A DNA stretch of 64,000 nt from an uncultured Helicobacteraceae bacterium (lineage in GTDB: Bacteria > Campylobacterota > Campylobacteria > Campylobacterales > SZUA-545). The position numbers were made by a program, and so were the translations under genes. How positions within the stretch are numbered: position 1 is the first letter of the stretch; each line of letters opens with the position of its first letter. The stretch lies in assembly GCA_963542625.1 (NCBI GenBank), contig CAUTXO010000001.1:3068-67067 (forward strand). Direction: 5' to 3'. The notes under the pieces were generated by a model. The model ran no database searches. It saw nothing but the letters and a program-made list of their open reading frames with translations, and was not told the DNA's origin. Of the stretch, positions 1 to 64,000 are shown in pieces.

Positions 1-1
1 A

Positions 2-367
2 AACGCCGCTGGGATCTCGCGCTCTAGGGTCTATGTGGCAAACATTTTAAAGTGCCGCCCGCCGGGCAACCGCCGCCCGCAAGAAGCCGAAGCCGCCCTT
101 TGCATAGGCTATCTCTTGCGCCAAATAGAGCTCGTGCAGCCTAAAGTCATCTTTTGCCTAGGATCTACTGCCCTGCGCTATCTTTTAAAAACGGACGTCT
201 CCGTTTCGCGCGCAAGGGGCAAGATCTATTCATTTAAAAATATCCCTGTTCTTGTGAGCTTTCACCCAAGCTATTTGCTTAGAAACCCAAGCGCCAAAGG
301 GCTTGCCTACGCCGATTGCCTACTCCTAAAAGATCTGCTGGAAAAAAACGGAATACTTTTAGCTTAA
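2..367 (+). CDS. Uracil-DNA glycosylase family 4, C-terminal part (5' end outside window)
   Basis: The frame is open from base 2. The translation ...VYVANILKCRPPGNRRP...CLGSTALRYLL...SFHPSYLLRNP matches family-4 UDG (SPO1 polymerase-related) signature segments. Confidence 0.7.
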   Translation, partial: NAAGISRSRVYVANILKCRPPGNRRPQEAEAALCIGYLLRQIELVQPKVIFCLGSTALRYLLKTDVSVSRARGKIYSFKNIPVLVSFHPSYLLRNPSAKGLAYADCLLLKDLLEKNGILLA

Positions 368-386
368 TACCCAGCAAAGGACGGAT

Positions 387-1196
387 ATGCAAACAGGATT
401 TTATTCAAACGCGGGCGGTATGGTGGCGCAATTTAACCGCCTAAACGTTGTTTCTAATAACCTTGCAAACCTAAACACGAGCGGCTACAAGCGCGACGAC
501 CTTGTCATTGGCGATTATATGCGCCTTTATAAGGAAAAGCGCGACATTTTGCCCATCGACAATCACACGCGAGACGGTAGCAAGTTTCTAAACCGCTCCA
601 TTATGCGCGTCCCGCACGTGGTGGAGAGCTTTACAGACACGGGCGTTGGCGGCCTAGAGCACACGGGCAATAGCCTAGATCTTGCGCTAAAGGACGCTAA
701 CCTTTACTTCGCCGTGCAAACGCAAGGCGGCGTAAAATACACGCGCAAAGGGAATTTTGTGCTAAATGAAAACGGCGAGATTGCCACGCAAGAAGGAGAC
801 CGGCTGCTTGGTGCAAACGGCGCGCCTATTCGCCTGCCGCACGGGTTTGACATCAACATCACAGACGAAGGCGATATCTACCTAAACAACGAGCAAAACT
901 TGCAAGATGGTGGCGCGGCGGTTGGTAGGGTAAAAGTTGTTAGCTTTGATAACCCAAAATACCTAAAAAAGGTAGGCGACAATTACTACGAAAGCCAGCG
1001 TCCGGAGATCCAGCGAAACGGCGGCGGGCTCATCGCTCAGGGCTTTGTGGAAAAAAGCAACGTCAATGCCGTTAAAGAAATGACCGCGCTCATTGAAATA
1101 AACCGCTTGGCGGGGATGTATCAAAAAGTAATGGATACGCAAATGAACGAACTAAACAGCGACGCTATTGCAAAGCTCGCCACAATAAAAGCTTAA
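387..1196 (+). CDS. Flagellar basal-body rod protein (FlgF / FlgG2 type)
   Basis: ATG with an AAGGA-type RBS. The N-terminus has the rod-protein motif NNLANLNTSGYKRD and the C-terminus has the conserved rod domain (VEKSNVN...EMTALIEINR). It lies directly upstream of flgG, as in Campylobacter. Confidence 0.85.
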   Translation: MQTGFYSNAGGMVAQFNRLNVVSNNLANLNTSGYKRDDLVIGDYMRLYKEKRDILPIDNHTRDGSKFLNRSIMRVPHVVESFTDTGVGGLEHTGNSLDLALKDANLYFAVQTQGGVKYTRKGNFVLNENGEIATQEGDRLLGANGAPIRLPHGFDINITDEGDIYLNNEQNLQDGGAAVGRVKVVSFDNPKYLKKVGDNYYESQRPEIQRNGGGLIAQGFVEKSNVNAVKEMTALIEINRLAGMYQKVMDTQMNELNSDAIAKLATIKA

Positions 1197-1205
1197 GGAG
1201 AGAAA

Positions 1206-1991
1206 ATGCTTAGATCTTTATACACAGCCGCAACGGGAATGAAGGCGCAGCAGCTAGGCGTTGATACCATCGCAAACAACATCGCAAACGTCAATACCAT
1301 TGGCTACAAAAAGCAGCGCGCGGAGTTTTCGGATCTCATCTACCAAACGATGAAATACGCCGGCACAAACACCAGCGCCACCACGCTTAGCCCCACGGGC
1401 ATAGAAGTTGGGCTTGGTGTGCGGCCCACGTCCATACAGCGGATCTTTACCAAAGGCTCATTCAAAGAAACGGGCAACGACCTAGACATCGCTATTAACG
1501 AGCGCGGGTTTTTTCAGATCCAGCTTCCCGATGGCAACATCGGCTACACAAAAGACGGCAGCTTTAAGCTAGACAACACGGGGCAAATCGTAACCTCAGA
1601 CGGCTACCCGCTCATTCCAAACATCGTGCTCCCGCTTGATGCTACCTTTATTCAAGTTGGGCGCGACGGCACGGTGTCTGGGATCTTAGCAGGCGGCGGC
1701 AACGCGCAGTTTGGGCAGATTGAGCTTGCAAACTTCATTAACCCAGCTGGCTTGCACGCGCTAGGCGACAACAACTTTTTAGAAACAGTGGCAAGCGGCG
1801 CGCCCGTTATTGGCATACCAGGGCAAAACGGCTTTGGCGAGACCTTGCAAAAAAGTCTTGAGCTTGCAAATGTGCAGCTTGTTGTTGAAATGACGGATCT
1901 AATCAGCACGCAACGCGCTTATGAAGCCAACTCAAAGTCCATCACCACATCCGACGAAATGCTCCAAACCGTCAATGGACTTAAGCGCTAA
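1206..1991 (+). CDS. flgG: Flagellar distal rod protein FlgG
   Basis: MLRSLYTAATGMKAQQ...NNIANVNTIGYKK at the N-terminus and LELANVQLVVEMTDLISTQRAYEANSK at the C-terminus. RBS is TAAGGAGA. Confidence 0.9.
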   Translation: MLRSLYTAATGMKAQQLGVDTIANNIANVNTIGYKKQRAEFSDLIYQTMKYAGTNTSATTLSPTGIEVGLGVRPTSIQRIFTKGSFKETGNDLDIAINERGFFQIQLPDGNIGYTKDGSFKLDNTGQIVTSDGYPLIPNIVLPLDATFIQVGRDGTVSGILAGGGNAQFGQIELANFINPAGLHALGDNNFLETVASGAPVIGIPGQNGFGETLQKSLELANVQLVVEMTDLISTQRAYEANSKSITTSDEMLQTVNGLKR

Positions 1992-2016
1992 ACGCAAATA
2001 AATTAAAGGAAAAACG

Positions 2017-2610
2017 ATGAAAAAACTACTAATAGCCGGGATCCTTGCGCTATCAGCCGCGGCGCAAGCGCCAAAGCTTTCTTACAGCGAATCTTTCTTG
2101 GAGAAAACGGGCTTTGTTGCAAGCCTTGGGTTTAGCCACGCAAGCGCTAAATTGCACGCTAAAAGCAAGAGCTATGATGATGCTGAAACTCTTAGCGCAA
2201 ATTTACCAAACCTTAGCGCCGGTGTAAAATACGGCAAATTTCTTGCCACCGTCACCATTGAAAACGGCAAGTTAAAAAGCAAAAGCGGCGGCTGGGATAC
2301 AGAATACAAAAGTATGGGCGGGCTATTAAATTTTGACGTGTTGCTTGGCGAAAACGATATTTTTGCCATTCTTGGCGCTGGGATCTCCAAAAACGCATTG
2401 CAAATAAACAGCCAAGAAGAAATAGACGGTTTTAGCTTGGCGCTTAGAGCTGGCGGCGGTTTTGCCAAAAAAATCACAGGTGATACTTACTTTTTTGCAA
2501 CTGGCATTCTTAGATATAGCCCTAAAGTTCTGGACAAAACCTTTGATGACGCTAGCTTTACGCTAAATAAGCTCCTTTCTTTTGGAGCAAACATCGGCAT
2601 TGCGTTTTAG
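2017..2610 (+). CDS. Small outer-membrane beta-barrel protein (putative)
   Basis: Signal peptide MKKLLIAGILALSAAAQA, an alternating amphipathic pattern and a C-terminal ...NIGIAF ending in Phe, typical of OMP beta-barrels. No specific family recognised. Confidence 0.55.
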   Translation: MKKLLIAGILALSAAAQAPKLSYSESFLEKTGFVASLGFSHASAKLHAKSKSYDDAETLSANLPNLSAGVKYGKFLATVTIENGKLKSKSGGWDTEYKSMGGLLNFDVLLGENDIFAILGAGISKNALQINSQEEIDGFSLALRAGGGFAKKITGDTYFFATGILRYSPKVLDKTFDDASFTLNKLLSFGANIGIAF

Positions 2611-2699
2611 GTAGAAACTTACGCCTTAGATTTTGGTCTTTTTCAAGCTCTTTTGATGAGACCAAAACGCATAATGTTTTTATCCAGGCGAGCCAAGAC

Positions 2700-2905
2700 T
2701 ATTAGCAATGAGTGCTAGGATCTAGATGTTTGGATCTAAGCAAGCATAGGATCTACGCCAAATCCAAGATCCTTGCCGCGCCGAAGATCTTGCTAGGATC
2801 TGCACGTGCGTGCTAGTTCTAACCGCACGCCAAAGATCATAGGCGTTCAAGATCTAAGCGCGGGGGGCGGCAAAGCCTAAGATCTAAGCACCAAAGATCT
2901 ACCCG
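2700..2905. repeat. GATC-word-rich intergenic block (RAGATCY array)
   Basis: Lies between the convergent 3' ends of the OMP gene and moeA. Contains repeated aggatct/aagatct/tagatct words separated by gcgc/tagc-type words. Confidence 0.8.
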
Positions 2906-2913
2906 CTGCTAAA

Positions 2914-4164
2914 TTACCTGCTGAAAAAATCTACAAAATCGCTGGTTTGGTGGTCGCGGCTGCTAAAAACCTTTACAAGATCGCCTTTTTTAAAGCCGTT
3001 TGTGCCTTCTTTGCTGACGATAAACGCGTTGCTTAGCGCAAGCGGGCTTATCATACCAGACGAATATTTGTAGCCCTTGTATGGCGCAAATTCCCCCGCG
3101 CTTAGCGTGCCAAAAATCACGTTTGCCCTTTTGCCGCCAAAGGCAAAATCCTCCTTAACGCGCGCGTAAGAAAAGTTGTGGTGGTAAGCCGCCGCGCCCA
3201 TTAGCTTTAAAATAGCAGGCTTGGCAAGGAGCAAATACATCGCCATAGAGCTTAGCGGATTGCCGGGCATTCCCATAAAATACGCGCCCGTTTTGCCGCT
3301 TGTGCCAAAAACGCCGTGCTTGCCGGGCTTTGTTAGGACACCGTGCAGCACCACATCAAGCCCTGCGCGCTCAAAACTGTCTATCGTAAAATCAGCTTCC
3401 CCCACACTCACGCCGCCAAATTCAAGCACAAAATCAAACGCCGCAAGAAGTTTTTTTGCCACCTTTTCTATCTGTTTTTTGTCATCAGGCAGGCTTGGAA
3501 TATACACCGGATCTAGCCCAAGATCCTTTAAAAACGTATAAACGGCGATTGAATTTGAGTTAAAGATCTGGTGCGCGGCGGCGTTTTGCCAAGGCTCTTT
3601 TATCTCATTGCCGCTAGAAACCACCGCAACGCGCGGGCGCGCAAAAACAGGCACCACGCTAAGCCCTTGAGAGGCAATGAGCGCGATTTTTGCCGCATCT
3701 AGCACGGATCCTTTAGCCAAAAGCCCGTCTCCACGCGTGAATTCCTCACCCCTTTTGCGGATATTTGCGCCCTTTTTAATATCCGGCGGCAACAAGATCT
3801 TGCCGTTTTTTTGCGTCTTGACGTCTTCAAATGGCACAACGGCTTCAACGCCACTTTCTACAACCGCGCCCGTCATTATCTTAAACGCCTTGCCGCTTTC
3901 AAGCGCGGCGCCAAGCGGGGCGTCTCCGGCAAAAAATTCAGCGCTAACACTCACTTCTTTGCCCGCGTCGCAAAGCAAAACGCCATAGCCGTCCATCGCG
4001 CTATTGTCAAAGCACGGCAGCTCCTTTTGCACGATGAGATCTTGCGCTAAGATCCGCCCGCGCGCGTTAAAAATACTGACGTATTCACTTAATTTCACGG
4101 GCTCAATGTGCGCCAAAACCTTATCCAAAGCCTCTTCAAGCGGGGCTAGCTTGATTTTTTTCAT
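2914..4164 (-). CDS. moeA: Molybdopterin molybdenumtransferase MoeA
   Basis: 416 aa. Contains the CFDNSAMDGYGV motif and the MoeA domain order. Divergent from moaA. Confidence 0.85.
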   Translation of the reverse strand: MKKIKLAPLEEALDKVLAHIEPVKLSEYVSIFNARGRILAQDLIVQKELPCFDNSAMDGYGVLLCDAGKEVSVSAEFFAGDAPLGAALESGKAFKIMTGAVVESGVEAVVPFEDVKTQKNGKILLPPDIKKGANIRKRGEEFTRGDGLLAKGSVLDAAKIALIASQGLSVVPVFARPRVAVVSSGNEIKEPWQNAAAHQIFNSNSIAVYTFLKDLGLDPVYIPSLPDDKKQIEKVAKKLLAAFDFVLEFGGVSVGEADFTIDSFERAGLDVVLHGVLTKPGKHGVFGTSGKTGAYFMGMPGNPLSSMAMYLLLAKPAILKLMGAAAYHHNFSYARVKEDFAFGGKRANVIFGTLSAGEFAPYKGYKYSSGMISPLALSNAFIVSKEGTNGFKKGDLVKVFSSRDHQTSDFVDFFSR

Positions 4165-4216
4165 CCATATTCCTTTAGAATTTTTTTGTATTATAAGGTT
4201 TTTTTAAAGGTAAATA

Positions 4217-5164
4217 GTGCTGATAGACACCTACGGGCGGAGCGTGGATTACATACGGATCTCCGTCACAAGCCGCTGCAACTTTAAATGCGCCTACTGT
4301 ATGCCCTGCGCCGAAGACGCTAGTGAAGACGCCCTAAGTCTTGACGAGCTGTTTTTTGTGGCTAGTATTGCCGTGAAAAATGGGATCAAAAAAATACGCA
4401 TAACAGGTGGCGAGCCCTTGCTACGAAAGGATTTGCCGGAGTTCATTCAAAGGCTTCACACCGCCGCGCCGCACGTGGAAATTAACCTAACCACAAACGG
4501 CTATTTGTTGCAAGAATACGCCACCGCACTTGCGCGCGCGGGGCTAAAAAGGGTGAATGTCTCGCTAGATACGCTTGACCCTGTGCGCTTTAAGCTCATC
4601 ACAAAATACGACGCTTTGCAAAGGGTGCTTGGCGGCATTGGCGCGGCGGGGCAAGCGGGGCTAAAAATCAAGCTAAATACCGTCGTTATGGGCGGGATCA
4701 ACGACGATGAGATCATAAGCTTGCTTGAATTTGCCGGGCAAAAAAGGTTATTTTTACGCTTTATTGAATTTATGCCAAATGTTTATGCTAGCAGCAAGCT
4801 ACGAACCGTTACGGCAAAAGAAATTTTGCAGATAATCGGCGCGAAATATGAGTATAAAAAAATAGAAAAGGATCTTTTTGGCCCGGCTAGCTTATTTGAG
4901 CTAAAAAACGGGCAGGCGTTTGGGATAATCGAGCCGCACAAGGACGATTTTTGCAAGACGTGCAACCGCCTAAGGCTCACGGCAAACGGGAATTTTGTGC
5001 CTTGCCTTTTTTACGATGACTCGCTAAACGTGAAAAACGCCGCCGCGCAAAAGGACGCCAGCAAAATAGAGGCGATCTTAAAAGACGCTGTGATGAAAAA
5101 GCCTGAAAAAAACCTTTGGACGGAGCAGGTGTCAAACAGAGCCTTTTGGGAGACGGGCGGGTAG
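4217..5164 (+). CDS. moaA: GTP 3',8-cyclase MoaA (radical SAM)
   Basis: SVTSRCNFKCAYCMP CX3CX2C motif near the N-terminus, a C-terminal Cys cluster (FCKTCNRLRLTANG) and a terminal ETGG. GTG start. Confidence 0.9.
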   Translation: MLIDTYGRSVDYIRISVTSRCNFKCAYCMPCAEDASEDALSLDELFFVASIAVKNGIKKIRITGGEPLLRKDLPEFIQRLHTAAPHVEINLTTNGYLLQEYATALARAGLKRVNVSLDTLDPVRFKLITKYDALQRVLGGIGAAGQAGLKIKLNTVVMGGINDDEIISLLEFAGQKRLFLRFIEFMPNVYASSKLRTVTAKEILQIIGAKYEYKKIEKDLFGPASLFELKNGQAFGIIEPHKDDFCKTCNRLRLTANGNFVPCLFYDDSLNVKNAAAQKDASKIEAILKDAVMKKPEKNLWTEQVSNRAFWETGG

Positions 5165-5596
5165 GCGCTTAAGATCTTGCGCCTTGAGATGGTTTAGATC
5201 CTAGCACAAAGAACTAGCGCAAGATCTTGCGCTTTGCGTGGCTTGGATCTTAGCCAGGGCTCAAAATCTTGCGCCTTGAAAGGGCTTGGTCCTAGCGCGC
5301 CAAAGATCCAGCACCAAGCACTAGCGCTAGATCTAACTCAAGATCTAGTAAAGATCCAAAGCTTGCACGGCTTTACCTTTGGCGCGCTTAAGATCTAGCC
5401 CCTAAGATCTTGCCAAGCCGCGCCTAAGTTTGCGCCTAGATCTAGGATCCGTCAAGATCTAAGGCTGCCTAAGATCTTAGATCTAAGACAAAAGAGCCAA
5501 AAATCTAGCACTAAGCACTAGCGCTAGATCTCGCCAAGATCCACAGCACCAGCTTAGATCTAGCCCTAAGATCTTGCTAACTAGCCCCAAAGCCAG
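5165..5596. repeat. GATC-word-rich intergenic block (RAGATCY array)
   Basis: About 19 GATC in 431 nt by hand count, against about 1.7 expected. Includes the perfect 16-nt palindrome gcgcaagatcttgcgc at 5217-5232. Lies between convergent gene ends. Confidence 0.85.
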
Positions 5597-6514
5597 CTAA
5601 TCTGCTTGCTCGTTTAACATTTTGTATTTATCGCAACCCTGCCCAAAGCCCAAATCACAAGCCTTGCTGAATAACTCCTTTGCCGTTTGCTTGTCTTTTT
5701 TGACGCCTTGCCCGTTGTAGTATAAAGCCCCTAAATTAAAGCAAGCGCCGCCATATCCTAGCTCGCAAGCCTTTTGCCAAAACTCGGCTGCCTTTTTGTA
5801 ATTCTGTTTTACGCCATCTGTGCCGTGATAATATGAATGCCCCAATACGTAGCAAGCCTCGCCGTGCCCCAGCTCGCAAGCTTTTTCAAACAGCGCAGCC
5901 GCTTTTTTTAGATCTTGCCCCACGCCCCTTCCACGCTTATAGAAAGCCCCTAAATTAAAGCAGCTCTCGCCATCGCCTAATTCGCAGGCTTTTTCAAACA
6001 GTGCGGCTGCTTTTTCGTCGCTTTGCTCCACGCCCAGCCCATCTCTATACAAAATGCCTAAATTGGCGCAAGCTATGCCATTCCCCATCTCGCAGGCTTT
6101 TTTGAAAAATTCGCGCGCTTTTTTATAGTCTTGCGTTACACCTTGTCCTTGCGCGCATAAAACCCCAAGATTATGGCAAGCGCCCATATCTCCCAGCTCG
6201 CAAGCCCTTTGCCAAAACTTGACCGCCTTTTGTAGATCTTGCGCTACGCCCTGTTCTCTTATGTATAAAACTCCCGCACTAAAGCAAGCTTCCCCATCGC
6301 CTAGCGCGCAAGCTTTTTCAAAGAGTTTAAGCGCTTTTTCGTCGCTTTGCTCCACGCCCAGCCCATTTGCATATAAAACTCCCAAATCAAAGCAAGCCGG
6401 GTAAAACCCAAGCGCACAAGCTTTTTCGTAAAACTTGGCATCTCTTTTGTGATCTTGCTTGCGTTTGATTTTATCTAAGCCAAGTGCTTTAAAAATTGCA
6501 CGTAAAAATCCCAT
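5597..6514 (-). CDS. Sel1-repeat, cysteine-rich protein (Hcp-like)
   Basis: About eight tandem repeats of roughly 36 aa of the form KAxxxFxKACELGxGxACxNLGxLYxxGxGVxQD with paired Cys. No obvious signal peptide. Confidence 0.85.
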   Translation of the reverse strand: MGFLRAIFKALGLDKIKRKQDHKRDAKFYEKACALGFYPACFDLGVLYANGLGVEQSDEKALKLFEKACALGDGEACFSAGVLYIREQGVAQDLQKAVKFWQRACELGDMGACHNLGVLCAQGQGVTQDYKKAREFFKKACEMGNGIACANLGILYRDGLGVEQSDEKAAALFEKACELGDGESCFNLGAFYKRGRGVGQDLKKAAALFEKACELGHGEACYVLGHSYYHGTDGVKQNYKKAAEFWQKACELGYGGACFNLGALYYNGQGVKKDKQTAKELFSKACDLGFGQGCDKYKMLNEQAD

Positions 6515-6691
6515 TTATTGCCCTTTAACTAACGCCCGCATTATGCCGCGCCTGCTCTAAAAGCTTGCGCCCAAAGGTTTCTTGCGCCAAGAACGGCAAA
6601 AGTTTTAAATCTGTAGCGCTTTTTCAGTTAGTGTTAATAAAATTATTGCAATAATCACGCCGTATAAAAATTATTATTTAAGGAAAAGCAA

Positions 6692-7009
6692 ATGGGACAA
6701 GCTATTGAATTAACTGCCGAGAATTTCGACAGCACAGTTAGCGAAGGCGTTGTTGTAGTAGATTTTTGGGCACCTTGGTGCGGACCTTGTAGAATGGTCG
6801 GACCTGTTATCGAAGAATTAGCAGGCGATTTTAAAGGCAAAGTAAAGGTTTGCAAGGTAAATACTGATGAAAACCAAGACATTGCCGTTAAATTTGGCAT
6901 AAGATCCATACCTACTATTATGTTTTTCAAAGACGGTGAGCAAAAAGATATGATTATAGGTGCCGCTGGCAAAGATTCCTTTGTAGAAAAAATCAACGCC
7001 CTGCTCTAA
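6692..7009 (+). CDS. trxA: Thioredoxin
   Basis: 105 aa. VVDFWAPWCGPCRM active site. Confidence 0.95.
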   Translation: MGQAIELTAENFDSTVSEGVVVVDFWAPWCGPCRMVGPVIEELAGDFKGKVKVCKVNTDENQDIAVKFGIRSIPTIMFFKDGEQKDMIIGAAGKDSFVEKINALL

Positions 7010-7017
7010 GGTAAGGC

Positions 7018-7461
7018 TTGATTTACAAAAACCAAAGATACGGTAAATTATTTTTTACCTCCTTTTTTGGTGCTTTAATGGTAGCAGTGGCCTTTGGCTA
7101 CTCAAGCTACCGTTATAGCCGTTTTAATTTTCTTGACTTTTCACAACTCACACTTTATGAAAAATTAGACGTATTTGCGCCAAAGGCGGACGAATACATT
7201 CTGATTTTTTACTCATCAAAACAAACTGATCTAAGCCTAGTTACAAAAAAAATAAACGCGGGCAATACGCCGATTTTGGCGATTGACTTTGCGCAAAATG
7301 TGCGCCAAAGTAGCAAGGATCTAACCGTCATCACAGGTGGTTTTAACGAGCTTTTAAAGGTCGTTCATAAAATGCGCGTAACGCACCTTCCAAGCGCACT
7401 CTACATTAAAAAAGAGAGAAACGCCCTGTATAAACAAAACAGTAGTTTCTTAATGTTATAA
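7018..7461 (+). CDS. Hypothetical membrane-anchored protein
   Basis: TTG start 9 nt after trxA. One N-terminal hydrophobic helix (LFFTSFFGALMVAVAFGY). No recognisable motif. Supported only by ORF length and its position between trxA and trxB. Confidence 0.4.
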   Translation: MIYKNQRYGKLFFTSFFGALMVAVAFGYSSYRYSRFNFLDFSQLTLYEKLDVFAPKADEYILIFYSSKQTDLSLVTKKINAGNTPILAIDFAQNVRQSSKDLTVITGGFNELLKVVHKMRVTHLPSALYIKKERNALYKQNSSFLML

Positions 7462-7492
7462 TCCGCGCTAATTCAATTTTTGGAGATAAATT

Positions 7493-8422
7493 ATGATAGA
7501 TCTAGCAATTGTAGGCGGCGGGCCAGCAGGGCTTACAGCCGGTTTATACGCAACAAGAGGCGGTTTGAAAAACGTAATTATGTTTGAGCCTGGAATGCCC
7601 GGCGGGCAAATCACAAGCTCAAGCGAGATAGAAAATTACCCCGGTCAGCTAGAGGTGGTAAGCGGCTTGGATCTTATGCAAGATTGGCCTAAGCAAGCGC
7701 AAAAATTCGGGCTAAAACACGAGATGAAAGAAGTTCTAAGCATTCAAAAGGTGCAAGATACTTTTGTTTTGGAGCTTTCCGACAAAACAAGCGTTGAAGC
7801 CGCGAGCGTCATCGTGGCAACCGGTAGCGTCCCTAAAAAGGGCGGCTTTAAAGGCGAGAGCGAATTTTTTGGACGCGGGATTAGCACCTGTGCCACTTGC
7901 GACGGCTTTTTCTACAAAAACAAAGAAGTTGCAATGATAGGCGGCGGCGACAGCGCGCTTGAAGAGGCAATTTATATGAGCCACATCGCGTCAAAGGTGT
8001 ATTTGATCCACAGGAGAGATAGTTTTAGAGCCTCTCCGACAACCGTTGCAAGAGTGAAAGAAAACGACAAAATAGAGCTAGTTTTAAATGCTGCGGTTGA
8101 AGAAGTTTTTGGCGATACTTCTGGCGTTAGCGGCGTGAGAGTAAAAACACCAGATGGCGAAAGGACGATTAACGTCCCAGGCGTTTTTGTTTTCGTCGGC
8201 AGAGACGTAAAAAACTCTATTTTAAAAGACAAAAACGGGAATTTTATCTGCGAGATGACGCAAAACGGTCAGGTAAAAACGGATCTTAAAATGCACACAA
8301 GCCTAAAGGGGCTTTTTGTGGCGGGCGATGTGCGCGAAGATGCCGCGCGCCAAGTTGTTTGCGCCGCTAGCGACGGAGCCGTTGCCGCACTAGAAGCAAT
8401 CGCCTTTTTGCAAGGGCATTAA
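7493..8422 (+). CDS. trxB: Thioredoxin-disulfide reductase
   Basis: GGGPAG FAD motif, CATCDG redox-active site and GGGDSALEEA NADPH motif. Confidence 0.95.
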   Translation: MIDLAIVGGGPAGLTAGLYATRGGLKNVIMFEPGMPGGQITSSSEIENYPGQLEVVSGLDLMQDWPKQAQKFGLKHEMKEVLSIQKVQDTFVLELSDKTSVEAASVIVATGSVPKKGGFKGESEFFGRGISTCATCDGFFYKNKEVAMIGGGDSALEEAIYMSHIASKVYLIHRRDSFRASPTTVARVKENDKIELVLNAAVEEVFGDTSGVSGVRVKTPDGERTINVPGVFVFVGRDVKNSILKDKNGNFICEMTQNGQVKTDLKMHTSLKGLFVAGDVREDAARQVVCAASDGAVAALEAIAFLQGH

Positions 8423-9195
8423 TGATAAGGGTTGGCATACACGGCGGATCCGGTAGGGTCGGCAATATGCTCATTGACGCGCTTAGTAGCGCCAAAGATC
8501 TTGCGCTTGCTTGCGTTTATGTGAGAAGCCGCGTCAATTTTACCGCCACGCAAGACGTTTTAGTCACAAACTCGCTAGAAGAATTTCTAAAGCATAGCGA
8601 CGTAGTCGTGGATTTTACAAGCCCAGGTGGCACGCAAAACCTTTTGGCAAAGGCAATTGAGTTTAAACCAACGTCGCTTGTTGTGGGCACGACGGGGCTT
8701 GGCGCAGATCTAATGGGCTTGCTAAATGAAGCGGCGCAAAAAATGCCCGTTTTTTACGCTACAAATATGTCCTTAGGCGTCGCGGTTTTAAACCGGCTTG
8801 TTTTTGAAGCGAGCAAGATCTTAAGGGATTTTGACGCCGAAATTTACGAAATGCACCACCGCCACAAAAAGGACGCGCCAAGCGGGACGGCGCTAACGCT
8901 TGCAAAAAGCGTAGCAGCAGCAAGGGGCTTAGATCTTGACGCCGTGCGAGTTAGCGCAAGGGACGGCATAACCGGCGAGCGCACAAAAGACGAGATAGCC
9001 GTTATGTCTTTTAGGGGCGGAGATATCGTCGGCGAGCACACCGTCGGGTTTTACTCAAGCGGCGAGTTTTTGCGGCTTTCACACACCGCGACCGATAGAA
9101 AAACCTTTGCACTTGGCGCGCTAAAAGCGGCGGCGTGGCTAAGCAGCAAAAAAAACGGGCTTTATTCAATCAAAGATCTGTTGCAATTTGAATAG
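8422..9195 (+). CDS. dapB: 4-hydroxy-tetrahydrodipicolinate reductase
   Basis: GxxGRVG N-terminus and the EMHHRHKKDAPSGTAL signature. TAATG overlap with trxB. Confidence 0.9.
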   Translation: MIRVGIHGGSGRVGNMLIDALSSAKDLALACVYVRSRVNFTATQDVLVTNSLEEFLKHSDVVVDFTSPGGTQNLLAKAIEFKPTSLVVGTTGLGADLMGLLNEAAQKMPVFYATNMSLGVAVLNRLVFEASKILRDFDAEIYEMHHRHKKDAPSGTALTLAKSVAAARGLDLDAVRVSARDGITGERTKDEIAVMSFRGGDIVGEHTVGFYSSGEFLRLSHTATDRKTFALGALKAAAWLSSKKNGLYSIKDLLQFE

Positions 9196-10531
9196 TTTTA
9201 ACGAAAAATGCGCCGTCGTCGGCGTGTTTAATGTTGAAAATTCCGCAAAAATCGCCTACCTAGCGCTTTACTCAATGCAGCACCGGGGGCAAGAAGCAGC
9301 GGGCATAAGCTCAAGCGACGGCAAAAAAATCAAAACCGTAAAAGGGCTTGGGCTTGTTTCGCAAGTTTTTACAAAAGAAGGGCTAGCTAGCCTAAGCGGC
9401 GCTTTATCCATTGGGCATAATCGGTATTCAACCGCTGGCGCAAACAGCATTGAAGACGCGCAGCCCCTTTGCGCGACGCTAAATAGCGGAGATCTTGCGC
9501 TAGCGCACAACGGAAACCTAACAAACAGCCGCGCCCTAAGAGAAGCGCTCATCAAAAACGGGGCGGTTTTTCAGTCGCAAACCGACACAGAAAACATCAT
9601 TCACATCATCGCAAGAAGCAAGGAAGCGTCGCTAACAGAGCGCGTAAAAGAAGCACTTTTGCAAATAAAAGGCGCGTATTCGCTCGTGTTTTTGAGCGCG
9701 GATCTAATGATAGCTGCTAGGGATCCAAACGGCATACGGCCACTTTGCATAGGCGCGCTAGGGGGTGGCTTCATCGTTGCGAGTGAAACCTGCGCCTTTG
9801 ATTTAGTCGGCGCAAAATACCTAAGAGACATAGATCCAGCGGAGATGGTCGTGTTTGAAAGTGGGGGGCTTAGATCCATCAAGTTCGCCACGCCAAACGC
9901 AAAGCACTGTATTTTTGAGAGCGTTTATTTTGCAAGATCTGATAGCCTGCTGCGCGGCAAAACCGCCTACGAAACAAGAAAGCAAATGGGTAGAGAGCTA
10001 GCAAGGCAAGATGACCTAAAAGCCGACATCGTCGTGCCCGTCCCAGCTAGCGCAATCCCGCACGCCATAGGCTACGCCGAGCAAACGGGCATTCCGCTTG
10101 AGCTTGCCATCACCAAAAGCCACGCTGGGCGGAGCTTTATCCAACCGCTAAAAGAAGTCAGGGATCTTATGGTAAGGCAAAAGCTAAAGCCTATCCGTGA
10201 GCTCATTTACGGCAAGATCTTGGCGCTAATAGACGACTCAATCGTGCGCGGCACCACAGGCAAGCAAATAATTAGCTTGCTTTTTGAAGCCGGCGCAAAG
10301 GAAGTGCATATGCGCGTGGCGTCGCCGCCTGTTTGCTACCCGTGCTTTTACGGCATTGACACGCCAAGCAAGAGTGAGCTCATCGTCGCGCGGCTTGGCA
10401 TTGAAAAAACGGCGCAAGCGTTAGGGGCAAACTCGCTTAAATTCCTAAGCCTTAGCGCGCTAAAAAAAAGCGTTGAAGATAGCGGCAACTTTTGCTGTGC
10501 GTGCTTTGACGGAAAGTATTTTCACAAATGA
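9188..10531 (+). CDS. purF: Amidophosphoribosyltransferase
   Basis: Short propeptide followed by CAVVGVF (Ntn Cys), a PRPP-binding loop (LIDDSIVRGTT) and C-terminal Cys ligands. TTG start overlapping the dapB end. Confidence 0.9.
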   Translation: MNSFNEKCAVVGVFNVENSAKIAYLALYSMQHRGQEAAGISSSDGKKIKTVKGLGLVSQVFTKEGLASLSGALSIGHNRYSTAGANSIEDAQPLCATLNSGDLALAHNGNLTNSRALREALIKNGAVFQSQTDTENIIHIIARSKEASLTERVKEALLQIKGAYSLVFLSADLMIAARDPNGIRPLCIGALGGGFIVASETCAFDLVGAKYLRDIDPAEMVVFESGGLRSIKFATPNAKHCIFESVYFARSDSLLRGKTAYETRKQMGRELARQDDLKADIVVPVPASAIPHAIGYAEQTGIPLELAITKSHAGRSFIQPLKEVRDLMVRQKLKPIRELIYGKILALIDDSIVRGTTGKQIISLLFEAGAKEVHMRVASPPVCYPCFYGIDTPSKSELIVARLGIEKTAQALGANSLKFLSLSALKKSVEDSGNFCCACFDGKYFHK

Positions 10532-11469
10532 GCCAGCAAATGGGCTTGAGCGTGCTAACTTTTGGCGTGTATCTTAGGCAAAAATACGGCGTGCGTGTGC
10601 GCAAGATCCCAATATCTGTGAGCGGTTTTACCTGCCCCAACATAGACGGGACGGTCCTAAAAGGCGGCTGCACTTATTGCGACAACAGCTCCTTTAGCCC
10701 AAACCTAGCGCAAGAAAGTGGCGCGTTTTTTTTAAGTAGCCGCAGCGCGCAAAACCCGCTTCTTGGCGCACAGCTAGAGCAGGTGCAGTGGCAAATTTCG
10801 CAAACTTCGGCGTTTTTTGCAAGGCAATACGGGACGCAAAAATTCATCGCCTATTTTCAGTCGTTTTCAAATTCATACGCGCCACTTGAGACACTAGAAG
10901 CGCTTTATAATAAGGCGCTAGCGGCAAAAGACGTCATCGGAATTAGCGTCGGCACAAGGGCTGATTGTGTTAGCGATGACTTTTTGCGCCTGCTAAAAAA
11001 CCTAAAAACGCAAGAGATCTGGCTAGAAATCGGCGTGCAAAGCGCATTTAACAATACGCTAAAAATCATCAATCGCGGCGAGCGTTTTGAAGACATCGCG
11101 GCGGTTATTTCAAAGGCCGTGCGCGCCGGGATCAACGTTTGCGCGCATTTAATATACGGGCTGCCGAATGAAACGCAAAGCCATTTTATGCAAAGCCTTA
11201 GCGCGGTTTTAGCCCTAGGCGTGCAATCGTTAAAGATCCACCCGCTCTACATCACAAAAAACACTGTGCTAGAAAGGCTTTATCACGCCGGGCGCGTCCA
11301 GCTTTTAGCGCAAGAAGAATACGTCCGCGCCGTGCAAAAATCGCTTGAAATTATTCCACCGCACGTCATTATCCAGCGCCTAACCGCCGGCACTGATGAC
11401 CCAAGCCTAGTTGCCCCACTTTGGTGCAAAAACAAAAACGCGCTTAGGGCTAAGATCTTACGCAAATAA
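10528..11469 (+). CDS. Radical SAM protein, TIGR01212 (YhcC-like) family
   Basis: SGFTCPNIDGTVLKGGCTYCDN motif characteristic of this family. ATGA overlap with purF. Confidence 0.8.
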   Translation: MSQQMGLSVLTFGVYLRQKYGVRVRKIPISVSGFTCPNIDGTVLKGGCTYCDNSSFSPNLAQESGAFFLSSRSAQNPLLGAQLEQVQWQISQTSAFFARQYGTQKFIAYFQSFSNSYAPLETLEALYNKALAAKDVIGISVGTRADCVSDDFLRLLKNLKTQEIWLEIGVQSAFNNTLKIINRGERFEDIAAVISKAVRAGINVCAHLIYGLPNETQSHFMQSLSAVLALGVQSLKIHPLYITKNTVLERLYHAGRVQLLAQEEYVRAVQKSLEIIPPHVIIQRLTAGTDDPSLVAPLWCKNKNALRAKILRK

Positions 11470-11689
11470 ACACGCACCAAACGCAATAGCAAAGTCGCTA
11501 CAAGATCTAGCGCCTTAGATTTTGCAAAAGCAAAACACACGAAAAGTATTGAATTATTAATTTTACATTAAGCTTTAAATCTTTGGCTCAGAGTTCATAC
11601 AGCAATAGCCAAAACCACACAAACAAAACAAAACGGTAATATGATTAAACATTTTTTATATATGATCACATTTTTTCAAAGGTAAAAAG

Positions 11690-13654
11690 ATGAATTTTTT
11701 TAATAATTCAATATCAAACAAGCTTGTATTTGCGACGATTTTTGTGCTTTTTGCGGGGCTTGCCGTATTTACTTCAAACAACTACATAACGCTCAAAAAA
11801 GATCAGATTGAAGAGTCGGACAAATCAAAAGCAGACATCATAAAAGTTGCCGAGCTTTACATCGACCTTTACTTCAAAAAAATCACGTATTTTGTAGATA
11901 ACATCGAGCGATCCTTGCCAAACGAAAGCCCTTCAAAAGAAGATTTCTTCAAAATTATGGATAACGTTTCAAGCTTTAGTGACTTTGACTCAATCTACAT
12001 CGGCACAAACGCCGGCGTGCTGATTGCCGCAGACAAAGCAGACGGCTACAAACCTTATTACGACGGCGCTGGCTACTCAGATTATGACCCGCGCACTAGG
12101 GATTGGTATAAGGCGGCGCAAGACAAAACCAAGCCCGTTTTTACAAAGCCATACGTGGATAAGACGACAAACAAGCTTGCCATCAGCATTGCCAAGCCTT
12201 TGCGCAAGGGCTCGCAGGTGATTGCGGTGGCGGCGGCGGATATTTATATAGAAGATTTTGTGGGGATTATTTCGCAAATTAAGACGAGCAAAACGAGCTC
12301 AACTTTCATCTTAGATCCGGCGAGCAAAGATATGCTAATAGACGCCAATAAGGATCTGATTATGTTGCAAGATCCTACGCTAAAGGCTGCTGTGGCGCTG
12401 ATTGTTTCCAAACACGCGCAAACGCCAAACAAAGCCTTTCATTACGAGTTTGGCGGCAGCAAAAAAGACTGCGTTTGCTCGCAAAACAAGCTAACGGGCT
12501 GGCTGATTTGCATTTCAAACGAGACGTCCGATTACGACGAAAAGCTAAACGCCACGCTGTTTCATCAGATTTTGTTTTCTTTCGTTTTTCTAGGACTAAC
12601 GGCACTAATATTGTTTTTTATTATAAAACACAGCTTAAAACCAGTTGAAATAATCAAGGGCGCGCTGCTTGGATTTTTTGAATTTTTAAACCATAAGGCT
12701 GGCTCGGCAAGGCTTATTGGGCTTAAATCAGGCGATGAATTTGGCGTGATGGCGGCGATGATTGACGAAAACATCACGCAAGTCCAAAGGAATTTAAAAG
12801 AAGAAGCGGCGCTAATTGCGGCTGTGAATAACTTTGCGAGCGAAATCAATGGCGGGAATTTTAGCGCCACAATCCAAGCGCAAACACAGAACAAGATCCT
12901 AAACGAGCTAAAGGCGGCGCTTTTGGCGGTGGCAAACACGCTAAAAACCAAAGTGGCAAAAAACGCCAAAGAAACCCTTGCGCTGCTTAGGGAGTATCAG
13001 AATAAAAATTTTAGTGCGCGGCTTGACGATGCGGCGACGCTCACAAAAGGGGTAAATGATCTTGGCGGGGCGATAGAGGCTATGCTAAAAAATTCACTTT
13101 CACAAGGCCTAGCGCTAGAAGAAAAATCCACCAACCTTAACAACCTTGTAACTAATCTAAATAAATCCTCCACCGAGCAAGCCGCAAGCCTTGAGGAAGC
13201 CAGCGCCTCAATAGAAGAGCTCACCAGTTCAATGAATTCAATGACAAGCAAGGCTGACGAAGTAATCACGCAAAGCGAGGACATCAAAAACATCTTAAAC
13301 GTCATCAAAGATATTGCCGACCAAACCAACTTGCTTGCCCTAAATGCCGCCATTGAAGCCGCACGCGCAGGAGAAGCAGGGCGGGGCTTTGCCGTGGTTG
13401 CCGATGAAGTGAGAAAGCTAGCAGAGCGCACACAAAAAAGCTTGACGGAGATTGAAACCAACACGAACTTGCTTGTCCAAGCTATCAACGAAATGAGCAC
13501 AGGCGTGAAAGAACAAGCCATCGGAATCTCTCAAATCAACGAAGCGATGGGCTTGCTTGATAAACTAACGCAAGATAACACAAACCTAGCGACAAACACA
13601 AGCCGCATTGCAAACGAAGTAAATGAAATGGCAAAAAATATGATAAACAAATAG
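11690..13654 (+). CDS. Methyl-accepting chemotaxis protein with Cache-type periplasmic sensor
   Basis: N-terminal TM helix, a Cache-like segment ([12 protein letters not shown]), a second TM helix, and the conserved signalling hairpin [38 protein letters not shown]. Confidence 0.9.
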
Positions 13655-13815
13655 CACAACTTAAAAATAGGTTAAGGCTTTGGGGTGTGAAAAATTTTTA
13701 TTTTTATAAAATGTTGTTATTTTATTTTTTACTGGCTATAATCGCAAATTCAATTTAATGCATAAGGCTTAATTATGAATTTGTATAAAAAATCACAACA
13801 AAAGGAATTGTTCTA

Positions 13816-15675
13816 ATGTTTAAATCGATGTCTGTAAAACTAAGGCTAGTAATTTTATCATCAACGCTGAGTTTGTTTCTTTTGATCGTCTCTTTTTTGT
13901 CGTTCAACGCACTTGGCACAATCGCCAAAAGCGCTAATGAAATGTATCAGAAAAACACAAGAAGTATCGTGCTTGTCTCAAGATTAAATATGGTTTATTT
14001 GCGCCTTAGGCTAGAGATCTTACGCACAAACGGCGGTAATGCAGATTACGCAAGATTTAATTCAATTTATAATACTTTCGACGAAGAATTCAAAAATTTT
14101 AACAGAGAATATCCGCAAACATATTTTGACGAGCAAGACAAAATCGACCACGAAAAATTAAAAAGTCTTATGGATATGTATATGGTAGCGGTGCAAGAAA
14201 TTATGGAAGAAATTAAAAATAACGCCGCGCTAGATCCGGTGGTGCTAAAAAGACTCGCAGAATACGGCACAAAATCAAGAGAAGCCATAAGCAATATGCT
14301 AACGCTCAATGAGAACGCATCAAAACAGGCGATAGAATTCAACAACAACAAGGCAAGCCAAATCAACATTTTGCTTGTTACGGTCACGATCTTAGCGACG
14401 GTTCTAGCGTTTGTGCTGTCCGTTTTAATCATAAAAAGCATCATAAATCCGCTTGAAAAAATCCAAAACGGCTTGCTTGAGTTCTTTAAATTCATCACGG
14501 GAGAGAGCAAAACGTCATCGCAAATCAATTACGACGGCAGGGACGAATTCGCCGTGATGGCAAAGGCGGTTAATCAAAACATCGAAGAAATCAGAGGCGG
14601 ACTTGCAAAAGATAGGGAAATGATTGCAGAAACCGCGAAGGTAATGTCCATTTGCGTTGAGGGGGATCTAGACCAAACAATTAGCTCCACGCCAAACAAC
14701 CCAGAGCTTACCGAGCTTAGAAAAATGATAAACCACTTTTTAGATGAGTTTAAATCCGCGATAAAGGGCACGGTGCACGTCCTAAACACCTACGCAAGCG
14801 GCGATTTTACAATCCGCATTCCAGAGCAAGCCGCCATAAAAGACAAAAAAGGCTTGATAGACGGCATCAATTTTCTAGGGCGCGAAGTCTCAAAAATGCT
14901 AACCCTTTCGCTCAGGCAGGGCGAAACTTTGGCGGACAAATCCGCTGTGCTTAACGGATCTGTTAATTCCATAAGCCGTGGCGCAAACGAGCAAGCCGCA
15001 AGCCTTGAAGAAATTGCCGCAAGCATAGAAGAAATCAGCGCGTCGATGGAGCATATGAATACCAAAGCCGATCAAGTCATAGCGCAAAGCGAAGACATAA
15101 AAAGCATTCTGTTAATTATCAAAGATATCGCGGATCAAACGAATTTGCTTGCTCTTAACGCCGCGATTGAAGCCGCGCGCGCGGGCGAGCACGGGCGTGG
15201 CTTTGCCGTCGTTGCCGATGAAGTGCGAAAGCTAGCCGAGCGAACGGCAAAAAGCCTTTCAGAGATTGAAACCAACGCAAATATTCTAGTGCAAAGCATT
15301 AATGATATGAGCGGATCTATCAAAGAGCAAAGCGAGGGCGTTTCTCAAATAAGCGACGCAATCAGCCAGCTTGACGGCGTAACGCAAGGCAACGCCGCCG
15401 CCGCGGATAGCACCGGCAAGGTTGCGATAGAAGTTAGCGAGATGTCAAAAGTGGCGGTAGAAAGCGCGAGATCCAAGAAGTTTGAAATAATAGAAGAAGG
15501 CGGCGCGGACAGAGCGCAAGATCTAGGCGCAGGCGTAGGCGCGGGCACGCACACTTCAAGCGGCGCTAGCGCTCAAGAGCCAGCACGCGAGCAAACGCCG
15601 CCAGCAAACGCGCAAACAGAACAAACGCACGACGAACCACAAACTAGAACAAGAAAGATCCTAAAGCCGCTCTAG
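13816..15675 (+). CDS. Methyl-accepting chemotaxis protein (helical-bundle sensor) with low-complexity C-terminal tail
   Basis: Two TM helices, a HAMP-like region and the signalling hairpin [38 protein letters not shown]. The last 65 aa or so are Q/T/A/P/G-rich. Confidence 0.9.
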
Positions 15676-16003
15676 GCTAGGATCTTAGGCGCTAGCACAC
15701 GCCCCGCTCAAACAAAACGCGCGTAAATTTTTAGCACCCCGCAAATTTTGCGCGCGTGTTTATTGGAGCTAAGCAAGTTCTTGCGTAAATCCAAGCAGGC
15801 AAACTCATACGAAGGGCGAGCTTAGATCTAAAACCGCGCGCACAAAAACGCAATGCAAAATCCTAAGCCGTTAAAGCATTTGTATCCGTGCTTGGCACGC
15901 GTAAGATCTTTTAAAAATCGCCTTTATATATGGATCTAAACCTAGCGGCACACCGGCTAAATTCAGCTTTTTAAGCAAAATTGCCCTACACTTTGAATAA
16001 TAT

Positions 16004-16018
16004 TTTCAAATTCAAAGG
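16004..16018. promoter_or_regulatory. Possible Fur-box-like AT-rich dyad upstream of the TonB-dependent receptor
   Basis: tgaataatattttca is partly palindromic (10/15 positions), resembles the TGATAATnATTATCA-type consensus only loosely, and ends 10 nt before the start codon. Confidence 0.2.
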
Positions 16019-16027
16019 ATCAAAAAA

Positions 16028-18802
16028 ATGAAGGCATTTGCTTTGCTGTTTGCCGGCTTCATCGCCGCAACGGCAGGAGTAACATTTGTAGAGGGGGGAC
16101 CACATAAGCCGCGCACACAGCTAGAAACGCAAGATCTGCAACAAAACTTCAGCACTCATTCACAAGCACAAAATCCAAGACAAACGTATAGCCAGACGGC
16201 TTTGGCGCAAAATAAACCACAAGCTCTCACGCAAGATCTAAGCCACCAAGCAAAGGAACCAGGAGCGCAAGATCTTAGCAAAAACAAGGCGCAAGGGCTA
16301 AGGGCACAAACTCAAACGGCAAGTGGCGGCTTGGATCTAGGACGCGGGATTATCACAGCAGCAGCGGATCTAGCAAGCGCAAACTCTCGCGCAAGTTCTA
16401 GCACCGGATCTAACAGCAGCGACGGCACCAACGGCACAAAATCTAGCGCAAAAGCTGGCGTTGGATACGACAACGGCACTAGCACAGATCCAAACACAAA
16501 CGCGGGCGGCAACACCGGCACAGGATCTAACGCTGGCGTGGGCGCAAACGCGGACGTAAAAACAAACGCAAACACAAAGCTAGATCTCATAGCAAGATCT
16601 AACGCCATAGCCCTTGCTGATACAAATGCGCTTGCAAGCGCAAACAGCAGCGCAAGATCTAGCACAGGATCTAACGGCAGCACCAGTGCAAACAAAGGCA
16701 CAGAAACCACCACCAGCGCAAAACAAACCGCAAGAAGGCGCGTGCAAGATCTAGGCACAATCGCCGTGAGCGCCACAGTTAGCCGCGTCAATTCCCTTGG
16801 CTACGCCGGCTCGCTTGGCGTCTTGCAATCGCGCGACCTAGACACGCAGCAAAACATCATAGACGCGCTCAAAAATATGCCGGGCATTGACGGCGGAATG
16901 GACGTCGGCCGCCAAGCGGGCAAGCAGTTTCAAATACGCGGCTTTGGCTACCAAAGCGAGGAGCGCGTCATCATCAAACAAGACGGCGTGGCGCGTTCGC
17001 CGGGGCTTTACTCCAATATGATCTCTAGCTTCCGCTCGGACACGGACATCTTAAAACGCGTTGAAGTCGTCAAGGGCACAAGCTCCATTTTGCACGGATC
17101 TGGCGCAATCGGCGGGGTCATCACAATGCAAACAAAAGACGCTTCTGACTACCTGCGCGCGGGGCGGCAAGCCGGCGCGATGCTTGGCGCGCGATACGAA
17201 ACAAACAATATGAAAAGCGTTCGCGGCGCACTTTACGCAGCGCCTGATAATACGCCGTTTGAGATCCTAGCTTACGGCAAAGAAGCGCGCCACAAAACGA
17301 TCCGCTACGCAGAAGGCGGCTCGCATTACGCGCAAAAAAGCGACGATTACGACGACCTTGCAAACGATGAAAAAATCACAGACTTTTTCCTAAAAGTTGG
17401 CGCAAAGTTCGGCGATCACAGCGCAAAAATAAGCCTTTTTGACTTCACGGAGCGCATTAAAACAACCTGGCAAAGCCTTTGGCAATTCTCAAAAACAGAC
17501 GAAGATCTCTTCGTATCCGGCAAAATCACGCAGCGCGATTACACGGCGCAATACGCCTACCACCCCGTATCAAACCTCGTGCAGCTTGAATTAAAAGCCT
17601 ACCACTCGCAGGCAAAATACGCGCGCGGATACGACACCACAGGCAGCAGCGGGCGCACCGTCGCAAACTACACAAACAAAGAGCACCGCTGGGGGCTAGA
17701 AGCAAAAAACACGGCAAGGCTAGAGAGCGAACTTTTATTGCAAGAGATAGTAGCGGGCGCGGATTACGCAAACAGGGCAGAATACGCGGAGTTTATCATT
17801 AACGGCGCAGCAAAAAACCAGCCAAGCCATCCAAACGAATACCACAACTACGGCGCCTACGCGCAAGACACGCTCACAGCCGGCGCCTTTGACTTAACAC
17901 TTGGCGCGCGCTACGACGGCTTTTTGCGGCGCATTAAAAAACCCGGCACAAAGGATTTTAGCGGCAGCCGTTTTAGCCCACGCGTGGCGGCGGCATATGC
18001 GCTAGGCGAGCTCACGTTTTTGGCTGGCTACAGCGAGAGTTTCCGCGCGCCAACCCCGCACGAAACCTCATCAAGCGGCCCCATCAACCGCGCGTATTAT
18101 TACCTACCAAACCCAAATTTGCGCCCAGAAATCGGCAAGGAGCTAGAAGCTGGGGCTAGCTACGCAAACACTTGGCAAAACGGCACGCTAAGCGCAAAAG
18201 CAATGTTTTTTGACGGAAAAATCAAGGATATGATAGACATTCGCCCGCGTAAAGATCTTGGCACGCCGCCGGCTGATGGGAGCCTAAACCCCGCGCAATA
18301 CGGGCAATACATCAACGTAGATAGCGCAAGAAGGCGCGGCGCGGAGATAACAGCAAGCCACCGCACGGACAAAACGCGCGTGGCGGCAAGCTTTGAAACC
18401 TTGCGCCTTTACGATGAAAAAACGAACAAAAACATCAACAATCACGCGGACAAAATCATTCTTAGCGCCGGTTTTTCGCCCGTTGCCGCACTGGATCTTA
18501 ATATGCGGCTAAGCCACTGGCTAAAGCCAAACTCCAAGCCCGCTTCTTACGAGGGGCGCGTGCGGGAAGGCGGGCGGATTGTCACAAAAACTTTCTACTA
18601 CGCAGATAAAGCGTTTAGTGTCGTTGATCTTTGGGCGCGGCTAGCGCTTGAGCGGGTCTTTACGGGGTTTGACGCGCTAACGCTTAAAGTCGGCGTGAAT
18701 AATGTTTTTGACAAGCAATACATCAACGCCAACCGCACAAAAGACACGCCCATCGTAGGGCTTGGGCGCAATATTTGGAGCGATTTGGAGCTACGCTTTT
18801 AG
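16028..18802 (+). CDS. TonB-dependent outer-membrane receptor with a low-complexity N-terminal extension of about 220 aa
   Basis: Signal peptide, a TonB-box-like DLGTIAVSATVSRV at about aa 243, plug motifs (FQIRGFG, VEVVKGTSSILHGSGAIGGVI) and a C-terminal ...WSDLELRF. Confidence 0.85.
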   Translation: MKAFALLFAGFIAATAGVTFVEGGPHKPRTQLETQDLQQNFSTHSQAQNPRQTYSQTALAQNKPQALTQDLSHQAKEPGAQDLSKNKAQGLRAQTQTASGGLDLGRGIITAAADLASANSRASSSTGSNSSDGTNGTKSSAKAGVGYDNGTSTDPNTNAGGNTGTGSNAGVGANADVKTNANTKLDLIARSNAIALADTNALASANSSARSSTGSNGSTSANKGTETTTSAKQTARRRVQDLGTIAVSATVSRVNSLGYAGSLGVLQSRDLDTQQNIIDALKNMPGIDGGMDVGRQAGKQFQIRGFGYQSEERVIIKQDGVARSPGLYSNMISSFRSDTDILKRVEVVKGTSSILHGSGAIGGVITMQTKDASDYLRAGRQAGAMLGARYETNNMKSVRGALYAAPDNTPFEILAYGKEARHKTIRYAEGGSHYAQKSDDYDDLANDEKITDFFLKVGAKFGDHSAKISLFDFTERIKTTWQSLWQFSKTDEDLFVSGKITQRDYTAQYAYHPVSNLVQLELKAYHSQAKYARGYDTTGSSGRTVANYTNKEHRWGLEAKNTARLESELLLQEIVAGADYANRAEYAEFIINGAAKNQPSHPNEYHNYGAYAQDTLTAGAFDLTLGARYDGFLRRIKKPGTKDFSGSRFSPRVAAAYALGELTFLAGYSESFRAPTPHETSSSGPINRAYYYLPNPNLRPEIGKELEAGASYANTWQNGTLSAKAMFFDGKIKDMIDIRPRKDLGTPPADGSLNPAQYGQYINVDSARRRGAEITASHRTDKTRVAASFETLRLYDEKTNKNINNHADKIILSAGFSPVAALDLNMRLSHWLKPNSKPASYEGRVREGGRIVTKTFYYADKAFSVVDLWARLALERVFTGFDALTLKVGVNNVFDKQYINANRTKDTPIVGLGRNIWSDLELRF

Positions 18803-18950
18803 GCTACTTGGGAGTGAGCTTTTGTGGCTTTGGGATTTATCGCGGCAAAAGATCTCGACACGCAAACAGGCGTAAAAACAATTGGTGGAAAAAACGGCAA
18901 GGCTTGGCAAATTTTGGCGTTCTAAAGCCTAGACAGTTAAAGCTGCTACG

Positions 18951-19307
18951 CTAAAAAACCAGCATTACGCGCAAAGCTAGCCTTGCCAAAATACGACCGG
19001 CGTTTATCTGCGCGCCGAAGTTTTGTTGCAAAAGGCACCATTAGTCTTTAACTTGCCTAGCATTTGCGACTTTGTGCTTTACGCTATGAGCTGTTAAAAA
19101 TTTTGATAGCTCAGTGCTGTATATGTTTGTCGCTTCAAACAAAACAAGCGCATTACTATCTAAGCGCCTAAGCAAGGCAAATAAGCCTGCTTGATTAAAA
19201 CTAACTTTAAAATATTCGTTAGTCTCATAAACTGTAATGTCAAGTTTAGTCTTTGAGACGTCAATTCCGTAATGCATAAAAAGTCCTTTTTTGCGCGGCG
19301 TTTGCAA
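18951..19307 (-). pseudogene. IS110-family transposase, N-terminal remnant (stop-interrupted, 3' part missing)
   Basis: HYGIDVSKTKLDITV...LFEATNIYSTELSKFL...KVANARQVKD matches the DEDD N-terminal domain of IS110 transposases. After the TAA the same frame continues with ...QINAGRILARLA (resembling KIDARILARLA) and then ends. About 120 aa are left of the more than 300 aa expected. Confidence 0.6.
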
Positions 19308-19972
19308 TCAATAAAAAAAATCTCTTGTGCGAGCTTTGCGCTCTTGTTTATAAAATTCTTTTTATTGCGTGTATTGCGCTTATTTAGAAACAGCATTGCT
19401 TTTTGACTAACTTACGAACTCGAAGTTCAAGATCTTTGAAAAACTTATGATGTTTCTTGGGGGTATGATGCAAGAGATCTTTGAGCGCCGACAGTGCGCG
19501 GATCTTGCAAAGATCTTTGCCGTAATTTCTGCTGCGTGGTTGATTTGCGGGGTGTAGATCTTGCAATGGATTTGCCAAAGAACCGGTGCAAATACCGCGA
19601 GTAGCAATACGCAAAGGTTTTAAATGCGCTTAGCGTCCAGAGCAAAGAGATTAGCAAGCCAAGTGTTTGCCAAGCCAAGCAATCAAAAACCAAGCGCTAG
19701 CCAACCTAGCCAAAGCAACCATTCTACCGTTGCTGCTGCTTAAAAGCGCTAGATCTTTGCAAAGGTTTTGGCAACAGCCAAGCCAAAGACCACCCGCCTC
19801 GTGCTACTGCTGCACCGTGCCACGCCAACGCTTCTAAACCGCCGCTATGCCGCCCGCACTACTGCCACCGCTACTTCACACCCGCGCCACGCCACACCGC
19901 GCAAACGCTGCCACGCGCTACGCCAACGCTGCTACCACTCTGCGCCAAACAAAACCCGCATTGCCGCAAAGC

Positions 19973-20446
19973 TTAGCTTGGGTTGGCGGGCAAATCCGCG
20001 CCGGCGCTAGTGCTAGCGTCTAAGATCTTGGCTAAATCAATGACTGGAATTAGCTCATCACCTAGCAAAAAACAGCTTTTTGCAAAGTCTAGGCTGCGCC
20101 CCTGCACCGTAACGCTGCCGCTACTAAGCTCCCCCGCGCTCACTTCGTGCGGCAAAAGAATTTCATCGGCTAAAACGCAACAGCGCATTTTTTCTGCCTT
20201 GTAAGCCGTCTCCATCACAATTAGCCCCGTTTTTTTGCCAGGATCTGCCGGCAGCCCGCCAAGCAAAAACGCAAGATCCACCACCGCCAAAACATTGCCC
20301 CTGACGTTTGCAAGCCCTAAAATTTCCTTAGAAAAATTAGGGATTTTTTGAATGGAAAACTCTAGCGCAATCTCCGTAACCGCGCCAAAATCCACCGCAA
20401 ATTTGCGCCCGCTAAGCTTAAAAATCAAAAAAAGTTCGTTCATCAT
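19973..20446 (-). CDS. cheW: Chemotaxis coupling protein CheW
   Basis: CheW-like domain (FKLSGRKFAVDFGAVTEI...GLANVRGNVLAVVDLA). ATGA overlap with the cheA stop. Confidence 0.9.
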   Translation of the reverse strand: MMNELFLIFKLSGRKFAVDFGAVTEIALEFSIQKIPNFSKEILGLANVRGNVLAVVDLAFLLGGLPADPGKKTGLIVMETAYKAEKMRCCVLADEILLPHEVSAGELSSGSVTVQGRSLDFAKSCFLLGDELIPVIDLAKILDASTSAGADLPANPS

Positions 20447-22725
20447 TTGTTTTGCGCGATGAGCTTTGGAAGGTCTAAGATTAGCGCAATTTCCGTCCCC
20501 CCAAGCATCGCCACGCTGTCTATGACCCCTCTTTCATTAAAGTATTTGCCAAGCGGTTTTATCACCATTTGCGCTTCACCTAAAAGCTCGTCGGTGGCGA
20601 TTGCAAAGACGTTTTCTTTGTGCCTGACGACCACCGCGTTTCTGCGCGTGGCTTGGCTTTTCAAGCCAAAAAAGCTCTCAAGATCTATCACTTTTAGCTC
20701 ATTGCCAGGCGTGGCATTTGCGCCGCTTGCGCCGTTTGCCGCACCCGCGCTAAGATCTGCGCCAGAGCAAATCTGCACGCCCGCTAAGATCTCATCGCTA
20801 ATTGCAACGCCTGCTTGGATCTTTGCGCCGCCTAAGATCTTACCGCTAGCGCCACCGCCACCGCCGCTAGCCCCCGCGCCACCTGTGAGCGGGATCCAAA
20901 CGCTAGATATTAGCCCGTCCGCGCCGCTAAGATCTTGCGCGCTGCTAAGCCCCGTGCCCTGGCGGCTAAGATCTTGCCTACCCGCCGCGCCCAAGCCGCC
21001 CAAACTCCACCGGCTAGGATCCGCCGCAAAACTTCCCAGATCTTCAAGCGCCACGCACTCGCTAATGCTCTCAAGCCCTATGGCAAAAAGCACGCCGCCT
21101 TGCCTAAAGAAAAAGCCCTGCGTGATGGCAAGCGACGGCGGCAAAAAGATGTCAAACCTTGTGCCCGCGCCCTTTTTTGTTTGAATGCTAATGCTGCCGC
21201 GTAGGTCGTCGATGTTTTTTTTCACCACGTCAAGCCCCACGCCGCGCCCTGAAATATTACTAACCGTGCGCGCGGTGCTAAGGCCTGGCAAAAACATCAG
21301 GTTCAAAAGCTCGCTTTGGCTTAGCTTAGCACCCGGCAAAATCAGCCCACGCGCGGCGCTTGCTTGGCGGATCCGCTCTAAATCTATGCCCGCGCCGTCG
21401 TCTTCTACGCGAATATGCACGTAGCCGTTTTCGTATTCGGCGCTAAGTAGCAAGCGCGCGGTCTTGTTTTTGCCAAGCTGCTCCCTAACCTGCGGCGGCT
21501 CTATGGCGTGGTCAAGAGAGTTTCTAATTAAGTGCATAAGCGGGTCTTTTAAATGCCCGGCGATGGTTTTGTCAATCTGCGTTTTTGTGCCGGCTAGCTC
21601 CAGAAAAACGGACTTGCCAAGCGCGCTTGAGAGCTCATAAACGCTGCGTTTAAAGCGCTCGAAAATCTCGCCGATTGGTATCATACGCGTTTGCAAAGAA
21701 AGCTCGTGCAACTCCTTAAAATGCATTGATAGCTTGAAGATCTTCTCCTTTAGCTCGCTAGGAGCGCTCGCGCTTAGGCTGTTTTGCACGGAGGCGTTTA
21801 GGATTGCCATTTCTTGCATTAGGCTGATGATTTTGTCGATTTTTTCAACTTCTATGCGCGCAAACTTCTTAAATTCTTGCGGCTCAGCTGGCTGCTCGCT
21901 TGCAAAAACGCCCTGCGCCGCAAGGGTTTTTAGTAAATGCGGCCTTGTTTTATAAAGCTCCCCAGCGGCTGCTTTGCTTATCCCGCACGCAAAAACATCG
22001 ACGCTAAAAAACTCGCCAAAGCGCGCCAAATAATCCTTTGCCTCTTGCACCTGCGCGGCTTGGATATTAAACTCAAAGCCAAGCAAAAGCGGGTCTTGGA
22101 AACTCTCAAGCGGGGCAAGATCTGTGGTGTCCGTAAAAAACTCGCCGAGCTTAAAATTTGCGTCAAGATCTTGCAAAAAGCCCGCTAAATCAAAGCCCGC
22201 TAGGCTTTTTTGCGCGCGCATAGATACGTGCAAGGTGTCCTTACAAGCCAGCGCGCCTGTGATAGATCTAGCGCCTGAATTAACCCACGCGTTAGATCCA
22301 GCGCCTGCGCTAAGATCTACGCCCCAGCCCGCATTTAGATCTTTGCCAGCGCTAGGATCCACGCCCGCGCCCGCTCCCGCGCCCAAAATACCAAAGGCGC
22401 CTTGCTGTGAAAGGCTTTGCGCGGTTTCATCGCTTTGGTCTAGCATTAGCGCTAGCTTGTCACTCTCTTGCAAAATGGCGTTTAGATCTGCTTGCGTTAG
22501 CGCCGCGCGCGATTTTAAATCGCCAATGCGCTGCTCGAGCTCGTGCGCGGCTGTGGCAAGATCTTTAAAGCCCACCATAAGCGCGTTGCCCTTTATCGTG
22601 TGAATGACGCGGAATATTAGGTCTAAAAGCTCTTGTTTTGGAAGACTGTTATCCAAAATGCTTTGCTCTATTTGCTCTAGGCCCTGCGCCGCTTCTTGCC
22701 TAAACTCCTGCCCTACGCTAAGCAA
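20443..22725 (-). CDS. cheA: Chemotaxis histidine kinase CheA (no C-terminal receiver domain; two low-complexity insertions)
   Basis: Hpt site IHTIKGNALMVGF, HATPase motifs (HLIRNSLDHAIE, DDGAGID, GRGVGLDVV) and a C-terminal CheW-like domain. TTG start. Confidence 0.9.
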   Translation of the reverse strand: MLSVGQEFRQEAAQGLEQIEQSILDNSLPKQELLDLIFRVIHTIKGNALMVGFKDLATAAHELEQRIGDLKSRAALTQADLNAILQESDKLALMLDQSDETAQSLSQQGAFGILGAGAGAGVDPSAGKDLNAGWGVDLSAGAGSNAWVNSGARSITGALACKDTLHVSMRAQKSLAGFDLAGFLQDLDANFKLGEFFTDTTDLAPLESFQDPLLLGFEFNIQAAQVQEAKDYLARFGEFFSVDVFACGISKAAAGELYKTRPHLLKTLAAQGVFASEQPAEPQEFKKFARIEVEKIDKIISLMQEMAILNASVQNSLSASAPSELKEKIFKLSMHFKELHELSLQTRMIPIGEIFERFKRSVYELSSALGKSVFLELAGTKTQIDKTIAGHLKDPLMHLIRNSLDHAIEPPQVREQLGKNKTARLLLSAEYENGYVHIRVEDDGAGIDLERIRQASAARGLILPGAKLSQSELLNLMFLPGLSTARTVSNISGRGVGLDVVKKNIDDLRGSISIQTKKGAGTRFDIFLPPSLAITQGFFFRQGGVLFAIGLESISECVALEDLGSFAADPSRWSLGGLGAAGRQDLSRQGTGLSSAQDLSGADGLISSVWIPLTGGAGASGGGGGASGKILGGAKIQAGVAISDEILAGVQICSGADLSAGAANGASGANATPGNELKVIDLESFFGLKSQATRRNAVVVRHKENVFAIATDELLGEAQMVIKPLGKYFNERGVIDSVAMLGGTEIALILDLPKLIAQNK

Positions 22726-23240
22726 ATGCCTATCCCAAGCCCTGAAAATACGCGCTTGATTTGCTCGCTAGCGCCTTCTATCACTAGGGTTTTTGACTGC
22801 TTTTGTAAAAATAAATGCAAAGAAATTAAGAATAAGATCTTGCTTGTTTGCTCACCTGGCGCCGTGATAGCGGGCGTTGCCGCCGGATCTGCGCTTGGAT
22901 CTAAGCTGGCGTTTGGATCTCTGGCGGTGCCAAGATCTAAGGTAGCGCTAGGATCTACGCCGGCGCTTAGATCTTCGCCAACACTTAGATCTGCGCTAGG
23001 ATCCGCACTCACGCTTAGATCTTCGCCAGCATTTGGATCCGCGCCTAGATCCGCACCGCTGCCTAAGATCCCCGCCGCGCCGCCAAAGATTTTTGAAACA
23101 TCAACTTTCACAGTCGCGGTGAGCTCAAAAGCCTGCGCGGCAATCTCACGCGCTAGACCCCCTAGCCCAGCTGCGCTTAGATCTAGCGGCAAATCAAGCC
23201 TTGTGTGGTCTTGCATAATGCTAATCATCGCCGCGCACAA
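22713..23240 (-). CDS. Hypothetical protein, possibly a STAS-like fold split by a D/L/S/A/G-rich insertion
   Basis: The ends resemble a STAS domain (VKVDVSKIFGGAAGI ... KTLVIEGASEQIKRVFSGLGI). The middle 80 aa or so are encoded by RAGATCY repeats. It overlaps the clpB stop and the cheA start. The assignment is weak. Confidence 0.35.
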   Translation of the reverse strand: MCAAMISIMQDHTRLDLPLDLSAAGLGGLAREIAAQAFELTATVKVDVSKIFGGAAGILGSGADLGADPNAGEDLSVSADPSADLSVGEDLSAGVDPSATLDLGTARDPNASLDPSADPAATPAITAPGEQTSKILFLISLHLFLQKQSKTLVIEGASEQIKRVFSGLGIGICLA

Positions 23241-25803
23241 CCCTTGTTTGCAAGCTGCCGCCTTGCTCGTAGAAAGAAATTTTATCCCCCGCGCCTAGCT
23301 CGTCTTTTAAAATAAGCTCTGCAAGGCTATCTTCTACAAGATTATCAATAGCGCGTTTTAGCGGCCGCGCGCCAAAGACTGGGTCAAAACCCGCGCTCGC
23401 AATAAAAGCAACGGCGCTATCATCTAAAGAAAGTTCGATTTTTTTTGCCTTGAGCTTTGCCGTTAGCTGCTTGCTTAAAAGGCGCACGATTTGCTCGCAT
23501 TCCCTTTGGCTAAGCGGGTTAAATACAATCACGTCGTCTAGGCGGTTGATGAATTCTGGCTTAAAATGGCGCTTTAGCTCATCTTGCACGGCTGCCTTTT
23601 GCGCGGCGGGCTCGCTAATGCTAGCAATCTGGCTCGATGCAATGTTAGACGTCAAAATGATAATGGTGTTTTTAAAATCCACCGTAACGCCCTTGTTGTC
23701 GGTTAAGCGCCCATCATCTAGCACCTGCAAAAGCAAATTAAAGACGTCTGGGTGCGCCTTTTCCACTTCGTCAAACAAAATAATGCTATATGGTTTTTTG
23801 CGAACCGCCATCGTTAGCTGCCCGCCTTCATCATAGCCCACATAGCCAGGCGGCGCGCCAACAAGACGCGAAACGGCGTGCTTTTCCATATATTCGCTCA
23901 TATCAAAACGCACCAGCGCCTTTTGCGTGTCAAACAAAAACTCAGCCAAGATCTTAGCCGTTTGCGTTTTCCCCACGCCCGTTGGCCCTAGAAATAAAAA
24001 GCTTCCAAGCGGGCGGTTTTCATCGTTTAGCCCCGCCTTGCTGCGCTTAATCGCCCGCGCTAGGGCTTGCACGGCGGCTTCTTGCCCCACCACGCCTTGC
24101 TTTAAGATCTCTTCCACTTTTAAAAACTTCTCGCGCTCGCTCGCTAGCATTTTGCTAACGGGAATGCCCGTCCATTTAGAAACCACATCAGCAACGCCCT
24201 CTTCATCGACGCTATTTTTCAAAAGCGTGCCTTCTTTCTCCATCGCCGCCCATTTATCCGCAAGCGTGGCTGCTTCTTGCTCTAGCTTTGGGATCTCGCC
24301 GTATTCTATCTGCGCGGCGGCGTTATAATCGGCTTCTCTTTTTGCCGCTTCTGCACGGCGTTTTGCCGCTTCTAGCGCCTGCTTTTTCTTGCCAATCTCA
24401 TCAAAAACGCTGCTTTCAAGGTCAAAACGCGCTTCTAAAACCGCCCTTTTCTCTTGCAAAGACGCAAGCTCTTTTTCCACTTGCAAAAGCCGCTCGGCGT
24501 CTTTGTTTTCTTTCTCCATCAAAAGCGCTTGCTGCTCCACGCTAAGGCGCGAAATATCGCGCAAGATCTTATCTAGCGCGGCTGGTCTTGACTCAAGCTG
24601 TAACTTAATCTGGCTCGCGGCTTCGTCAATTAAATCGATAGATTTATCAGGCAAAAACCTATCGCTAATGTAGCGCGCGGAGAGATTAACAGCCGCAACG
24701 AGCGCGCCGTCTGTGATGGAGATCTTGTGGAAGTTTTCAAGGCTTTCTTTAATTCCACGCATAATCGATAGCGCCTCATAAATGCTTGGCTCATTCACGG
24801 TAATTGGCTGGAAGCGCCTTTGCATAGCCGCGTCTGCTTCAAAATACTTTCTGTATTCTTTTTGCGTCGTCGCGCCAATCGTGCGTAGCTCCCCGCGCGC
24901 AAGGGCGGGCTTTAGCAAATTTGCCGCGTCCATACTGCCCTCAAGCGCGCCCGCGCCTATAATCGTGTGAATTTCATCGATGAATAAAATCACGTTAGAT
25001 CTTTTCTTGACTTCATCGATGACGGCCTTTAAGCGCTCCTCAAACTCGCCGCGGTATTTCGCCCCCGCAATTAGCAAGCCCATATCAAGCGTAAAAATCG
25101 TCTTATTTTGCAGGGTTTGCGGCACATCGCGTGCCACAATTCTTGCGGCAAGCCCTTCTACAATCGCCGTTTTTCCAACGCCCGCTTCGCCAATTAAAAT
25201 AGGATTATTCTTAGTTTTCCGCAATAAAATTTCAATCGCGCGCTTAATCTCATCGTCTCTGCCAATGACAGGGTCAAGCCCGCCCTGCCGAGCCTTTTTT
25301 GTAAGATCTACGCCGTATTTTTCAAGCGCTTGTAAGTTCTCATCGGCGCTAGCGCTATCGATTTTTTTATCGCCCCTAATCTCTTTTAGCGCGCGCGCTA
25401 GGGCGCTAGGATCTACGTAATCTTTTAGTAGCGGCGCAAGATCTTCAAGGTTTGCAAGCAGCCAAGTATCCGCAGAAATAAAGCTATCGCCTTGCTTGGT
25501 GGCAAGCCCTTGCGCCTTGCTTAGCCCATCTAGGCTTTGGCGCGAAAGGCGGATGCTATCCTTCGTAACGCCTTGCGAGACCACGCCTTGCGCTGCCTGG
25601 CTTTGCAAGAAAAGCTCCAGCGCCTTGCTGTCAATGCCAAGCTTATTAAGCGCCTGACGCAAAATGGAGTTTGTGGTGGTAACCTGCGCCCAGAGAATGT
25701 GGAGATCCACCACTTCTGGGTTTTTGTTTAAGAGCGCTAGGCTCACGGCGGAATTTAGCGCGTTTGCCATTTGCTCGGTGAGTTTTTCAAAAATATCGGG
25801 CAT
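23221..25803 (-). CDS. clpB: ATP-dependent chaperone ClpB
   Basis: 860 aa. Two AAA+ modules ([15 protein letters not shown] and [15 protein letters not shown]) and a long coiled-coil M domain. Confidence 0.95.
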
Positions 25804-25884
25804 AAATCTCCTTTGTGGCGGCTCAAATCTTGCCGCGCTCGCAAAAAGACGGTTATTTTACCCATTTTTTTATACACTTAGCCT

Positions 25885-26493
25885 ATGAGAGGACTTTACG
25901 CCATCACCGACGCCAAGCTGACAAAATACGACGGGATCTTAGAATTTGCTATGGCGGCTTTGCGCGGCGGGGCGCGGATCTTGCAGCTACGCGATAAAGA
26001 TCTAAACGATATTGAGCTCTACCCAATCGCTATGCAATTGCGCCACGTTTGCCATCTCTACGGCGCGAAATTCATCGTAAATGATAGGCTAGATCTTGCC
26101 ATTAAAGTGCGCGCTGATGGCGTTCATTTAGGGCGTGATGACGCCGATGTGAAACTAGCGCGCAAGATCTACGACAAAATCATCGGCGTTTCTTGTTATG
26201 GAGACGTTGAATACGCGCTAAAAATGCAGCGCGCGGGGGCTAGCTACGTGGCGTTTGGGAGTTTTTTTGCCTCGCCTACCAAACCGCACGCGCAACGAGT
26301 TTCGCTCGATGTAATCAACGCCGCCAAAGCGCGCCTTAGCATTCCGCTAGCTGTAATTGGCGGGATAAAAGCGCAAAACACGCAAGATCTAATCGCCCGC
26401 GGGGCGGATATGGTTTGCGTAATCTCTGACCTTTGGAGCGCGCGCAACGTAGAAGAAAAAGCCCGCGAATTTAGCTCTTGCTTTTGGGGGTAA
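25885..26493 (+). CDS. thiE: Thiamine-phosphate synthase
   Basis: 202 aa. LYAITD...LQLRDKD...VHLG.DD...GVSC...YVAFGSFF.SPTK...AIGGI pattern typical of ThiE. Confidence 0.9.
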   Translation: MRGLYAITDAKLTKYDGILEFAMAALRGGARILQLRDKDLNDIELYPIAMQLRHVCHLYGAKFIVNDRLDLAIKVRADGVHLGRDDADVKLARKIYDKIIGVSCYGDVEYALKMQRAGASYVAFGSFFASPTKPHAQRVSLDVINAAKARLSIPLAVIGGIKAQNTQDLIARGADMVCVISDLWSARNVEEKAREFSSCFWG

Positions 26494-26524
26494 GATCTAA
26501 CGCGCCAAACGTCAAGATCCTGCG

Positions 26525-26754
26525 CCAAAGATCCACGCGCTAAAATCCAAAATCCGTGCAACGCCAGCGTTAAGATCCAAGACTTAGATCTTAGATCCAA
26601 GCCATAAGATCTAGCGCACCAAAGATCCACGCGCTAAAATCCAAAATCCGTGCAACGCCAGCGTTAAGATCCGCCGCTTAAATCTTAGATCTACACCCCA
26701 AGATCTAGCACGCCAAAGATCCGCACTTAAAACCAAAACCTAGCGCTAAGATCC
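26525..26754. repeat. Tandem repeat with 94-bp period, 2 perfect plus 1 degenerate copy
   Basis: The 54-nt core ccaaagatccacgcgctaaaatccaaaatccgtgcaacgccagcgttaagatcc is identical at 26525-26578 and 26619-26672. A degenerate, shorter third copy lies at 26713-26754. Confidence 0.9.
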
Positions 26755-26767
26755 ACACGCCCGCGCG

Positions 26768-27508
26768 TTAAATCATATTCACGTTTAGGTCACTGGGGCT
26801 ATCAATCTCCACCCAGCCGCCGTCGATAAAAACGGGATAAACATCGCCAAAGCGATTGATGAGAAGCTGAAGAAAGCTCGTCATATACATATTTTCAAAG
26901 CTCTGGCCGTCAAAACTCGCGCGCCTATCAAGGCCATCGTAAAACTCCACCACACGTGCAAGCGCTACGCGGCGAATTTTAATAAGCCCGATGTATTGCC
27001 CCTGCACCTCATCAAGCGAGGCGGGCTTTTTGCCAAGCTCTATTATCTTGCCGCCTGAAATTTTCATCGTTTCTGCGTCGCTAAGCGGGTCTTGCATACG
27101 CGCGCGCCAAAGGGCAAGCCAAGATCTATCCACCACCACGCTCACATCGTGCGGCGCGGCAATGAGCGCCTGCAAAACCTCTGGGCGGTAGGCTATGTCC
27201 GTGTAAGAAATAATCAAGTCGTCCGTGTCAAAAAATTCGCGCGCGCAAAAAAGCGTGGCGACCATATTGCTTGACGCAAACGCCTTGTTTTCAAAAAATT
27301 CCACGCCGCCGCACCCCTGCAAATGCGCCCTTAGCACGTCAAATTTGTAGCCGCCAACGACGGCGATTTTATCCACCAAGGGCCCCGCTAAATCTAGCGC
27401 GCGGTCAATGAGCGGCTTGCCCTGATACGCCACCATACATTTGGGCTTGTCTAAAGTGAGCGGGCGCAAGCGTTTGCCCTGCCCTGCTGCTAGCAAAATA
27501 AGCTTCAC
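26768..27508 (-). CDS. Nucleotidyltransferase (Cj1416-like; candidate CTP:phosphoglutamine cytidylyltransferase)
   Basis: MKLILLAAGQGKRLRPLTLDKPKCMV NTP-transferase signature. GTG start in a GTGA overlap with the upstream gene. Synteny with the MeOPN cassette. Confidence 0.8.
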   Translation of the reverse strand: MKLILLAAGQGKRLRPLTLDKPKCMVAYQGKPLIDRALDLAGPLVDKIAVVGGYKFDVLRAHLQGCGGVEFFENKAFASSNMVATLFCAREFFDTDDLIISYTDIAYRPEVLQALIAAPHDVSVVVDRSWLALWRARMQDPLSDAETMKISGGKIIELGKKPASLDEVQGQYIGLIKIRRVALARVVEFYDGLDRRASFDGQSFENMYMTSFLQLLINRFGDVYPVFIDGGWVEIDSPSDLNVNMI

Positions 27509-28140
27509 GTATCGCCTTTAAAAAAATGTTTGATTAGGTTCATTTGCGCTTGACAAAAGGGCTCGTCGCGCTCGGTGTGCCAGTTTTGCGCAAAGATCCT
27601 AAGGCTTTTGTGCTCTATAGCTTTGATAACGCCCACGCTGTTTGTGGCGCTTGCGATTAGCTCGCTAGCCAAAGCTTCTATGCGGTAGTTGTGGTAAGAA
27701 TTGACGTCTCGTATGGCACTAAGATCTGCGGCGTATTTTGACGCGCCATTAACGCGCAAGCTGTGGCGCACGCGGACTTCGCCAGCCACTTTGGCAAAGC
27801 TGCTGCCAAAAAATTCGGCTACAAGCTGCATTCCGCGGCAAATGCCAAAAATGGGCAAGGCGTTTTTGATGGCAAAATCTAGCAAGGATCTTTCGTATTC
27901 ATCGCGCATTTTAGATAGCGGATCTTGCGGACTATTGACGCTAAGGTCGTTCCCGCCGCTAAGAAGCACGCCAGCTAGCCCCAAATCTGCAGCGTAGCAC
28001 GCGGGGTCTAGCTCGTATGGCAAAAGCACAGGCGTAAAACCAAGCGCGGCGATGAGCTTTGGCAAGCGAAGATCTAGGCAAGATCTTAGCTCGCCGTGCG
28101 CGGGATCTGTGGCTAGGCGTAAAGTTATGCCGATTTTCAC
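27505..28140 (-). CDS. Class-I glutamine amidotransferase / peptidase C26-like hydrolase (Cj1417-like)
   Basis: GGNDL...FGICRGMQL nucleophile elbow and a downstream H..E region. The preferred start is GTG at 28140 (GTGA overlap with the upstream stop). The longest ORF starts at 28170. Confidence 0.8.
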   Translation of the reverse strand: MKIGITLRLATDPAHGELRSCLDLRLPKLIAALGFTPVLLPYELDPACYAADLGLAGVLLSGGNDLSVNSPQDPLSKMRDEYERSLLDFAIKNALPIFGICRGMQLVAEFFGSSFAKVAGEVRVRHSLRVNGASKYAADLSAIRDVNSYHNYRIEALASELIASATNSVGVIKAIEHKSLRIFAQNWHTERDEPFCQAQMNLIKHFFKGDT

Positions 28141-30461
28141 GCTAGAGCCTTTACGCGCGCCCTTAGGCAATCAAGCTCTATAAGCTCTGCGCGTGCAAGC
28201 TCGGCAAAAAGCGGCTCGCCGCAACCAATCGCCGCGGGCAAGCCAAGCTCGGCGCAACGCACCGCCATATGCGAATTTGCTCCGCCATAGCAAGTGATTA
28301 GCCCCGCGATGCCCTTGCCAAACAAAAAGTCATAGCCCGGGTCGGCGTTTTTTATGCAAACGATTTTGCCCGCTAGATCTTGCTCGTAAGGCTCGCCGCG
28401 GCTTGCCGTAACGCTTGCTAGCCCGATGAAATTTGCCTTGCCGCCGCCAATAAAAAACTCGTAAATATCGCTCTGCTGCGTGATTAAAGACGGCAGCTGC
28501 AAGGCTTTGGTGAATTCAAAGGCGTCTTTATTTTGCTTGATGTTTGTTAAAAATAAATTATCCAAATTGTCAAATTCTAGCGTGCTGTAAAGGTTTTTAA
28601 TAACGGCAAAGTCTAAAAACGCCAAGTCTTGCGCGCCGATGCCGCTTTTTGCGCCAAGATCCCCCAGCAAGGAGATTACTTGGCTTAGGTGGCGCGTGAA
28701 TAAAAATTTAGAATACTCGCGCGCTTCTATGGCGTCTTTTATGAATTTTACAAGCCCCGCCGCGCTTGTTTTTAAGCCGTTTTCTACGATCTGCGCGGAG
28801 ATTTTTTCTAGCTGAGCCTGACTAAACGCAAACTCTTTTGTGTCTTTAAACGCGCCCCCCCCCCCGCTGCTACGCGCGCCGAAATATCTATCGTAGTCCT
28901 CGTCGTATCGTGGCGATGTGATGTCGTAAGTGTTGGGGCGCAAATGCCCGTAAAGCTTTAGGAATTCGCCCTTTTCTAGGCGCGCAAAGTCTTTATTCAT
29001 CGTCTTAGAAACGGTGTTTATGCTAGCCAAAAACTCCGCGCGCTCTGGTTCGCTCATAATCCCCTCACTCACAAAAGAATTGAGAATTTGCGTGGCAATA
29101 AACGCCGCGCGCGCCAGCCCCGCAAAGGCTAGCGTGCCATAGCGCTTGCAATCTTCTGTGAGCCAATAAATCGTATCAATAAGCGGCAGCCCAGCATTCA
29201 TCACCGATGAAAATTTTTCATCTAGCAAGGCGATTTTCTCAAGGTCGCGCTGAAAATGCCCGCTCGGGGCTAAAATGCTATTGGTTAGATCCAAAAGCGC
29301 AAACTCAATGCGCTTGATTTCATTGGCGCTAAAGCCTTTGGATCTTAGCCTTTCTAAGCGCCCCGAAATGCCGAAAAAATAGCAAGAAAAGACAATCTCA
29401 AACTCGACCTTATCGTGCAAATGCGCGTTTTGCGCCAGCTCGTCCAGATAATATTCAACGAGTTTTTCGGCAATGTTTTCGTGCAAATTCTTTGGCAAAA
29501 AGGAGTTAAACGAAACGCGCACGTCAATGTATGGAATGCCAAAAAAGCTCACAAGCAGCGGAAACGAGCGCAAATTTCTGTAGCCATAATTGTCGCGCTG
29601 ATACGCCCAAATTTCATCCGTGATGAATTCTTTGTAAAGGCTAAGCGCTAGTTTTTTAGGCCTTAGCCCGATGATTTCAGCGGGGTTCCAATCAGGCATA
29701 ACGCCAAAAATGCTCCTTTTGCCAAGCAATTTTGGGTGGGGGCTGCTTAGTTTTTCGATTTTTTTAGAAAGCTTAGATAGCGCTAGATCTAGGTTCAGCG
29801 CGCTTTTGCCACTAGAATGCGTAAATGCAAGCGGCCTAGCTTGCAAGATAAACACCCGCTCATCGCAAACGGCAAACTCAATGTCAAGGGCGGGATTATC
29901 TAAAACGCTTTCAAGCTCGCGCGCGGCGTCTAAGATCCGCGCTAGATCTTTAGCGGCTGGCCTGTGATCTTTATAGCAAACAAAGGTCTTAAGATCTGCC
30001 TTGCCGCCTGCTGTAACGCTTGTTGTATCGCCGTTTTGTGAGTAATTGACGGTGTAATACGGCGCGCCAGAGGCGCTGAGTGTAAAAATCACGCCGCTAG
30101 CGCCAACGCCACTAAGCATTTCTTGCACAAAAACTTCATCTTGCGCGCAAGGGTTTTTATACGATGCAAAAACGCGCTCGATTGCCGCCTTAAGATCCGC
30201 CGCATTTGGCGCAACGTTTAAAACGCTCTCAAACGCCCCCGCGTTGCTAAAATGCTCTGCGTCTTCATTCACAGACGATGAGCGCACAATAAGCGGAGCG
30301 GAAAACTTTGCCAGCACCGCGCCCACAATGCCTGCCGCGTCTTTTTGAAAATCCGCGTAAGAAAACACGGCAAGCTCTAGCACGGCGGATTTTTTCAGGC
30401 GCCCTTGTAAAAATAAAAGAGTTTGTGCTTTGGAGCGGGTCATACTTTTTTTGCCATCCAC
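28137..30461 (-). CDS. PEP-utilising-enzyme family kinase (Cj1418-like; candidate L-glutamine kinase)
   Basis: 774 aa. An N-terminal PPDK_N/ATP-grasp-like region and a C-terminal phosphohistidine swivel domain (ITCYGGANSHMAVRCAELGLPAAIG). An alternative ATG at 30443 gives an ATGA overlap with the upstream stop. Confidence 0.8.
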   Translation of the reverse strand: MDGKKSMTRSKAQTLLFLQGRLKKSAVLELAVFSYADFQKDAAGIVGAVLAKFSAPLIVRSSSVNEDAEHFSNAGAFESVLNVAPNAADLKAAIERVFASYKNPCAQDEVFVQEMLSGVGASGVIFTLSASGAPYYTVNYSQNGDTTSVTAGGKADLKTFVCYKDHRPAAKDLARILDAARELESVLDNPALDIEFAVCDERVFILQARPLAFTHSSGKSALNLDLALSKLSKKIEKLSSPHPKLLGKRSIFGVMPDWNPAEIIGLRPKKLALSLYKEFITDEIWAYQRDNYGYRNLRSFPLLVSFFGIPYIDVRVSFNSFLPKNLHENIAEKLVEYYLDELAQNAHLHDKVEFEIVFSCYFFGISGRLERLRSKGFSANEIKRIEFALLDLTNSILAPSGHFQRDLEKIALLDEKFSSVMNAGLPLIDTIYWLTEDCKRYGTLAFAGLARAAFIATQILNSFVSEGIMSEPERAEFLASINTVSKTMNKDFARLEKGEFLKLYGHLRPNTYDITSPRYDEDYDRYFGARSSGGGGAFKDTKEFAFSQAQLEKISAQIVENGLKTSAAGLVKFIKDAIEAREYSKFLFTRHLSQVISLLGDLGAKSGIGAQDLAFLDFAVIKNLYSTLEFDNLDNLFLTNIKQNKDAFEFTKALQLPSLITQQSDIYEFFIGGGKANFIGLASVTASRGEPYEQDLAGKIVCIKNADPGYDFLFGKGIAGLITCYGGANSHMAVRCAELGLPAAIGCGEPLFAELARAELIELDCLRARVKALA
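28855..28865 (-). repeat. Poly-G(11) homopolymer inside the glutamine-kinase-like gene
   Basis: Run of 11 C on the + strand. It encodes GGGG in ...RSSGGGGAFKD and is in frame (ON) here. Confidence 0.95.
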
Positions 30462-31267
30462 ATTCTCGTTGTGTATTTGATGTCAAACTCAAGCGGCAAC
30501 GAATGCTCTAGTTTGTAGGCGATCTTGCCAAAAAGCGCTCTGCCTTCTTCGGTGCTAAGATCCCAGTATGGGTTTTTCACGCTCTGCCAGGCTTTGATGT
30601 AATTCTCCCTGCTTTGGCGGAAGTAAAAATCCTGCTCTATAAAGCAAATCTCATCAAAAAGCGCGCGCTGCGTTAGCAAAAATGGCTTTTGATCTTCGCG
30701 CCTAACGCCGCCTGAATAGTTTGGCAATAAGTCCTTGATGACTTCTTGCGCCGTTTCTTGGATTGGGTCGTCAAGATCCCTGTGATTCCACATACAAGCA
30801 AAGCAGCCGCGGGGCTTTAAGATCCTAGCCGTTTCTTTAAGCGCTAGCTCTCTATCTACCACGTTAAAGCTGCTGCCAAAGGTTACAAGATCAAAGCTAG
30901 CATCATCTAGCGTGGTTTCTGTTGCGCCCGCTTTATACCAGGTGGCGTCTTTGCCCTTTGTTCTTTCTATGCCGATTTCTCTCATTGCGTCGTTTGGCTC
31001 AACGGCGCTAACCTTCAAGCCCCGCTCTAGGAGCATAAGCGTTAGGTTTGCCGTGCCAGCGCCTAGATCTGCGGCAACGCCGCGCGGTTTTTCTTGTGCG
31101 CCGTTTTGCGCCCCGCCTTTGCCGCCAAACGCCCATTCGCAAAGCAAGTCTATTGCCTTTGGGCTGTAATTTGGGCGGTAGGTGTAAAACGCCGCGTGCT
31201 TAGTGTAGTTCCATTCTGTTTTGTAGAGCGTGGATTGCCCCCCCCCCCGCTGCTGTAAATTTTTCAT
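30440..31267 (-). CDS. Class I SAM-dependent methyltransferase (Cj1419/Cj1420-like)
   Basis: ADLGAGTANLTLML SAM motif I and FDLVTFGSSFNV motif. Poly-G tract at codons 7-10. Confidence 0.8.
   Translation of the reverse strand: MKNLQQRGGGQSTLYKTEWNYTKHAAFYTYRPNYSPKAIDLLCEWAFGGKGGAQNGAQEKPRGVAADLGAGTANLTLMLLERGLKVSAVEPNDAMREIGIERTKGKDATWYKAGATETTLDDASFDLVTFGSSFNVVDRELALKETARILKPRGCFACMWNHRDLDDPIQETAQEVIKDLLPNYSGGVRREDQKPFLLTQRALFDEICFIEQDFYFRQSRENYIKAWQSVKNPYWDLSTEEGRALFGKIAYKLEHSLPLEFDIKYTTRMWMAKKV
31238..31248 (-). repeat. Poly-G(11) homopolymer at codons 7-10 of the methyltransferase gene
   Basis: Run of 11 C on the + strand. It encodes MKNLQQRGGGQ and is in frame (ON). Confidence 0.95.
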
Positions 31268-31270
31268 TTT

Positions 31271-32035
31271 TCATATCCTTTGCGCCGTCCACGCTCTGAT
31301 TTTATACGGGACGGAAATTATGTCAAGTCCTGAGATCTTGCCTTCTATCATCGCCAAAACTTCCTCCCATTTGTCTCCCGCTTGCGCTTGAATGTCATTG
31401 ACGCTTTTCCACGCGCCGATGTAGCGCTCGCGGCTCATATGCTCGGTGTAGTCAATCTCTGCAAAAAAGCAATTCTTAAAATGCCCGCTGCTCTCAATGA
31501 CCGCCGTCCAGTCCTTGGTGTTTTGCGCCCCGCTTGAAACGCGCTTTAGATCTGGCAGCATTGCGCGGATCTGCTCTTCTATCTCATAAAACACCGTCCC
31601 TTCTTGCAAGTTGCGCGGATTCCACATCGCCGTGAATGAGCCGCCAGGCTTTAAGATCCGCCTAAACTCAGCAAGCGCCGCGGGCGCGTCCGTCCAGTGG
31701 AATGAGCTTGCCATTATCACCCAGTCGTAAGACCCTGCTTCTAGCCCCGTGCTCTCAGCGCTTGCCTTATGCCACGCTGCCTTAGTGTTTTTCGTGTATT
31801 CCACGCCCTCGCTTCGCATTGCGTCGTTTGGCTCAACGGCGGTAACAGCTAGCCCAATATTGCAAAGCATTTTTGTGAGCTTGCCCGTGCCCGCACCAAC
31901 TTCTGCGACCGCAAAATCTCCCCTTGCCGCGCCCCGCTCATTCACGCACAAAAAGAGCTTTTCTAATAGCACACTGCTATACGCGGGGCGGTTGTGGTAG
32001 TCCTTTGCCACCTGTGTAAAATCGCCTTGTTTCAC
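31271..32035 (-). CDS. Class I SAM-dependent methyltransferase (Cj1419/Cj1420-like)
   Basis: AEVGAGTGKLTKML motif I and YDWVIMASSFHW. Paralogous to the neighbouring methyltransferase. GTGA overlap with the upstream gene. Confidence 0.8.
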   Translation of the reverse strand: MKQGDFTQVAKDYHNRPAYSSVLLEKLFLCVNERGAARGDFAVAEVGAGTGKLTKMLCNIGLAVTAVEPNDAMRSEGVEYTKNTKAAWHKASAESTGLEAGSYDWVIMASSFHWTDAPAALAEFRRILKPGGSFTAMWNPRNLQEGTVFYEIEEQIRAMLPDLKRVSSGAQNTKDWTAVIESSGHFKNCFFAEIDYTEHMSRERYIGAWKSVNDIQAQAGDKWEEVLAMIEGKISGLDIISVPYKIRAWTAQRI

Positions 32036-32553
32036 TGTTCTCCTATCAATTTAAGAATTTGCGCCGCCTTTAGATCTAGGGCGTCTTGCCTTGTGTTGTC
32101 TATTTTTAAGTGGCAGTTTTTTGGCATATCAAAAGCTAAATCCATTCCAACGACGTTTTTTACGCCGCCATTTGCCCCGCTAGAAAAGCCGCTGTATAGC
32201 CCCTTTTGGTCGCGCCGTTTGAGCTCATCAAGGGAGCATTCTATAAAGATCTCGTAATACTCACGGACGTTTTTGCGGTTTTGCTCGAAGATCTCGCCAT
32301 AAAGAGACATCGTGGCGCAAACGACGTTAATATCCTGCCCGACCAAAAACGCGCACATAGCCGAGATCCGCCTAGCGTTTAAGAGCCTATCGGCGGGCGT
32401 GTGGCCTAGGTCGTTACCCAAAATGGCGCGGAAGGAGTCGCCGTCTAAAAATACTGTGTTTGGGTGGCGCTTTTTTAGGCGCGCAAAAACTTCTTTGCCG
32501 ATGGTGGTTTTGCCGCTACCGCTTAGCCCTGTGATCCAAATGAGTTTAGCCAT
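32032..32553 (-). CDS. APS-kinase-fold kinase (CysC/Cj1415-like; candidate cytidine diphosphoramidate 3'-kinase)
   Basis: MAKLIWITGLSGSGKTTIGKEV P-loop at the chosen ATG (32553), then FLDGD..R. The longer ORF to 32775 only adds repeat-encoded low-complexity sequence. Confidence 0.85.
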   Translation of the reverse strand: MAKLIWITGLSGSGKTTIGKEVFARLKKRHPNTVFLDGDSFRAILGNDLGHTPADRLLNARRISAMCAFLVGQDINVVCATMSLYGEIFEQNRKNVREYYEIFIECSLDELKRRDQKGLYSGFSSGANGGVKNVVGMDLAFDMPKNCHLKIDNTRQDALDLKAAQILKLIGEQ

Positions 32554-33922
32554 TTTTACCGCTTTGTGCTGGTGTGCGCGTTTGCGCTGGGGCGCTAGAT
32601 CTTGTGCTAGATCTTGCGGCGTTAGATCCAGCAAAGTTAGCACCAGCACCCATAAATCCTGCGGCGTCTTGCGCGGTTTGTTCGCCTTGCGCTTCTTGCG
32701 CGCCGTTAGATCCCGCGTTAGATCTCGCGCCACTGGATCTGCCATTTGCTGCGCGGATCTCATCACGCAAGGCAAGCACGCTTTCTACCACCGCGCATTT
32801 TTTGGCTTTGTAACGCAAAATAAACACGATGTTTTTCACAAAGCGCCTAAAAATAATCATCGGCTTTAACACCCCTAAGCGCTCTAAAAACCTAAGCACC
32901 GGCACGGTTAAAAGATGCGAATACTCGTAAGAATAATGAAACGAAAGCAAGTTTAATAAATTCACGCGTGAGTCGCCTAAAAGCTCTGCGCGGCAAATGG
33001 CGCTTTGGCTCATATCCGCCTTGGTGCAAAGCTTGTAGCCAGCGGCAAGATAAAGCGGCGCAAACATAGTCTCAAAGGCAAGCTGTTCTTCTTGGCTTAG
33101 GGCATCGTAAGTGATTTCTTTTTGCACTTCAAGCATCAGGTCTCCTTTAGCAGATTCATACTCCCAAGCCTTACCCATAAAGGTAGCCTTTAGCAAAGAT
33201 GGCGTAAATTCCAAGCCGACACGCTCGCAAAGATCTTTCATACAAACGTCTGGATCCATATGCAAATCTTCTAACCTAAGCGTGATGTAATTAGCAAGAT
33301 CCTTATGCAAAAAGTAATTTTTCATCCCGAATTTATACGCTTCTAATAAGCCCAAAACATAATTTACAGCCGTATTTTTTAACTTTTGCTTTAGCCTGAT
33401 GTGAGAAACGATGGCATTACTCATATCCCTAAACATATGCACGATAAAAACGTTTTTAAAGATAGCCTCTCGTTCTTTTAAGTAGAGCTCGCTCGGGTTT
33501 GAATGAATGTGCTCTACTATGTGCGTTACGTTTGTAAAATTAAAGCAAGCGGCAATAGCTGCGTAAAAACTTTCTATGTAATTTTTAACGGATCTTTGCC
33601 TAGCCGCTGCTGGAATAAAAACGTCCTTAAACTTCTGCGTATCAAAACTTAAGGTGTTTTTGCTGTAAAAAAAGTTATTTGCCGTGCTGAATTTATTCAC
33701 GTAAGGGTCTCTAAAAAAGCTCTCGCAAAGCATATCAAGCGACAAATCCATACGCGATGAAAAAAACTCATAACTATCAAAAAAACCGCTTGGCACAAAG
33801 GCAACGTTTTTATGCCCGTCTAGCATACTTTGAAGCAAGCTAGATCCGCTCCTGCTATGCACGTAAATATAGATGATTGTAAGATGTTCTAAACTTTTCA
33901 TTTTATCTGCAATAAATTCCAA
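32546..33922 (-). CDS. Sulfotransferase-fold protein (candidate phosphoramidate transferase) with low-complexity C-terminal tail
   Basis: IYVHSRSGSSLLQSMLDGH resembles the 5'-phosphosulfate-binding loop of bacterial sulfotransferases. An alternative ATG at 33901 gives an ATGA overlap. The last 70 aa or so are A/S/G/Q-rich. It overlaps the kinase start by 8 nt. Confidence 0.6.
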   Translation of the reverse strand: MEFIADKMKSLEHLTIIYIYVHSRSGSSLLQSMLDGHKNVAFVPSGFFDSYEFFSSRMDLSLDMLCESFFRDPYVNKFSTANNFFYSKNTLSFDTQKFKDVFIPAAARQRSVKNYIESFYAAIAACFNFTNVTHIVEHIHSNPSELYLKEREAIFKNVFIVHMFRDMSNAIVSHIRLKQKLKNTAVNYVLGLLEAYKFGMKNYFLHKDLANYITLRLEDLHMDPDVCMKDLCERVGLEFTPSLLKATFMGKAWEYESAKGDLMLEVQKEITYDALSQEEQLAFETMFAPLYLAAGYKLCTKADMSQSAICRAELLGDSRVNLLNLLSFHYSYEYSHLLTVPVLRFLERLGVLKPMIIFRRFVKNIVFILRYKAKKCAVVESVLALRDEIRAANGRSSGARSNAGSNGAQEAQGEQTAQDAAGFMGAGANFAGSNAARSSTRSSAPAQTRTPAQSGKNG

Positions 33923-35532
33923 AAGATGTATTCGTAATTTGCCCGCGCGCGCATATGATCTTCAAACATTTTCCAAATGCCCTTTTTGTTAAAGCGCTCA
34001 TCTAGGGATCCTATGCGCTCACTTAAGAGTTCTTTTAACTCGTTTCTAAACCAAGCGCCAAGCGGGACGCTAAAGCCCCTTTTTGGCCTAGCTGTTAGAT
34101 CTTGCGGGATTAGCCCCTTTAAAAGCTCGCGCAATAAAAATTTGTTTGCGCGCAAATAAAAGGGCAAAGAGTTTGCAAATTCCACAAAACGGCTATCCAA
34201 AAAAGGCGCAACGGCATCTAGCCCATAATAATAAGACGCACCAAAGGACTTCACAAAAACATCGCCTGTTAAATAATGCCTTTTATCAAGGGCGTTTAGG
34301 CTTTGTTCAATGTTACGTGGATCTAAGGGTGCGCGCTCTCCCAAAAGCTCATAAAACCCAAGACGCCTACCTTGCAAAAAATCCGCGCTAAAGACTTTTG
34401 AAAGATCCCAGGGCTTAAGAGCGCCAAAAACGGACGCGTAGATATTTTCAAGGCTTGGATTTTTCACAAAAAACGCGGCTTTTTTAAGCCTTTGCACGTT
34501 TGAATATTCAAATGCCAAGCCAAGCAAAGATCTAAGCGCACTAGGAATTGGGCGCAAAATCCTATACGCGCGCCTTGTGAATTGGTAGCGTTTATAGCCA
34601 AAAAAAAGCTCGTCCGCGCCATCGCCACCTAAAGCCACCTTAACGTGCTTGGCGGTTTCTTTGCAAAGTAGCATAAAAGCAAGGCTTGAAGTATCGCCAA
34701 AGGGCTCGTAATACGCCTTGCCAAAATCTTGCATCAGCGCCAAAACATCTTTTGCGCTAAAGATGAATTCAAAATGTTCGGTTTGCAAATATTTGGATGT
34801 TTGCGCAGCAAAGGGTGCTTCGTTATATGCGCGCTCTTTAAAAGCCACCGTAAATGTTTTTAGCTTTGATGTTTTTTTAGCAGCAATGGCGGCTAAAGCC
34901 GAGCTATCCACGCCCCCGCTTAAAAAAACGCCGATGTCTTCTTTTGGCGCTGGCAAACAAAGATCCAAAAGGCGCCTTGCTTCTTCTAGGGCTTCCTTTA
35001 GATTGTAGTTTTTTGCATCTTGCACGCTAGCGTAATAGATCTTTGGCGCTTCTAATTTTTTGCAAAATTCCAAATACATACCGCCGTAAAGCTTTTTTAC
35101 ACCGTCAAAATAGCAAGTGCCAAATGGGTAAAAGCCAAAGCTAACGAATTTAATCAGCACGTCTTGATTTGCGTTTTTTAAAAAATTTTCAGGTAGCAAA
35201 TCCGCCCTTAGCGCAAAGGCAAATTCGCCACCACCATAGGCGTAATACAAGGGCTTGCTACCGATTTTATCTTGCATAAGGTATAGCTTGCCAGCGGTTT
35301 TATCAAACAGCACAATTATAAATGTGCCGTAAAGTTTGTTTAAGATCCTAGCCGCGCCTAGCTTTCGCAATTCTTGCAAAAACTCTTCAGCGGTTTTTGC
35401 CTTGCTAAGATCTAGCGGTTCAAAAGTAGCGCCGTATATTGAGCCGTAAAAGCTAAGCTCAAAGTCTGCGCCTAAAATGTTATTGCCAAGATCTCCCGTA
35501 ATCTTTACGCCGTTTGCCGTGGTTAGGTTCAT
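33898..35532 (-). CDS. Asparagine-synthase-family amidoligase lacking the N-terminal Cys nucleophile
   Basis: PP-loop FLSGGVDSSALAAIA is present. The N-terminus MNLTTANG... has no Cys2, whereas the two paralogues start MCGI. Confidence 0.8.
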   Translation of the reverse strand: MNLTTANGVKITGDLGNNILGADFELSFYGSIYGATFEPLDLSKAKTAEEFLQELRKLGAARILNKLYGTFIIVLFDKTAGKLYLMQDKIGSKPLYYAYGGGEFAFALRADLLPENFLKNANQDVLIKFVSFGFYPFGTCYFDGVKKLYGGMYLEFCKKLEAPKIYYASVQDAKNYNLKEALEEARRLLDLCLPAPKEDIGVFLSGGVDSSALAAIAAKKTSKLKTFTVAFKERAYNEAPFAAQTSKYLQTEHFEFIFSAKDVLALMQDFGKAYYEPFGDTSSLAFMLLCKETAKHVKVALGGDGADELFFGYKRYQFTRRAYRILRPIPSALRSLLGLAFEYSNVQRLKKAAFFVKNPSLENIYASVFGALKPWDLSKVFSADFLQGRRLGFYELLGERAPLDPRNIEQSLNALDKRHYLTGDVFVKSFGASYYYGLDAVAPFLDSRFVEFANSLPFYLRANKFLLRELLKGLIPQDLTARPKRGFSVPLGAWFRNELKELLSERIGSLDERFNKKGIWKMFEDHMRARANYEYIFWNLLQIK

Positions 35533-36668
35533 TTGCCATCGCCATTTAAACGCAAAAATTCATACAAACCCGCTAGCTTAACGCTCCAGCTAAGCCTTTC
35601 TTTTGCCATTTTTTGCATATCTTTTTGCGCTTGCTCTAGATCTAGGGCATCGTAAAATTCCACAATACGCTCTAAATCAATCTGCGTTTCGTTTGCTTCA
35701 AGCTTTAAGGCAAAGCTTTCCTGCGCGTTTAGATCCACGTCATCATAAGCATAAACAAAGGGTATCCCCCGCGCAATGTATTCGCGCGTTTTTAGGGCGC
35801 AAGCTTGCTGTATTTTGTTGCGGAAAACAGCAAGGCTTGAGATGGCAAGGTCGCACGATGAAAACTCAAGATCTAGCTTCTCACGCCCAAGCAAACCGCA
35901 AACGGTTATATCAACAAGCGGGTTTTTAATAGAGCTAATATGCTGCTCTTGGCTAGCTGTAACTTTCCCTACAATTTTGAGCGAGATCTTTTTAGCGCCG
36001 CGATACGCCTTGGCGCCGGCTAAGATCCTATCCAAACCGTGCCAATGCGTAAAATTAGACGCTACAAAGATTATCCTAAGATCTATGACGCGCTTTTGCC
36101 TTTTTACAAAACTAAAAGCGTTTTCATCTATGCCGTTTGAAAAAACAAAAAACGGCTTAGCTCTTAAGATCTTGCGCTCTTGCAAGGCGGCAATCTCCCC
36201 CGTTACCGCAACAAACCCACGCACAAAATTCAAATAAAACAGCGACAAAATGCTTTCAACAAAAGCCTTTATTTTGTTTTTTACGCCACCGCTTGCGGAT
36301 ATTTCCATAATCTCGTTCGTATGATGCTCGGAAAATATTTTTTTGCCGTATTTAAGCGCAAAGAAAAAGGATGAAAAATCAGAATTTGCGTAGCGTAAAA
36401 CAATCAAATCATATTTATTCAAATCAACCGTTTTTGCAAGTAGGTAGTATCTAAAAAGCTTCCTAGCTATCCGGTCTATGGCGGGGTGAAAAAACGGCGC
36501 GGGGCTAACTAAATGCAAATTGCCATATGTGCCGTTTGTGCCAGAATTTAAAAGGATAAAGTCCATATCCAAGCCAGCCTTTGCGGCTAGAAGCGCCTGC
36601 TCTTTTAACTTTTTTTCAACACCGCAAATGCTACCTGATAAAAAAATATTAATGTGCGCTACTTTCAA
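35529..36668 (-). CDS. Glycosyltransferase, GT-B (group 1/GT4-like)
   Basis: FSNGIDENAF..., ...IFVASNF..HGLDRIL and LKTREYIARGIPFV resemble the GT4 donor-binding C-terminal half. Confidence 0.6.
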   Translation of the reverse strand: MKVAHINIFLSGSICGVEKKLKEQALLAAKAGLDMDFILLNSGTNGTYGNLHLVSPAPFFHPAIDRIARKLFRYYLLAKTVDLNKYDLIVLRYANSDFSSFFFALKYGKKIFSEHHTNEIMEISASGGVKNKIKAFVESILSLFYLNFVRGFVAVTGEIAALQERKILRAKPFFVFSNGIDENAFSFVKRQKRVIDLRIIFVASNFTHWHGLDRILAGAKAYRGAKKISLKIVGKVTASQEQHISSIKNPLVDITVCGLLGREKLDLEFSSCDLAISSLAVFRNKIQQACALKTREYIARGIPFVYAYDDVDLNAQESFALKLEANETQIDLERIVEFYDALDLEQAQKDMQKMAKERLSWSVKLAGLYEFLRLNGDGK

Positions 36669-37713
36669 TAATTTCCTTTACTATTTTTTCACACGCTCTG
36701 CCGTCGCCGTATAGGGGCTTAACCGGCTTTGAAACGCTTTTTATTTTTAGATAAGCATTTATCATACTATTGCCCCCCCCCCCGACCAGAACATTTGCGC
36801 CTTCATCTACTAGCTCGCTCCATTCTGTTTCATCTCTTGCAACAACGCAACGCTTACCAAAAAAATACGCTTCCTTTTGCAAACCGCCACTATCGGTTAT
36901 GGCAACTGAGCAATGCAAAAGCAGCCAGATCATCTCCAAATAGCCAACTGGATCTGTGACGCAAATATCGCCGGTAGAAATTCCAAAAGCATCAAGCGCG
37001 CCTTTTGTGCGTGGGTGGAGCGGCAAAACCACTTGCTCGTGCTTTGCAATTTCACGCAAGCCGCTAAAAATACTTTCAAGACGCGCTTTATCGTCCGTGT
37101 TTTCTGCTCTGTGAATGGTAGCAAGCACAAAGTTTGAGCTAAGATCTAGCCCCGGGCGCCTTGCTTTTTCTTTGTAATACAGGGCGCCGTCAAACATCAC
37201 ATCGCCACTATTTACAACGCGCACGCCAAAATTTCCAAAGCCCTCACGCTCTAAATTTTGCACGGCAAGATCCGTAGGGCAAAACAAAAACGCGCTTAGT
37301 CTGTCGGTTAAGATCCTGTTTATTTCTTCTGGCATTTTCATATTAAAACTACGCAAGCCCGCTTCAATATGCGCGATTTTTATATGCAACTTAGCAGCAG
37401 TAAGCGCCGCGGCTAGCGTTGAGTTTGTGTCGCCATAAACTAGCACAAGATCTGGTGATAGCTCTAGCATAACGCTCTCTAGCGCTTCCATCATTTTTGC
37501 CGTTTGCGCCGCGTGGGAATTTGCCCTGATGTTTAGCTTAAAGTGCGGTTTTGGAATGTCTAGCTCGTCAAAAAATATATCGCTCATATTAAGATCATAG
37601 TGCTGACCGGTATGGATTATAAACTCTTGTATCTCGGTGTTTTTTAGCGCCCGGCTAAAGCTTGCCGCCTTTATAAATTGCGGCCTGGCGCCTAAAACGG
37701 TTGCTATCTTCAT
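36649..37713 (-). CDS. wecB: UDP-N-acetylglucosamine 2-epimerase (non-hydrolysing type)
   Basis: MKIATVLGARPQFIKAA..., HTGQHYD, VLVYGDTNSTLA, HIEAGLRSFN, TDSGGLQKEA signature blocks. Confidence 0.9.
   Translation of the reverse strand: MKIATVLGARPQFIKAASFSRALKNTEIQEFIIHTGQHYDLNMSDIFFDELDIPKPHFKLNIRANSHAAQTAKMMEALESVMLELSPDLVLVYGDTNSTLAAALTAAKLHIKIAHIEAGLRSFNMKMPEEINRILTDRLSAFLFCPTDLAVQNLEREGFGNFGVRVVNSGDVMFDGALYYKEKARRPGLDLSSNFVLATIHRAENTDDKARLESIFSGLREIAKHEQVVLPLHPRTKGALDAFGISTGDICVTDPVGYLEMIWLLLHCSVAITDSGGLQKEAYFFGKRCVVARDETEWSELVDEGANVLVGGGGNSMINAYLKIKSVSKPVKPLYGDGRACEKIVKEIIESSAH
36773..36783 (-). repeat. Poly-G(11) homopolymer near the 3' end of wecB
   Basis: Run of 11 C on the + strand. 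It encodes VGGGGNS and lies about 105 nt upstream of the overlapping glycosyltransferase start. Confidence 0.95.
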
Positions 37714-39524
37714 TCTATGCCGCCAAAAACTTCAAGCCATTTTGCGTAGGCAATCACTCTCCAAAACTTACCGCTGTAAGCTTGCTTGCCGCTTATAAAC
37801 GCATCAAAATCGCTCAAGATCTTTTCATTTATATACTTGCTTTTTTGCGCCGCCAAAGCTAGCTCGTCCCGCAAAAAAACGTGATGCTTTTTAAACCAAA
37901 GCGCTTCAGGCGTTGCAAAACCTATCTTATCTTTTCTAGATGAAATGATTGCCGGCAAGATCTTAGCCAAAGCTTCACGCAAGATCCGTTTAGTTTGCCC
38001 ACGGTGAATTTTACGCGTTTTATCAGCACAAAGCAAAAACTCCACCAAGCGATAATCCAAAAACGGCAACCTAGATTCAACGGACGAAAACATAGAATTC
38101 CTATCTTCATAGTGCAAAAGCGCCGGTAGGTTGGTGTGGAAGATCTGCGCTAGGGACATTTTGGCTAGGTTACTGCTGCGCTCTCCATAATCTATATACG
38201 GGAATTTAACGTCTATGTTTTTAAATAAATCCGTATTTAGCCACGCGCTCTTTGCGGGCTTAACTAGCTTTTTTATAAACGCCGGCAGTGTGTAAAACAG
38301 CGCCCTGGCAATCAAATAAAACTTTGAAATACCGTGCATCTTGCTAAGGGCTGCTACTTCTTTTGTAAATAAGCCAAACTGAAACTTCACCAAGCATTCC
38401 GACAAAAACGAGTAAAAATATTCATTGTAGCCGCCTAAGATCTCATCGGCACCCTGACCGTCTAGCATAACCTTTATGCCAAGATCTTTCGCCCTTTCAA
38501 ACACGCAAAATTGCGCAAAAATGGACGTTGAAGCATAGGGAACATCTTGCGCGTATATGGTTTTTTTCAAAAAATCCGCATCAAGGAGCCTATCTAGATC
38601 TGGGTAGATCTTATGGCTTGCGATGTTTTTTTGGCTTGCCACACCATCTATAAACAAGCTCTCGTCTATGTTTTTATCCGCGTAGCAAGCGCTAACACAG
38701 TCTAGGCGCTTATCGCTCAAAACATCATCTGCCATAGAAACAATGGACGAGCTATCAAGCCCACCAGATAGACAAGATCCAACACTCACATCCGCCCTAA
38801 GCCGCAAAGAAACAGCGGATCTAAAAAGCTCCAAAAAGTCTGCGGATCTAGTCTGCGGCTCATACCACTTGCTGATACTATAAGAATTAGCTTGCAAGTC
38901 GTAAAGTAGCTTTTCGCCCGCGCACAGCTGCTTTATGGATCTAAAGAATGTATTTTGATTGTAGTCTATCAGCGCGTTTTGCAAAAAGTTATACACAGCT
39001 TCTTCATCAACGCACGCGTCAAAGTTTTCAAGGGCTACAAACTGCTTAATCTCCGAGCCAAACACAAAAAAATCACCTATTTTTGAGTAGTAAAAAGGCT
39101 TAACGCCAAACCTATCCCTAGCGCAAAAAACGGTTTTTTGTAGTTTGTCGTAAATGGCAAAAGCCCACATACCGTTTAAGCGCCATAAGCAATCTTGCCC
39201 AAAGAAATCATAGGCTGCTAAAATAACTTCCGTATCGCCAGCGGTTGTGAAGGCATAGCCCTTATCTAAAAGCTCTTGTTTTAATTCTTGGAAGTTGTAG
39301 ATCTCGCCGTTATATACAATCGTGTAGCGCTCCAAATAAGACATAGGCTGATTAGAACAAGCCCCAAGATCTACGATAGAAAGCCTGCGATGCCCAAGCG
39401 CCACGCCATCATCTACAAAAACACCCGAAGAATCTGGCCCCCTGTGCTTGACGGCGTCAAGCATAAGCGGCAAGTAGCCCTTTGGTATAGGCTTATTAGC
39501 TAGTATGCCTGCTATGCCACACAT
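37710..39524 (-). CDS. Asparagine synthase (glutamine-hydrolysing) family amidotransferase
   Basis: MCGIAG Ntn nucleophile, HRRLSIVD and PP-loop CLSGGLDSSSIVSMA. Confidence 0.85.
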   Translation of the reverse strand: MCGIAGILANKPIPKGYLPLMLDAVKHRGPDSSGVFVDDGVALGHRRLSIVDLGACSNQPMSYLERYTIVYNGEIYNFQELKQELLDKGYAFTTAGDTEVILAAYDFFGQDCLWRLNGMWAFAIYDKLQKTVFCARDRFGVKPFYYSKIGDFFVFGSEIKQFVALENFDACVDEEAVYNFLQNALIDYNQNTFFRSIKQLCAGEKLLYDLQANSYSISKWYEPQTRSADFLELFRSAVSLRLRADVSVGSCLSGGLDSSSIVSMADDVLSDKRLDCVSACYADKNIDESLFIDGVASQKNIASHKIYPDLDRLLDADFLKKTIYAQDVPYASTSIFAQFCVFERAKDLGIKVMLDGQGADEILGGYNEYFYSFLSECLVKFQFGLFTKEVAALSKMHGISKFYLIARALFYTLPAFIKKLVKPAKSAWLNTDLFKNIDVKFPYIDYGERSSNLAKMSLAQIFHTNLPALLHYEDRNSMFSSVESRLPFLDYRLVEFLLCADKTRKIHRGQTKRILREALAKILPAIISSRKDKIGFATPEALWFKKHHVFLRDELALAAQKSKYINEKILSDFDAFISGKQAYSGKFWRVIAYAKWLEVFGGIE

Positions 39525-40461
39525 TTATAAACTTCCTTATAAGGGCATTTGGCAAATTCAAAACGCTTGCTACGTATTTGTTTATAGGGCGCATCTTTAG
39601 CCCTAATAATAAATGATGCCCCCCCCCCGCAGCTATTTTTTGAAAAAACCTAAGCAAGGCTATATTTAGCGTGTTATAAACGTTGGTGCTAAAATCTTGC
39701 CTACCGTCAAAAAACCCATAGCGCGTCCAGATGCTGTAAAAATTCCAAATGCTAAGATTTGAGTTTAGAAAATCTAAGCCTAATTTAAAATCCGGCGCAT
39801 ACGTATTGTCTTCTAGCGATAGCTCGTAAATGCCAACAAGAGAGAATAAAAACCCGTCCAAAACAAGGCTTAGCGGATAAGCCGCGTATTCTTCAAAATA
39901 GACCTTGCCATTATGCGTGGCTCTTACCCCGCCGTTTGCAATATCTATCCTATACATATTAGCACCCGCGCGCGCAAGATCTAAGTATTTGCCGTCCCTT
40001 GTAAAATGAAACCACCTAATCAAAAGGCTTATAATCAAGCCTTGCGCCATTGCAGAAACCCAGCCGCTTTTAAGGAGCGTTTTGCCGTTGTGCCAATTAA
40101 AATTATAAGGCCACTTTTTGGCGCCAATACCACCCGCGCTATGATCTAAGCAAGACGCTTCAATCCAAGCAACAGCCGAAGAAACGCGGTTTATAAAGAT
40201 CTCATCGCTAGTTTCTAAAAACTTTTGAAAGTTCAAAAGCCCATAATACGCAAGATAAGACGGATTCACAAAAAAACCATCATCATAGCGCGTTAGCAAA
40301 ACGCCCGCGCTATCTATTTTGTATCTCTGCCCTAGCGCAAGAGTGCCTATTTGCCAAAGATCTTGGCTATAAAAAACATACTTGCCTGCGTGTGAATAAT
40401 CATCGTTTAAGCGCACATCAACATCTTGGCAAAAATCTTTGAAGTAGGTCATTATTTCCAA
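39496..40461 (-). CDS. D-glucuronyl C5-epimerase C-terminal-domain-like protein
   Basis: SGWVSAMAQGLIISLLIR...TRDGKYLDLA...GGV...YFEEY...LVLDGFLFSLVGIYELS matches the conserved blocks of the glucuronyl C5-epimerase C-terminal family. An alternative ATG lies at 40452. Confidence 0.65.
   Translation of the reverse strand: MEIMTYFKDFCQDVDVRLNDDYSHAGKYVFYSQDLWQIGTLALGQRYKIDSAGVLLTRYDDGFFVNPSYLAYYGLLNFQKFLETSDEIFINRVSSAVAWIEASCLDHSAGGIGAKKWPYNFNWHNGKTLLKSGWVSAMAQGLIISLLIRWFHFTRDGKYLDLARAGANMYRIDIANGGVRATHNGKVYFEEYAAYPLSLVLDGFLFSLVGIYELSLEDNTYAPDFKLGLDFLNSNLSIWNFYSIWTRYGFFDGRQDFSTNVYNTLNIALLRFFQKIAAGGGHHLLLGLKMRPINKYVASVLNLPNALIRKFINVWHSRHTS
39619..39628 (-). repeat. Poly-G(10) homopolymer in the C5-epimerase-like gene
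   Basis: Run of 10 C on the + strand. It encodes AAGGGHH and lies about 95 nt upstream of the overlapping AsnB-family start. Confidence 0.95.
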
Positions 40462-41294
40462 GCTTTAACGTAAGAAAACCAACCAAGCTTGCCCTCAAAA
40501 CTTTCCAAAAAGCCCTTTGGCAATAAATACCCAATAGGCCAAAACATCCATTTCTGAACAAGCTTATTAAACACATACACGTATCGAAATTCAGACATCA
40601 TAGATCTAAGCTCATCGTTTGAATACATATCGCCCTTTGGGTTGCCAAAGCCATCAACGGCATTTAAAAGCTCCTTTCTAGACATACCAAGATAGCGCGG
40701 GTGTATAAACGGTAGCATATTGAAGTTCCACATACTAAGCAAGCTGTTTTTATGATAAAACATCATTATTAGGCGCCCCCCCCCCCGCAGGACTCTATAA
40801 GCTTCGTTTATCGCCTTTTGCGTGTTTGGTGTGTGATGCAAAACTCCCATTGAGCACACGCAATCAAACGTGTTATCTTCAAACGGCAACTCTTCAGCAT
40901 TTGCAACAAAAATATCCCCGCTAAGCCCCAAAGATCTAAAGCGGCTTTTTGTTATATCCACAGCCGTTTGCGTAATGTCTATTCCCGTTACAAAGGCCCC
41001 GTTTTTTGCGTAATGGCTAAGCACATAACCGTTACCACAACCTATATCCAAAACCTTTTTGCCACTAAAGCTCGGATACTCGTGCAAGTTATAAGAAAAT
41101 TCCAAACTCTCGTTTTTTTCTCTAAAGGCATCGCCTTTTTTGAAATACATTTCGCTACCAAATTCTTCATTAATGGCGCTTGAACCTACCGGGTTTTTAT
41201 CCCAAAACTCTTTAACATCGTCAATCGTAATACTCAGCTTATATCCTTTATAAAACACCGCAACATCTAGTGCAAGCCGGAAACATTCCAACAC
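40452..41294 (-). CDS. Class I SAM-dependent methyltransferase
   Basis: KVLDIGCGNGYVLSHYA motif I, FDCVCSMGVLHHTP and GGRLIMMF. Confidence 0.8.
   Translation of the reverse strand: MLECFRLALDVAVFYKGYKLSITIDDVKEFWDKNPVGSSAINEEFGSEMYFKKGDAFREKNESLEFSYNLHEYPSFSGKKVLDIGCGNGYVLSHYAKNGAFVTGIDITQTAVDITKSRFRSLGLSGDIFVANAEELPFEDNTFDCVCSMGVLHHTPNTQKAINEAYRVLRGGGRLIMMFYHKNSLLSMWNFNMLPFIHPRYLGMSRKELLNAVDGFGNPKGDMYSNDELRSMMSEFRYVYVFNKLVQKWMFWPIGYLLPKGFLESFEGKLGWFSYVKAWK
40776..40786 (-). repeat. Poly-G(11) homopolymer in the methyltransferase gene
   Basis: Run of 11 C on the + strand. It encodes LRGGGRL. Confidence 0.95.
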
Positions 41295-42336
41295 GCCTTA
41301 GCGAGCTTCTAAAATCTTTCATTTTTTTACCATTCCAAATACTTCCAAAACTTTCTTTCATAATATTTCCCATCACGATATGAAAACAGCGCGTCATAAT
41401 AATCACATCACCGTTAGCCATAAACTGCGCCTGCTCCCAAGGGACGCGACAGTGATCCCTTGAAAATATTTTTTTAGGATCCGTAAAATACATTTTTGCA
41501 TCTTCAGCACTATTAAAATAAGGAGTTTGTATAAGATGAACCCCCCCCCCTTGCTTAATAATTTTTGCCGCTTTCTGAAGATTTTCATACATCAGATCAT
41601 AATCAATTGTTTCAGGGAAAATCGAGCTAATGCACGTTGGTGTGGCGCGCGCTATATCGCCAAAGTATTTGTTGTGTGTATTTGCCATATCCTGCGTAAC
41701 AAAATTCAAATGAGAAAACGCAACTTGCGTTGGGTGGATCTTAATAACTTCACGCGCAAAATCTTCCAAATGCAAGTAATTCCAATCCGACACAACGTGA
41801 TTTATCAGCCTTTCTTTTATGCCAAGATCCTTAGCCCTTAAAAAACCTTCAACGGCATTGGCGTAAGATTTGCCACCCCCGCCTCTTATTTTGTCGTGAA
41901 TCTCTGCTGTGCCGTCTAAAGAGATAGAAAGCGTATCAAGCCCGGCTGAAGCTAGGTCGTCTATTTTTTTAGGAAGCAAAAGCCCGTTTGTACCAACTTG
42001 CGTTTTGCAACCCTTTTTCTTGGCGTATTCAATTGCCGCTGGCAAATGCTTCCAAAGCAAGGGCTCGGTAGAAATAATGGCAATCACCGGGCGCACGGGG
42101 GCTAGCTCATCCACAATGCGCTTAAAAACTTCAAGCGGCATATCCATATTCGCCGAAAGCATGTTAAGCGTAAATTGTGTATCCGTTTGGTTTTGCCCCA
42201 CATCGCACATCTTGCAAAACAAGTTACAACGCGAATTGACTATTATATAAACCATCTTAGGCCACAAAGCGCTACTGCCTAAAAGGTGGCGGTTTATCTT
42301 TAGCCTAACGTATGGCACTAAATTTTTTAATTGCAT
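41248..42336 (-). CDS. Radical SAM enzyme with C-terminal Cys-rich (SPASM/twitch-like) region
   Basis: IVNSRCNLFCKMCDV CX3CX2C motif and C-terminal Cys residues (DHCRVPW...TRCF...PACTRCCG). The preferred ATG at 42336 (MQLKNLV...) overlaps the upstream stop (TGATG). The longest ORF extends to 42381. Confidence 0.8.
   Translation of the reverse strand: MQLKNLVPYVRLKINRHLLGSSALWPKMVYIIVNSRCNLFCKMCDVGQNQTDTQFTLNMLSANMDMPLEVFKRIVDELAPVRPVIAIISTEPLLWKHLPAAIEYAKKKGCKTQVGTNGLLLPKKIDDLASAGLDTLSISLDGTAEIHDKIRGGGGKSYANAVEGFLRAKDLGIKERLINHVVSDWNYLHLEDFAREVIKIHPTQVAFSHLNFVTQDMANTHNKYFGDIARATPTCISSIFPETIDYDLMYENLQKAAKIIKQGGGVHLIQTPYFNSAEDAKMYFTDPKKIFSRDHCRVPWEQAQFMANGDVIIMTRCFHIVMGNIMKESFGSIWNGKKMKDFRSSLRRVGMFPACTRCCGVL
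41541..41550 (-). repeat. Poly-G(10) homopolymer in the radical SAM gene
   Basis: Run of 10 C on the + strand. It encodes KQGGGVH. Confidence 0.95.
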
Positions 42337-43508
42337 CAGGCAAGCTCTTTTTTCAAAATAACAAAATCGCCGTCTTTCCACTGCGTGCCATTAAAAGATC
42401 CGTTAACAATAAGCTCAAAACTATCCCTTAAATACCCCGCCATACTTTCCGTGCTGTGCTTTTTGTAGACAAGATCTTGCGCCGCTGCTGCAACGCCTTC
42501 GTAATCTTTTATATTGCGTAATAGATCTTTAATCTGCCTTATTGGATCCCCAAGATCTAGCTCCACATAATGCACGTTTTCTTTAAAGCCCATATCAGAA
42601 AATCCATAAGGCGCCACACAAAGCAAAAGCGATTTGTTAGCCGGGATCTCAAAAAACTTCCTAATAGCGGTTTTGTATTGGCTACCATCGGTAAAGGAGA
42701 TCTTAGACGTCGCCAAATGCTCTTCAAAAATAAAGTTATAAAGCTTCATCGTTACGATGTTTGAATACGGCTTAAGCCCCAACCTATTAAAAAGCGAATA
42801 CGCAAAGTTATGGATCCTGCGCGGCATAGTGATCTCTTTTGCTTGCTTAACCTGCTCTCTTAACGCCCGGCGCTGATAATAAAGCACGCCCTCTACGGAA
42901 AAATCGTATTTTCTGTGCTCTAGGCAAGAGTATCTAAATTCACTAGGTGCAATGGTATGGTAAAAAGAAATTGTCCTGTGCTTATACCTATTTACAAACT
43001 CGTAATAATCGTCATTTAAAAGCCCTACGTGCTTTTCTTTGTCTATGCCGGGGAGATCTTTCATCGCAACTAAATATTGCGTCCCCATACCTATATAATA
43101 AGCGCCCTGTTCTTCGTAGGCCTTCATAATGTACGTCGGAAAATTGTGAAAGTCAAACATTTCCTTAAAGACGAGGTTTGTATTTTTCAAAGACGCTATA
43201 TCCCTAGCAATAGCCGGCAAATAATAAATGTGTTCTATTGGGTAGTGAATAAACCTATATTTTCTGTATTCGTTTAGGTATTTTGCGTTGATTGGTTGGG
43301 TGGAAAAATACGGAAAGCAAATATCATCAACGACAATATCAAAGCCACCGTGCCTTTCTATGTAAGCGTTCAAGCCCTCTTTTAGCGTTTTTTCATCGGA
43401 AAACCCTGGTCCAAAAAAATAAGCGTTTAATTTTCTAAAGATGGTTAAATAGTTTCTATCTGTAGGGTTTAAATACTCATTGTAAGCACCGATGTAAAGT
43501 ATCCTCAC
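42336..43508 (-). CDS. Hypothetical protein, possibly a CgeB-like glycosyltransferase-family domain
   Basis: 390 aa. The C-terminal half (IRKFFEIPANKSLLLC...VHYVELD...IKDLL...) loosely resembles Glyco_trans_1_2/CgeB-type domains. GTGA overlap with the upstream stop. Confidence 0.45.
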   Translation of the reverse strand: MRILYIGAYNEYLNPTDRNYLTIFRKLNAYFFGPGFSDEKTLKEGLNAYIERHGGFDIVVDDICFPYFSTQPINAKYLNEYRKYRFIHYPIEHIYYLPAIARDIASLKNTNLVFKEMFDFHNFPTYIMKAYEEQGAYYIGMGTQYLVAMKDLPGIDKEKHVGLLNDDYYEFVNRYKHRTISFYHTIAPSEFRYSCLEHRKYDFSVEGVLYYQRRALREQVKQAKEITMPRRIHNFAYSLFNRLGLKPYSNIVTMKLYNFIFEEHLATSKISFTDGSQYKTAIRKFFEIPANKSLLLCVAPYGFSDMGFKENVHYVELDLGDPIRQIKDLLRNIKDYEGVAAAAQDLVYKKHSTESMAGYLRDSFELIVNGSFNGTQWKDGDFVILKKELA

Positions 43509-44176
43509 AAAAATCCTTCGTTAAAGATCTTATCAATCACGCTAAGTCCGCCTAAAAACTCGCTTGTATTCACCTGCGCGTAAGCTTGTGGCGCAAAGTT
43601 TTGCGCGAGCAATTCTATCTTTGATTCTCTGAATTTTGCCGCGTCTTGGTAGCCACCCGCACCCCCGCCATACATATACGCCCCGCACCCCGCCGCGCGC
43701 ACTAGGTCAATTAGCAATTCATTAGAAGAAGAGCAAAAGCCAAAGCTTGAAGCAAACAAGATCTTGCCGGCTGTCTTAATCCCAAAGCGCTCACAAATGG
43801 CAAGAATGGCCTGCACGTTATACTCCGCCACGTTTTCTTTGGCGCATTCAACTAGCCCAAAGATAAAATCCGCGTGCTCCTTAAAATGCGGCGCGCGCGC
43901 GTAATTTGCCTTGAGCGTTTTAACAGCCTTTGCGCGCCAAGCTTCACCGGCAAAAAGCGTCTCGTTTATTTTCCAAAGCCCACGCGGGCGCACAATTGGC
44001 GCGGTTAGCCAAGCCTTGCGCCCGGCAATGTTTATCGCCACGCGGTTTGTGTATGTGCCGCTGCCCTTTTTCTCAAATTGCACGCTGTCTAAAAACACAA
44101 AGCGGTCGGCGCGGCGAATCTTGTCAAAAAACCCAAGCCAAGGGAAAAAGTTTGGCTGATGAATGGCGCAAATCAT
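43505..44176 (-). CDS. WbqC-family protein
   Basis: MICAIHQPNFFPWLGFFDKI...FVFLDSVQF is the characteristic WbqC N-terminal signature. ATGA overlap. Confidence 0.75.
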   Translation of the reverse strand: MICAIHQPNFFPWLGFFDKIRRADRFVFLDSVQFEKKGSGTYTNRVAINIAGRKAWLTAPIVRPRGLWKINETLFAGEAWRAKAVKTLKANYARAPHFKEHADFIFGLVECAKENVAEYNVQAILAICERFGIKTAGKILFASSFGFCSSSNELLIDLVRAAGCGAYMYGGGAGGYQDAAKFRESKIELLAQNFAPQAYAQVNTSEFLGGLSVIDKIFNEGFL

Positions 44177-44694
44177 CTAAAAAGGCTCATAATCGCAAGA
44201 TCTCTAAGCTCGCCGTCTATAAAAGCGTGGCGCCTTAGCAAGCCCTCGCGCACAAAGCCAAGCCGCTCGTATAATCTCGCCGCGCGCGTATTAAAGTCAA
44301 AAACATACAGGTAAATTTTTTGCAAGTCTAGCGCGCCAAAGCCGTAAGAGATAAGCTTGCCTAAGGCGCGGCTGCCGTAGCCTTTGGACGTGTAGGCAAG
44401 ATCTATGCGCGCGCGTAGCTCGGCGGTTTTGCTTACAAGATCTATGCCGTATAGCCCACAAGATCCAATAAGCTCATCGCCCAAAAAAATGCCAAAAAAC
44501 ACCGTGCTTGCATCGCGCCTTAGGGCGTCAAACCACTCCGCGTGGCTTTTAAAATCCACCGGCTTATAGCGGGCGCTAAAGCGCACAAGGTCAGCGTCGT
44601 TAATAAGCTCAAAAAGCCGCGCAAGATCTTGTTCGCCCCGCACCGCGCCAAGCCTTAGTGCGCTTTGGTTGGCGCCGCTGCTTAGCGCTTCCAC
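44173..44694 (-). CDS. GNAT-family N-acetyltransferase
   Basis: About 170 aa. Acetyl-CoA-binding-type segment (YTSKGYGSRALGKLISYGF) and a C-terminal ...RLYERLGFVREG. Confidence 0.75.
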   Translation of the reverse strand: MEALSSGANQSALRLGAVRGEQDLARLFELINDADLVRFSARYKPVDFKSHAEWFDALRRDASTVFFGIFLGDELIGSCGLYGIDLVSKTAELRARIDLAYTSKGYGSRALGKLISYGFGALDLQKIYLYVFDFNTRAARLYERLGFVREGLLRRHAFIDGELRDLAIMSLFR

Positions 44695-45413
44695 GTGTCT
44701 TCCAAGCGGATCTTATAATCCGCGCGCGTGGCGGCGTATCTGTGATTTGGCGCAAACGCCGCGTCTAGCCCCGCTAAATACGAGCTAAGCATTTTGTTAA
44801 GCGGTTGTTCGTAGGTGTTGCCCCCCCCCCCGGAGAGATGAAACGGGTGGAAAAGCACCTGTATAAGCCTTGTGCGCGATGTTTGCAAAAAGCTTTCTGG
44901 GTCTTTGTTTCTGAAAGAAAAGCAAGAGTCGCTCATATAAATTTCATCGCTGAAAATCCGGCTGTCATACGCGCTAAGCAGCCCCGTGTTTTCCAAATAA
45001 ATATTATGAATACTGGGGCTGTGCATACTAAAAGACGCCACGCGCTCTTGCGTTAGATCTTCTAGCATTTGGCACTCTTTTTGTAAAAGCGCGGTTAGCT
45101 CAAGCGGATCTGCGGCGTTATAAACAAGCGGGTCAAAGTGCAAGCCAACCTCTGCGCGGCTTGCCATACGGCGCAAAAGCCCGCGTGAATGCGTGCTAAA
45201 GGCGTTGTAAAGTGGCGAGGTCAAAAGCACGTAATAAGTGGCGCGAATCCCAAGATCTACCTCACGCTCAAAGAGTTCGTAGGCAATATCTATGGACGCG
45301 TCTATGTCGTGGCGCAATAAGATCCCGTGCTTTAGGCTTTGAAAGTCTTTGATTTGGTGCGTTTCATACTTAGCGATTGTCTCTAAGTAGATCTCTTGTT
45401 TAAACATATTCAT
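44682..45413 (-). CDS. Polysaccharide-deacetylase-like protein (tentative)
   Basis: GILLRHDIDASIDIA...GIRATYYVL resembles the N-terminal metal-binding region of divergent CE4-like deacetylases found in O-antigen loci. Weak. Confidence 0.5.
   Translation of the reverse strand: MNMFKQEIYLETIAKYETHQIKDFQSLKHGILLRHDIDASIDIAYELFEREVDLGIRATYYVLLTSPLYNAFSTHSRGLLRRMASRAEVGLHFDPLVYNAADPLELTALLQKECQMLEDLTQERVASFSMHSPSIHNIYLENTGLLSAYDSRIFSDEIYMSDSCFSFRNKDPESFLQTSRTRLIQVLFHPFHLSGGGGNTYEQPLNKMLSSYLAGLDAAFAPNHRYAATRADYKIRLEDTWKR
44821..44831 (-). repeat. Poly-G(11) homopolymer in the deacetylase-like gene
   Basis: Run of 11 C on the + strand. It encodes LSGGGGNT. Confidence 0.95.
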
Positions 45414-45443
45414 AGCTATCCTTAAAAACGCAAATTGTAACGC

Positions 45444-45980
45444 TTAGGGGTTTAAAGGCGCTAGGCGTCTTAGCTCTTTTGCTGGCGTGCCAGCGTAAAT
45501 GCCAAAGGGGGCTAGATCTTTAGTAACCACGCTGCCCGCGCCCACAATGCTTGACTTGCCGATTGTTACACCGGGCAAAATAACGGCATTTGCGCCTATC
45601 CAAACGTCGTCTTCTATGACGACCTTTTTGGCTGCAATCGTGCCCTTTGTGTGAAGCGCGATGATGTTGCAAAGCTCAGAATTATTCGGCGATGAAGAGC
45701 AAATCACGGTAACGCCCGGCGCAATCGCCACGCGCGCGCCAATTTTAAGCAGCGGCTCGTAATCATCAGAGACGATGAAGTTTTGATTAATCACGCTGCC
45801 ATCTCCGATGAAAACGCCCGTCATTGCAAAAAAGATCTTGCGCGTTTTGTTGTCCGGGTGATTTGCGCCCAGCCAGCGCAAGAGTTTGTCCGGCAAAGCG
45901 CGCGCGGTTTTTCTGATTTTTTCATCGCTCATATCCGCGTAATCAAACATTAGCTCGTTAATTATTTTGCTGTTCGTCAT
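45444..45980 (-). CDS. Hexapeptide-repeat (LbH) acyl/acetyltransferase
   Basis: Repeated [LIV]G-x4 hexapeptide pattern (IGARVAIAPGVTVI..., IEDDVWIGANAVILPGVTIGKSSIVGAGSVV). Confidence 0.8.
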   Translation of the reverse strand: MTNSKIINELMFDYADMSDEKIRKTARALPDKLLRWLGANHPDNKTRKIFFAMTGVFIGDGSVINQNFIVSDDYEPLLKIGARVAIAPGVTVICSSSPNNSELCNIIALHTKGTIAAKKVVIEDDVWIGANAVILPGVTIGKSSIVGAGSVVTKDLAPFGIYAGTPAKELRRLAPLNP

Positions 45981-46989
45981 TTTTATCTCCTTTTAGCTCC
46001 CCAAATGGTAGGACGTAAAAGCCTGAATATTCTTTCAAAAGCTCGTCTTTTGTGGCGTGCAAAACGTCCTTGTTTGCTAGGCTGATGAAGTATTTATACT
46101 CCCGCTGGCTTGCCGCAAATTTTTTCTTAAACCTATACACGCCGTCTTGGCCAAGCCACGTCCCGCCCCAATTCCACCATTCATAGCCAGCGCTTGCTGC
46201 CTTTTGCATTGCGGTAAAAATCACAAGCGGCAAGGCTTGAAGGCTTCTAAATTCTTCCACCACAGCTGGCGTGAAATACTCAACCGTTTTGTTGTAGTAA
46301 AAAACAAGCAAGGCCGCCACCGGCTCGCCGTTTAGATCTGCTGTAAAGATCTCGTAATCCGCTGTGGGCGTAAAAAACTCCGGCAAACGCGCAAAAAACT
46401 CCCGAGTTTTTGTCTGCCCACCAAGCTTTGAGATGTTTTGCTGGTGCGTTTGGTATAAAAAATCGCTAGCTGAATTATCCACCGCCACTCTCACGCCGGC
46501 GTTTTGCGCCTTTTTAATGTTGCGCCTTGCGCTTGCGTCAAGCCCTGCTAAGATCTCATCCGGCTTTGCAAGAGGCGTGAATTGCCCTATGCGCTTGTCC
46601 GTGTAGTCAAAGCGCGCAAGATCTTGCAAGGCGCTATCAAGCGGGTTTTGAATATACACGCTGCACGCCGCACGCGCGCTTAAGTCTTCGTAGTGCGCTT
46701 TTAACGCCTCAAAGGCTTGCTCGGCTTTGCTAAAGATCCCGCCGTTGCTGCCAAAATACGCAAGCGAATTAATCACGCGCCCGTATTTGCCACCCTTTGC
46801 CACAAGCGGCAAGGCGCCTTGTATCTCTCCGCCATCGTCTAGGGCTAGCGCATAAAGGCTTTGCGCGCCTAAAAATTCTTCCAAAAACCGCTTGTATTTC
46901 ACGCTATGGTAAAAAAGGCTGTGCGAAAACTCGTGCAAAAATCGCTCGTATCTTTCAAAAAGCGGCTCATCAAGCGTTACAATTTTCAT
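45958..46989 (-). CDS. FemAB-like / GNAT-fold aminoacyl- or acyl-transferase
   Basis: About 343 aa from the ATG at 46989 (ATGA overlap with the upstream stop). The C-terminal part (NGEPVAALLVFYYNKTVEYF...YRFKKKF) resembles FemAB/lipid II glycyltransferase-like families seen in EPS loci. Confidence 0.55.
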   Translation of the reverse strand: MKIVTLDEPLFERYERFLHEFSHSLFYHSVKYKRFLEEFLGAQSLYALALDDGGEIQGALPLVAKGGKYGRVINSLAYFGSNGGIFSKAEQAFEALKAHYEDLSARAACSVYIQNPLDSALQDLARFDYTDKRIGQFTPLAKPDEILAGLDASARRNIKKAQNAGVRVAVDNSASDFLYQTHQQNISKLGGQTKTREFFARLPEFFTPTADYEIFTADLNGEPVAALLVFYYNKTVEYFTPAVVEEFRSLQALPLVIFTAMQKAASAGYEWWNWGGTWLGQDGVYRFKKKFAASQREYKYFISLANKDVLHATKDELLKEYSGFYVLPFGELKGDKNDEQQNN

Positions 46990-48995
46990 AAGATCCCTTG
47001 CGCTGCATAGGTTTGCAACCATTTTTCAAAGTTAATCAAGCTCCAAATAAAAAGCCGCCTGTTTTCCTTGCCGTCAAAGTGGCGCTGGGCGATTTCGCGC
47101 ACTTTTTTAGGGTCTAAAAACTCATACATCGCCGCGTTTTTATTGCCGATGACAAGGCGCACAAAATCCACGCTCTGCCCCCTAAACCACGTGCTATCCG
47201 GGCTTGAAAAGCCCTGCTTTACACCCGCTGCGATGTCTTGCGGAATGTAATCTTTTACCGCTTGGCGCAAGATCTTCTTGCCGTCGTTTGTCTTTTGAAA
47301 GTAGGTGCTAGCCTTAGAAAGGCTGTTTTCATCAATTTTTACCACTTCCTGCAAATTAGCTAGCTTAAAATTAACGGGCAAGCTGCAAGCAAAATCCACA
47401 AGATCATTGTCTAAAAACGGCACGCGCGTTTCTAGCCCGTGCGCCATAGAAAGCTTGTCTTCAACCGTCAGCAAGCCGCGCAAAAAGGTCTTTGCTTCAA
47501 AGTAAAGAGAATGGTTGATGTAGTCCTGCGGCGAGTTATTTTTAACGTTTTTCTTAAAGACGTTTCTAAAGATCTCAATCGTCTGCACGTGCGCCACATC
47601 AGATCTAATAGGCTCAAAGAGTTCTTTTAGGTCGCGGTTTGGTAGCAATCTTTGCCAAAAAACGTAGTATTTGTTGATGTAATCGTCAAAATTCGTGCTG
47701 GCTGCGGCGCGGTAATACCGCCACGGATACCCGCCAAAGAGTTCGTCGCCGCCAATGCCGCTTAGCGCCACCTTGACAAAACGGCTAGCAAGCTTTGAGG
47801 CGTAGAAGTTTGGGTAGCTCTGCCCAATGCGCGGCTCTTCTAAATGATACGCAAAAAGCGGCAAGCAACGCTGCATATCGCCAGATTTTAGCACCATCTC
47901 GTAATGCTCGGTTTGGAAGATATAGCTAAGGCGCTCCGCGCGCGCGCGCTCGTCAAAGCTTAGCTCTATCCCGCTTGCGCTGCTTAGATCAAAGCCCACT
48001 GTAAAGGTTTTTAAAAGTGGCAATTTTGACGCCGCCACAGCCGTTATGCTGCCGCTATCTATGCCGCCTGATAAAAAACTGCCGATCTCAACGTCGCTAG
48101 CAAGCTGGCGCGAAACGGCTTGCGCAAAGAGTTCTTTTAGCTTTTTGGTAGCGGATACTTCATCTAGCGAGCCATCTTGAAAGAAGTTAAAATCCCAATA
48201 AAGGCTTTTTTTAAAGCTCCTTTTGTTTAGATCTAGCTCAATAAAAGATCCTGGCTCTAGGAGCCTAATCTCAGCAAAAAACGTCCTATCTGTAAAGATA
48301 TTTTGAAAGGTAAAATACTCATAAAACGCCGCCTTATCAAGGGAAAAGCTAAGATCTTTATATTCTAAAATCGCCTTATTTTCGCTCGCAAAAATGAAAA
48401 ACCCGTCTTTAAAGTAGTAGTAAAGCGGCTTAATGCCGTAGCGGTCACGCGCGATGAAAAACTTCTTTTTGCGGTTATCCCACAGCGCAAAGGCAAACAT
48501 ACCGTTAAATTCCTTGACGCAAGCCGTGCCGTAGTGAATGTAGGCGTATAAAATCACTTCTGTATCGCTTGAAGTTTTGAACTTATACCCAAGCGCGGCG
48601 AGCCTTGCGCGAAGATCTTGGTAGTTGTAGATCTCGCCGTTAAAAACAATCCAAACTTCGCGGGAGATGTCGCTCATTGGCTGATGCGCGGCGGGGCTAA
48701 GATCTATAATGCTAAGGCGTCTGTGCGCCATCATAAGGTCGTAATCGTGGAAGTTCAGCTCAGCCTGCGCACTCTCGTCTTCTTCGCACATCAAAAGCGG
48801 GGAAATGGCTTTAAAATTTCTGTCCGTTAGGTTTTGGTAAAACGAAACGCCAGGCGCGGATTTTGTCCCCGTGTGAAAATACAAATACCCAGCGTCGTCC
48901 CTGCCCCTGTGAGCGATTTTATCCGCCATAGGCCTTAATAAAGCCGGATTTACAAAGGGCTTATCCAAGCTTAACGCACCGACAATTCCGCACAT
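46986..48995 (-). CDS. Asparagine synthase (glutamine-hydrolysing) family amidotransferase; first gene of the operon
   Basis: MCGIVG Ntn nucleophile, HRRLSIIDLS and PP-loop FLSGGIDSGSITAVA. 669 aa. Confidence 0.85.
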   Translation of the reverse strand: MCGIVGALSLDKPFVNPALLRPMADKIAHRGRDDAGYLYFHTGTKSAPGVSFYQNLTDRNFKAISPLLMCEEDESAQAELNFHDYDLMMAHRRLSIIDLSPAAHQPMSDISREVWIVFNGEIYNYQDLRARLAALGYKFKTSSDTEVILYAYIHYGTACVKEFNGMFAFALWDNRKKKFFIARDRYGIKPLYYYFKDGFFIFASENKAILEYKDLSFSLDKAAFYEYFTFQNIFTDRTFFAEIRLLEPGSFIELDLNKRSFKKSLYWDFNFFQDGSLDEVSATKKLKELFAQAVSRQLASDVEIGSFLSGGIDSGSITAVAASKLPLLKTFTVGFDLSSASGIELSFDERARAERLSYIFQTEHYEMVLKSGDMQRCLPLFAYHLEEPRIGQSYPNFYASKLASRFVKVALSGIGGDELFGGYPWRYYRAAASTNFDDYINKYYVFWQRLLPNRDLKELFEPIRSDVAHVQTIEIFRNVFKKNVKNNSPQDYINHSLYFEAKTFLRGLLTVEDKLSMAHGLETRVPFLDNDLVDFACSLPVNFKLANLQEVVKIDENSLSKASTYFQKTNDGKKILRQAVKDYIPQDIAAGVKQGFSSPDSTWFRGQSVDFVRLVIGNKNAAMYEFLDPKKVREIAQRHFDGKENRRLFIWSLINFEKWLQTYAAQGIL

Positions 48996-49330
48996 TTCTT
49001 TCCTTTAAAAACCGTTATTCTACAAAAACAAGGCAAAAGTAAGCCCGCGCGGGTTTGGTAGCGCTTAGCGCGGCTAGATCTTGCGCGCTAGATCCACGCT
49101 AGATCCGTAACAGATCTTAGCGCCCGCGCGTAACGCGTTGGCTTAGATCTAAGCGCCAAGCGTGCGGATTGGCACTGGCAAGATCTATGCTAGATCTAGC
49201 ACGCGCAAGATCTTACCCCTACGCGATGCTTTTTCTTTTTTTAATTATGGTAGGGGTAGATCTTGACTAGGATTTGCGCTAGATCTAAGCGCTTGTGTTT
49301 TTTCTTTTTTAAATTAGGGGGAAAGGGATG

Positions 49331-49672
49331 GTAGATCTTAACTAAGATCTGTTAGCTAGATCTAGAGTTAGATCTTGACTAAGATCTTTTTTTAGGGGGA
49401 AGGGGGCTTGAATTGCTGCGTCACGGCTCCCGTTCCCCTTTGAACCCCCAGCCCCCGACGACGCTTTTTAAAGGGGCATAGCTACGCTATGCAAATTAGA
49501 AAAAATAAACTGCATAGCCTTTGGCTATGCCCCTTAAGAAGCGTGCTGTGGTTTAGGGGTTTGGGGGAAGTGGGTGGCTCGCAACTTGACCCCCTTTCCC
49601 CCAAAAGAAAAAAAATACAAGATCTAATAGGCGCCTTAGAGCTAGCTAACAGATCTTAGTCAAGATCTTAGC
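49331..49672. repeat. Imperfect palindrome of about 340 bp centred near 49502
   Basis: Arm pairs: 49343-49386 with 49621-49668; 49394-49410 (agggggaagggggcttg) with 49582-49602 (caacttgaccccctttccccc); 49472-49482 (aggggcatagc) with 49524-49534 (gctatgcccct), perfect 11 bp; 49486-49493 (gctatgca) with 49511-49518 (tgcatagc), perfect 8 bp. Confidence 0.85.
49429..49456 (-). other. Canonical G-quadruplex motif (G3+N1-7 x4) on the minus strand
   Basis: The + strand reads ccc gtt cccc tttgaa ccccc ag ccccc. The mirror arm at 49556-49577 (ggggtttgggggaagtgggtgg) is a near-motif on the + strand. Confidence 0.5.
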
Positions 49673-49832
49673 CCCCAAGATCTTAGCCTTAGAAAAAACA
49701 TAAGATCTAAACGGTGCTTTAGATCTGGCTAACAGATCTTAGGCAAGATCTTAAGTCAAAGTGGGTGGCGTAAAGATCCACGCTTGGTGGTGGCGGGCAC
49801 GATTCGTGCAAGATCTCACACCGTAGATCCGG

Positions 49833-51419
49833 CTAGTTCTGCCTTAATAGATCCTGCATTTTCACAGGAATGCCGAGAATTTTTCTATACATATAGTAGT
49901 TCGTCAAAACCTTCTTGCCATAATCGCGCGACTCCTTGTATGGCACAAGCTCAATGCTTAAAAACGGGTCGTATTTGCCGCCTTTAAAGAGCTTGCTAAC
50001 GACAAGCCGGTTTGTAAAACCGCTGCCTCCGTTGTAGGCGTAGGCAATTAGGAGCGGGTTTTTTTTGTAAATGTCGCGCAGGTAGTCGATGTGCGAAACG
50101 GCGTAGAGCAAGATCCTATCAACGCTAAAAAAATCCGGCAAATAGGCGCTTTCTTTTCTTGTTTTTGCGATGCTTCTTATCAAAAATGGCATCATTTGCA
50201 TAGCGCCGATGGCGTAAGAATGCGAAAGCGCGCACGGAAAAAACCCGCTTTCTTGCTTTGCCAAAGCCAAAATTAACGCCTGATACTCCTTATCTAGCGC
50301 GGATAATTTCTTCTTCCACGGGTTGATGAAATACTCATACTCAAAGCGCTCTAGCCTAGAATAAACCGCCGCCCTAAAAGGCTCGGCGTGCGGTCCGCCA
50401 AGCTCAAGCAGCAAGTGCTTTAGATCTTGCTTACTAGCGCCGCGCAACCTTTGCAAAAAGGCGTCTAGGTAGAAAGGATCTTGCGTTTTTTTAAGCTCAA
50501 GCGGCTTGGATCTTGGCAGCGCGGGCGCGGCGGTTTTGTAGTTTGGCGGCGGGGCTAGCGCGGACTTTTCCCTAAAATAAACGGTGTAAAAGTTGATGTT
50601 TGTGCTCTCAGTAAGCCCAGCGCGCGGCTCCTTTGCGCCGGTGATAAGCCAAAGCCAGAAGTTGATTTTATCCTTGCCGCTTGAAGTTTTTGTGTGCTTT
50701 AGCGCCTGCTTTAAGCCTTTGATGGCAAGGGCTTCATTGCCTTTTTTTAGCGCCAGCATTGCGTAAAAAAACGCGGCATTTGCGCCAAGATTTTTCACGT
50801 CTAGCTTCAAAACCGAGCCGCTGATGGCATTTAGCGAAGTTTCAAGCGCAACGTGCTCGACGGATCTATCCAAATAATACCCCGCCTCAAGCGCGTCTAT
50901 GAAACCACGAGAAAGCCGCACGTCTAACTTGTTTGCGCGGCATTTTGTACCGCAAAGGCTAAAGGCTTTTACGGCGGTTTGGGCGTTTGACGTCTTGAAA
51001 TGCTTTGCGTCTGCCATATAGAATAGGATCTTAGCAAGCGCGGCGTCGGCGTCTTTGTAGCGCAGGGCTAGGACGATTTTATCGCTTTGCGAGAGCTCCG
51101 CCGCCTTTACAAAAGAAAAGCCTAGAAGCGAGCACTCAAGCGGAGCGCTCACAAGCTCTTCTGGGGCTAGCGCTTGGCATTTTAGGTAGTCCTTTAGCGC
51201 CGCGTCTTGCGTGATTTTTAGCAAGGCTTCCACGTGTGCGCGCTTAATGTCTTTGACGGAGTAGAAGATCTCTTGCGCCCGCGCCGCGTCTTGCGTGCTT
51301 TGCAAAAACAAAAGCGCGTAAAAATCCCTAGCCCTTGATGGCGGCTTGGACGCTAAAAACTCATAACTAACCGCATAAACAAAGGACGCAACAAGCAAAA
51401 AGGCTATGATTTTTTTCAA
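49833..51419 (-). CDS. slt: Soluble lytic murein transglycosylase (Slt family)
   Basis: Signal peptide, a long helical superhelical N-terminal region and a C-terminal SLT domain (LALAKQESGFFPCALSHSYAIGAMQMMPF...AYNGG). Confidence 0.85.
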   Translation of the reverse strand: MKKIIAFLLVASFVYAVSYEFLASKPPSRARDFYALLFLQSTQDAARAQEIFYSVKDIKRAHVEALLKITQDAALKDYLKCQALAPEELVSAPLECSLLGFSFVKAAELSQSDKIVLALRYKDADAALAKILFYMADAKHFKTSNAQTAVKAFSLCGTKCRANKLDVRLSRGFIDALEAGYYLDRSVEHVALETSLNAISGSVLKLDVKNLGANAAFFYAMLALKKGNEALAIKGLKQALKHTKTSSGKDKINFWLWLITGAKEPRAGLTESTNINFYTVYFREKSALAPPPNYKTAAPALPRSKPLELKKTQDPFYLDAFLQRLRGASKQDLKHLLLELGGPHAEPFRAAVYSRLERFEYEYFINPWKKKLSALDKEYQALILALAKQESGFFPCALSHSYAIGAMQMMPFLIRSIAKTRKESAYLPDFFSVDRILLYAVSHIDYLRDIYKKNPLLIAYAYNGGSGFTNRLVVSKLFKGGKYDPFLSIELVPYKESRDYGKKVLTNYYMYRKILGIPVKMQDLLRQN

Positions 51420-51694
51420 AGCATTAAACCAGCAAGCAGCCTATCGAGCGTCGTTAAAGCCAAAATGACAATCACGGGGGAGAGATCTATGCCAGAAATC
51501 ACCGTCGGCAAAAGCCGCCTAAACCTTGCAAACACAGGTTCGGTTAGGCGCAAAAGGATTTGCATAACGGGGTTAAAAGTATCCACCCTAGCCCAAGAAA
51601 GCACCGCCGCAACAATCACAACCCAAATGTAAAGCCAAATGATTTGATGAAGCAAAAACGCCAAAGCGTCTAAGATTGCGTATAAAAAATTCAT
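51416..51694 (-). CDS. yggT: YggT-family membrane protein
   Basis: 92 aa with two TM helices. ...LSWARVDTFNPVMQILLRLTEPVFARFRRLLP...IDLSPV matches the YggT pattern. Confidence 0.75.
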   Translation of the reverse strand: MNFLYAILDALAFLLHQIIWLYIWVVIVAAVLSWARVDTFNPVMQILLRLTEPVFARFRRLLPTVISGIDLSPVIVILALTTLDRLLAGLML

Positions 51695-51734
51695 ACCGTC
51701 TCCAAAAACACAAGTTTAGCCAAGCAGGCTTAAA

Positions 51735-51880
51735 CCAGCGCGGATCTTAGCTTGGATCTTGCACACCGTGAGTGACTTTACGCAATGAGACTAGCGTTAA
51801 GATCTGTCAAGATCTTACGCCCAAGATCCACAGCAAACGGCGCTAAAGATCCTAGCCCAAGATCTAGCGCCTAAGATCTT
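51735..51880. repeat. GATC-word-rich intergenic block containing a dispersed repeat copy
   Basis: 51811-51878 (gatcttacgcccaagatccacagcaaacggcgctaaagatcctagcccaagatctagcgcctaagatc) is closely related to 58799-58868. Confidence 0.8.
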
Positions 51881-51881
51881 C

Positions 51882-52586
51882 TCAAAACGGCCAAAGAAAG
51901 CTAAGGAGTTTTGTGCCCCAGCCCTTTTCTACCGAGCTTTCTACGTCGCCTTCGGTTTTGTAAAGGATCCTAGCGTCGGCAATTAAATTGGAATTTATCC
52001 TGTTTTGCAAGTCTATGTCGTAAGATCTTGCGACCCCGCTTAGCTGAATGACTTGCTTTTCGCCATTGACTAAAATTTCTTTTGAGCCTTCTATGAAATA
52101 ATTGCCGTTTGCCATCACTTTGACTATCCTAGCGGCAAGGACGGTATTGAATTGATCCGTTCTATCATTGGATCCGCTGCCTTCAAAGCTTGAGTTTGTG
52201 TTTGAGTTAAAGCCAAAGGCCGTGGCGTTTGCAATGCCCTTTGCAAGCCCGCGTGCGGCGGCGTCTGAGCCCTCATAACTAAACTTTGCCGGCGCAAGGT
52301 TTGAAAGGTTTTTGCGTTCCACTTTTTTAGAGCCCTTTGTGCTAGAGCTTGCGCGCTCGGTGATTATGACGGTTACTATGTCGTTTATTCTCATCGCTTT
52401 TCTGTCGGAAAATAGGGGGTTATCGCCGCTACCATATAAACTGCCTAAATTTTCTACGTCTTCATCTTCAGCCGATGGCATTTGCTCCACGTATTTAGGC
52501 GGTTTAAAGCTAATCTCTGGGCTCAAAGGCTTTGTGCTGCACCCGCTAAAAACAAGCGCCAAAGCCAAAAAAAATGCGTATTTCAT
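51882..52586 (-). CDS. flgH: Flagellar L-ring lipoprotein FlgH
   Basis: Lipobox LVFSGCS. DRKAMRINDIVTVII.E.....K, ARIVKVMANGNYFIEG.KEILVNGE...I.LSG..R signature. Confidence 0.9.
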   Translation of the reverse strand: MKYAFFLALALVFSGCSTKPLSPEISFKPPKYVEQMPSAEDEDVENLGSLYGSGDNPLFSDRKAMRINDIVTVIITERASSSTKGSKKVERKNLSNLAPAKFSYEGSDAAARGLAKGIANATAFGFNSNTNSSFEGSGSNDRTDQFNTVLAARIVKVMANGNYFIEGSKEILVNGEKQVIQLSGVARSYDIDLQNRINSNLIADARILYKTEGDVESSVEKGWGTKLLSFLWPF

Positions 52587-52696
52587 AACAACCTTTCAAT
52601 CAAGCTAAGTCAATTAAACTACCAGCATAGCAATAACAGTTCCGTTTGCTTAAAGTAATCATTGTATAATCGCAAAATTTTTAATGAAAGGCTACA

Positions 52697-53158
52697 ATGG
52701 AAGCGACGGAAACAACGAGCTTAAAACTACAAATCAAGAGCGATACAAAAATCGCAATGCGCGCAAAGGAAATTTTGCGGCGTGACACGCTAAGAAACAT
52801 TACAGCGGCAATCAAACAAGTAGAAATTGACGAGCAAATCGAGGCTTCAAACGAGCGCGTTTGCCAAATAATGCAGGCGATGATTAAAAAAAGAACCGAC
52901 GCCATAGAGCAATACATAGCCGGCAGACGCGACGACTTAGTATCAAGAGCGCAAAGAGAAATAGCCGTTATTAGCGAGTATTTGCCCGAGCAGCTAAGCG
53001 ATGAAGATCTAAGCGCAGAAGTTGCCAAGATCATCGCAGATCTTGGAGCCGCTGGCATTGCAGATCTTGGCAAGGTAATGCAAGAAGCCAAGGCAAGAAT
53101 AGGCGTAAGCGCGTCCGCGCAAAGGATCTCACAAGAGGCCAAAAAACAACTTTCATAG
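52697..53158 (+). CDS. GatB/YqeY-domain protein
   Basis: LKLQIKSDTKIAMRAKE...LRNITAAIKQVEIDE...EYLPEQLSDEDL...IADLG...MGKVM pattern of YqeY. Confidence 0.8.
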   Translation: MEATETTSLKLQIKSDTKIAMRAKEILRRDTLRNITAAIKQVEIDEQIEASNERVCQIMQAMIKKRTDAIEQYIAGRRDDLVSRAQREIAVISEYLPEQLSDEDLSAEVAKIIADLGAAGIADLGKVMQEAKARIGVSASAQRISQEAKKQLS

Positions 53159-53165
53159 GACGCAA

Positions 53166-55745
53166 ATGCCAAACGCTTACGACCCGCAAAACTCCGGCTT
53201 GCTTTATAAATTCTGGGAAGAAAACGGCTTTTTTGAGCCGCAAGACGCCGCCGGCGACAAAACATTTTGCATAATGATGCCCCCACCAAACATCACGGGG
53301 CGGCTCCACATCGGGCACGCGCTGACTTTTACTTTGCAAGACATCATCACGCGATACAAAAGAATGAGCGGGTTTAAGACGCTTTGGCAGCCAGGCACGG
53401 ATCACGCAAGCATTGCGGTAGAAAACATCGTAGAAAAACAGCTAGCGCAAGAAGGGCTAACAAAACAGCAGCTAGGCAGGGAAGAATTTTTGCGCCGTGT
53501 TTGGCAGTGGAAAGAAAAAAGCGGCGCGGACATCGTTCATCAGTTGCGCCGGCTTGGCGTATCGCCGGCTTGGAGCCGCGAGCGTTTTACGATGGACGAT
53601 GGCTTAAGCAAGGCGGTTAGAAAAGCCTTCGTGCAACTTTACAACGAGGGCAATATTTTCAAAGGAAACTATCTTGTCAATTGGTGCGTAAGGTGCGGCG
53701 CGCTATCAGACATCGAAGTAGAATACGAAGAACACAAGGGCAATTTATACTATTTAAAATACTCACTTGATGGCGAAAACGGCTTTGTAACCGTTGCCAC
53801 GACGCGCCCAGAGACTTACTTTGGCGATACCGCCCTTATGGTAAATCCGCACGATGAAAAAAACAAGCACCTAATAGGCAAAACGGCTGTGCTCCCGCTC
53901 ATTGGCACAAAGATCCCAATCATTGCCGATGAATTTGTTGATGAAAGCTTTGGTAGCGGGGTTGTAAAGGTAACACCCGCGCACGATCCAAACGACTACG
54001 AAGTCGGCAAACGCCACGGCTTGGAATTTAAAACTATCTTTGATGAGCGCGGGATCTTAAACAATCTTTGCGGAGATTTTTCAGGGCTTAGCGTTAAAAA
54101 CGTAAGAAGCGCGGTTATAGAAGAGCTGCAAGAAAAGGGCTTTGTGGAAAAAATAGAGCCGCACGTTCATCAAGTGGGGCATTGCTACCGCTGCAACACA
54201 GTGATTGAGCCCTTTATTTCCAAGCAATGGTTTTTGAAAAAGGAAGTCGCGCAAAAGGCGATAGATCTTGTCAATGCCGGGCAAACAAAATTCCACCCGC
54301 AAGGCTGGAAAAACAATTACGACGCTTGGATGCGCGACCTACGCGACTGGTGCATTTCAAGGCAACTTTACTGGGGGCATAAGATCCCCGTTTTTTACTG
54401 CGACGCCTGCGGATACGAAACAGCAAGCGAGCAAGATCTAAGCGTCTGCCCTAAATGCGGCGGCAAAATGCGCGGCGATGAAGACGTGCTAGATACTTGG
54501 TTTAGCTCGGCGTCTTGGCCCTTTTCTACGCTTGGTTGGGGCAATGCGGGTAACCCCAAAACGCGCCCTGACGACCTTAAAAACTACTACCCAAATTCGC
54601 TACTAATCACGGGCTTTGATATTTTGTTTTTCTGGGTGGCTAGAATGCTGATGTTTGGCGTGCATTTTCTGGGGCAAGTGCCTTTTAAAGACGTTTATTT
54701 GCACGCGCTGGTTAAGGACGAAAAGGGGCAAAAAATGAGTAAATCCAAAGGAAACGTGATAGATCCTTTGGAGATTGTGGATACGCTCGGCGCGGATACT
54801 TTGCGCTTTACGCTTGCCGCGCTTGCCGTTCAGGGCAGGGATATTAAGCTTTCAAAAGAGCACCTAACGCAATACAGAAATTTTGCCAACAAGATCTTCA
54901 ACGCAAAAAATTACCTACTCCTAAACACGCAAAACGTGCAAGATCTTGACGCTCCCGCCGTGCAAACGGGGCTTGGAAAGTTTATGCTACATAAGTTTTC
55001 GTGTGCTTTGCGCGAGCTAAAAACAAACCTAGATAGCTACCGCTTTAACGACGCGGCGCTGGTGCTTTACAAGTTTTTCTGGAATGACTTTTGCGACTGG
55101 GGCATAGAATTTGCCAAGGCAAGCCCGCAAAGCGTGCCAGAGCTTGCCGCCATTTTTAAAGAAAGCCTAAAAATGCTGCACCCGTTTATGCCGTTTTTAA
55201 GCGAAGAACTCTACCAAGAGCTAGGCGGCACGGAGCTTACAAAGCAAACGTCCATAATGTCCGCGCCCTTCCCAAGCACGGATTTTAAAGATGAAAAAAC
55301 CGCAGCGGAATTTGAGCTAATAATTGAAGCCGTGCAATCGCTAAGGCGGGCAAAGGTGCCTATCGATATGGCAAACAAAACCGTCAAAAAGGCTTATCTG
55401 CTAACAAGCAAGCACATAAGCGAGCTAGGCTTAATCAAAAAACTAGGCAAGGTTGATGAGCTTGAAATCGTCCAAACCGAGCCAGATGGTTGCGTTAGCG
55501 ATGTGTCGCAAAACCTAAAAAGCCTTATCCCAACGGCGGCGCTAGATCTAAGCGAAGTTAAAGCTAGGCTAAACGCACAAATGGCTAAGGCGCAAAAAGA
55601 GCAAGAAAAGCTTGAGCGTATGCTTGGCAATGAAAATTTTGTTAAAAACGCCCCGCCAGCGGTTGTGGAAGCAAACAAAAAAAATCTAGCCGAAACCCTA
55701 GCGCAAATTAAAAAATTCAGCGACGAACTAAAGCGCCTTAGCTAG
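53166..55745 (+). CDS. valS: Valine--tRNA ligase
   Basis: PPPNITGRLHIGHAL (HIGH), KMSKSKGN (KMSKS), a CP1 editing domain and a C-terminal coiled coil. Confidence 0.95.
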   Translation: MPNAYDPQNSGLLYKFWEENGFFEPQDAAGDKTFCIMMPPPNITGRLHIGHALTFTLQDIITRYKRMSGFKTLWQPGTDHASIAVENIVEKQLAQEGLTKQQLGREEFLRRVWQWKEKSGADIVHQLRRLGVSPAWSRERFTMDDGLSKAVRKAFVQLYNEGNIFKGNYLVNWCVRCGALSDIEVEYEEHKGNLYYLKYSLDGENGFVTVATTRPETYFGDTALMVNPHDEKNKHLIGKTAVLPLIGTKIPIIADEFVDESFGSGVVKVTPAHDPNDYEVGKRHGLEFKTIFDERGILNNLCGDFSGLSVKNVRSAVIEELQEKGFVEKIEPHVHQVGHCYRCNTVIEPFISKQWFLKKEVAQKAIDLVNAGQTKFHPQGWKNNYDAWMRDLRDWCISRQLYWGHKIPVFYCDACGYETASEQDLSVCPKCGGKMRGDEDVLDTWFSSASWPFSTLGWGNAGNPKTRPDDLKNYYPNSLLITGFDILFFWVARMLMFGVHFLGQVPFKDVYLHALVKDEKGQKMSKSKGNVIDPLEIVDTLGADTLRFTLAALAVQGRDIKLSKEHLTQYRNFANKIFNAKNYLLLNTQNVQDLDAPAVQTGLGKFMLHKFSCALRELKTNLDSYRFNDAALVLYKFFWNDFCDWGIEFAKASPQSVPELAAIFKESLKMLHPFMPFLSEELYQELGGTELTKQTSIMSAPFPSTDFKDEKTAAEFELIIEAVQSLRRAKVPIDMANKTVKKAYLLTSKHISELGLIKKLGKVDELEIVQTEPDGCVSDVSQNLKSLIPTAALDLSEVKARLNAQMAKAQKEQEKLERMLGNENFVKNAPPAVVEANKKNLAETLAQIKKFSDELKRLS

Positions 55746-55901
55746 CCGCGCACGCCCCCGCACCCCGCGCAAGATCTAAGCTTACAACCTTACTCTTGCG
55801 CGTCTTGCGCTTACGCGCGAACGGTTTGCGATTTAGCACATTTAACATTTGCGTGCTAAAATTTCGCGGAAGTTTGAGTGAATAAGACTAAAGGATTAAA
55901 A

Positions 55902-57767
55902 ATGCCAAAGCATAAATTTCAGACGGAAGTCAATCAGTTACTAGAGTTAATGATCCATTCTCTTTACTCCAATAAAGAGATTTTTTTGCGCGAGCTCATC
56001 TCCAACGCCTCCGACGCGCTGGATAAGCTAAAATTTCTAACAATCAGCGACGACAAATACAAAAACGTTGAATTCGCGCCGAAAATCGAGATTAAATTCG
56101 ACGAAAAAAACCGCAAAACGCTCACCATTAGCGACACGGGCATTGGAATGAACGAGCAAGATCTAATAGAAAATCTAGGCACAATCGCAAAATCGGGCAC
56201 AAAAAATTTCATTGCAAGCCTAAGCGGCGACAAAAAAAAGGATTCTAGTCTCATCGGGCAGTTTGGCGTGGGATTTTATTCGGGCTTTATGGTGGCGGAT
56301 AGAATCGAAGTTACGAGCAAAAAAGCAGGCGAGGACGCGGCGTTTTCGTGGGTGAGCGACGCAAGCGGCGAGTATGAGATAAACCAAGCCCAGCGTGCTT
56401 CACACGGGACAACGATTGTCCTATATTTAAACGATGAAAACGGCAAAGAATTCGCCAACCGCTGGACGCTAGAGAGCACAATTAAAAAATACTCCAATCA
56501 CATTCCATTCCCGATCTTTTTAGAATTTGAGGAAAAAGAATACGACAAAGACGGCAAAGAAACGGGCAAAACGCTCAAAAACGAGCAAATAAACGCCGCG
56601 AGCGCGCTTTGGAAAAGACCTAAAGCAGAGCTTAAAGACGGCGATTACAATGAATTTTACAAGACAATCAGCCACGATTCAGACGAGCCAATGCTCCACA
56701 TTCACACAAAAGCCGAAGGCACGCTTGAATACACCACGCTTTTTTACATTCCAAAAAAAGCGCCCTTTGATATGTTCCGCGTGGATTACAAGCCAGGCGT
56801 GAAGCTTTACGTCAATAGAGTTTTCATCACCGACGACGAAAAAGAACTGCTGCCAACGTATTTGCGCTTTGTGCGCGGGGTCATAGACTCTTCAGATCTC
56901 CCACTAAACGTCAGCCGCGAGATCTTGCAGCACAACAAGATCCTAAGCAGCATAAGATCAGCAAGCGTCAAGAAGATCTTAGACGAAATTGCAAAAATGG
57001 CGGAAAACGCGGACGTCTACAAAGCCTTTTGGGGTGAGTATTCCCGCGTGATTAAAGAAGGGATCTACCAAGACTACACCAACAAAGACAAGCTCCTAGA
57101 GCTCGCTAGGTTCAAATCGCTAAACAAAGAAGGCTTAATCTCGCTCAAAGAATACAAGCAAGATCTAAAGGAAAAGCAAGACGCCATCTACTTCATCACG
57201 GGCGAAAACGAATGGACGCTAAGGAATTCGCCGCTGCTTGAGGGCTTCAAAAAGCAAGGAATTGACGTGCTAATTTGCGATGAAGACATAGATGAGATTG
57301 TGATCCCATCCATCGGCGAATACGACAAAACGCCGCTAAAAGCCGCAAACCGCGCCACGAATGAAGCGGCAGAGCTTAGCAAAGACGACGCCGAGAAAGC
57401 AAAGCCCGTCATAGAAAAGATCAAAGAAGCGCTGAAGGACAAGGTAAAAGACGTCAAGGCTAGCACGCGCTTGCAAGACTCGCCTTCTTGCGTTGTGGCG
57501 GACGAAAACGACCCGACGGCGCAAATGCAGCAAATGCTAAAGGCGATGGGGCAAACGGCAAATCTCGATGAGATCAAGCCGATTTTGGAGATAAACCCTC
57601 ACCACGCCATCGTTACAAAACTAGCGGCGCTAGAAGATAAGGATCTAATCGCCGCCGTGAGCGAAATGCTCCTAGCGCAGGCAATGCTCCTTGATGGGCG
57701 TCAGCTCAAAGATCCAGTGGTTTTTGCAAACACGCTCAATAAAATAATGGAAAAATCACTACAATAG
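55902..57767 (+). CDS. htpG: Molecular chaperone HtpG (Hsp90)
   Basis: FQTEVNQLLELMIHSLYSNKEIFLRELISNASDALDK and GQFGVGFYS. The ATG at 55902 is preceded by AAGGA, whereas the longest ORF starts at a GTG at 55878. Confidence 0.95.
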   Translation: MPKHKFQTEVNQLLELMIHSLYSNKEIFLRELISNASDALDKLKFLTISDDKYKNVEFAPKIEIKFDEKNRKTLTISDTGIGMNEQDLIENLGTIAKSGTKNFIASLSGDKKKDSSLIGQFGVGFYSGFMVADRIEVTSKKAGEDAAFSWVSDASGEYEINQAQRASHGTTIVLYLNDENGKEFANRWTLESTIKKYSNHIPFPIFLEFEEKEYDKDGKETGKTLKNEQINAASALWKRPKAELKDGDYNEFYKTISHDSDEPMLHIHTKAEGTLEYTTLFYIPKKAPFDMFRVDYKPGVKLYVNRVFITDDEKELLPTYLRFVRGVIDSSDLPLNVSREILQHNKILSSIRSASVKKILDEIAKMAENADVYKAFWGEYSRVIKEGIYQDYTNKDKLLELARFKSLNKEGLISLKEYKQDLKEKQDAIYFITGENEWTLRNSPLLEGFKKQGIDVLICDEDIDEIVIPSIGEYDKTPLKAANRATNEAAELSKDDAEKAKPVIEKIKEALKDKVKDVKASTRLQDSPSCVVADENDPTAQMQQMLKAMGQTANLDEIKPILEINPHHAIVTKLAALEDKDLIAAVSEMLLAQAMLLDGRQLKDPVVFANTLNKIMEKSLQ

Positions 57768-57785
57768 CCCGCAAAAAGGCTGTGC

Positions 57786-58238
57786 TTGGAATCTGTTTTT
57801 ATTCAGGTGGGTGAATTTCACATAGCGAGCGTGCCGACGCTCATTAGCACCGTGCTAGGATCTTGCGTGGCGGTTTGTTTGTTTGACCGCCGCACGAAAA
57901 TCGCCGCGATGAATCACTACCTTTTGCCCTTTGGAATAAATAGCGTTCCGCCGCTTAAATGCGGCGACGCTTCTTGCGAGGCGATGATTAGCCAAATGCT
58001 CGCGCGCGGGGCGACGGCAAATGCCATAGACGCTAAGATTTGCGGCGGGGCAAACATAAGCCGAAGCGGCATAGAAAGTATGAAAATAGGCGAGAAAAAC
58101 GTTCAAATGGCAATCGACGTCTTAGGCAAATATCAGATCAAGATCTCGCATATGGACACAGGCGGCAACATCGGCAGAAAGGTCGCTTTTAACACGCAAA
58201 CAAACACGGTCGATGTGAGCTACACAAACGCGCCGTAA
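57786..58238 (+). CDS. cheD: Chemoreceptor glutamine deamidase CheD
   Basis: LISTVLGSCVAVCLFD...AAMNHYLLP...KICGGANI...GEKNV pattern. TTG start. Confidence 0.8.
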   Translation: MESVFIQVGEFHIASVPTLISTVLGSCVAVCLFDRRTKIAAMNHYLLPFGINSVPPLKCGDASCEAMISQMLARGATANAIDAKICGGANISRSGIESMKIGEKNVQMAIDVLGKYQIKISHMDTGGNIGRKVAFNTQTNTVDVSYTNAP

Positions 58239-58277
58239 AGTATTTTTAAGATAAAGTGGATAAAATTCCGCTTTCTT

Positions 58278-58354
58278 GGCTAGATAGCTCAGCTGGCTAG
58301 AGCGGTGCTCTCATAAGGCACAGGTCGGGAGTTCGAGTCTCCCTCTAGCTACCA
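58278..58354 (+). tRNA. tRNA with anticodon CAT (elongator Met, or Ile2 if lysidine-modified)
   Basis: A 77-nt cloverleaf folded by hand: acceptor ggctaga/tctagct, D arm gctc-agctggctag-gagc, anticodon loop ctCATaa, T arm gggag-ttcgagt-ctccc, and an encoded CCA. Confidence 0.85.
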
Positions 58355-58553
58355 ATCTTGTTTTTTCGTTGTAGCAGTCGCGCCGCACACCGCGCACCGT
58401 GCTCCTTTAGAGCGCTTTTGAGTTTAGCCGTTTAGTTTAGCTTTTTTGGCTTGGCGCTAAACCTATGCACGCGCTAGTTTGTTGCCACCGCCAAGATCTT
58501 AGCAAACGCCGCACAAGAGCCACATTTGCAAAGTGATTTATTTTAAAAACCCC

Positions 58554-58581
58554 TTGACAAACACTGAAGTTTTGTATAAAA
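58554..58581 (+). promoter_or_regulatory. Putative sigma70-type promoter for tRNA-Asn
   Basis: TTGACA at 58554-58559 and tgtATAAAA/TATAAA at 58573-58581 (spacer 15-16 nt), about 18 nt upstream of the tRNA 5' end. Confidence 0.35.
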
Positions 58582-58598
58582 TCGCGTTTTCTTTGCAT

Positions 58599-58673
58599 TC
58601 CGGATTAGCTCAGTGGTAGAGTAGATGGCTGTTAACCATTTGGTCGCAGGTTCGAATCCTGCATCCGGAGCCA
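58599..58673 (+). tRNA. tRNA-Asn (anticodon GTT)
   Basis: A 75-nt cloverleaf: acceptor tccggat/atccgga, D arm agctcagtggtagagt, anticodon loop ctGTTaa, T arm gcagg-ttcgaat-cctgc, and an encoded CCA. Confidence 0.9.
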
Positions 58674-58724
58674 CTTAATCACCCTTACTTCTTGCGCTTT
58701 CAACTCCTGATAAGCCAGCACAAA

Positions 58725-58875
58725 TGTTAGGATCTTTCAAGGCTCCAGCCACACCCCCGCACCGGCTACAAACCGCCAAGATCTTAAGCACTTACGCGCC
58801 AAAGATCCATAGCAAACGGCCCTAAGATCCTACGCCCAAGATCCGTTCAGATCTTACGCCTAAGATCCACCCCGC
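58725..58875. repeat. GATC-word-rich block immediately 3' of tRNA-Asn, containing a dispersed repeat copy
   Basis: 58799-58868 (ccaaagatccatagcaaacggccctaagatcctacgcccaagatccgttcagatcttacgcctaagatcc) is related to 51811-51878. Confidence 0.8.
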
Positions 58876-58927
58876 CAAGCCAAGTGCGCCTAAAAGCTTA
58901 TCTCGTCAAGATACGCGCGCACTTCAT

Positions 58928-59137
58928 CTATGGCCCATCTGCTAGCCACTCTGGAGAGAGCACCTTAATGCAAGGCAGGTAGTAGTAAATAAGCGGCTTA
59001 ATCTCCATCGCGCTTGTAAAATTCACTTCAAGTTCCAAAGATCCGTCGCCATCTTGCCCGCTGATGCGCTTTGCGGCCTGCGCTGAAAATACTTCGTAAC
59101 AGATAGATCTAAAAGCGGCTGTAAAAATTATGCCCAT
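58928..59137 (-). pseudogene. Possible C-terminal fragment of a WYL/WCX-type transcriptional regulator
   Basis: The 69-aa ORF ending ...DGSLELEVNFTSAMEIKPLIYYYLPCIKVLSPEWLA resembles the C-terminal extension of WYL-domain regulators. No HTH or WYL part is present and only 144 nt remain before the divergent gene. Confidence 0.3.
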
Positions 59138-59281
59138 ATTTTTAGAGCTTCAAGAATGTTCCAGGGCTAAACCCGCACTTTTTTACGCAAATACACTCAA
59201 AAGGTATGTAATTTTGGCGCTCTTTTTTGTATTTATGTCGCGTAACATTTCTGCAACACACCAACACACCAAGGAGATCTT

Positions 59282-61314
59282 ATGATAAGACACAACCGCA
59301 AAAGCGCACAGGTAGATAATGAGATTTGCGAGCTAGCTAGCCTTTGGATACTTCGCGTTATATTCAAAAGCGGCAGACAAAAGGAATTCTTAAGATCCGC
59401 GGGCGCTGGCCTTCTTGAATTTTTAGGCATTAGCGCGGATAAGCCAAGCGAGGAGGATCTAAGCGCGCTTAGGCAGAGATTAGCCGCGCTTGAAAAAGCC
59501 CCCGCGCACTGCGCCCTAGCGGATCTAGAGCACAACCTAGATCTCTTGCAAGAAAACCTAGGGCTTAGCAGCGCCGAAAGGGATATTTTGCGCTTCGGGG
59601 CAATCCTACAAAACTACGAGCTAATCTCAGACGCTTGCCGCCTGCTAGGAGATCTAAGTAACCGCCAAGCCGTAAGAGCCATTTCTGAGATCTTAGATCT
59701 AGATCCCGCCAGCGTGCAAGATGCATTCAAAAACGACGGGATCTTTGCTAGATCGGAGCTTGTCAAGCTAAATGGCTATTCAGGGCATTTGTATTCAAAA
59801 ATAGAACTCTTAAACGAAAGCTTTATAAACGCGCTTTTTGTAAGGTGCGCTAGCATTGACGAGCTCTTTGCAAGCGCCATCAAACCTTGCGGCAGCACGG
59901 ATCTTACTCTCAAAAACTACGCTCACATAAAAGAAGATCTGCAAATTTTGCTCTCATTTTTAAAAAACGCCGTGCGCAAAAGACAAGCGGGCGTGAATGT
60001 GCTTTTATACGGGGCGGCGGGCACGGGTAAAACAGAGCTAAGTAAGGTGCTAGCCAAAGAATTGCGCCTAGCGCTTTATGAAGTCACCTACGAAAACGAA
60101 CACGGATATGCGGACGAAAAAGACAGGCTAAAATCCTACCGCCTTGCGCAAAGCCTTTTGCAAGCGGGGGCGAATTTGCTAATGTATGACGAAGCCGAGG
60201 ACGCCTTTAGCACGAAAAATGACGCGCAAAGGCAGCGCGGCAAGGCCTTTGTGAATAGGGCGCTAGAAACAAACAAAGTCCCTACCATTTGGATAACAAA
60301 CGATATTTACAGTATGGACGATGCCGTCGTTAGGCGTTTTAATCTAAGCCTAGAGCTTGGCGTGCCAAACGAGCGTATGCGCGCAAAAATCATCAAAAAT
60401 TACAGCGCGAACCTAATCGGCAATAAATTAATCAGCAAGCTGGCAAAAAACGAGTTCGTCGCGCCGGCGCTTGTGAAAAACGCAAGCTTTGTCGTATCTA
60501 GCCTAGCCCTGCAAAACAAAGCGGGGGCGTTTGAGCGCGTGATAAACAACACGCTAAAAGCGCAAGGCCACCGCGAGATAGAGCAAGATCTGCGCCAAGA
60601 GCAAGACGATGGCTTGCCTAGCAGCTACAACCCGCGCTTTGTTAATTCTAGCTGCAATTTAGGCGCGCTAGTAAGCGGCATCAAGCAAAGTAATAGCGCT
60701 AGGATCTGCCTTTATGGCGTGCCGGGCACGGGCAAAAGCGCCTATGCTAAATTCATCGCCAAAAGCCTAAAAAAGCGCATTATCGTCAAAAAAGGGAGCG
60801 ATCTTTTGTCTATGTGGCTTGGTGGGACGGAGAAAAATATCGCTCAAGCGTTTAAAGAAGCGAGTTCTAAAAAGGCGGTGCTCGTGTTTGATGAAGTGGA
60901 TAGCTTTTTGCAAGATAGGAGCGCGGCGGCAAGGAGCTGGGAAATTACGCAGGTCAATGAAATGCTAGTGCAAATGGAGAGCTTTAGCGGGATTTTCATC
61001 GCCACGACGAATTTGATAGACAACCAGACGCCGCGAGCCTAAGGCGCTTTGACCTAAAGCTTGAATTTGGATATTTGCTGCCTAGCCAAGCGGCGGATCT
61101 ATTCAAAAAAGAATGCAGCGGCTTGAAGCTAGACCACAGCGCAGATCTTAGGCAAAAGGTTGCCAATTTGCAGTTTTTAGCCCCTGGCGACTTTGCGAGC
61201 GTAAAAAGGCAAGCCAAATTTAGGCCAATCAAAACCGCGCTGGACTTTTACGAAAGATTGCAAGCCGAAGTGAGCCTAAAAGCGCTGAGCCAAAACAAAA
61301 GAATAGGATTTTAA
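59282..61314 (+). pseudogene. Double-AAA+ ATPase interrupted by a frameshift (apparent 1-nt deletion) near 61024
   Basis: Two Walker A sites (LLYGAAGTGKTEL and LYGVPGTGKSAYA) with Walker B sites (LLMYDEAED and VLVFDEVDS). Frame 1 ends ...ATTNLIDNQTPRA*. The next frame continues PDAASLRRFDLKLEFGYL..., which is the expected AAA sensor-2 region, through 61314. Confidence 0.65.
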
Positions 61315-61317
61315 AAA

Positions 61318-61326
61318 GGGGGGGGG
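61318..61326 (+). repeat. Intergenic poly-G(9) tract
   Basis: Run of 9 G, 3 nt after the ATPase stop, between convergent gene ends. Confidence 0.9.
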
Positions 61327-61367
61327 CGTTAGATCTTAAGGGCGCAGGGTGCAAGCGTGGTGCGGAT

Positions 61368-64000
<2,633 letters not shown>

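Follow-up and report, generated by a model that had tools for sequence, protein, structure and literature searches.

A putative strain- and phase-variable glycan-decoration island with a candidate phosphoramidate transferase in a deep Campylobacterales lineage

The MeOPN-type phosphoramidate pathway and its donor, CDP-phosphoramidate 3'-phosphate, were worked out in Campylobacter jejuni (PMC11800397), and the end product of the cassette is an analogue of PAPS (PMC11800397). Some Campylobacter species have cj1416-18 without orthologues of cj1421/22 and may use dissimilar transferases (van Alphen et al., PMC3907429). In Campylobacter, phase-variable genes are concentrated in the loci for capsule, LOS, and flagellar glycans (PMC8355987).

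A stretch of 64 kb of DNA (the window) was analyzed. The host belongs to a deep lineage of the Campylobacterales, to judge from its ClpB, for which no other sequence exceeds 66% identity. The window carries an island of 21 ORFs (26768-48995, about 22 kb), tightly packed and, as originally predicted, all on the minus strand. It is bordered by thiE and clpB at one end and by slt, yggT, and flgH at the other, which agrees with the predicted thiE and slt borders; the last island gene, NTP246, is convergent with thiE. Significant Pfam domains were recognized in 19 of the 21 products, so the ORFs are real genes. The original prediction of a glycan-modification cluster was supported by the domain content; its enzymes are soluble, and no export, polymerase, or ligase domain was found in any product. 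Membrane-type hydrophobic spans were absent from the products, except for one internal barrel segment of the C5-epimerase-like protein. Transporter, Wzy/WaaL, and kps domains were detected neither in the island nor in the rest of the window. The island must therefore rely on machinery elsewhere, as had been proposed. Because the window holds no kps, wzm/wzt, wzx/wzy, or waaL genes, we infer that the island serves any one surface polymer. The island also has no UDP-sugar dehydrogenase, though it encodes four enzymes whose types act on uronic acids.

Neighboring ORFs overlap at 18 of the 20 junctions. Counted with the start codons chosen in the original prediction, ten of these are 4-nt overlaps, i.e., ATGA at 46989, 44176, 37713, 35532, 33901, and 30443, and GTGA at 43508, 32035, 28140, and 27508. 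Two are 1-nt overlaps (TGATG at 42336, TAATG at 40452), and just two junctions have a gap, one of 30 nt (45414-45443) and one of 3 nt (31268-31270). All of these were present in the sequence as listed before. The remaining six overlaps measure 8, 13, 20, 23, 29, and 47 nt. One that the earlier list did not hold comes from the true start of kin173, ATG 32553, which gives the junction ATGGCTAA. The intergenic region upstream of the island (48996-49832, 838 bp) is rich in AGATCT repeats (22 copies) and contains a terminator-like hairpin of slt (49530-49512). The island promoter presumably sits below this hairpin.

Module A (43505-48995) begins with AsnB669 (46986-48995), the first island gene. 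It was assigned as a glutamine-dependent AsnB-type amidotransferase with Cys2 present (Asn_synthase 293 bits, GATase_7 163 bits, TIGR01536 435 bits) and is 61% identical to Arcobacter butzleri enzymes that lie in an LPS/O-antigen cluster. The WbqC, GNAT, LbH, and FemAB-like proteins were all recovered by domain matches. The FemAB-like acyl/aminoacyl transferase (343 aa, 45958-46989; Pfam FemAB 58 bits, Acetyltransf_6 53 bits) scored 106 bits with TIGR03019, under the cutoff of 260. The suggested link to exosortase/PEP-CTERM loci was not supported, as the curated cutoffs were not reached. The left-handed beta-helix (LbH, hexapeptide) acetyltransferase (178 aa, 45444-45980; Hexapep 51 bits) has sugar and antibiotic O-acetyltransferases as top NCBIfam matches, all under their cutoffs. 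ORF 44682-45413 (243 aa), once called deacetylase-like, has no Pfam, NCBIfam, or PDB match even at E = 10, and that name is unverified. Its single-sequence AF2 model (pLDDT 47.5) was too low to use. The GNAT N-acetyltransferase (173 aa, 44173-44694; Acetyltransf_3 67 bits) is PseH-like. The last gene of the module encodes a WbqC-family protein (223 aa, 43505-44176; WbqC 170 bits); a literature search found no characterized member of this family.

Module B (32546-43508) starts the low-GC central block with an orphan of 390 aa (42336-43508), which has no significant family and no match in the PDB search. The GC of this gene is the lowest of the island (0.39; GC3 0.44), and its AF2 model has pLDDT 35. 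It is followed by a radical SAM/SPASM enzyme (362 aa, 41248-42336; Radical_SAM 82 bits, SPASM 42 bits) and a class I SAM methyltransferase (280 aa, 40452-41294; Methyltransf_11 97 bits). Three methyltransferases had been claimed outside the MeOPN pair, but this is the sole one found. The D-glucuronyl C5-epimerase-like protein (318 aa, 39496-40452; C5-epim_C 105 bits) matched the heparan-sulfate enzyme Glce in the PDB (4pw2/6hzz, E 1e-14). AsnB604 (37710-39524) is a second glutamine-dependent AsnB-type amidotransferase (Asn_synthase 209 bits, GATase_7 142 bits, TIGR01536 419 bits); its N-terminus, read at the ORF start, is MCGIAG with Cys2 present. WecB (354 aa, 36649-37713) is a non-hydrolysing UDP-GlcNAc 2-epimerase (TIGR00236 302 bits, cutoff 210; Epimerase_2 337 bits), and the NeuC model gave just 60 bits. 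The GT4-family protein (379 aa, 35529-36668; Glyco_transf_4 34 bits, cutoff 28.5) is the only clear glycosyltransferase of the island. A possible second one had been proposed, but it is unverified, as the Glyco_trans_1_2 hint in the 390-aa orphan was non-significant (E = 0.1). AsnB544 (33898-35532) is an AsnB-like synthetase (Asn_synthase 227 bits) with a GATase domain matched only partly; it begins MNLTT, without the N-terminal Cys nucleophile, and keeps the PP-loop SGGVDSS. The three AsnB-family enzymes, wecB, the Glce-like epimerase, and the radical SAM enzyme named in the original prediction were thus confirmed by domain matches.

Module C (26768-32553) is a complete MeOPN-type phosphoramidate set, as had been proposed, with PRK05849 and PRK05541 above their cutoffs. 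Kin173 (32032-32553) has the APS-kinase fold (APS_kinase 113 bits; PRK05541 186 bits, cutoff 127) and is a Cj1415-like candidate cytidine diphosphoramidate kinase. The methyltransferase pair consists of MT254 (31271-32035; Methyltransf_11 61 bits), in the position of Cj1419/1420, and MT275 (30440-31267; 54 bits). Homologues of MT254 adjoin the cassette in many metagenome loci. PPDK768 (28137-30443; PRK05849 946 bits, cutoff 501) is a Cj1418-like L-glutamine kinase with PPDK_N and PEP-utilizers domains and at least 571 metagenome relatives. C26_211 (27505-28140; Peptidase_C26 84 bits) is Cj1417-like, a putative gamma-glutamyl-CDP-amidate hydrolase; its best match is NF045546 (E 1.7e-40, 139 bits), under the curated cutoff of 250. 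NTP246 (26768-27508; NTP_transf_3 60 bits) is a Cj1416-like nucleotidyltransferase, i.e., a candidate phosphoglutamine cytidylyltransferase. Of 80 loci, 67 have the C26 gene next to the kinase homologue, and in 63 an NTP246-type gene follows the C26 gene.

GC3 divides the island into a mosaic of three parts, the central block being low in GC. One conspecific contig carries the island at the same site. In the conspecific contig L007, the central block is replaced, and the breakpoint (about 32903; 32880-32930) falls in the 3' end of the ST451 gene, where the conserved MeOPN module meets the strain-variable block. Nucleotide identity is 92% from 32903 down to 31404, and the kinases are 98.8% identical in amino acids. 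Above about 32903 there is no nucleotide similarity; the ST allele is 42% identical and a different gene precedes it. The GC of L007 across this point is 0.378 versus 0.518. The closest other genomes (ClpB 65-66%) have no gene order in common with the window.

Seven poly-G tracts of 10-11 nt on the coding strand were found between 28855 and 44831, all in island genes. They are placed in PPDK768 (G11, 28855-28865, in a variable linker), MT275 (G11, 31238-31248), wecB (G11, 36773-36783, close to the 3' end), the C5-epimerase-like gene (G10, 39619-39628, also close to the 3' end), the module B methyltransferase (G11, 40776-40786), the radical SAM gene (G10, 41541-41550), and the 243-aa orphan (G11, 44821-44831). 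The remaining 42 kb of the window has just one other G/C run of at least 7, i.e., G9 at 61318-61326, and 0.23 runs of 9 or more were expected from shuffles. All seven tracts are in frame (ON), and a slip of +/-1 truncates each protein; in MT275 the tract lies 20 nt after the ATG, and a slip leaves 22-38 aa. In an independent assembly, four tracts had the same length, one was interrupted, and one differed in length. In the conspecific contig L006, the tract of the radical SAM gene is broken up (GGTGGGGGAGGGG). These features suggest that seven island genes are switchable on and off by slipped-strand mispairing; if switched independently, they would give up to 128 combinations. The tracts, the kinase-coupled ST-fold gene, and the recombination breakpoint are the most informative features of the locus and were absent from the original prediction.

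ST451 (32546-33901), whose family had been left unnamed, is a PAPS-type sulfotransferase-fold protein (Sulfotransfer_3 38-39 bits, cutoff 27). Its family profile matched CurM/OLS and tyrosylprotein sulfotransferases of solved structure (E 1e-24 to 1e-26), and both the PSB loop HSRSGSS and the 3'-PB motif FRD......S are conserved. Among 1.84 billion representatives, just two matches were below 1e-30. [quoted passage not shown] The end of ST451 and the start of kin173 share 8 nt, and the overlap is kept in the 42%-identical allele. The order ST-kinase-MT-Cj1418-Cj1417-Cj1416 recurs in unrelated metagenome contigs (L024, L026). ST-family genes occur in 9 of the 80 cassette loci, in six of them adjacent and co-directional, and are associated with kinase presence (Fisher p = 0.028, cassette loci). 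As such genes accompany just 11% or so of the cassettes sampled, a different transferase must serve in most lineages. A 1-nt frameshift in the ST gene of L006 means that the gene is dispensable there or that the assembly is wrong. By its fold and gene context, ST451 may be the enzyme that attaches the rare phosphoramidate group.

The island is probably a strain- and phase-variable contingency locus whose cytoplasmic enzymes decorate a surface glycan; the genes for assembly and export of that glycan would lie elsewhere. Module C would make a PAPS-like phosphoramidate donor via the C. jejuni pathway: PPDK768 would phosphorylate L-glutamine, NTP246 would then add CMP, C26_211 would release cytidine diphosphoramidate, and kin173 would add the 3'-phosphate. 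MT254 and MT275 are candidates for O-methyl addition. ST451, translationally coupled to the kinase, would presumably bind this 3'-phosphonucleotide donor and move the phosphoramidate onto a sugar hydroxyl. Module B would contribute UDP-ManNAc from WecB, one glycosyl transfer by GT4, and changes to uronic acid and other groups by the Glce-like epimerase, two AsnB-type amide-forming enzymes (one without glutaminase), the methyltransferase, the radical SAM enzyme, and the 390-aa orphan. Module A would add amide and acyl decoration by the WbpS-like AsnB, the FemAB-like, LbH, GNAT, and WbqC proteins, and an orphan. Because all island enzymes are soluble, they must act on nucleotide sugars or on a polymer that has not yet left the cytoplasmic face, which would fit a pathway of the ABC-transporter type (kps or Wzm/Wzt) with its genes elsewhere. 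The variable block would be swapped between strains by recombination in the 3' part of the ST gene.

Other readings were weighed. It is conceivable, if doubtful, that the 21 genes are not one functional unit but three neighboring modules that differ in origin, are transcribed independently, and share a direction by chance. The GC3 mosaic, the breakpoint within the ST gene, an 11/12 sigma-70-like match (31326-31299) just upstream of MT275, and the Shine-Dalgarno of its own in the 30-nt gap before 45413 fit this. However, the overlaps extend across both module boundaries (GTGA at 43508, the kin173 junction at 32553), promoter-like and terminator-like matches are at chance level, i.e., not above shuffles, and the intergenic spaces leave room for regulation only upstream of 48995. 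We infer a single transcript. It is somewhat less likely that ST451 is an ordinary PAPS-dependent glycan sulfotransferase, with kin173 doubling as an APS kinase and sulfate placed besides or instead of phosphoramidate. ST451 does belong to Sulfotransfer_3 with bona fide sulfotransferases among its relatives, APS kinases are among the PDB matches of kin173, and the locus of a distant ST homologue (P0257) holds ATP sulfurylase and APS kinase; ST451 could be a true sulfotransferase with PAPS made elsewhere. Yet ATP sulfurylase is absent from the window and from all 80 cassette loci, the nine with ST genes included. Moreover, the ST gene is embedded in the phosphoramidate cassette and overlaps it, in an order conserved in unrelated contigs, and the cassette itself yields a PAPS analogue.

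Modification of a protein-linked glycan, such as the O-glycans that the flagellar glycosylation island of Campylobacter provides for flagellin, is decidedly unlikely. Since flagellin glycans are made and attached within the cytoplasm, they call for no exporter, polymerase, or ligase, and each of the 21 proteins is soluble. In Campylobacter, the loci for flagellar glycosylation have the most poly-G tracts (PMC8355987), the best NCBIfam match of the GNAT is PseH (TIGR03585), and flgH, flgG, and fliP lie within the window. However, the GNAT score (72.6 bits) is under the PseH cutoff (93.1), WecB is non-hydrolysing and not NeuC/LegG, and a Pfam search found no nonulosonic-acid synthase, Maf/DUF115, PseB/C/F/G/I, or Leg genes. 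The Glce-like epimerase and the uronamide-type AsnB enzymes speak for uronic acids in a polysaccharide, MeOPN is known from capsule and not from flagellin (PMC3907429), and flagellar genes are dispersed anyway in this bacterial order. A small-molecule natural product, e.g., a phosphoramidate-bearing glycoside or nucleoside, is highly improbable. The soluble tailoring set (rSAM/SPASM, glutaminase-less AsnB, FemAB-like transferase, methyltransferases, and GNAT) without polymer machinery would suit it, but the island lacks an exporter, a resistance gene, and a regulator. Surface-antigen loci are typically marked by poly-G phase variation and by low-GC blocks that vary between strains, homologous cassettes lie among NDP-sugar enzymes, and AsnB669 relatives lie in LPS clusters.

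A surface-glycan decoration locus is the most probable reading. The locus of P0257 is a real sulfation locus with its ST gene beside ATP sulfurylase and APS kinase, whereas the island has no sulfurylase. The tracts follow the Campylobacter-type pattern of phase variation. The counterparts of the methyltransferase pair in C. jejuni, Cj1419/Cj1420, have no assigned function. The cassette order of the island is that of C. jejuni cj1420-cj1416, but with the kinase moved to the front.

The 21 consecutive ORFs of the glycan-modification island, all on the minus strand, were borne out at 26768-48995. With the starts of the original prediction, all ten 4-nt overlaps that it listed were present, i.e., six ATGA and four GTGA, as were the 1-nt overlaps TGATG at 42336 and TAATG at 40452, and only two gaps, of 30 nt and 3 nt, lie in the island. 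When every junction was rebuilt, six further overlaps of 8-47 nt were found, and 18 of the 20 junctions overlap. The start of the kinase gene kin173 (32032-32553) was corrected to ATG 32553, because Pfam matches the longest ORF only from residue 77 onward; it shares 8 nt with the upstream sulfotransferase-fold gene ST451 (ATGGCTAA). Promoter-like and terminator-like matches in the island did not exceed the counts in shuffles. A sigma-70-like match (11/12) was located at 31326-31299, upstream of the methyltransferase gene MT275, and a terminator-like hairpin at 49530-49512 is probably the end of the slt unit. Judged from the sequence, one transcript for all 21 genes is plausible.

Significant Pfam domains were detected in 19 of the 21 products. 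The three AsnB-family enzymes were confirmed, i.e., AsnB669 (46986-48995), AsnB604 (37710-39524) and AsnB544 (33898-35532), of 669, 604 and 544 aa. AsnB544 starts with MNLTT and lacks the N-terminal Cys nucleophile, and the SGGVDSS PP-loop is kept. By these motifs, it probably makes amides without glutamine hydrolysis. WecB was assigned to the non-hydrolysing model TIGR00236 (302 bits versus 60 bits for the NeuC model). The Glce-like C5-epimerase, C5epi318 (39496-40452), was supported by Pfam (105 bits) and by PDB Glce structures at E 1e-14, and the radical SAM/SPASM enzyme, WbqC, and the GNAT, LbH and FemAB-like proteins were recognized as predicted. The two expected glycosyltransferases were reduced to one, a GT4 enzyme; the 'possible' second one, a 390-aa product (unk390, 42336-43508), showed no significant match. 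Neither did the 243-aa product at 44682-45413, called deacetylase-like before, in Pfam, NCBIfam or PDB. Relaxing the E-value to 10 in Pfam and PDB gave nothing significant for either orphan, and their AF2 single-sequence models were too poor (pLDDT 47.5 for the 243-aa and 35 for the 390-aa product). Three methyltransferases had been counted outside the MeOPN pair, and just one was found, MT280 (40452-41294).

Domains of transporters, polymerases, ligases or kps-type proteins were detected neither in the island nor in the rest of the 64-kb window, in agreement with the predicted lack of export, polymerase and ligase functions. Membrane-type hydrophobic spans were absent from the 21 products, apart from one internal segment of the C5-epimerase-like protein. 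No UDP-sugar dehydrogenase was found among the island genes, though four island enzymes are of uronic-acid-modifying types. This absence strengthens the earlier view that the island depends on genes encoded elsewhere.

MeOPN is a rare P-N modification, which is a phage receptor of C. jejuni and influences serum resistance. To our knowledge, its donor pathway has been solved and its transfer step has never been reconstituted. The predicted MeOPN cassette was recognized in six genes at 26768-32553 that match C. jejuni MeOPN genes. PPDK768 (28137-30443), with a PPDK_N and a PEP-utilizer mobile domain, was assigned to Cj1418, the L-glutamine kinase (PRK05849, 946 bits, cutoff 501). C26_211 (27505-28140) is the candidate for Cj1417, the gamma-glutamyl-CDP-amidate hydrolase, with NF045546 as top match (1.7e-40; 139 bits over the full length, under the cutoff of 250). 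NTP246 (26768-27508) has a generic NTP_transf_3 domain (60 bits) and is the candidate phosphoglutamine cytidylyltransferase, i.e., Cj1416. The candidate APS-kinase-fold cytidine diphosphoramidate kinase, Cj1415, is kin173 (PRK05541, 186 bits, cutoff 127), which scored 116 bits against the apsK equivalog, under its cutoff of 138.7. MT254 (31271-32035) and MT275 (30440-31267), both class I SAM enzymes with Methyltransf_11, were assigned to Cj1419/Cj1420 by position. The gene order is that of C. jejuni, except that the kinase is shifted to the front. The product of Cj1415-1418, 'CDP-phosphoramidate 3'-phosphate', is the likely donor, and no function is assigned to Cj1419/1420 (PMC11800397).

ST451 (32546-33901), directly upstream of kin173, matched Sulfotransfer_3 with 38-39 bits against the Pfam cutoff of 27. 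Its family profile, comprised of ST451 and 39 distant relatives, matched the structures of CurM/OLS and tyrosylprotein sulfotransferases with E-values of 1e-24 to 1e-26. In alignments with solved sulfotransferases, both the 5'-phosphosulfate loop (HSRSGSS) and the 3'-phosphate motif (FRD......S) have counterparts. ST451 shares with the PAPS-dependent sulfotransferases (Sulfotransfer_3; CurM/OLS ST, tyrosylprotein) the fold family, the RSG(S/T) loop and the R-D...S motif, at an identity of only about 20-25%. Unlike those enzymes, ST451 has an extra C-terminal region of ~130 residues and a repeat-encoded tail, and it sits inside a phosphoramidate-donor cassette with no ATP sulfurylase near. It is a near-orphan; among 1.84 billion representatives, just two matches below 1e-30 were found, both of the same species, and nine matches fell below 1e-10. 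Screening metagenomes with the ST alignment gave no matches. C. jejuni or Campylobacter names were absent from the 20 ST451 matches looked up, which are mostly unnamed entries, and the fold of Cj1421/22 was not found in literature searches. Some Campylobacter species have cj1416-18 without cj1421/22 orthologues, and dissimilar transferases were suggested (van Alphen et al., PMC3907429).

The last 67 codons of ST451 (32546-32775) are of low complexity, rich in Ala, Gly, Ser and Asn, and carry AGATCT-type repeats as in the intergenic region upstream of the island. Two reading frames are open across these codons, which also lengthen the longest kinase ORF. The tail looks like a former intergenic spacer that is now translated. 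In the conspecific contig L006 (Logan SRR33858005), a 1-nt deletion breaks the ST-like gene (9537-10891) into pieces of 108 and 296 aa; either this strain has a pseudogene or the contig is misassembled. Phase variation was rejected as the cause, because the site is outside any homopolymer.

By metagenome scan with a Cj1418-like query, at least 571 relatives were found at 45-54% identity, and 80 loci were fetched and annotated, one of them (L024) additionally by Pfam scan. The hydrolase gene adjoins the Cj1418-like gene on its 3' side in 67 of the 80 loci, and the cytidylyltransferase gene is next in 63. Kinase genes were present in 34 loci, and methyltransferase homologues lie beside the cassette in approximately 40. 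These contigs indicate that the phosphoramidate cassette is widespread beyond Campylobacter, including in environmental bacteria. A sulfotransferase-family ORF flanks the cassette in nine of the 80 loci and is adjacent and co-directional in six of these nine. Two loci, L024 and L026, show the exact order of the window, i.e., ST, kinase, methyltransferase, glutamine kinase, hydrolase and cytidylyltransferase. The ST gene goes with the kinase, which was found in 7/9 ST loci versus 27/71 others (Fisher p = 0.028). ATP sulfurylase was found neither in the window nor in any of the 80 cassette loci. Other unannotated families, which may include alternative transferases, also recur by the cassette, in 21, 15 and 11 loci. 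L034 (1859-13536), an unrelated contig, echoes the central block of the window with an AsnB604-like gene, two sulfotransferase-family genes, a full cassette and a wecB-like gene (380 bits).

The translational coupling of the sulfotransferase-fold gene to the 3'-kinase of the donor, and its repeated occurrence beside the cassette, with no sulfate-activation gene, across unrelated bacteria, make it a concrete candidate for the transfer step. ST451 may bind a PAPS-like donor and transfer phosphoramidate, i.e., the module would use 3'-phospho-cytidine diphosphoramidate as sulfotransferases use PAPS. The main rival is that ST451 is an ordinary sulfation enzyme. A distant homologue (25% identity, contig L011) adjoins ATP sulfurylase and APS kinase, the PAPS supply of true sulfation loci, in a real sulfation locus, but the sulfurylase of such a supply is missing from the window and the 80 cassette loci. 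Sulfation is considered unlikely. For phosphoramidate transfer, the wider proposal is made tentatively, as a real possibility, that PAPS-type ST-fold enzymes were recruited as phosphoramidate transferases and that the seven-gene unit ST-kinase-MT(-MT)-glutamine kinase-hydrolase-cytidylyltransferase forms a portable 'phosphoramidylation module'. If this is true, the last, uncharacterised (Me)OPN attachment step would be identified for lineages without cj1421/cj1422, and a cofactor-analogue enzyme family with a changed transferred group would be recognized. This sulfotransferase-fold candidate is the most interesting lead of the analysis, and it is testable.

Intragenic G/C homopolymers of at least 8 nt, enriched over background, were taken as the mark of a poly-G phase-variable contingency locus. 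Seven coding-strand G runs of 10-11 nt, which the original prediction did not mention, were found within island genes, i.e., those of the Cj1418-like kinase, MT275 (20 nt past the ATG), WecB, the C5-epimerase-like protein, MT280, the radical SAM enzyme and the 243-aa orphan. All seven are in frame, and a slip of +/-1 truncates each protein. The rest of the window (42 kb) has a single G9, and shuffles give 0.23 runs of at least 9 nt. This G9, at 61318-61326 in the convergent spacer between an AAA-ATPase gene and ligA, is the sole G/C homopolymer of at least 7 nt outside the island. L006, an independent conspecific assembly, is 97% nt-identical over 26605-43431; four of its tracts have the same length, one is interrupted (GGTGGGGGAGGGG), and one is G11 versus G10 with flanking indels, all read from consensus assemblies. 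Poly-G tracts drive phase variation in Campylobacter and are clustered in capsule, LOS and flagellar glycan loci, and the phase-variable C. jejuni genes include cj1420, cj1421 and cj1422 (PMC8355987).

The composition of the island is mosaic. The phosphoramidate module and the six distal genes have a GC3 of 0.53-0.62, similar to that of core genes (0.46-0.61), and the nine genes of the centre, ST451 to unk390, one of 0.42-0.47. L007, a second conspecific contig, is 92% nt-identical to the window from 32903 downward, with its kinase 98.8% and its MT254 98.6% aa-identical, and shows no nt similarity above this point. Its ST allele is just 42% identical to ST451 and is preceded not by AsnB544 but, by sequence, by an apparent C-terminus of a GT1-type glycosyltransferase; across the breakpoint, the GC of L007 changes from 0.378 to 0.518. 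With this identity switch and GC jump, the central block is strain-variable, and the recombination breakpoint lies within the 3' end of the ST gene. That the whole island arrived recently by horizontal transfer was rejected, given the core-like GC3 and codon usage of the outer modules, and the density of AGATCT, equal in the three modules and the core genes, also argues against it.

AGATCT is the commonest hexamer of the window, with 233 copies versus ~17 expected (13.7-fold). Its extended consensus is (A/T)AGATCT(T/A), and it forms intergenic clusters, densest at 49076-49811 and 5172-5569, and also occurs at 1-6 per kb in coding DNA. An uptake sequence, a repeat element or a methylation-related motif are possibilities. 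Six palindromic hexamers, each expected 14-17 times, are absent from the window, i.e., ACATGT, ACTAGT, AGTACT, CCATGG, CGATCG and CGTACG, and GCGCGC is 12-fold over-represented. This avoidance and excess suggest strong restriction-modification pressure. The convergent spacer between thiE and the island (26494-26767) differs in length from that of L006 by ~90 nt, probably by repeat-copy variation.

The flanking genes were confirmed as clpB and thiE at one end of the island and slt, yggT, flgH and valS at the opposite end, and L006 carries the island at the same site. ClpB (23221-25803) is at most 66% identical to any sequence outside its own MAG, and Slt at most 46%. The top named ClpB matches were Campylobacterales MAGs, Hydrogenimonas, Nitratiruptor and Nautiliaceae, Campylobacter was absent from the best 120, and one sequence that clusters with AsnB669 bears the label 'Helicobacteraceae bacterium'. 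The genome contig scan with Slt gave relatives at 27-46% only, and no shared gene order was found with the nearest ClpB relatives (65-66%), the neighbours of which are unrelated. The GC content of the window is ~48%, the Rfam search found two tRNAs and nothing else, and the plasmid megablast gave no match. On these protein comparisons, the host is a deep, undescribed Campylobacterales lineage.

Taken as a whole, the island is fairly probably a contingency locus of the Campylobacter type, the enzymes of which decorate a surface glycan in the cytoplasm, with ABC-transporter-type assembly and export encoded elsewhere. The main rival for the target is the flagellin glycan. Flagellar glycan loci are among those where Campylobacter poly-G tracts cluster; the markers of flagellin glycosylation islands, i.e., nonulosonic-acid synthase and Maf-family transferases, are absent from the 21 proteins, and WecB, tested against this type of island, is non-hydrolysing. 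Modification of flagellin is regarded as very improbable.

Other known systems resemble the island in single parts. AsnB and FemAB-like proteins are like those of XrtA/PEP-CTERM exosortase EPS loci at family level. The suggested link to these loci failed, since the AsnB proteins scored 424, 337 and 235 bits against the TIGR03108 cutoff of 816.9 and the FemAB-like protein 106 against 260 for TIGR03019. With no TIGR03006 deacetylase among the island proteins, no exosortase within the window and no match to PEP-CTERM proteins, membership was rejected on the curated cutoffs. C5epi318 resembles vertebrate Glce, the heparosan/heparan-sulfate C5-epimerase, in the catalytic C-terminal domain (E 1e-14), but it has 318 aa versus ~600 aa, lacks the N-terminal domains and has a bacterial context. 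The LPS cluster of Arcobacter butzleri (L004) has an enzyme 61% identical to AsnB669, with an LbH acetyltransferase next in both; it also has UDP-sugar dehydrogenases, aminotransferases, glycosyltransferases and an ABC transporter, none of which is credited to the island in this comparison. AsnB669 is presumably comparable to the WbpS-type AsnB of the Pseudomonas aeruginosa O6 uronamide pathway.

The island is also like variable region 2 of the C. jejuni capsule locus, with its MeOPN genes cj1415c-cj1422c, in the predicted Cj1415-Cj1418 homologues and two methyltransferases in near-identical order, a cytoplasmic decoration enzyme alongside the cassette, tight packing, poly-G contingency tracts at similar density, and a conserved cassette joined to a strain-variable low-GC block. 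The C. jejuni locus is flanked by kpsMTEDF/kpsCS, whereas the island lies between clpB/thiE and slt/yggT/flgH, with no ABC transporter or capsule export domain within the 64-kb window. The kinase is last in C. jejuni, but first in the island, where it overlaps the sulfotransferase-fold gene. In the island, the biosynthetic genes (Cj1418-like, methyltransferase, WecB and others) carry the G tracts; in C. jejuni, the transferase does. The host is far outside the genus Campylobacter (its ClpB reaches 66% identity at best). Campylobacter-style poly-G contingency and the cassette-plus-variable-block architecture would thus be present far from Campylobacter, detached from export genes.

Follow-up and report, generated by a model that had tools for sequence, protein, structure and literature searches.

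Phase variation by simple sequence repeats (SSRs) is a well-known type of switch, for which the capsule locus of Campylobacter jejuni, C. fetus and Helicobacter canadensis may serve as examples. The LOS loci of Neisseria and Haemophilus follow the same concept, with independent SSR switches (poly-G in lgt, tetranucleotide repeats in lic) and combinatorial glycan variation, there in unrelated hosts with other glycan chemistry and with mismatch repair present. This concept is also found in part of one account of C. jejuni (PMC3401435), where the switching rate of G8-G11 tracts is 4e-4 to 4e-3 per division. The capsule (CPS) locus of C. jejuni NCTC 11168 contains six poly-G genes out of 28 (PMC3417653), namely cj1420, cj1421, cj1422, cj1426, cj1429 and cj1437, and the first three adjoin the O-methyl-phosphoramidate (MeOPN) genes cj1415-cj1418. 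In the core phasome of C. fetus, poly-G (G8-G11) genes are dense in one region (CFT03427_1545-1581) and include radical SAM (MoaA/NifB/PqqE/SkfB family) and several SAM-dependent methyltransferase genes (PMC6321876); the MeOPN genes of this species are all without a GC tract (PMC3907429). H. canadensis has no MeOPN cassette and its tracts are scattered over the genome. In the phasomes of H. canadensis and H. pylori, poly-G runs lie within glycosyltransferase, polysaccharide deacetylase and epimerase ORFs, and late-ORF tracts of H. canadensis have been proposed as C-terminus switches (PMC2823697).

Here, we describe a cluster of 21 genes with seven poly-G tracts within the window, that is, the whole 64-kb stretch of DNA that was analysed. 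It resembles the C. jejuni CPS locus in having in-frame tracts within the G8-G11 range in several tailoring genes (7/21 here, 6/28 there), a predicted MeOPN cassette of similar order (methyltransferases, glutamine kinase, putative hydrolase, cytidylyltransferase; PMC3417653, PMC3907429), a tract-carrying methyltransferase at the cj1420 position, and ON/OFF switching by frameshift, which is predicted here. However, the host lies outside Campylobacter, kps export genes are absent from the window, and the GC content is 47% vs 30% in C. jejuni. Moreover, the tracts are found in the committed MeOPN step (glutamine kinase) and in wecB rather than in recognisable MeOPN transferases, whose position is occupied by a sulfotransferase-fold gene without a tract. 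The likeness to the C. fetus cluster concerns the density of tracts, the radical SAM gene and the methyltransferases, and is one of gene class; the species and the gene content differ. NCBI places the present lineage in Helicobacteraceae, a kinship with Helicobacter only at family or order level, and the seven tracts lie in one 16-kb cluster, unlike those of H. canadensis.

The cluster and its host

The 21 co-directional genes overlap or stand no more than 30 nt apart, and may therefore form a single operon. The cluster is bordered by thiE/clpB on one side, and on the other by an 830-bp AGATCT-rich intergenic region followed by SLT and flgH; the window flanks as a whole code for thiE, clpB, cheA/W, an SLT domain protein, flgH, valS and htpG. 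The host is a deep-branching uncultured member of Campylobacterota, not Campylobacter. Among the matches listed, its ValS is at most 68% identical to anything outside its own species, and Campylobacter is absent among the best 120 ValS matches; the NCBI label of the lineage is 'Helicobacteraceae bacterium'. No kps, wzx/wzy or pse/leg genes were found within the 64-kb window. A Campylobacter kps-type capsule locus was considered and rejected, because the kpsMTEDFCS flanks are absent from the window and the host is not Campylobacter.

The features are listed in Table 1. Besides epimerases, methyltransferases, a radical SAM enzyme and a CE4 deacetylase-like protein, the cluster includes a predicted MeOPN synthesis cassette, cj1415-cj1420-like, in which the Cj1415- and Cj1416-like genes are contiguous with the Cj1418-like gene and two methyltransferase genes, with putative substrate specificity. 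The Cj1418-like protein probably starts at the ATG at 30443, which gives 768 aa, and its homologues bear the JGI name 'glutamine kinase'. The sulfotransferase-fold gene occupies the position of the C. jejuni MeOPN transferases (Cj1421/Cj1422); a literature search found no paper linking it with them. It is intact in the window, broken in strains B and C (described below) by non-repeat 1-nt and 10-nt deletions, and a different gene is present at this position in strain D.

Table 1. Cluster genes and poly-G tracts, with positions in the window (tract lengths refer to the coding strand)
Feature	Position	Strand	Basis
Glycan synthesis/modification cluster, 21 co-directional genes	26768..48995	-	ORFs, domains, strain B synteny
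cj1416-like nucleotidyltransferase	26768-27508	-	NTP_transf_3
cj1417-like gamma-glutamyl-CDP-amidate hydrolase, putative	27505-28170	-	NCBIfam NF045546 best match, E = 3e-40, 138 bits, below 250-bit cut-off
L-glutamine kinase homologue (cj1418-like), PPDK_N + PEP-utilizers	28137..30461	-	NCBIfam PRK05849, 948 bits vs cut-off 501, full length
G11, L-glutamine kinase gene, codon 533 of 774	28855..28865	-	regex scan, frame check
Class I SAM methyltransferase (275 aa), N-terminal tract, cj1420 position	30440..31267	-	Pfam Methyltransf_11/25
G11, same gene, codons 7-10 of 275	31238..31248	-	regex scan, frame check
Second MeOPN-type methyltransferase, cj1419 position	31271-32035	-	domain searches
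cj1415 homologue, APS-kinase-like	32032-32553	-	PRK05541, 186 bits vs 127
Sulfotransferase-fold protein	32546..33922	-	domain search
wecB-like non-hydrolysing UDP-GlcNAc 2-epimerase	36649..37713	-	Pfam Epimerase_2, E = 1.7e-100; NCBI name
G11, wecB, codon 311 of 354	36773..36783	-	regex scan, frame check
C5-epimerase C-terminal-domain protein	39496..40461	-	Pfam C5-epim_C, E = 5.5e-30; PDB D-glucuronyl C5-epimerase, E = 1.7e-14
G10, glucuronyl C5-epimerase-like gene, codon 278 of 321	39619..39628	-	regex scan, frame check
Methyltransferase	40452..41294	-	Methyltransf_11
G11, second tract-bearing class I methyltransferase, codon 170 of 280	40776..40786	-	regex scan, frame check
Radical SAM/SPASM enzyme, 362 aa from ATG 42336	41248..42381	-	domain search
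G10, radical SAM/SPASM gene, variable loop, codon 278 of 377	41541..41550	-	regex scan, frame check
243-aa protein, probable CE4/NodB-like polysaccharide-deacetylase fold	44682..45413	-	AlphaFold model, Foldseek
G11, CE4-fold deacetylase-like gene, codon 195 of 243	44821..44831	-	regex scan, frame check

For the 243-aa protein the Pfam search gave no match, and an alignment profile gave weak PDB matches, every one a chitin/polysaccharide deacetylase. The best 20 PDB matches of its AF2 model (pLDDT 94) in Foldseek are all CE4/NodB polysaccharide deacetylases, which suggests that it is deacetylase-like. The gene labels given in an earlier reading of the DNA from its letters alone (the sequence-only reading) were all upheld by the domain searches, or by the structure model in the case of this protein.

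Seven in-frame tracts

In a regex scan of the 64 kb, the seven tracts appear as C10-C11 runs on the + strand, so that the coding strand carries G, and the sole further G/C run of at least 7 is an intergenic G9 at 61318-61326. All seven lie in frame inside minus-strand ORFs of seven different genes and code for GGG or GGGG. Coordinates and frames are exactly those of the sequence-only reading, which had also noticed no comparable tract in the flanks apart from the G9. Homopolymers of about 8 or more within an ORF or promoter are characteristic of SSR contingency genes, and the present runs are all of 10 or 11. Only 0.06 G/C runs of at least 10 are expected under an iid model, compared with the seven observed within 16 kb. 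Codon usage also sets them apart. The preferred glycine codon is GGC (62%; GGG 23%), and all seven Gly-runs in the flanking genes (34 kb) are written in mixed codons (GGC/GGT), whereas pure GGG is used in 7 of the 11 Gly-runs of the locus.

The tracts of the glutamine kinase, wecB, radical SAM and deacetylase-like genes occupy variable loops or linkers that tolerate a Gly run. For example, the glutamine kinase tract sits in a non-conserved linker missing from homologues, LVGGGG of wecB stands where homologues have the loop LVG[A-D/N-K], and the deacetylase-like tract lies in a loop, 3 residues past the invariant His192. In silico, any change of +/-1 or +/-2 in the seven tracts leads to a stop 3-48 codons downstream, within 3-18 codons for the majority of the shifted frames. 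Three tracts come late, at 80-87% of the ORF and so within the final 13-20% of the gene; a frameshift there may therefore alter rather than abolish function. In the C5-epimerase-like protein (318 aa counted from the annotated start 40452), a +1 shift is predicted to give a near-full-length product of 315-316 aa with an alternative 38-aa C-terminus and no early truncation.

Tract lengths among strains

The locus was recovered from four further same-species samples (strains B, C, D and E) with 94-99% nucleotide identity, and tracts are present at the same sites. The lengths compared are those of consensus metagenome assemblies, from five independent datasets and different pipelines (ENA, Logan, NCBI). 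Within this lineage, lengths differ at three tracts. The deacetylase-like tract at 44821 is G11 in the window and strain B, G12 in strain C, and G10 in strains D and E; the wecB tract at 36773 is G11 in the window and strain B and G10 in strain C (locus L166); the N-terminal methyltransferase tract at 31238 is G11 in the window and strain B, whereas locus L167 of strain C has G12, which is out of frame. All these length variants are frameshifted, and three genes are OFF in strain C; the called products of 205 aa (deacetylase-like) and 316 + 38 aa (wecB G10) are identical with those predicted in silico for the frameshifts.

The window and strain B have equal in-frame lengths at five of six shared tracts, among them G10 in the C5-epimerase-like gene and G11 in the methyltransferase gene at 40776. 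The sixth, in the glutamine kinase gene, reads G10 then T in strain B, a G-to-T substitution and not slippage, and remains in frame, with a 15-nt insertion upstream. The radical SAM tract of strain B is interrupted (GGTGGGGGAGGGG, mixed GGN codons), and a strain C contig (L165) stops one base short of this tract. At the four tracts other than the three polymorphic ones, no slippage-type variation was seen in the one or two strains compared.

A/T runs of at least 6 nt match the window length in 26/26 comparable cases in the strain C locus contigs and in 114/114 in strain B. In addition, a run of Ns in L167 is read as a scaffold gap of a short-read paired-end assembly. Generic homopolymer error therefore does not account for the length differences. 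The tracts themselves are genuine and non-random, with conserved sites and with lengths that differ between samples. The strain comparison that the sequence-only reading had called for thus supports slippage, and mixed GGN codons in relatives, which it had named as counter-evidence, were seen for one of the seven tracts only, in strain B.

Proposed switching and its alternatives

We regard the seven runs, with a probability of about 0.78, as hypermutable SSR contingency tracts within one surface-glycan synthesis and modification cluster. The earlier proposal of slippage-prone on/off tracts gains support here from the variant lengths, the matching truncated products and the stable A/T runs. Slipped-strand mispairing at replication would add or remove one G, shift the frame and truncate the enzyme 3-48 codons on. 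Each glycan-tailoring step would then switch ON or OFF in a stochastic, heritable and reversible manner, so that the population would be a mixture of glycan variants, likely benefiting from evasion of phage or host recognition. A high switching rate, reversibility, a phenotypic effect and such a selective agent would be expected by analogy with Campylobacter and Helicobacter. The 2^7 glycan states suggested before hold as an arithmetic upper bound and not as a count, since pathway dependencies collapse states; for instance, with the glutamine kinase OFF, the state of the MeOPN methyltransferase would be irrelevant.

Could errors of assembly or sequencing in long G homopolymers have produced the length differences, with the tracts being fixed glycine-loop codons and no switching taking place? 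The comparisons all rest on consensus metagenome assemblies and not on reads, G runs of at least 10 are error-prone on some platforms, the window and strain B agree at five tracts, and two long assemblies have every tract in frame. Nevertheless, one site shows three lengths in five independent datasets processed by the ENA, Logan and NCBI pipelines, changes of +1 and -1 both occur, and A/T runs are stable. Pure-GGG coding opposes the strong GGC preference and is limited to this locus, and two-colour poly-G artefacts arise at read ends, not as conserved in-frame 10-11-mers. Consequently, we consider this explanation unlikely.

It is somewhat less probable still that the tracts act mainly at the RNA or protein level, where transcriptional slippage or ribosomal frameshifting would yield two isoforms instead of a heritable DNA switch. 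The three late tracts, the near-full-length C5-epimerase-like +1 product with its alternative tail, and the C-terminal phase variation proposed for H. canadensis (PMC2823697) agree with such a role. However, length differences are seen directly in the DNA, shifted frames mostly end within 3-18 codons, an ON/OFF switch is the only role open to the methyltransferase tract at codons 7-10, and a 38-codon open frame is not improbable by chance.

Least credible of all is that the tracts are decaying relics under relaxed selection, with irreversible pseudogenising frameshifts at G runs that are mere mutational hot spots, as the broken or replaced sulfotransferase-like gene and the three OFF genes of strain C might suggest, because all 21 ORFs are intact in the window and all tract-bearing genes in strain B, identical tract sites are kept across diverged strains against the codon bias, and with relics most strains should show interrupted or missing tracts, whereas here one of six is interrupted, in one strain.

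Apart from the contingency-tract reading itself, the tracts of wecB and the C5-epimerase-like gene had been noted to lie about 100 nt upstream of overlapping downstream starts, where slippage might also affect translational coupling, and the distances are indeed 105 nt from wecB to GT4 and 95 nt from the epimerase-like gene to AsnB.

Glycan cluster and poly-G tracts

The glycan cluster (26768-48995) consists of 21 co-directional genes that overlap or lie at most 30 nt apart, a tight packing from which a single operon may reasonably be inferred. The gene labels of the sequence-only reading all hold in domain searches, with a structure model for the deacetylase-like protein. A direct scan finds eight G/C homopolymers of at least 7 nt in the window, seven C runs on the + strand and one G9, and together with ORF translation it confirms the coordinates, lengths and frames that had been read for the seven tracts. 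Since all seven C runs are located within minus-strand ORFs, the G is on the coding strand, and every tract is in frame, coding for GGG or GGGG. In silico, a length change of ±1 or ±2 at any tract leads to a stop 3-48 codons further on.

Features of the glycan cluster and its surroundings. Genes are numbered in transcription order and labelled from domain assignments; tracts are C runs on the + strand (length in nt), and B to E are strains of the same species.
Gene	Assignment or feature	Coordinates	Window	B	C	D	E
1	AsnB-type amidotransferase
2	FemAB-like protein
3	hexapeptide acetyltransferase
4	243-aa deacetylase-like protein	tract 44821-44831 (11)	G11 ON	G11 ON	G12 OFF	G10 OFF	G10 OFF
5	GNAT
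6	WbqC
7	390-aa protein, glycosyltransferase by NCBI name
8	radical SAM/SPASM	tract 41541-41550 (10)	G10	interrupted, GGTGGGGGAGGGG
9	methyltransferase	tract 40776-40786 (11)	G11	G11
10	glucuronyl-C5-epimerase-like	tract 39619-39628 (10)	G10	G10
11	AsnB
12	wecB, non-hydrolysing UDP-GlcNAc 2-epimerase	tract 36773-36783 (11)	G11	G11	G10 OFF
13	GT4
14	AsnB-like
15	sulfotransferase-fold protein	gene 32546-33922
16	APS-kinase-like, cj1415-like (PRK05541, 186 bits, cut-off 127)
17	methyltransferase
18	methyltransferase, tract at codons 7-10	tract 31238-31248 (11)	G11	G11	G12 OFF
19	L-glutamine kinase homologue (PRK05849, 948 bits, cut-off 501)	tract 28855-28865 (11)	G11	G10
20	gamma-glutamyl-CDP-amidate-hydrolase-like amidotransferase
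21	nucleotidyltransferase (cj1416-like)
	valS	53166-55745
	ligA	61368-63362, minus strand
	G9 run	61318-61326
	sigma-70 near-consensus match	31326-31299, minus strand
	94-bp tandem repeat	26525-26722
	AGATCT clusters	5172-5569, 26385-26701, 49076-49382, 49620-49811; also 32594-32729

The tract pattern exceeds chance by far. The iid expectation for runs of at least 10 nt in the window is 0.06. The preferred glycine codon of the organism is GGC (62%), with GGG at 23%; all seven runs of at least three glycines in the flanking genes (34 kb) use mixed codons, and 7 of the 11 glycine runs in the glycan locus are pure GGG. As for the G9, it is located about 42 nt past the ligA stop, and + strand coding seems to run beyond the ORF at 59282-61042 to a TAA at about 61313, just before it. 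The G9 is thus 3' of convergent genes, which is no promoter location. An AAA-ATPase gene nearby may be split or frameshifted.

Within the proteins, the glutamine kinase tract occupies a non-conserved linker that is absent from homologues and locally hypervariable between the window and strain B, the WecB tract turns the loop LVG-A-(D/N)-K into LVGGGG, the radical SAM tract turns the variable loop KK-EGI into KQGGGV, and the tract of the CE4-like 243-aa protein lies in a loop over a consensus Gly, 3 residues past the invariant His192. Repeats that selection favours for their mutability would be expected at just such sites, where the protein tolerates a run of glycines. Three tracts are located at 80-87% of their ORFs, and in the C5-epimerase-like gene (39496-39628) a +1 or -2 change at G10 opens 37-38 codons, giving a product of 315-316 aa with an alternative C-terminus, which may reflect chance or C-terminal switching. 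With the tracts so late and this frame open, C-terminal switching, which has been proposed in H. canadensis (PMC2823697), may also apply to that gene.

The 243-aa protein has no match in a Pfam search. The alignment of its family (37 representatives) gives weak PDB sequence matches, all to NodB chitin/polysaccharide deacetylases. Prediction by AlphaFold needed this alignment, with which the model reaches a pLDDT of 94, the single-sequence model being unusable (pLDDT 47), and CE4 deacetylases make up 20 of the 20 best Foldseek matches. PDB sequence searches returned no match for the methyltransferase with the N-terminal tract; those for the cj1416-like gene led to nucleotidyltransferases of a generic kind only.

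Tract lengths among strains

Four further datasets were recovered by exact-protein look-ups, namely strain B (Logan SRR33858005; contigs L162, L163 and L164), strain C (ENA ERZ28635313; L165, L166, L167 and L081), strain D (Logan SRR21874894; L168 and L169) and strain E (Logan SRR33858030; L170). The strains share 94-99% nucleotide identity with the window and among one another, and strain B corresponds to NCBI JBQMYV010000006.1 at 100% identity across the 18,062-bp overlap. Comparison of tract lengths among related strains had been proposed as a check on the first reading; lengths differ from sample to sample, and the variants are out of frame. For example, the strain C deacetylase-like product (205 aa) and its wecB products (316 + 38 aa) are exactly those predicted for G12 and G10, respectively. 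The interrupted radical SAM run of strain B still codes for four Gly, and we read it as a 'locked-ON' allele.

Could these differences be assembly artefacts? As a control, A/T runs of at least 6 nt have the same length as in the window in 26 of 26 comparable cases on the strain C locus contigs, and in strain B the figure is 114 of 114. A run of N in L167 is read as a scaffold gap of a short-read paired-end assembly. Together, the stable A/T runs and this reading of the N run argue that the G-tract differences are not generic homopolymer noise. Moreover, three lengths occur at one site over five datasets and pipelines, and an artefact would not account for the codon bias. We therefore consider an artefact improbable, although it is the best placed of the rival explanations. 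RNA-level slippage or isoform switching, in which the tracts would act on the transcript, is less probable still, since it leaves unexplained both the length differences in DNA and the tract at codons 7-10. Decay under relaxed selection, to which the non-repeat indels (B and C) and the replacement (D) of the sulfotransferase-like gene could point, is very improbable, for the tract-bearing genes are intact in the window and strain B and the tract positions are conserved.

Two apparent differences were rejected as switches. In strain C, the second methyltransferase is split at the N run in L167, and the G11/G10 difference in the glutamine kinase gene comes from a terminal G-to-T change together with a 15-nt upstream insertion in B, which is in frame. 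Beside this tract (28800-28930 versus L162 11530-11670), 6 of the 9 nt following the insertion differ, and directly after the wecB tract (36760-36775 versus L162 ~3688) there is a 3-nt CAT insertion; such divergence is unusual for strains that are 97% identical. In addition, the 3' end of strain C contig L165 corresponds to window position 41552, one base short of the radical SAM tract, consistent with an assembly break from heterogeneity of tract length.

Exact look-ups of the window's own WecB and of protein P0121 matched no recorded contig, and a literature search on the sample and assembly accessions gave no result. In two WecB scans of genome and metagenome contig collections, only homologues of at most about 64% identity were found. 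Among 161 loci (160 from the scans plus L081), only ten carry a G/C run of at least 8 nt, and none has a comparable poly-G cluster.

Probable phase variation and its possible hierarchy

The tracts are real, non-random and conserved in position, and their lengths are polymorphic between samples, with frameshifted variants. These observations support the slippage-switch reading made at the outset, and simple-sequence-repeat phase variation of the classic type explains them best. Through slipped-strand mispairing one G would be gained or lost, the frame shift would truncate the enzyme and the glycan step would be lost, until a later slip restored it. Switching rate, reversibility, phenotype and selective agent are inferred. 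The G8-G11 tracts of C. jejuni have switching rates of 4e-4 to 4e-3 per division, with G11 favouring deletions (PMC3401435), and in that species phase variation of O-methyl phosphoramidate (MeOPN) governs sensitivity to phage F336 and serum resistance (PMC3417653, PMC3907429).

Up to 2^7 glycan states had been suggested for the seven tracts, a figure that stands as an arithmetic ceiling but not as a count of phenotypes, which pathway dependencies lower. Switches in the glutamine kinase gene and wecB would gate whole branches, because cj1415-cj1418 are needed for MeOPN (PMC3907429). The OFF alleles end about 85-100 nt ahead of the overlapping GT4 and AsnB starts, in agreement with the distance of about 100 nt between tract and overlapping downstream start noted earlier, and the gene layout makes polarity via lost translational coupling at GT4/AsnB plausible. 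It is conceivable, though in our estimate unlikely, that the poly-G switches, instead of toggling independently, make up a hierarchical network. In it, 'master' tracts in the donor-synthesis genes for L-glutamine kinase (which carries out the first committed step towards MeOPN) and WecB (UDP-ManNAc) could gate whole branches, the methyltransferase, radical SAM, epimerase and deacetylase tracts could tune decorations, and termination about 100 nt before the overlapping starts could damp GT4 and AsnB too. In that case, MeOPN chemistry subject to phase variation would reach far outside Campylobacter, and the sulfotransferase-fold enzyme would be the phosphoramidate transferase.

Poly-G contingency switching of surface glycans is textbook knowledge for Campylobacter, Helicobacter and Neisseria, and the concept of phase variation itself is unchanged. 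In the C. jejuni 11168 capsule locus, 6 of 28 genes carry poly-G, and they adjoin the same MeOPN cassette as here (PMC3417653). Part of the core phasome of C. fetus is a dense series of poly-G genes, among them radical SAM and methyltransferase genes (PMC6321876), and in H. canadensis 29 genes are associated with tracts, a polysaccharide deacetylase and an epimerase among them (PMC2823697). In several other Campylobacter species, the orthologues of cj1416-cj1418 are without GC tracts (PMC3907429). Modestly new are the host lineage, the presence of tracts in wecB and in the gene for the committed MeOPN step, and the direct ON/OFF evidence from public metagenome assemblies alone. Poly-G switching probably also occurs at high density in this uncultured Campylobacterota lineage without a close cultured relative, where it would take in the committed step of MeOPN synthesis, and its ON/OFF states could be read straight from comparison of public metagenome assemblies. 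When MAGs are annotated, glycan genes that look 'frameshifted' at a G run should be regarded as phase variants and not as pseudogenes or errors.

Host lineage, MeOPN genes and surrounding sequence

Proteins of the sister assembly GCA_052173315.1 carry the NCBI name 'MAG: Helicobacteraceae bacterium'. ValS shares 99% identity with that of the sister MAG and at most 68% with all else, the figure for Nitratiruptor, Hydrogenimonas, Sulfurovum and Caminibacter being about 60%, and neither Campylobacter, Helicobacter nor Wolinella appears among its best 120 matches. Judged by these matches, the host (GC 47%) is a deep-branching uncultured Campylobacterota lineage, probably a new one at genus or family level. 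It has flagella and chemotaxis genes and is without a close named relative. A Campylobacter origin, raised by the MeOPN genes, is ruled out by the NCBI label and the ValS matches.

From the APS-kinase-like gene on, the cluster end has, by its gene labels, the content of the C. jejuni MeOPN genes cj1420-cj1415 in largely the same order (PMC3907429). The sulfotransferase-fold gene, at the place of the C. jejuni MeOPN transferases, is intact in the window; deletions at non-repeat sites break it in strain B (1 nt, L164 ~15740) and strain C (10 nt, L167 ~385), and in strain D a largely different 482-aa gene replaces it (L169 206-1654). The phosphoramidate donor is a PAPS analogue, and the sulfotransferase-fold protein is a candidate phosphoramidate transferase under diversifying loss; no connection between Cj1421 and sulfotransferases was found in the literature searched.

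The flanks contain thiE, clpB, cheA/W, MCPs, a TonB receptor, flagellar rod proteins, an SLT domain protein, flgH, valS, htpG and ligA. No kps, wzx/wzy or pse/leg genes are present within the window; the glycan that is modified may be that of capsule, LPS or flagellin. A scan of the locus for consensus promoters and terminators performed no better than on shuffles. One sigma-70 near-consensus match (TTGACA-16-TAAAAT, 11 of 12 positions), within the 3' end of the preceding methyltransferase gene and just upstream of the methyltransferase with the N-terminal tract, may by its consensus be an internal promoter.

An AGATC-rich tandem repeat (94 bp, 2.1 copies, 88% matches) occupies the intergenic region between thiE and the last glycan-locus gene. 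The palindrome AGATCT, in the extended context (A/T)AGATCT(T/A), is about 14-fold in excess over the whole window (233 observed, 17 expected) and about three times as dense in intergenic as in coding sequence, with arrays flanking the glycan locus on either side. Six other hexamer palindromes, ACATGT, ACTAGT, AGTACT, CCATGG, CGATCG and CGTACG, have zero copies against 14-17 expected. We suspect an uptake, methylation or REP-like signal plus restriction avoidance.

What the first reader, a model, noticed from the sequence alone, without database searches (positions are those of the whole stretch)
32546..33922. Sulfotransferase-fold protein overlapping the 3'-kinase gene: candidate phosphoramidate transferase using a PAPS-like donor
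Seen in the sequence:
- The 458-aa ORF carries a PAPS 5'-phosphosulfate-loop-like motif (VHSRSGSSLLQSMLDGH).
- Its stop overlaps the start of the APS-kinase-fold gene by 8 nt (ATGGCTAA).
- It occupies the position held by the MeOPN transferases in the C. jejuni cluster.

Established knowledge: the MeOPN donor is a 3'-phospho-CDP derivative, structurally analogous to PAPS.

Inference: a sulfotransferase fold is a logical scaffold for transferring the phosphoramidate group. I cannot tell from the sequence alone whether this protein is homologous to Cj1421/Cj1422 or is a non-orthologous replacement. Its repeat-encoded A/S/G/Q-rich tail of about 70 aa (32546-32767) is also unusual.
Basis: inference. 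Interest (0 to 1): 0.7.

Follow-up and report, generated by a model that had tools for sequence, protein, structure and literature searches.

The report
Sulfotransferase-fold candidate phosphoramidate transferase
A gene with a clear sulfotransferase fold sits at the head of, and overlaps, a complete O-methyl-phosphoramidate donor-synthesis operon. It most likely transfers the phosphoramidate group from a PAPS-like cytidine nucleotide onto a surface sugar, a step that has no biochemically characterised enzyme.

Summary
Window 32546-33901 (-) encodes a 451-aa protein; the true start is the ATG at 33901, not the TTG at 33922.

- **Fold:** it passes Pfam Sulfotransfer_3 and keeps both PAPS-binding motifs. 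Its AlphaFold model matches only PAPS sulfotransferases.
- **Gene overlap:** its stop overlaps the start of a Cj1415-type kinase gene by 8 nt.
- **Downstream cassette:** Cj1420-, Cj1419-, Cj1418-, Cj1417- and Cj1416-like genes follow.
- **What is absent:** it is not a Cj1421/Cj1422 orthologue. The 64-kb window holds no such gene, and no ATP sulfurylase either.
- **Comparative genomics:** five of its eight nearest distant relatives lie inside or beside a full phosphoramidate cassette, and a sixth lies next to a kinase plus methyltransferase. Only one lies beside ATP sulfurylase.
- **One slot, three families:** in the 80 loci fetched with the Cj1418 homologue plus this window, the slot next to the cassette is filled almost exclusively by one of three families. 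These are Sulfotransfer_3-like (12), an unannotated sulfotransferase-like family (33) and Cj1421-type (12).
- **Cj1421-type fold:** the model of a Cj1421-type protein also has sulfotransferases as its best PDB matches, though none is significant.

Best reading (about 0.7): a non-orthologous sulfotransferase-fold phosphoramidate transferase that uses 3'-phospho-CDP-amidate. A genuine PAPS sulfotransferase remains possible (about 0.15). No biochemical evidence exists.

The parts
32546..33901 (-). Sulfotransferase-fold gene (451 aa, ATG at 33901): candidate phosphoramidate transferase
   Evidence: Pfam Sulfotransfer_3 38.4 bits, above the cut-off of 27. Foldseek best matches are TPST2 at 1.6e-8 and CurM ST at 4.9e-8. 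The 451-aa protein is on record.
33812..33862 (-). 5'-phosphosulfate-binding-loop-like motif VHSRSGSSLLQSMLDGH (residues 14-30)
   Evidence: Translation. Aligned to CurM ST PRSGSTLL. G19 is nearly invariant in the family.
33401..33433 (-). 3'-phosphate-binding motif FRDMSNAIVSH (residues 157-167; R158, S166)
   Evidence: Translation. R158 is invariant and S166 nearly invariant in 52 sequences. Aligned to CurM VRHPYSVIES.
32741..32869 (-). Long C-terminal cationic amphipathic helix (residues 345-387), possibly a membrane-association element
   Evidence: AF2 helix 345-387 with pLDDT about 80-89. Hydrophobic moment 0.56-0.63 for 347-367; 10 K/R against 3 D/E.
32549..32752 (-). Disordered A/S/G/Q/N-rich tail (residues 384-451), variable in length between alleles
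   Evidence: pLDDT below 50 from residue 390. Composition. Two short 12-nt repeats. The tail is longer in P0002.
32903..32903 (-). Approximate mosaic junction. Downstream of it (residue ~334 onward, plus the kinase and methyltransferase genes) the allele in L081 is 92% identical in DNA. Upstream there is no DNA similarity.
   Evidence: blastn of L081 against the window; protein alignment.
32546..32553 (-). 8-nt overlap ATGGCTAA between the transferase stop and the kinase start (translational coupling)
   Evidence: Sequence. The same overlap is present in L081 and L082.
32032..32553 (-). Cj1415-type kinase (APS-kinase fold; predicted CDP-amidate 3'-kinase), 173 aa
   Evidence: PF01583 at 1.1e-32. 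NF004041 at 186 bits, above the cut-off of 127. 43% identical to the C. jejuni 414 kinase and 31% to a Sat-linked kinase.
31271..32035 (-). Cj1420-like methyltransferase
   Evidence: Methyltransf_11. Similar by eye, and in the same position, as L029 8383-9156.
30440..31267 (-). Cj1419-like methyltransferase
   Evidence: Methyltransf_11. Similar by eye, and in the same position, as L029 9181-9969.
28137..30461 (-). Cj1418-like L-glutamine kinase
   Evidence: NF004508 at 948 bits. PPDK_N plus PEP-utilizers. 44-51% identical to the 80 loci kept out of 225 confirmed relatives.
27505..28170 (-). Cj1417-like gamma-glutamyl-CDP-amidate hydrolase
   Evidence: NF045546 at 3e-40, but 138.4 bits is below the equivalog cut-off of 250. 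Peptidase_C26.
26768..27508 (-). Cj1416-like cytidylyltransferase
   Evidence: NTP_transf_3. Present in 77 of 81 sources.
33898..35532 (-). Upstream AsnB-like amidotransferase. Its TGA overlaps the transferase ATG (ATGA). It belongs to the variable glycan-specific part of the locus.
   Evidence: Asn_synthase at 9e-67. It is replaced by what looks, by eye, like the C-terminus of a glycosyltransferase in L081.

Best explanation
The gene encodes a sulfotransferase-fold enzyme that performs the last step of the phosphoramidate pathway. It moves the phosphoramidate group onto a sugar hydroxyl.

How the donor is made. The downstream genes build the donor in sequence. The Cj1418-like kinase phosphorylates the amide of glutamine. 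The Cj1416-like enzyme forms CDP-glutamine. The Cj1417-like enzyme releases CDP-amidate. The Cj1415-like kinase adds a 3'-phosphate. That assignment comes from homology to the characterised C. jejuni enzymes. The product, 3'-phospho-cytidine-5'-diphosphoramidate, has the same layout as PAPS: a 3'-phosphonucleoside 5'-phosphate carrying a transferable terminal group.

Proposed mechanism (inferred). The protein's 3'-phosphate-binding motif (R158, S166) holds the 3'-phosphate. The RSGSS loop holds the 5'-phosphate and the terminal group. The terminal phosphoramidyl group is passed in-line to a hydroxyl of a surface glycan, and 3',5'-CDP leaves. The two methyltransferases O-methylate before or after transfer; the order is unknown.

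Other inferred features. The variable N-terminal domain (about residues 1-333) sets acceptor specificity. The conserved C-terminal amphipathic helix, which travels with the cassette, probably holds the enzyme at the membrane.

Shown: fold, motifs, gene overlap, cassette content, mosaic structure, recurrent linkage.
Inferred: donor, chemistry, acceptor, membrane association.
For: 1. Sulfotransferase fold with both nucleotide-binding motifs intact.

2. An 8-nt overlap with a Cj1415-type kinase, followed by the whole donor pathway on one strand.

3. No Cj1421-type gene anywhere in the 64-kb window, so the cassette would otherwise lack a transferase (which screened window ORFs of at least 100 aa).

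4. No ATP sulfurylase or CysDN was found among the 38 long ORFs scanned with Pfam, which cover most of the window.

5. Contexts of the eight nearest distant homologues, each from a different 50%-identity cluster:
- P0006, P0008, P0009, P0011 and P0014 lie inside or directly beside complete kinase/methyltransferase/glutamine-kinase/hydrolase/cytidylyltransferase cassettes.
- P0014 has the same order and the same overlap with the kinase gene as here.
- P0004 lies beside a kinase plus a methyltransferase on a short contig.
- Only P0007 lies beside ATP sulfurylase plus APS kinase.

6. In the 80 loci fetched with the Cj1418 homologue plus the window, the gene next to the cassette belongs to one of three families:
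- Sulfotransfer_3-like: 12 sources, median gap 4.5 nt.
- An unannotated family: 33 sources, median gap 69 nt.
- Cj1421-type: 12 sources, median gap 16 nt.
Only one locus (L066) carries genes of two families. In L022 a single Cj1421-type ORF also scores weakly with the Sulfotransfer_3-like profile. This is the pattern expected for alternative solutions to one function.

7. A mosaic allele: P0002 differs by about 60% in the catalytic domain but is almost identical from residue ~334 into the kinase gene. Its upstream neighbour looks like a glycosyltransferase rather than an AsnB-like gene.

8. The Cj1421-type protein P0213 (NF058596, 774.8 bits) gives a model whose best PDB matches are sulfotransferases (NDST1, SULT7A1; probability 0.99-1.0 but E 0.03-0.4). 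hhalign of its core against the target family gives 67% probability over 235 columns.

9. A CysQ-like Inositol_P gene sits in 21 of the 80 loci and in L092, as expected if a 3',5'-bisphosphate nucleotide is the by-product. Only two members of that cluster were scanned with Pfam.
Against: - No biochemical data exist for this protein or any relative.
- The motifs are exactly those of PAPS-using enzymes. Nothing in the sequence shows a preference for cytidine or for phosphoramidate over sulfate.
- P0007 shows that the wider family includes true sulfotransferases.
- The Glu/His catalytic pair position of CurM aligns with S38/F40 here, so the catalytic base is not identified.
- A Cj1421-type gene or sulfate-activation genes could lie elsewhere in the genome, since only 64 kb is visible.
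- In the sister strain (L082) the gene carries a 1-nt deletion. It may therefore be dispensable, or the deletion may be an assembly error.
- The homology of the Cj1421 core to sulfotransferases is not significant by E-value.
- The context sample is small: eight top hits, plus two further hits that were uninformative.
Confidence: 0.7

Rival explanations
1. It is an ordinary PAPS-dependent sulfotransferase that sulfates the glycan made by the upstream genes. Its adjacency to the phosphoramidate cassette is a coincidence of glycan-locus organisation, or the neighbouring kinase also makes PAPS.
For: It passes the Sulfotransfer_3 threshold and keeps the canonical RSGS(S/T) and R...S motifs. All structural neighbours are PAPS enzymes. 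One close-ish relative, P0007, sits next to ATP sulfurylase and APS kinase.
Against: No ATP sulfurylase or CysDN was found among the window ORFs scanned, nor on any of the cassette-linked contigs. The kinase groups with cassette kinases rather than the Sat-linked one. In 45 ORFs from other loci that kinase is fused to the glutamine kinase, so it is committed to the amidate pathway. The 8-nt overlap and the mosaic junction inside the gene tie it to the cassette. Five of the eight nearest relatives lie inside or beside a full cassette, and a sixth lies next to a kinase plus methyltransferase.
Confidence: 0.15
2. It uses the 3'-phospho-CDP-amidate donor (or a derivative) on a non-glycan acceptor, for example a protein side chain such as flagellin Ser/Thr/Tyr. 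Alternatively it has a non-transferase role in the pathway, such as binding or hydrolysing the nucleotide.
For: The best structural matches are tyrosylprotein sulfotransferases. The locus has no kps, wzx or wzy genes and only one glycosyltransferase. Flagellar genes lie nearby. The relative P0014 lies in a Maf-type flagellin-glycosylation locus.
Against: TPST and CurM are simply the closest solved members of the Sulfotransfer_3 clade. The variable N-terminal domain co-varies with different sugar-modifying neighbours. The known phosphoramidate targets are sugars (PMC11800397).
Confidence: 0.1

Closest known systems
C. jejuni MeOPN transferases Cj1421/Cj1422 and CJJ81176_1420/1435 (NCBIfam NF058596 'O-methyl phosphoramidate transferase'; Pfam DUF2972 PF11186 plus PF28160)
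   Same: The predicted function is the same, and so is the position directly upstream of the Cj1420/Cj1419/Cj1418 genes. The central domain of the Cj1421-type model has a beta-loop-helix, an RDP...S/K motif and a beta-helix order that parallels the target. Its best PDB matches are sulfotransferases.
   Different: There is no significant pairwise or family-level sequence match. The target lacks the ~240-residue N-terminal helical domain and the C-terminal DUF2972. It keeps a canonical RSGSS loop where the Cj1421-type has SAGVSGH or HGAG. By eye the target has no poly-G phase-variation tract; its longest runs are T7. The sister-strain frameshift is not in a homopolymer.
PAPS-dependent sulfotransferases of the Sulfotransfer_3 / TPST / CurM-ST clade (PDB 3ap3, 4gbm, 4gox)
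   Same: Fold, 5'-PSB loop, 3'-PB motif and the LEDL strand-helix.
   Different: The genomic context supplies a cytidine phosphoramidate donor rather than PAPS. The Glu/His of the CurM active site is not conserved at the aligned positions. The target has an extra C-terminal amphipathic helix and a disordered tail.
Unannotated 'cluster 4' domain next to phosphoramidate cassettes in Acidobacteriota and others (for example L071 15911-16897)
   Same: It occupies the same slot beside the cassette in 33 of the 80 loci. It shows a GLFGSGR loop, a YRHPLDSLLTN motif and an LRLEDF strand. Six of its seven weak PDB hits are sulfotransferases, and one member hits Sulfotransfer_3 at 6e-4.
   Different: It shares only a ~50-70-column local match with the target family, and as a family it has no Pfam or NCBIfam model.

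Membership tests
Sulfotransferase superfamily (Pfam Sulfotransfer_3, PF13469) | Scores above the Pfam gathering threshold | tested here: met
   38.4 bits against a cut-off of 27, residues 10-234 covering profile positions 2-216.
Sulfotransferase superfamily (Pfam Sulfotransfer_3, PF13469) | Sulfotransferase three-dimensional fold | tested here: met
   AF2 model with pLDDT 77.7. The top 50 Foldseek PDB matches are all sulfotransferases, best E 1.6e-8.
Sulfotransferase superfamily (Pfam Sulfotransfer_3, PF13469) | 5'-PSB loop and 3'-PB (R...S) nucleotide-binding motifs | tested here: met
   SRSGSS aligns with PRSGST of CurM. R158 is invariant and S166 nearly invariant in the family.
Sulfotransferase superfamily (Pfam Sulfotransfer_3, PF13469) | Uses PAPS and transfers sulfate | not testable with these tools
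   Context argues against it: no sulfate-activation genes were found, and a CDP-amidate pathway is adjacent.
O-methyl phosphoramidate transferase family (NCBIfam NF058596, Cj1421/Cj1422 type) | Matches the family model NF058596 | tested here: not met
   The target has no NCBIfam hit at E<=0.1. The control P0213 scores 774.8 bits against a cut-off of 600.
O-methyl phosphoramidate transferase family (NCBIfam NF058596, Cj1421/Cj1422 type) | C-terminal DUF2972 (PF11186) domain | tested here: not met
   Absent from the target and present in Cj1421-type proteins.
O-methyl phosphoramidate transferase family (NCBIfam NF058596, Cj1421/Cj1422 type) | Detectable homology of the catalytic core | tested here: inconclusive
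   hhalign gives 7% probability over 25 columns, and 67% with E 5e-5 over 235 columns using richer profiles. Both models have sulfotransferases as best PDB matches.
O-methyl phosphoramidate transferase family (NCBIfam NF058596, Cj1421/Cj1422 type) | Gene directly flanks the MeOPN donor cassette | tested here: met
   8-nt overlap with the kinase gene. Cj1421-type genes have a median gap of 16 nt to the cassette.
O-methyl phosphoramidate transferase family (NCBIfam NF058596, Cj1421/Cj1422 type) | Loss of the gene removes MeOPN from a specific sugar | not testable with these tools
   Shown genetically for Cj1421/Cj1422 (PMC11800397, citing McNally 2007). Not known for this gene.

The most novel reading that the evidence does not exclude
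The whole phosphoramidate-decoration system is an evolutionary copy of the PAPS/sulfotransferase system.

- The APS-kinase fold makes the 3'-phosphorylated donor.
- Sulfotransferase-fold enzymes of at least three very divergent families transfer the group. These are the Sulfotransfer_3-like family (this gene), the unannotated 'cluster 4' family, and the core of Cj1421/Cj1422.
- A CysQ-like phosphatase clears the 3',5'-CDP by-product.
- The system is widespread well beyond Campylobacter, in Acidobacteriota, Proteobacteria and others.

If so, the 3'-phosphate added by Cj1415 exists in order to fit the sulfotransferase 3'-phosphate pocket.
Probability: 0.45. Interest if true: 0.8.

Novelty: new variant of a known kind. 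Interest (0 to 1): 0.7.

Why it matters
**An open biochemical step.** The transfer of the O-methyl phosphoramidate group onto sugars is the one step of this virulence- and phage-receptor-related pathway with no biochemically characterised enzyme. Papers from 2025 still list it as future work (PMC11800397, PMC12409886).

**A tractable candidate and a concrete mechanism.** A compact, canonical sulfotransferase-fold candidate gives a workable protein and a testable mechanism: PAPS-like binding of 3'-phospho-CDP-amidate. It also offers a reason why the pathway bothers to add a 3'-phosphate at all.

**A new chemistry for an old fold.** If confirmed, the sulfotransferase fold would gain phosphoramidyl transfer as an activity. 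It would also flag that some proteins annotated 'sulfotransferase' or 'hypothetical' next to glutamine-kinase cassettes are mis-assigned or unassigned.

**A wider distribution.** The comparative data suggest that phosphoramidate decoration is far more widespread than Campylobacter. The species-representative collection holds 225 confirmed Cj1418 relatives.

Tried and rejected
- **Word-indexed homologue search** of the target found only two relatives. The exhaustive HMMER search was needed to see the family: 1721 hits, of which only two are close.
- **Direct profile-profile comparison** of the target family with full-length Cj1421-type proteins matched only 25 columns around the RDP motif, at 7% probability. 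jackhmmer from the Cj1421 core never recruited the target or other Sulfotransfer_3-like ORFs. Sequence alone therefore does not establish homology.
- **The 'bridging' hit** of the target-family HMM to a Helicobacter Cj1421-type ORF (L022, E 2.6e-4) turned out to be the same short motif region.
- **Phase variation rejected.** I considered phase variation as in Cj1421/Cj1422. By eye the gene has no G/C homopolymer tract, and the frameshift in sister contig L082 is a single A deleted outside any run.
- **N-terminal extension of the kinase rejected.** The mechanical ORF 32032-32775 suggested one across the tail region. The recorded protein is 173 aa and its relatives start at the MxK(L/V)IWITG motif.
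- **Synonymous versus non-synonymous counts in the tail** do not tell the reading frames apart: 6/6 in two frames.
- **First single-linkage clustering of locus ORFs** was polluted by shadow ORFs of high-GC genomes and by fusions. I replaced it with family-specific HMM searches.
- **Papers not available.** The Raushel kinase and glutamine-kinase papers (PMC5938747, PMC6643271) are not held, so the substrate range of Cj1415 rests on citing papers.
- **Literature searches** for a link between MeOPN transferases and sulfotransferases found nothing relevant.
- **Two extra context look-ups** (P0060, P0120) were on contigs too short to be informative.
Full report
**What is there**

The finding's ORF is real. 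The mechanical ORF starts at a TTG (33922). The ATG at 33901 overlaps the stop of the upstream AsnB-like gene as ATGA, and a 451-aa protein with exactly that sequence is on record in NCBI and ENA. A sister genome, 98% identical in DNA, annotates its frameshifted copy as two 'hypothetical protein' fragments from a 'Helicobacteraceae bacterium' MAG.

The stop codon overlaps the ATG of the next gene by 8 nt (ATGGCTAA, 32546-32553). The same overlap is present in two related contigs.

**Fold**

- Pfam Sulfotransfer_3 scores 38.4 bits against a cut-off of 27, over residues 10-234.
- phmmer against PDB sequences finds the CurM and olefin-synthase sulfotransferase domains. It aligns SRSGSSLL with the 5'-phosphosulfate loop PRSGSTLL, and FRDMSNAIVS with the 3'-phosphate motif VRHPYSVIES.
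- In an alignment of 52 family members, R158 is invariant and G19 and S166 are nearly so.
- An AlphaFold model (pLDDT 77.7) gave 45 PDB matches at E<=1e-3. All 50 best matches are PAPS sulfotransferases: TPST2 at 1.6e-8, CurM ST at 4.9e-8.
- After the catalytic domain come a poorly modelled stretch (321-334), a long helix (345-387) and a disordered tail (390-451).
- The helix is cationic and amphipathic, with a hydrophobic moment up to 0.63 and 10 K/R against 3 D/E. I read this, as an inference, as a membrane-association element.
- The tail is 87% A/S/G/Q/N/T/R. It is only weakly repetitive at the DNA level and is longer in an allele.

**Surroundings**

Immediately downstream on the same strand lie, in order:

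- a Cj1415-type kinase (PF01583; NF004041 at 186 bits);
- two methyltransferases that resemble, in sequence and position, the two next to the transferase gene in C. jejuni 414;
- a Cj1418-type glutamine kinase (NF004508, 948 bits);
- a Cj1417-type hydrolase (NF045546 at 3e-40, though its 138.4 bits is below that model's equivalog cut-off of 250);
- a Cj1416-type cytidylyltransferase.

According to the C. jejuni work cited in PMC11800397, those four enzymes make CDP-phosphoramidate 3'-phosphate, 'the likely donor'. The window kinase is 40-49% identical to cassette-linked kinases, including that of C. jejuni 414, but only 31% identical to a kinase that sits beside ATP sulfurylase.

Upstream lies a 15-kb run of glycan-modifying genes on the same strand: three AsnB-like amidotransferases, a GT4, a UDP-GlcNAc 2-epimerase, a C5-epimerase-like gene, a radical SAM gene, WbqC and a FemAB-like gene. 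Among the 38 long ORFs scanned with Pfam, which cover most of the window, there are no kps genes, no ATP sulfurylase or CysDN and no CysQ. A screen of window ORFs of at least 100 aa found no Cj1421-type gene.

**Is it a Cj1421/Cj1422 homologue?**

Cj1421-type proteins carry DUF2972 and PF28160, and they match NCBIfam NF058596 'O-methyl phosphoramidate transferase'. P0213 scores 774.8 bits against a cut-off of 600. The target matches none of these, so it is not a member of that family.

Direct profile-profile comparison aligns only the RDP...S motif. With richer profiles restricted to the Cj1421 core, hhalign reaches 67% probability over 235 columns.

An AlphaFold model of P0213 (pLDDT 79.3) has sulfotransferases as its best PDB matches: the NDST1 sulfotransferase domain and SULT7A1, at probability 0.99-1.0 but E 0.03-0.4. 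Adenylate kinases follow. Its strand-loop-helix, strand-RDP-helix, strand-helix order parallels the target's. I conclude that the Cj1421 core is probably a very divergent sulfotransferase-like domain. This is not proven, and the target is functionally a non-orthologous replacement.

**Comparative genomics (the main new evidence)**

The Cj1418 homologue retrieved 225 confirmed relatives from species-representative genomes, and I analysed the best 80 loci. Most come from Acidobacteriota, various Proteobacteria, Helicobacter and Campylobacter.

The kinase, hydrolase, cytidylyltransferase and methyltransferase co-occur in nearly all of them. In 45 ORFs the kinase is fused to the glutamine kinase.

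The gene beside the cassette belongs to one of three families:

| Family | Sources | Median gap to a cassette gene |
|---|---|---|
| Sulfotransfer_3-like | 12 | 4.5 nt |
| Unannotated ~250-residue domain | 33 | 69 nt |
| Cj1421-type | 12 | 16 nt |

- Only one locus (L066) carries genes of two families. In L022 a single Cj1421-type ORF also scores weakly with the Sulfotransfer_3-like profile.
- 26 sources have none within the DNA available.
- The unannotated family shows GLFGSGR, YRHPLDSLLTN and LRLEDF motifs. Six of its seven weak PDB hits are sulfotransferases, and one member hits Sulfotransfer_3 at 6e-4.

Independently, I looked up the genomic context of the eight best distant homologues of the target from the exhaustive search:

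- Five (P0006, P0008, P0009, P0011, P0014) lie inside or directly next to complete cassettes. P0014 has the same gene order and the same overlap with the kinase gene as here.
- One (P0004) lies next to a kinase plus a methyltransferase on a short contig.
- One (P0007) lies next to ATP sulfurylase plus APS kinase, so it is a true sulfation context.
- One (P0012) has neither.

Context therefore separates two uses of this fold, and the target falls on the phosphoramidate side. A CysQ-like gene in 21 of the 80 loci and in L092 fits a 3',5'-bisphosphate nucleotide by-product, although only two members of that cluster were scanned with Pfam.

**Mosaic allele**

P0002, on contig L081, is 43% identical to the target over the trimmed catalytic-domain alignment and about 45% over its full length. 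It becomes almost identical from residue ~334 onward. At the DNA level, 92% identity starts at about window position 32903 and runs on into the kinase and methyltransferase genes; upstream there is no DNA similarity. By eye, the upstream neighbour in L081 looks like the C-terminus of a glycosyltransferase rather than an AsnB-like gene.

The recombination boundary between the conserved cassette and the variable glycan genes therefore lies inside this gene. This is what one expects if the N-terminal domain reads the acceptor and the 3' end belongs to the cassette.

**Mechanism proposed**

See the best explanation. Fold, motifs, gene overlap, pathway content, linkage and mosaicism are shown. The donor, in-line phosphoramidyl transfer, release of 3',5'-CDP, a sugar acceptor and membrane association are inferred. 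The catalytic base is unidentified, because the CurM Glu/His positions align with S38/F40. D42 and H30 are conserved candidates.

**Rivals and limits**

- A genuine sulfotransferase cannot be excluded from sequence. The motifs are canonical, and P0007 shows that such enzymes exist in the family.
- Only 64 kb of the genome is visible.
- The sister strain carries a 1-nt deletion in the gene.
- The context sample is small.
- The Cj1421 fold assignment rests on non-significant E-values.

**Literature**

Genetic evidence assigns Cj1421/Cj1422 and CJJ81176_1420/1435 as MeOPN transferases (PMC11800397, PMC13317227). Papers from 2025 still treat the decoration step as future work (PMC12409886). I found no paper that links these transferases, or cassette-adjacent proteins, to the sulfotransferase fold. 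The library lacks the subscription-journal papers on Cj1415, so I cannot rule out that the PAPS analogy is discussed there.

**Verdict**

It is a new variant of a known kind: a known fold with a predicted new group-transfer chemistry, replacing the known transferase family. Interest 0.7.

Noticed in passing
L071 15911-16897 (-); also L064, L070, L035 and about 30 other loci; fused into 650-1000-aa proteins in L019, L032, L056, L066: An unannotated ~250-residue domain (GLFGSGR..YRHPLDSLLTN..LRLEDF) sits beside the phosphoramidate cassette in 33 of the 80 loci, mostly Acidobacteriota. It has no family-level Pfam or NCBIfam model, and its weak hits point to sulfotransferases.
   Followed up: partly
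L072 4527-5414, L014 17098-17946, L006 12920-13666, L092 10516-11259, and others: An ORF cluster present in 21 of the 80 cassette loci, inside the operon in L006. The two members scanned are inositol-monophosphatase/CysQ-family (PF00459). It is plausibly the phosphatase for the 3',5'-CDP by-product. None was found in the window.
   Followed up: partly
L066 9389-12313, L062 9374-12313, L079 9350-12313, L077, L040; L006 8697-9983: The Cj1415-type kinase is fused to the N-terminus of the glutamine kinase in 45 ORFs, and to a methyltransferase in L006.
   Followed up: partly
L082 about 9850-9860 (window equivalent about 33590): The sister strain (98% DNA identity) has a single-base deletion (GGCAAAGATCC to GGCAAAGTCC) that splits the transferase gene into 108-aa and 296-aa ORFs. 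It is not in a homopolymer, so it is either a pseudogene or an assembly error.
   Followed up: partly
window 32032-32775 (-) and 32312-32869 (+): The DNA encoding the low-complexity tail is open in other frames too. This gives a mechanical 74-codon N-terminal 'extension' of the kinase ORF and a 185-aa plus-strand ORF. Both are probably artefacts of stop-poor repeat sequence.
   Followed up: partly
window 33898-35532, 37710-39524, 46986-48995 (-): Three AsnB-like amidotransferase paralogues lie in one glycan locus, together with WbqC, FemAB-like, radical-SAM/SPASM and C5-epimerase-like genes and only one glycosyltransferase. The glycan and its export route are unclear, since there are no kps, wzx or wzy genes.
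   Followed up: partly
window 42336-43508 and 44682-45413 (-): Two ORFs (390 and 243 aa) inside the glycan locus have no Pfam match at E<=1e-4.
   Followed up: no
L029 6369-13684 (C. jejuni 414): This strain has the cassette with the kinase first and a short Cj1421-type gene that lacks the long N-terminal domain and is apparently split (ORF 6912-7769 is followed by a gap before the methyltransferase). By eye its neighbours look like flgH and pta/ackA rather than capsule genes.
   Followed up: no
L001-L080: Cj1418-type glutamine kinases with full cassettes are widespread outside Campylobacter: Acidobacteriota, Bryobacterales, Steroidobacteraceae, Spirochaetaceae, Geobacter, and even a Thermoplasmatales MAG. 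A 2019 review states that the modification is known only from Campylobacter (PMC6429109).
   Followed up: partly
L094 1-1355 and neighbours: The relative P0014 and its cassette lie in a Maf-type flagellin-glycosylation and nonulosonic-acid locus. This hints that phosphoramidate may decorate flagellin glycans in some organisms.
   Followed up: no

Follow-up and report, generated by a model that had tools for sequence, protein, structure and literature searches.

The 837-bp spacer (48996–49832) that separates slt from the glycan operon of an uncultured Helicobacteraceae species contains a long imperfect palindrome, and the question raised by this locus is whether the structure controls the operon, ends the transcript of the preceding gene, was brought in by a mobile element, or is a by-product of local sequence duplication. 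The locus was examined within a window of 64,000 nucleotides, i.e., the whole stretch of DNA that was analysed. Both flanking genes are co-directional and located on the minus strand: slt occupies positions 49833–51419, while the first gene of the operon, coding for an AsnB-type amidotransferase (asnB), is found at 46986–48995. A previous sequence-only reading described the 837-bp gap as free of ORFs, and the gap was confirmed to be ORF-poor, with the longest ORF being 56 aa in length. This ORF is not conserved in L009, a second strain that is 98.5% identical, and a small protein or leader peptide encoded in the gap was rejected, as the ORFs are not kept between strains.

Self-BLAST against the opposite strand placed the palindrome at 49333–49668, with a dyad centre near 49501 and 69.3% identity over 355 columns (E-value, 2e-28). 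Folding of this region yielded −172.8 kcal/mol (z −15.2) for the minus-strand RNA, −173.1 kcal/mol (z −13.1) for the plus-strand RNA, and −86.9 kcal/mol (z −12.5) for DNA. The imperfect palindrome of about 340 bp that had been noticed by eye is real, and all of the stems quoted for it were verified. The left outer arm (49333–49364, plus strand, 32 nt) is 94% complementary to the right outer arm (49637–49668, minus strand), and holds a 24-nt unit, AGATCTTNNCTAAGATCTGTTAGC. For these outer arms, the 25-nt core with one mismatch reported earlier was recovered, but the left partner assigned to it (49343–49386) was not, the in-register partner being 49333–49364; a second matching register is found at 49370–49390. 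The left inner arm (49387–49416, plus strand), composed of T7 followed by G5AAG5, matches the right inner arm (49581–49610, minus strand; C5TTTC5, then an A-run) at 77%, and at 85% over 20 nt. No other long inverted repeat was detected in the 11 other intergenic gaps of the window that were compared, and none besides the orthologous one was present in 12 fetched related loci (~109 kb); the related locus L012 has an unrelated short inverted repeat. The 226-bp core of the palindrome is single-copy in the 64-kb window, and the 24-nt arm unit is likewise confined to the gap, where it occurs at 49333 (+), 49645 (−), and 49728 (−).

The extent of about 340 bp holds for the palindrome itself, but the full symmetric block, as delimited by block alignment and direct repeats, is larger and spans about 49224–49790. 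Three units on the plus strand, L3 (from 49224), L2 (from 49293), and L1 (from 49385), face three mirrored units on the minus strand, R1 (49618 downwards), R2 (49705 downwards), and R3 (49790 downwards). In every unit, a T-run and a G-run are combined with an AGATCT cluster, and the T-runs are directed inward on both sides of the block. Direct repeats were observed between 49227–49287 and 49296–49364 (77%), as well as between 49610–49670 and 49693–49753 (85%). We infer from this architecture that short modules, each composed of a hairpin (mostly AGATCT-based), a T-tract, and a G-tract, may have been duplicated in tandem, and that the tandem modules may next have been duplicated in inverted orientation, so that three modules came to face three mirrors and a long imperfect palindrome was formed. 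The long-range complementarity would accordingly be a decaying by-product and not a selected feature. In total, 16 transversions, 19 gap columns, and 13 transitions distinguish one arm from the other, and the transitions are wobble-compatible in nine cases on the plus strand and in four on the minus strand. Because transversions and gaps dominate these differences, and because both strands fold equally well, the long stem shows no RNA-type conservation; among the arm mismatches, no excess of G-U-compatible changes was detected. Judged from the sequence, the long pairing of the arms does not look RNA-selected.

The dyad centre is occupied by a four-segment core (49472–49534) that reads GGGGCATAGC-TAC-GCTATGC, a 19-nt A/T spacer, and GCATAGCC-TTT-GGCTATGCCCC. 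Within it, a perfect 11-bp stem is formed by 49472–49482 (AGGGGCATAGC) and 49524–49534, whereas a perfect 8-bp stem (49486–49493 with 49511–49518) closes a 17-nt A-rich loop. Copies of GCATAGC/GCTATGC start at 49476, 49486, 49512, and 49524, so both core stems and the four alternating heptamers of the sequence-only reading are all present. The heptamer shows no excess in the window (15 copies versus 14.8 expected), which makes its clustering in the core a local feature. The core is one small hairpin plus its mirror copy. As had been suggested, its segments can also pair 1:2 and 3:4, but this two-hairpin form (−18.9 to −26 kcal/mol) falls short of the stability of the nested one (−36 to −37 kcal/mol) by about 10 kcal/mol. 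The possibility that the heptamers are operator sites for a dimeric regulator was rejected, since GCATAGC is not enriched elsewhere and since, at one site, the two half-sites carry symmetrical changes in L009, a pattern that agrees better with a hairpin than with protein binding.

Comparison between strains revealed how the locus changes. The gap is fully spanned by two alleles, those of the window and of L009, and both of them retain the palindrome, while a third strain keeps the assembled portion of the left arm. The differences between the window and L009 are concentrated in a hypervariable stretch (49483–49572) that includes the dyad centre and the right inner arm: it accounts for about 30 of the 45 differing gap columns, and for five of the seven indels in 7.6 kb. 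All of the indels between these two alleles fall within the palindrome/gap region. Repeat units are gained and lost as well, as exemplified by L010, which has lost 143 bp, and by L007/L008, in which 27 bp are inserted. Despite the local hypervariability, the central hairpin, which carries two double-sided changes and one G-U change in L009, is 100% paired in both alleles (n = 2), although templated (quasipalindrome) mutation without selection could also yield such double changes in a comparison of two alleles. The G-U change preserves a pair (U-G) in minus-sense RNA but not in plus-sense RNA, and L009 has retained the T-run. The nested pairing, in contrast, loses four of its 14 pairs in L009, and the minimum-energy fold of this allele consists of two local hairpins, both of them 100% paired. 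In other species, no comparable orthologous spacer was found, the nearest Slt being 53% identical and followed by a different gene.

These observations bear on the proposal that the palindrome is a structured leader, attenuator, or ncRNA controlling the glycan operon by alternative pairing of the four segments. In favour of it, the palindrome precedes the operon on the sense strand, either topology could form on thermodynamic grounds, conservation is high in the left half of the gap, and the core resembles trp-type attenuators in having four segments that pair either 1:2 and 3:4 or 2:3 (with 1:4). It differs from them in the position of the U-tract, which on the operon sense strand follows the first, 5′ hairpin and not the last, the second hairpin being followed by CCCUUUAAAAAGCG. 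The alternative pairings are not both conserved either, given that the nested one is broken in L009 and the local hairpins are kept, and the non-conserved 56-aa ORF leaves no leader peptide. In addition, the long stems show no RNA-type covariation, and a distance of 470–540 nt separates the core from the downstream ATG, to which a promoter-like box lies far closer. The palindrome matched no Rfam family at the gathering score; an E-value scan of 48000–51000 and a gathering-threshold scan of the whole window returned weak matches to generic miRNA-like hairpin models and two tRNAs only. The leader or attenuator switch is therefore regarded as quite improbable.

The promoter-like box in question is a −10-like TAGAAT (49017–49022, minus strand), recognized by eye, with T-rich sequence upstream, 21 nt before the ATG of asnB (48995). 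The box is identical in the window, L009, and L010, and the asnB-proximal region that includes it is almost invariant across strains. Two TGNTANAAT boxes elsewhere are also located 16–31 nt before start codons. It is likely that the operon promoter adjoins asnB; if this TAGAAT is the promoter, the palindrome is outside the operon leader, and would act as an insulator between two co-directional units. The genes of the glycan operon themselves contain seven poly-G tracts, which are its own phase-variation devices.

On the slt strand, the best terminator-like site of a 20-kb scan was found at the dyad centre (49495–49530, minus strand). It is made of the hairpin GCAUAGCC-AAA-GGCUAUGC (49530 down to 49512) followed by AGUUUAUUUUUUCU; the hairpin has eight pairs, five of them G-C, a loop of AAA, and AGTTTATTTTTT behind it (−12.7 kcal/mol, z −3.6). 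A stable stem-loop with a T-rich tract, downstream of slt and on the same strand, is the form of an intrinsic terminator. The top rank by itself is weak evidence, as the scan, used for ranking only, detected no more sites than expected from shuffled sequence. A second, weaker module of this kind (unit R3, 49690–49726, minus strand) comprises the hairpin AGAUCUAAA-GCACCG-UUUAGAUCU and then UAUGUUUUUUCU (−9.0 kcal/mol, z −3.2), and shows no difference in L009 and L007 over the part that is assembled. Like known intrinsic terminators, the central site has an 8-bp GC-containing hairpin with a 3-nt loop, directly followed by a U-rich tract, on the same strand as the gene before it; the hairpin stays paired through the double substitutions that separate the two strains. 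Unlike them, it is embedded in 340–570 bp of mirror symmetry, lies about 300 nt past the slt stop codon, which implies an unusually long 3′ region, and is accompanied by opposite-facing modules with no gene to terminate.

Thus, a terminator or insulator after slt is the best supported of the four candidates listed in the sequence-only reading, considering the top-ranked predicted site and the hairpin kept in L009. The explanation that we favour, with a probability of roughly 40%, is that the palindrome may be the terminator/insulator of slt within a decaying local inverted duplication. Polymerase leaving slt on the minus strand would meet the weak hairpin and U-tract at 49726–49690, then reach the best hairpin at the dyad centre (49530–49495) and terminate there, and the glycan operon would start from its own promoter beside asnB (TAGAAT, 49022–49017). 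The mirror modules could stop plus-strand (antisense) transcription. For these plus-strand modules, there is no obvious gene to terminate, and terminator function as such needs no 340–570 bp of symmetry. If the palindrome is a terminator in a decayed inverted duplication, it would matter little in itself; it would mark the end of the slt transcript and leave the operon independent, regulated by its seven poly-G contingency tracts and not by a leader switch.

The block is built from a hexamer that is not restricted to it. No hexamer of the window is more frequent than AGATCT, which has 233 copies versus 7.3 expected (32-fold) and is densest in the gap (22 copies in 837 bp). Non-coding DNA carries 10 copies per kb and coding DNA 2.9 per kb; genes contain 166 of the 233 copies, with all three frames represented, which does not fit REP/BIME elements, i.e., strictly extragenic palindromes of 20–40 nt in hundreds of copies. 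Alternatively, the palindrome could be a neutral by-product, seeded by AGATCT through snap-back or template-switch errors, functionless and decaying, with any terminator activity being incidental. The low similarity of the arms (69–72%), which differ mostly by transversions and gaps, the mutation hot spot at the centre and right arm, the gain and loss of units between strains, and the peak of AGATCT density in the gap are all in line with such an origin. Against it, the palindrome is retained in both gap-spanning strains and, as far as assembled, in the left arm of the third, and both small central hairpins are perfect in each strain at a hypervariable site. Other AGATCT-rich spacers that were compared contain no long inverted repeat, and a generic by-product of such spacers was rejected as the full explanation. 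A purely neutral palindrome is therefore considered rather unlikely. Long palindromes are normally unstable in bacteria, and one that persists across strains with a fast-mutating centre offers a natural setting in which to study palindrome dynamics within a lineage.

The excess of AGATCT is not limited to this species, as it was also observed in the relatives with 53% identical Slt (39 copies versus 1.6 expected in L006, and 29 versus 8.7 in L005). The hexamer is comparable to HIP1 (GCGATCGC), the highly iterated palindrome of cyanobacteria (PMC5861425, PMC4390886). Both are short GATC-centred palindromes that are massively over-represented genome-wide, occur in all coding frames as well as in spacers, and extend across a clade (PMC5861425, PMC4390886). 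The differences are that AGATCT/RGATCY is a 6-nt motif, belongs to another phylum, and forms dense spacer arrays. On the evidence of its over-representation in coding and non-coding DNA across the clade, AGATCT can be called HIP1-like; this likeness covers the building block only and not the long palindrome. The function of HIP1 has been an open question for decades. Abundant motifs are also known as DUS in Neisseria and USS in Haemophilus, where spacer-enriched inverted pairs double as terminator stems, and within the same phylum the RAATTY methylation tag of Campylobacter jejuni is a palindromic hexamer that serves as an uptake tag. DUS and USS, however, are non-palindromic 9–12-mers present at about 1 per kb. 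No DNA methyltransferase was found in the window, and the literature searched for a link of AGATCT to genome-wide over-representation or to Campylobacterota contained nothing relevant.

It is possible, although not probable, that a HIP1-like AGATCT (RGATCY) system operates throughout this lineage of uncultured Helicobacteraceae and that the palindrome is its most conspicuous local outcome. In such a system, AGATCT would be actively kept at more than 30-fold excess and the arrays in spacers would seed hairpins, gain and loss of units, and snap-back inverted duplications. If so, the driver could be methylation-linked repair or the uptake of self-DNA, as with the RAATTY of Campylobacter, and spacers beside surface-glycan genes would be hot spots of structural change. 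Campylobacterota are mostly competent and rich in methylation biology. A second, independent HIP1-like case would offer a new test of the methylation-repair explanation versus the uptake-drive explanation.

An origin by insertion was also weighed, i.e., a non-autonomous mobile element of MITE or foldback type, with long terminal inverted repeats made of sub-repeats, lying between slt and asnB. A size of 340–570 bp, inverted arms able to form hairpins, and the absence of conserved coding potential suit such an element; four of the six contigs of the species break off within the gap, as contigs do at repeats, and the relatives with 53% identical Slt carry a different gene after slt. Similarly to Correia, ERIC/IRU, REP/BIME, and MITE elements (PMC2817692), the palindrome is intergenic, non-coding, hairpin-forming, and strain-variable, with inverted arms, but it differs from them (PMC2817692) in having one detectable copy and no target-site duplication. 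BLAST searches of the window, plasmids, and phages found no further copy of the core, and a pattern scan of viral contigs gave zero matches. When metagenomes were scanned with a 21-mer that three strains share, two matches were returned, which are attributed to chance on account of their GC content (58% and 76%) and the lack of further similarity. Both the core and the arm unit thus belong to a single locus in 64 kb. The flanks of the palindrome (...GGATGGT|AGATCT and AGATCT|TAGCCCC) show no direct repeat, the edges grade into similar repeats, and no strain has an empty site. Pfam analysis of 46 window ORFs identified no transposase, recombinase, or integrase, nor does the window hold a RAYT; ORFs 53166–55745, 55878–57767, and 61368–63362 correspond in L007 to the genes for ValRS, an HSP90-family protein, and DNA ligase, respectively. 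AGATCT is found inside genes, and REPs are not. The MITE suggested in the sequence-only reading is consequently deemed improbable.

Less probable still is an inverton, in which the 32-bp inverted repeats (49333–49364 and 49637–49668) would flank a flipping segment of 272 bp that switches the glycan operon; the support for it is weak. In other phyla, invertons are found ahead of capsule or glycan loci, and their repeat length and spacer size agree with those seen here; the breaking of metagenome assemblies in the gap also suits an inverton. The breaks, however, are away from the edges of the inverted repeats, the left inner arm is collinear in the window, L009, and L010, with no inversion among strains, and the segment differs from known invertons in being a palindrome itself. 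The sole promoter-like box inside it (TCTAAT, recognized by eye) is lost in L009. The absence of a recombinase refers to the window, and the rest of the genome could encode one. An island boundary, which the palindrome had also been suggested to mark, finds no support: the GC drop is at about 32.5–43.5 kb, about 5 kb separates the palindrome from the low-GC portion of the operon, and AGATCT density is normal in the operon.

Finally, the block may act as a site at the DNA level, either as a recombination or mutation hot spot prone to cruciforms or G-quadruplexes, or as a binding array for an AGATCT protein that organizes or insulates the locus. The symmetry is equal on both strands, mirror G-tract motifs are located on opposite strands, AGATCT is spaced at 12–13 bp in the arms, all of the window–L009 indels fall at the palindrome, and the centre in L009 is a perfect 28-bp palindrome without a spacer (GCATAGCT7A7GCTATGC). 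On the other hand, the window's centre has loops of 17–19 nt that disfavour cruciform extrusion, and the MAG strain lacks some of the AGATCT copies of the left arm; such a site is about as improbable as the mobile element. A replication origin was rejected, as the gap contains no match to TTATCCACA with up to one mismatch and the window has no dnaA; GC skew tracks gene orientation in the window. The left 490 bp of the gap differs from L009 at two positions and is more conserved than the genes (~1% differences), which hints at an unexplained function in this part of the spacer.

The palindrome lies in the slt–asnB gap (48996–49832, 837 bp) between two minus-strand genes: slt (49833–51419), encoding an SLT-domain lytic transglycosylase of 528 aa, and asnB (46986–48995), encoding an AsnB-type amidotransferase of 669 aa. 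The latter is the first gene of a minus-strand glycan operon of ~22 kb (26768–48995), which also has genes for two more AsnB-like enzymes, WbqC, a radical-SAM/SPASM protein, several methyltransferases, a sulfotransferase with APS kinase, UDP-GlcNAc 2-epimerase, a GT4 glycosyltransferase and a PEP-utilising enzyme. The remainder of the window is housekeeping chromosome with flagellar rod, Moco synthesis and chemotaxis genes, ClpB, a YggT-family protein, FlgH and FliP, as well as ValRS, DNA ligase and an HSP90-family protein, judged by how the related locus L007 is annotated. The source organism is an uncultured member of Campylobacterota, near-identical proteins of which are named "MAG: Helicobacteraceae bacterium" at NCBI (GCA_052173315.1).

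The palindrome is a real, statistically striking and species-specific structure. Every stem quoted in the sequence-only reading is present, and opposite-strand self-comparison recovered the proposed long inverted repeat at 49333–49668 (69% over 355 columns; E-value, 2 × 10−28). The outer arms (32 nt) are 94% complementary, and the G5AAG5/C5TTTC5 arms 77%. Folded as RNA, each strand forms a single, almost unbroken hairpin (−172.8 and −173.1 kcal/mol; z, −15.2 and −13.1), and DNA folding gives −86.9 kcal/mol (z, −12.5). No long inverted repeat was found in the 11 other intergenic gaps compared within the window, and among related loci the orthologous locus alone has one. The symmetry is wider than earlier reported: across 49224–49790, the plus-strand repeat units L3, L2 and L1 stand opposite the mirrored minus-strand units R1, R2 and R3, each unit consisting of a T-run, a G-run and an AGATCT cluster, with the T-run toward the centre. 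Such symmetry may have arisen by local inverted duplication. In 64 kb, only three copies of the 24-nt arm unit AGATCTTNNCTAAGATCTGTTAGC exist, all inside the gap. A MITE-like insertion, suggested earlier, failed the tests for target-site duplication and for local copy number, the 226-bp core being single-copy in the 64-kb window; the matches listed from the sequence collections scanned include none of relevance to the palindrome. Mirror G-tract motifs are located at 49429–49456 (minus strand) and 49553–49577 (plus strand). The former, G5-CT-G5-TTCAAA-G4-AAC-G3, is a canonical G-quadruplex pattern kept in three strains; the latter comprises three full tracts in the window, compared with four in L009, a second strain's scaffold that spans the gap.

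The most probable working part of the palindrome is an ordinary intrinsic terminator, as predicted from its central hairpin. On the slt strand, this hairpin and its T-run rank first among the terminator-like sites of a 20-kb scan (−12.7 kcal/mol), and a weaker terminator-like module is found at 49726–49690 on the minus strand (hairpin, −9.0 kcal/mol). Downstream of the central hairpins, the plus strand is A-rich or mixed in sequence, and thus the centre is predicted to act in one direction only; the three left-side plus-strand hairpins are weak (−5.7 to −8.4 kcal/mol). The palindrome would accordingly be a predicted slt terminator/insulator region. A −10-like TAGAAT box, preceded by a T-rich stretch and identical in three strains, is located 21 nt before the asnB ATG, which places the candidate operon promoter beside asnB. 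Two TGNTANAAT boxes elsewhere in the window likewise lie 16–31 nt before start codons. An oriC was rejected: the gap has no DnaA boxes, and GC skew tracks gene orientation.

The four GCATAGC/GCTATGC copies at the core had been proposed as a possible switch in the operon leader. They do form a local cluster of a heptamer otherwise unenriched in the window (15 found, 14.8 expected), and both pairing topologies exist, the nested one (1:4 plus 2:3) being favoured by ~10 kcal/mol in the window allele. The minus (gene) strand reads GCATAGCC-AAA-GGCTATGC, then AGTTTATTTTTTCT, in the window, and GTATATGC-AAA-GCATATGC, then AGTTTATTTTTTTT, in L009. By formal count, the structure with two local hairpins (1:2 plus 3:4) is 100% paired in both alleles, which differ there by two double-sided changes and by a C-to-U change whose pairing survives (U–G) in minus-sense RNA only, whereas 4 of the 14 pairs of the nested structure are broken in L009. 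In its minimum-energy fold, L009 forms a three-way junction that includes two local hairpins; the stem of the second one is intact, and the loop has expanded to T7A7. Since the local hairpins are intact in both alleles and the nested pairing is broken in one, the switch is not supported, and the four segments are most readily interpreted as a small hairpin plus a mirror-image copy of it, each evolving as a separate hairpin, as two alleles suggest. Templated quasipalindrome mutation could also be the source of the paired changes in these small hairpins. The long stems do not appear to be under selection as RNA. When the arms are aligned with each other, 121 of 169 columns match, the differences comprising 16 transversions, 19 gap columns and 13 transitions, of which nine would give wobble pairs in plus-sense RNA and four in minus-sense RNA; the strength of the long-stem fold is equal on both strands.

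The outer arms are made of a genome-wide palindromic word, because AGATCT is the top hexamer of the window and is in excess in relatives as well. In total, 233 copies were counted, against 7.3 ± 2.7 in dinucleotide-preserving shuffles. Genes carry 2.9 copies per kb, spread over all three frames (mostly xxA-GAT-CTx, Asp-Leu), and spacers carry 10 per kb; dense clusters are found at 5172–5574, 20681–21043, 22118–22342, 22835–23022, 26493–26706, 49076–49816 and 51800–51879. The flanks widen the palindrome to YWAGATCTWR. The GATC context is RGATCY at 419 of 474 window sites (AGATCT 233, AGATCC 87, GGATCT 81, GGATCC 18); the remaining NGATCN contexts total 55 versus ~185 expected from base composition (CGATCG 0, TGATCA 1). 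This bias suggests a possible origin in restriction/methylation or repair. The excess recurs in relatives with 53% identical Slt and a G–C content of 33–36% (L006, L005, L002 and L003), with 39 copies versus 1.6 expected in L006 (1–12514) and 29 versus 8.7 in L005 (1–15048), dispersed and without dense spacer arrays. Since it is common to distant relatives and AGATCT is absent from the Nautiliaceae loci, the excess is an old, clade-wide trait. Its presence in genes, in all frames, and in spacers of a Campylobacterota lineage resembles HIP1; no report of it was found in the searchable literature, and it is a more unusual fact than the probable terminator of the palindrome.

The proposal of an island boundary found no support, as the drop in G–C content lies at a distance of 5 kb and the operon shares the AGATCT signature. 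The operon middle (32546–43508) has a G–C content of 39–45%, versus 47–53% in the operon ends and neighbours, and a normal AGATCT density (3–5 per kb); an old or ameliorated acquisition could explain this, as could a base composition typical of glycan genes. Seven poly-C tracts of 10–11 nt (poly-G on the coding strand) are located in seven different operon genes, at 28855, 31238, 36773, 39619, 40776, 41541 and 44821. No such tract was found in window genes outside the operon, where a G9 occurs at 61318. These seven are phase-variable contingency genes of the classic Campylobacter/Helicobacter type.

Within the species, six contigs were compared, namely the source contig of the window and five fetched loci (96.6–99% identical to the window). 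The gap is an assembly breaker: four of the six end within it, at window equivalents 49713 (L004), 49699 (L007), 49745 (L008) and 49456 (L010), and the NCBI MAG has slt at the end of one contig and asnB at the end of another. Among the fetched loci, the ENA scaffold L009 alone spans the gap (98.5% identical), with the long inverted repeat kept (z, −14.8). An inverton, that is, an invertible element, is doubtful, as all strains are collinear and Pfam revealed no recombinase, transposase or integrase in the window. Between the window and L009, all seven indels of 7.6 kb are located at 49483–49676, and ~30 of the 45 differing gap columns at 49483–49572; the asnB-side half (48996–49482), including the left arm, has two differences in ~490 positions. 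It is plausible that the palindrome is a DNA-level hot spot, or a purely neutral by-product. The divergence of 48996–49482 is below the 1% of genes, making it a conserved island, of unexplained cause, beside a hypervariable centre. The MAG strain lacks ~143 bp of units L2/L3 (window 49198–49340, seen in L010) and carries an additional AGATCT unit of 27 bp after slt (window 49796, in L007 and L008). AGATCT-rich spacers vary in length among strains with 97–99% identical genes; the first 229 nt of L004 (1–229) do not align to the window beyond 51789 (spacer 51695–51881), and nearly all indels of the 7–12 kb strain comparisons sit in spacers.
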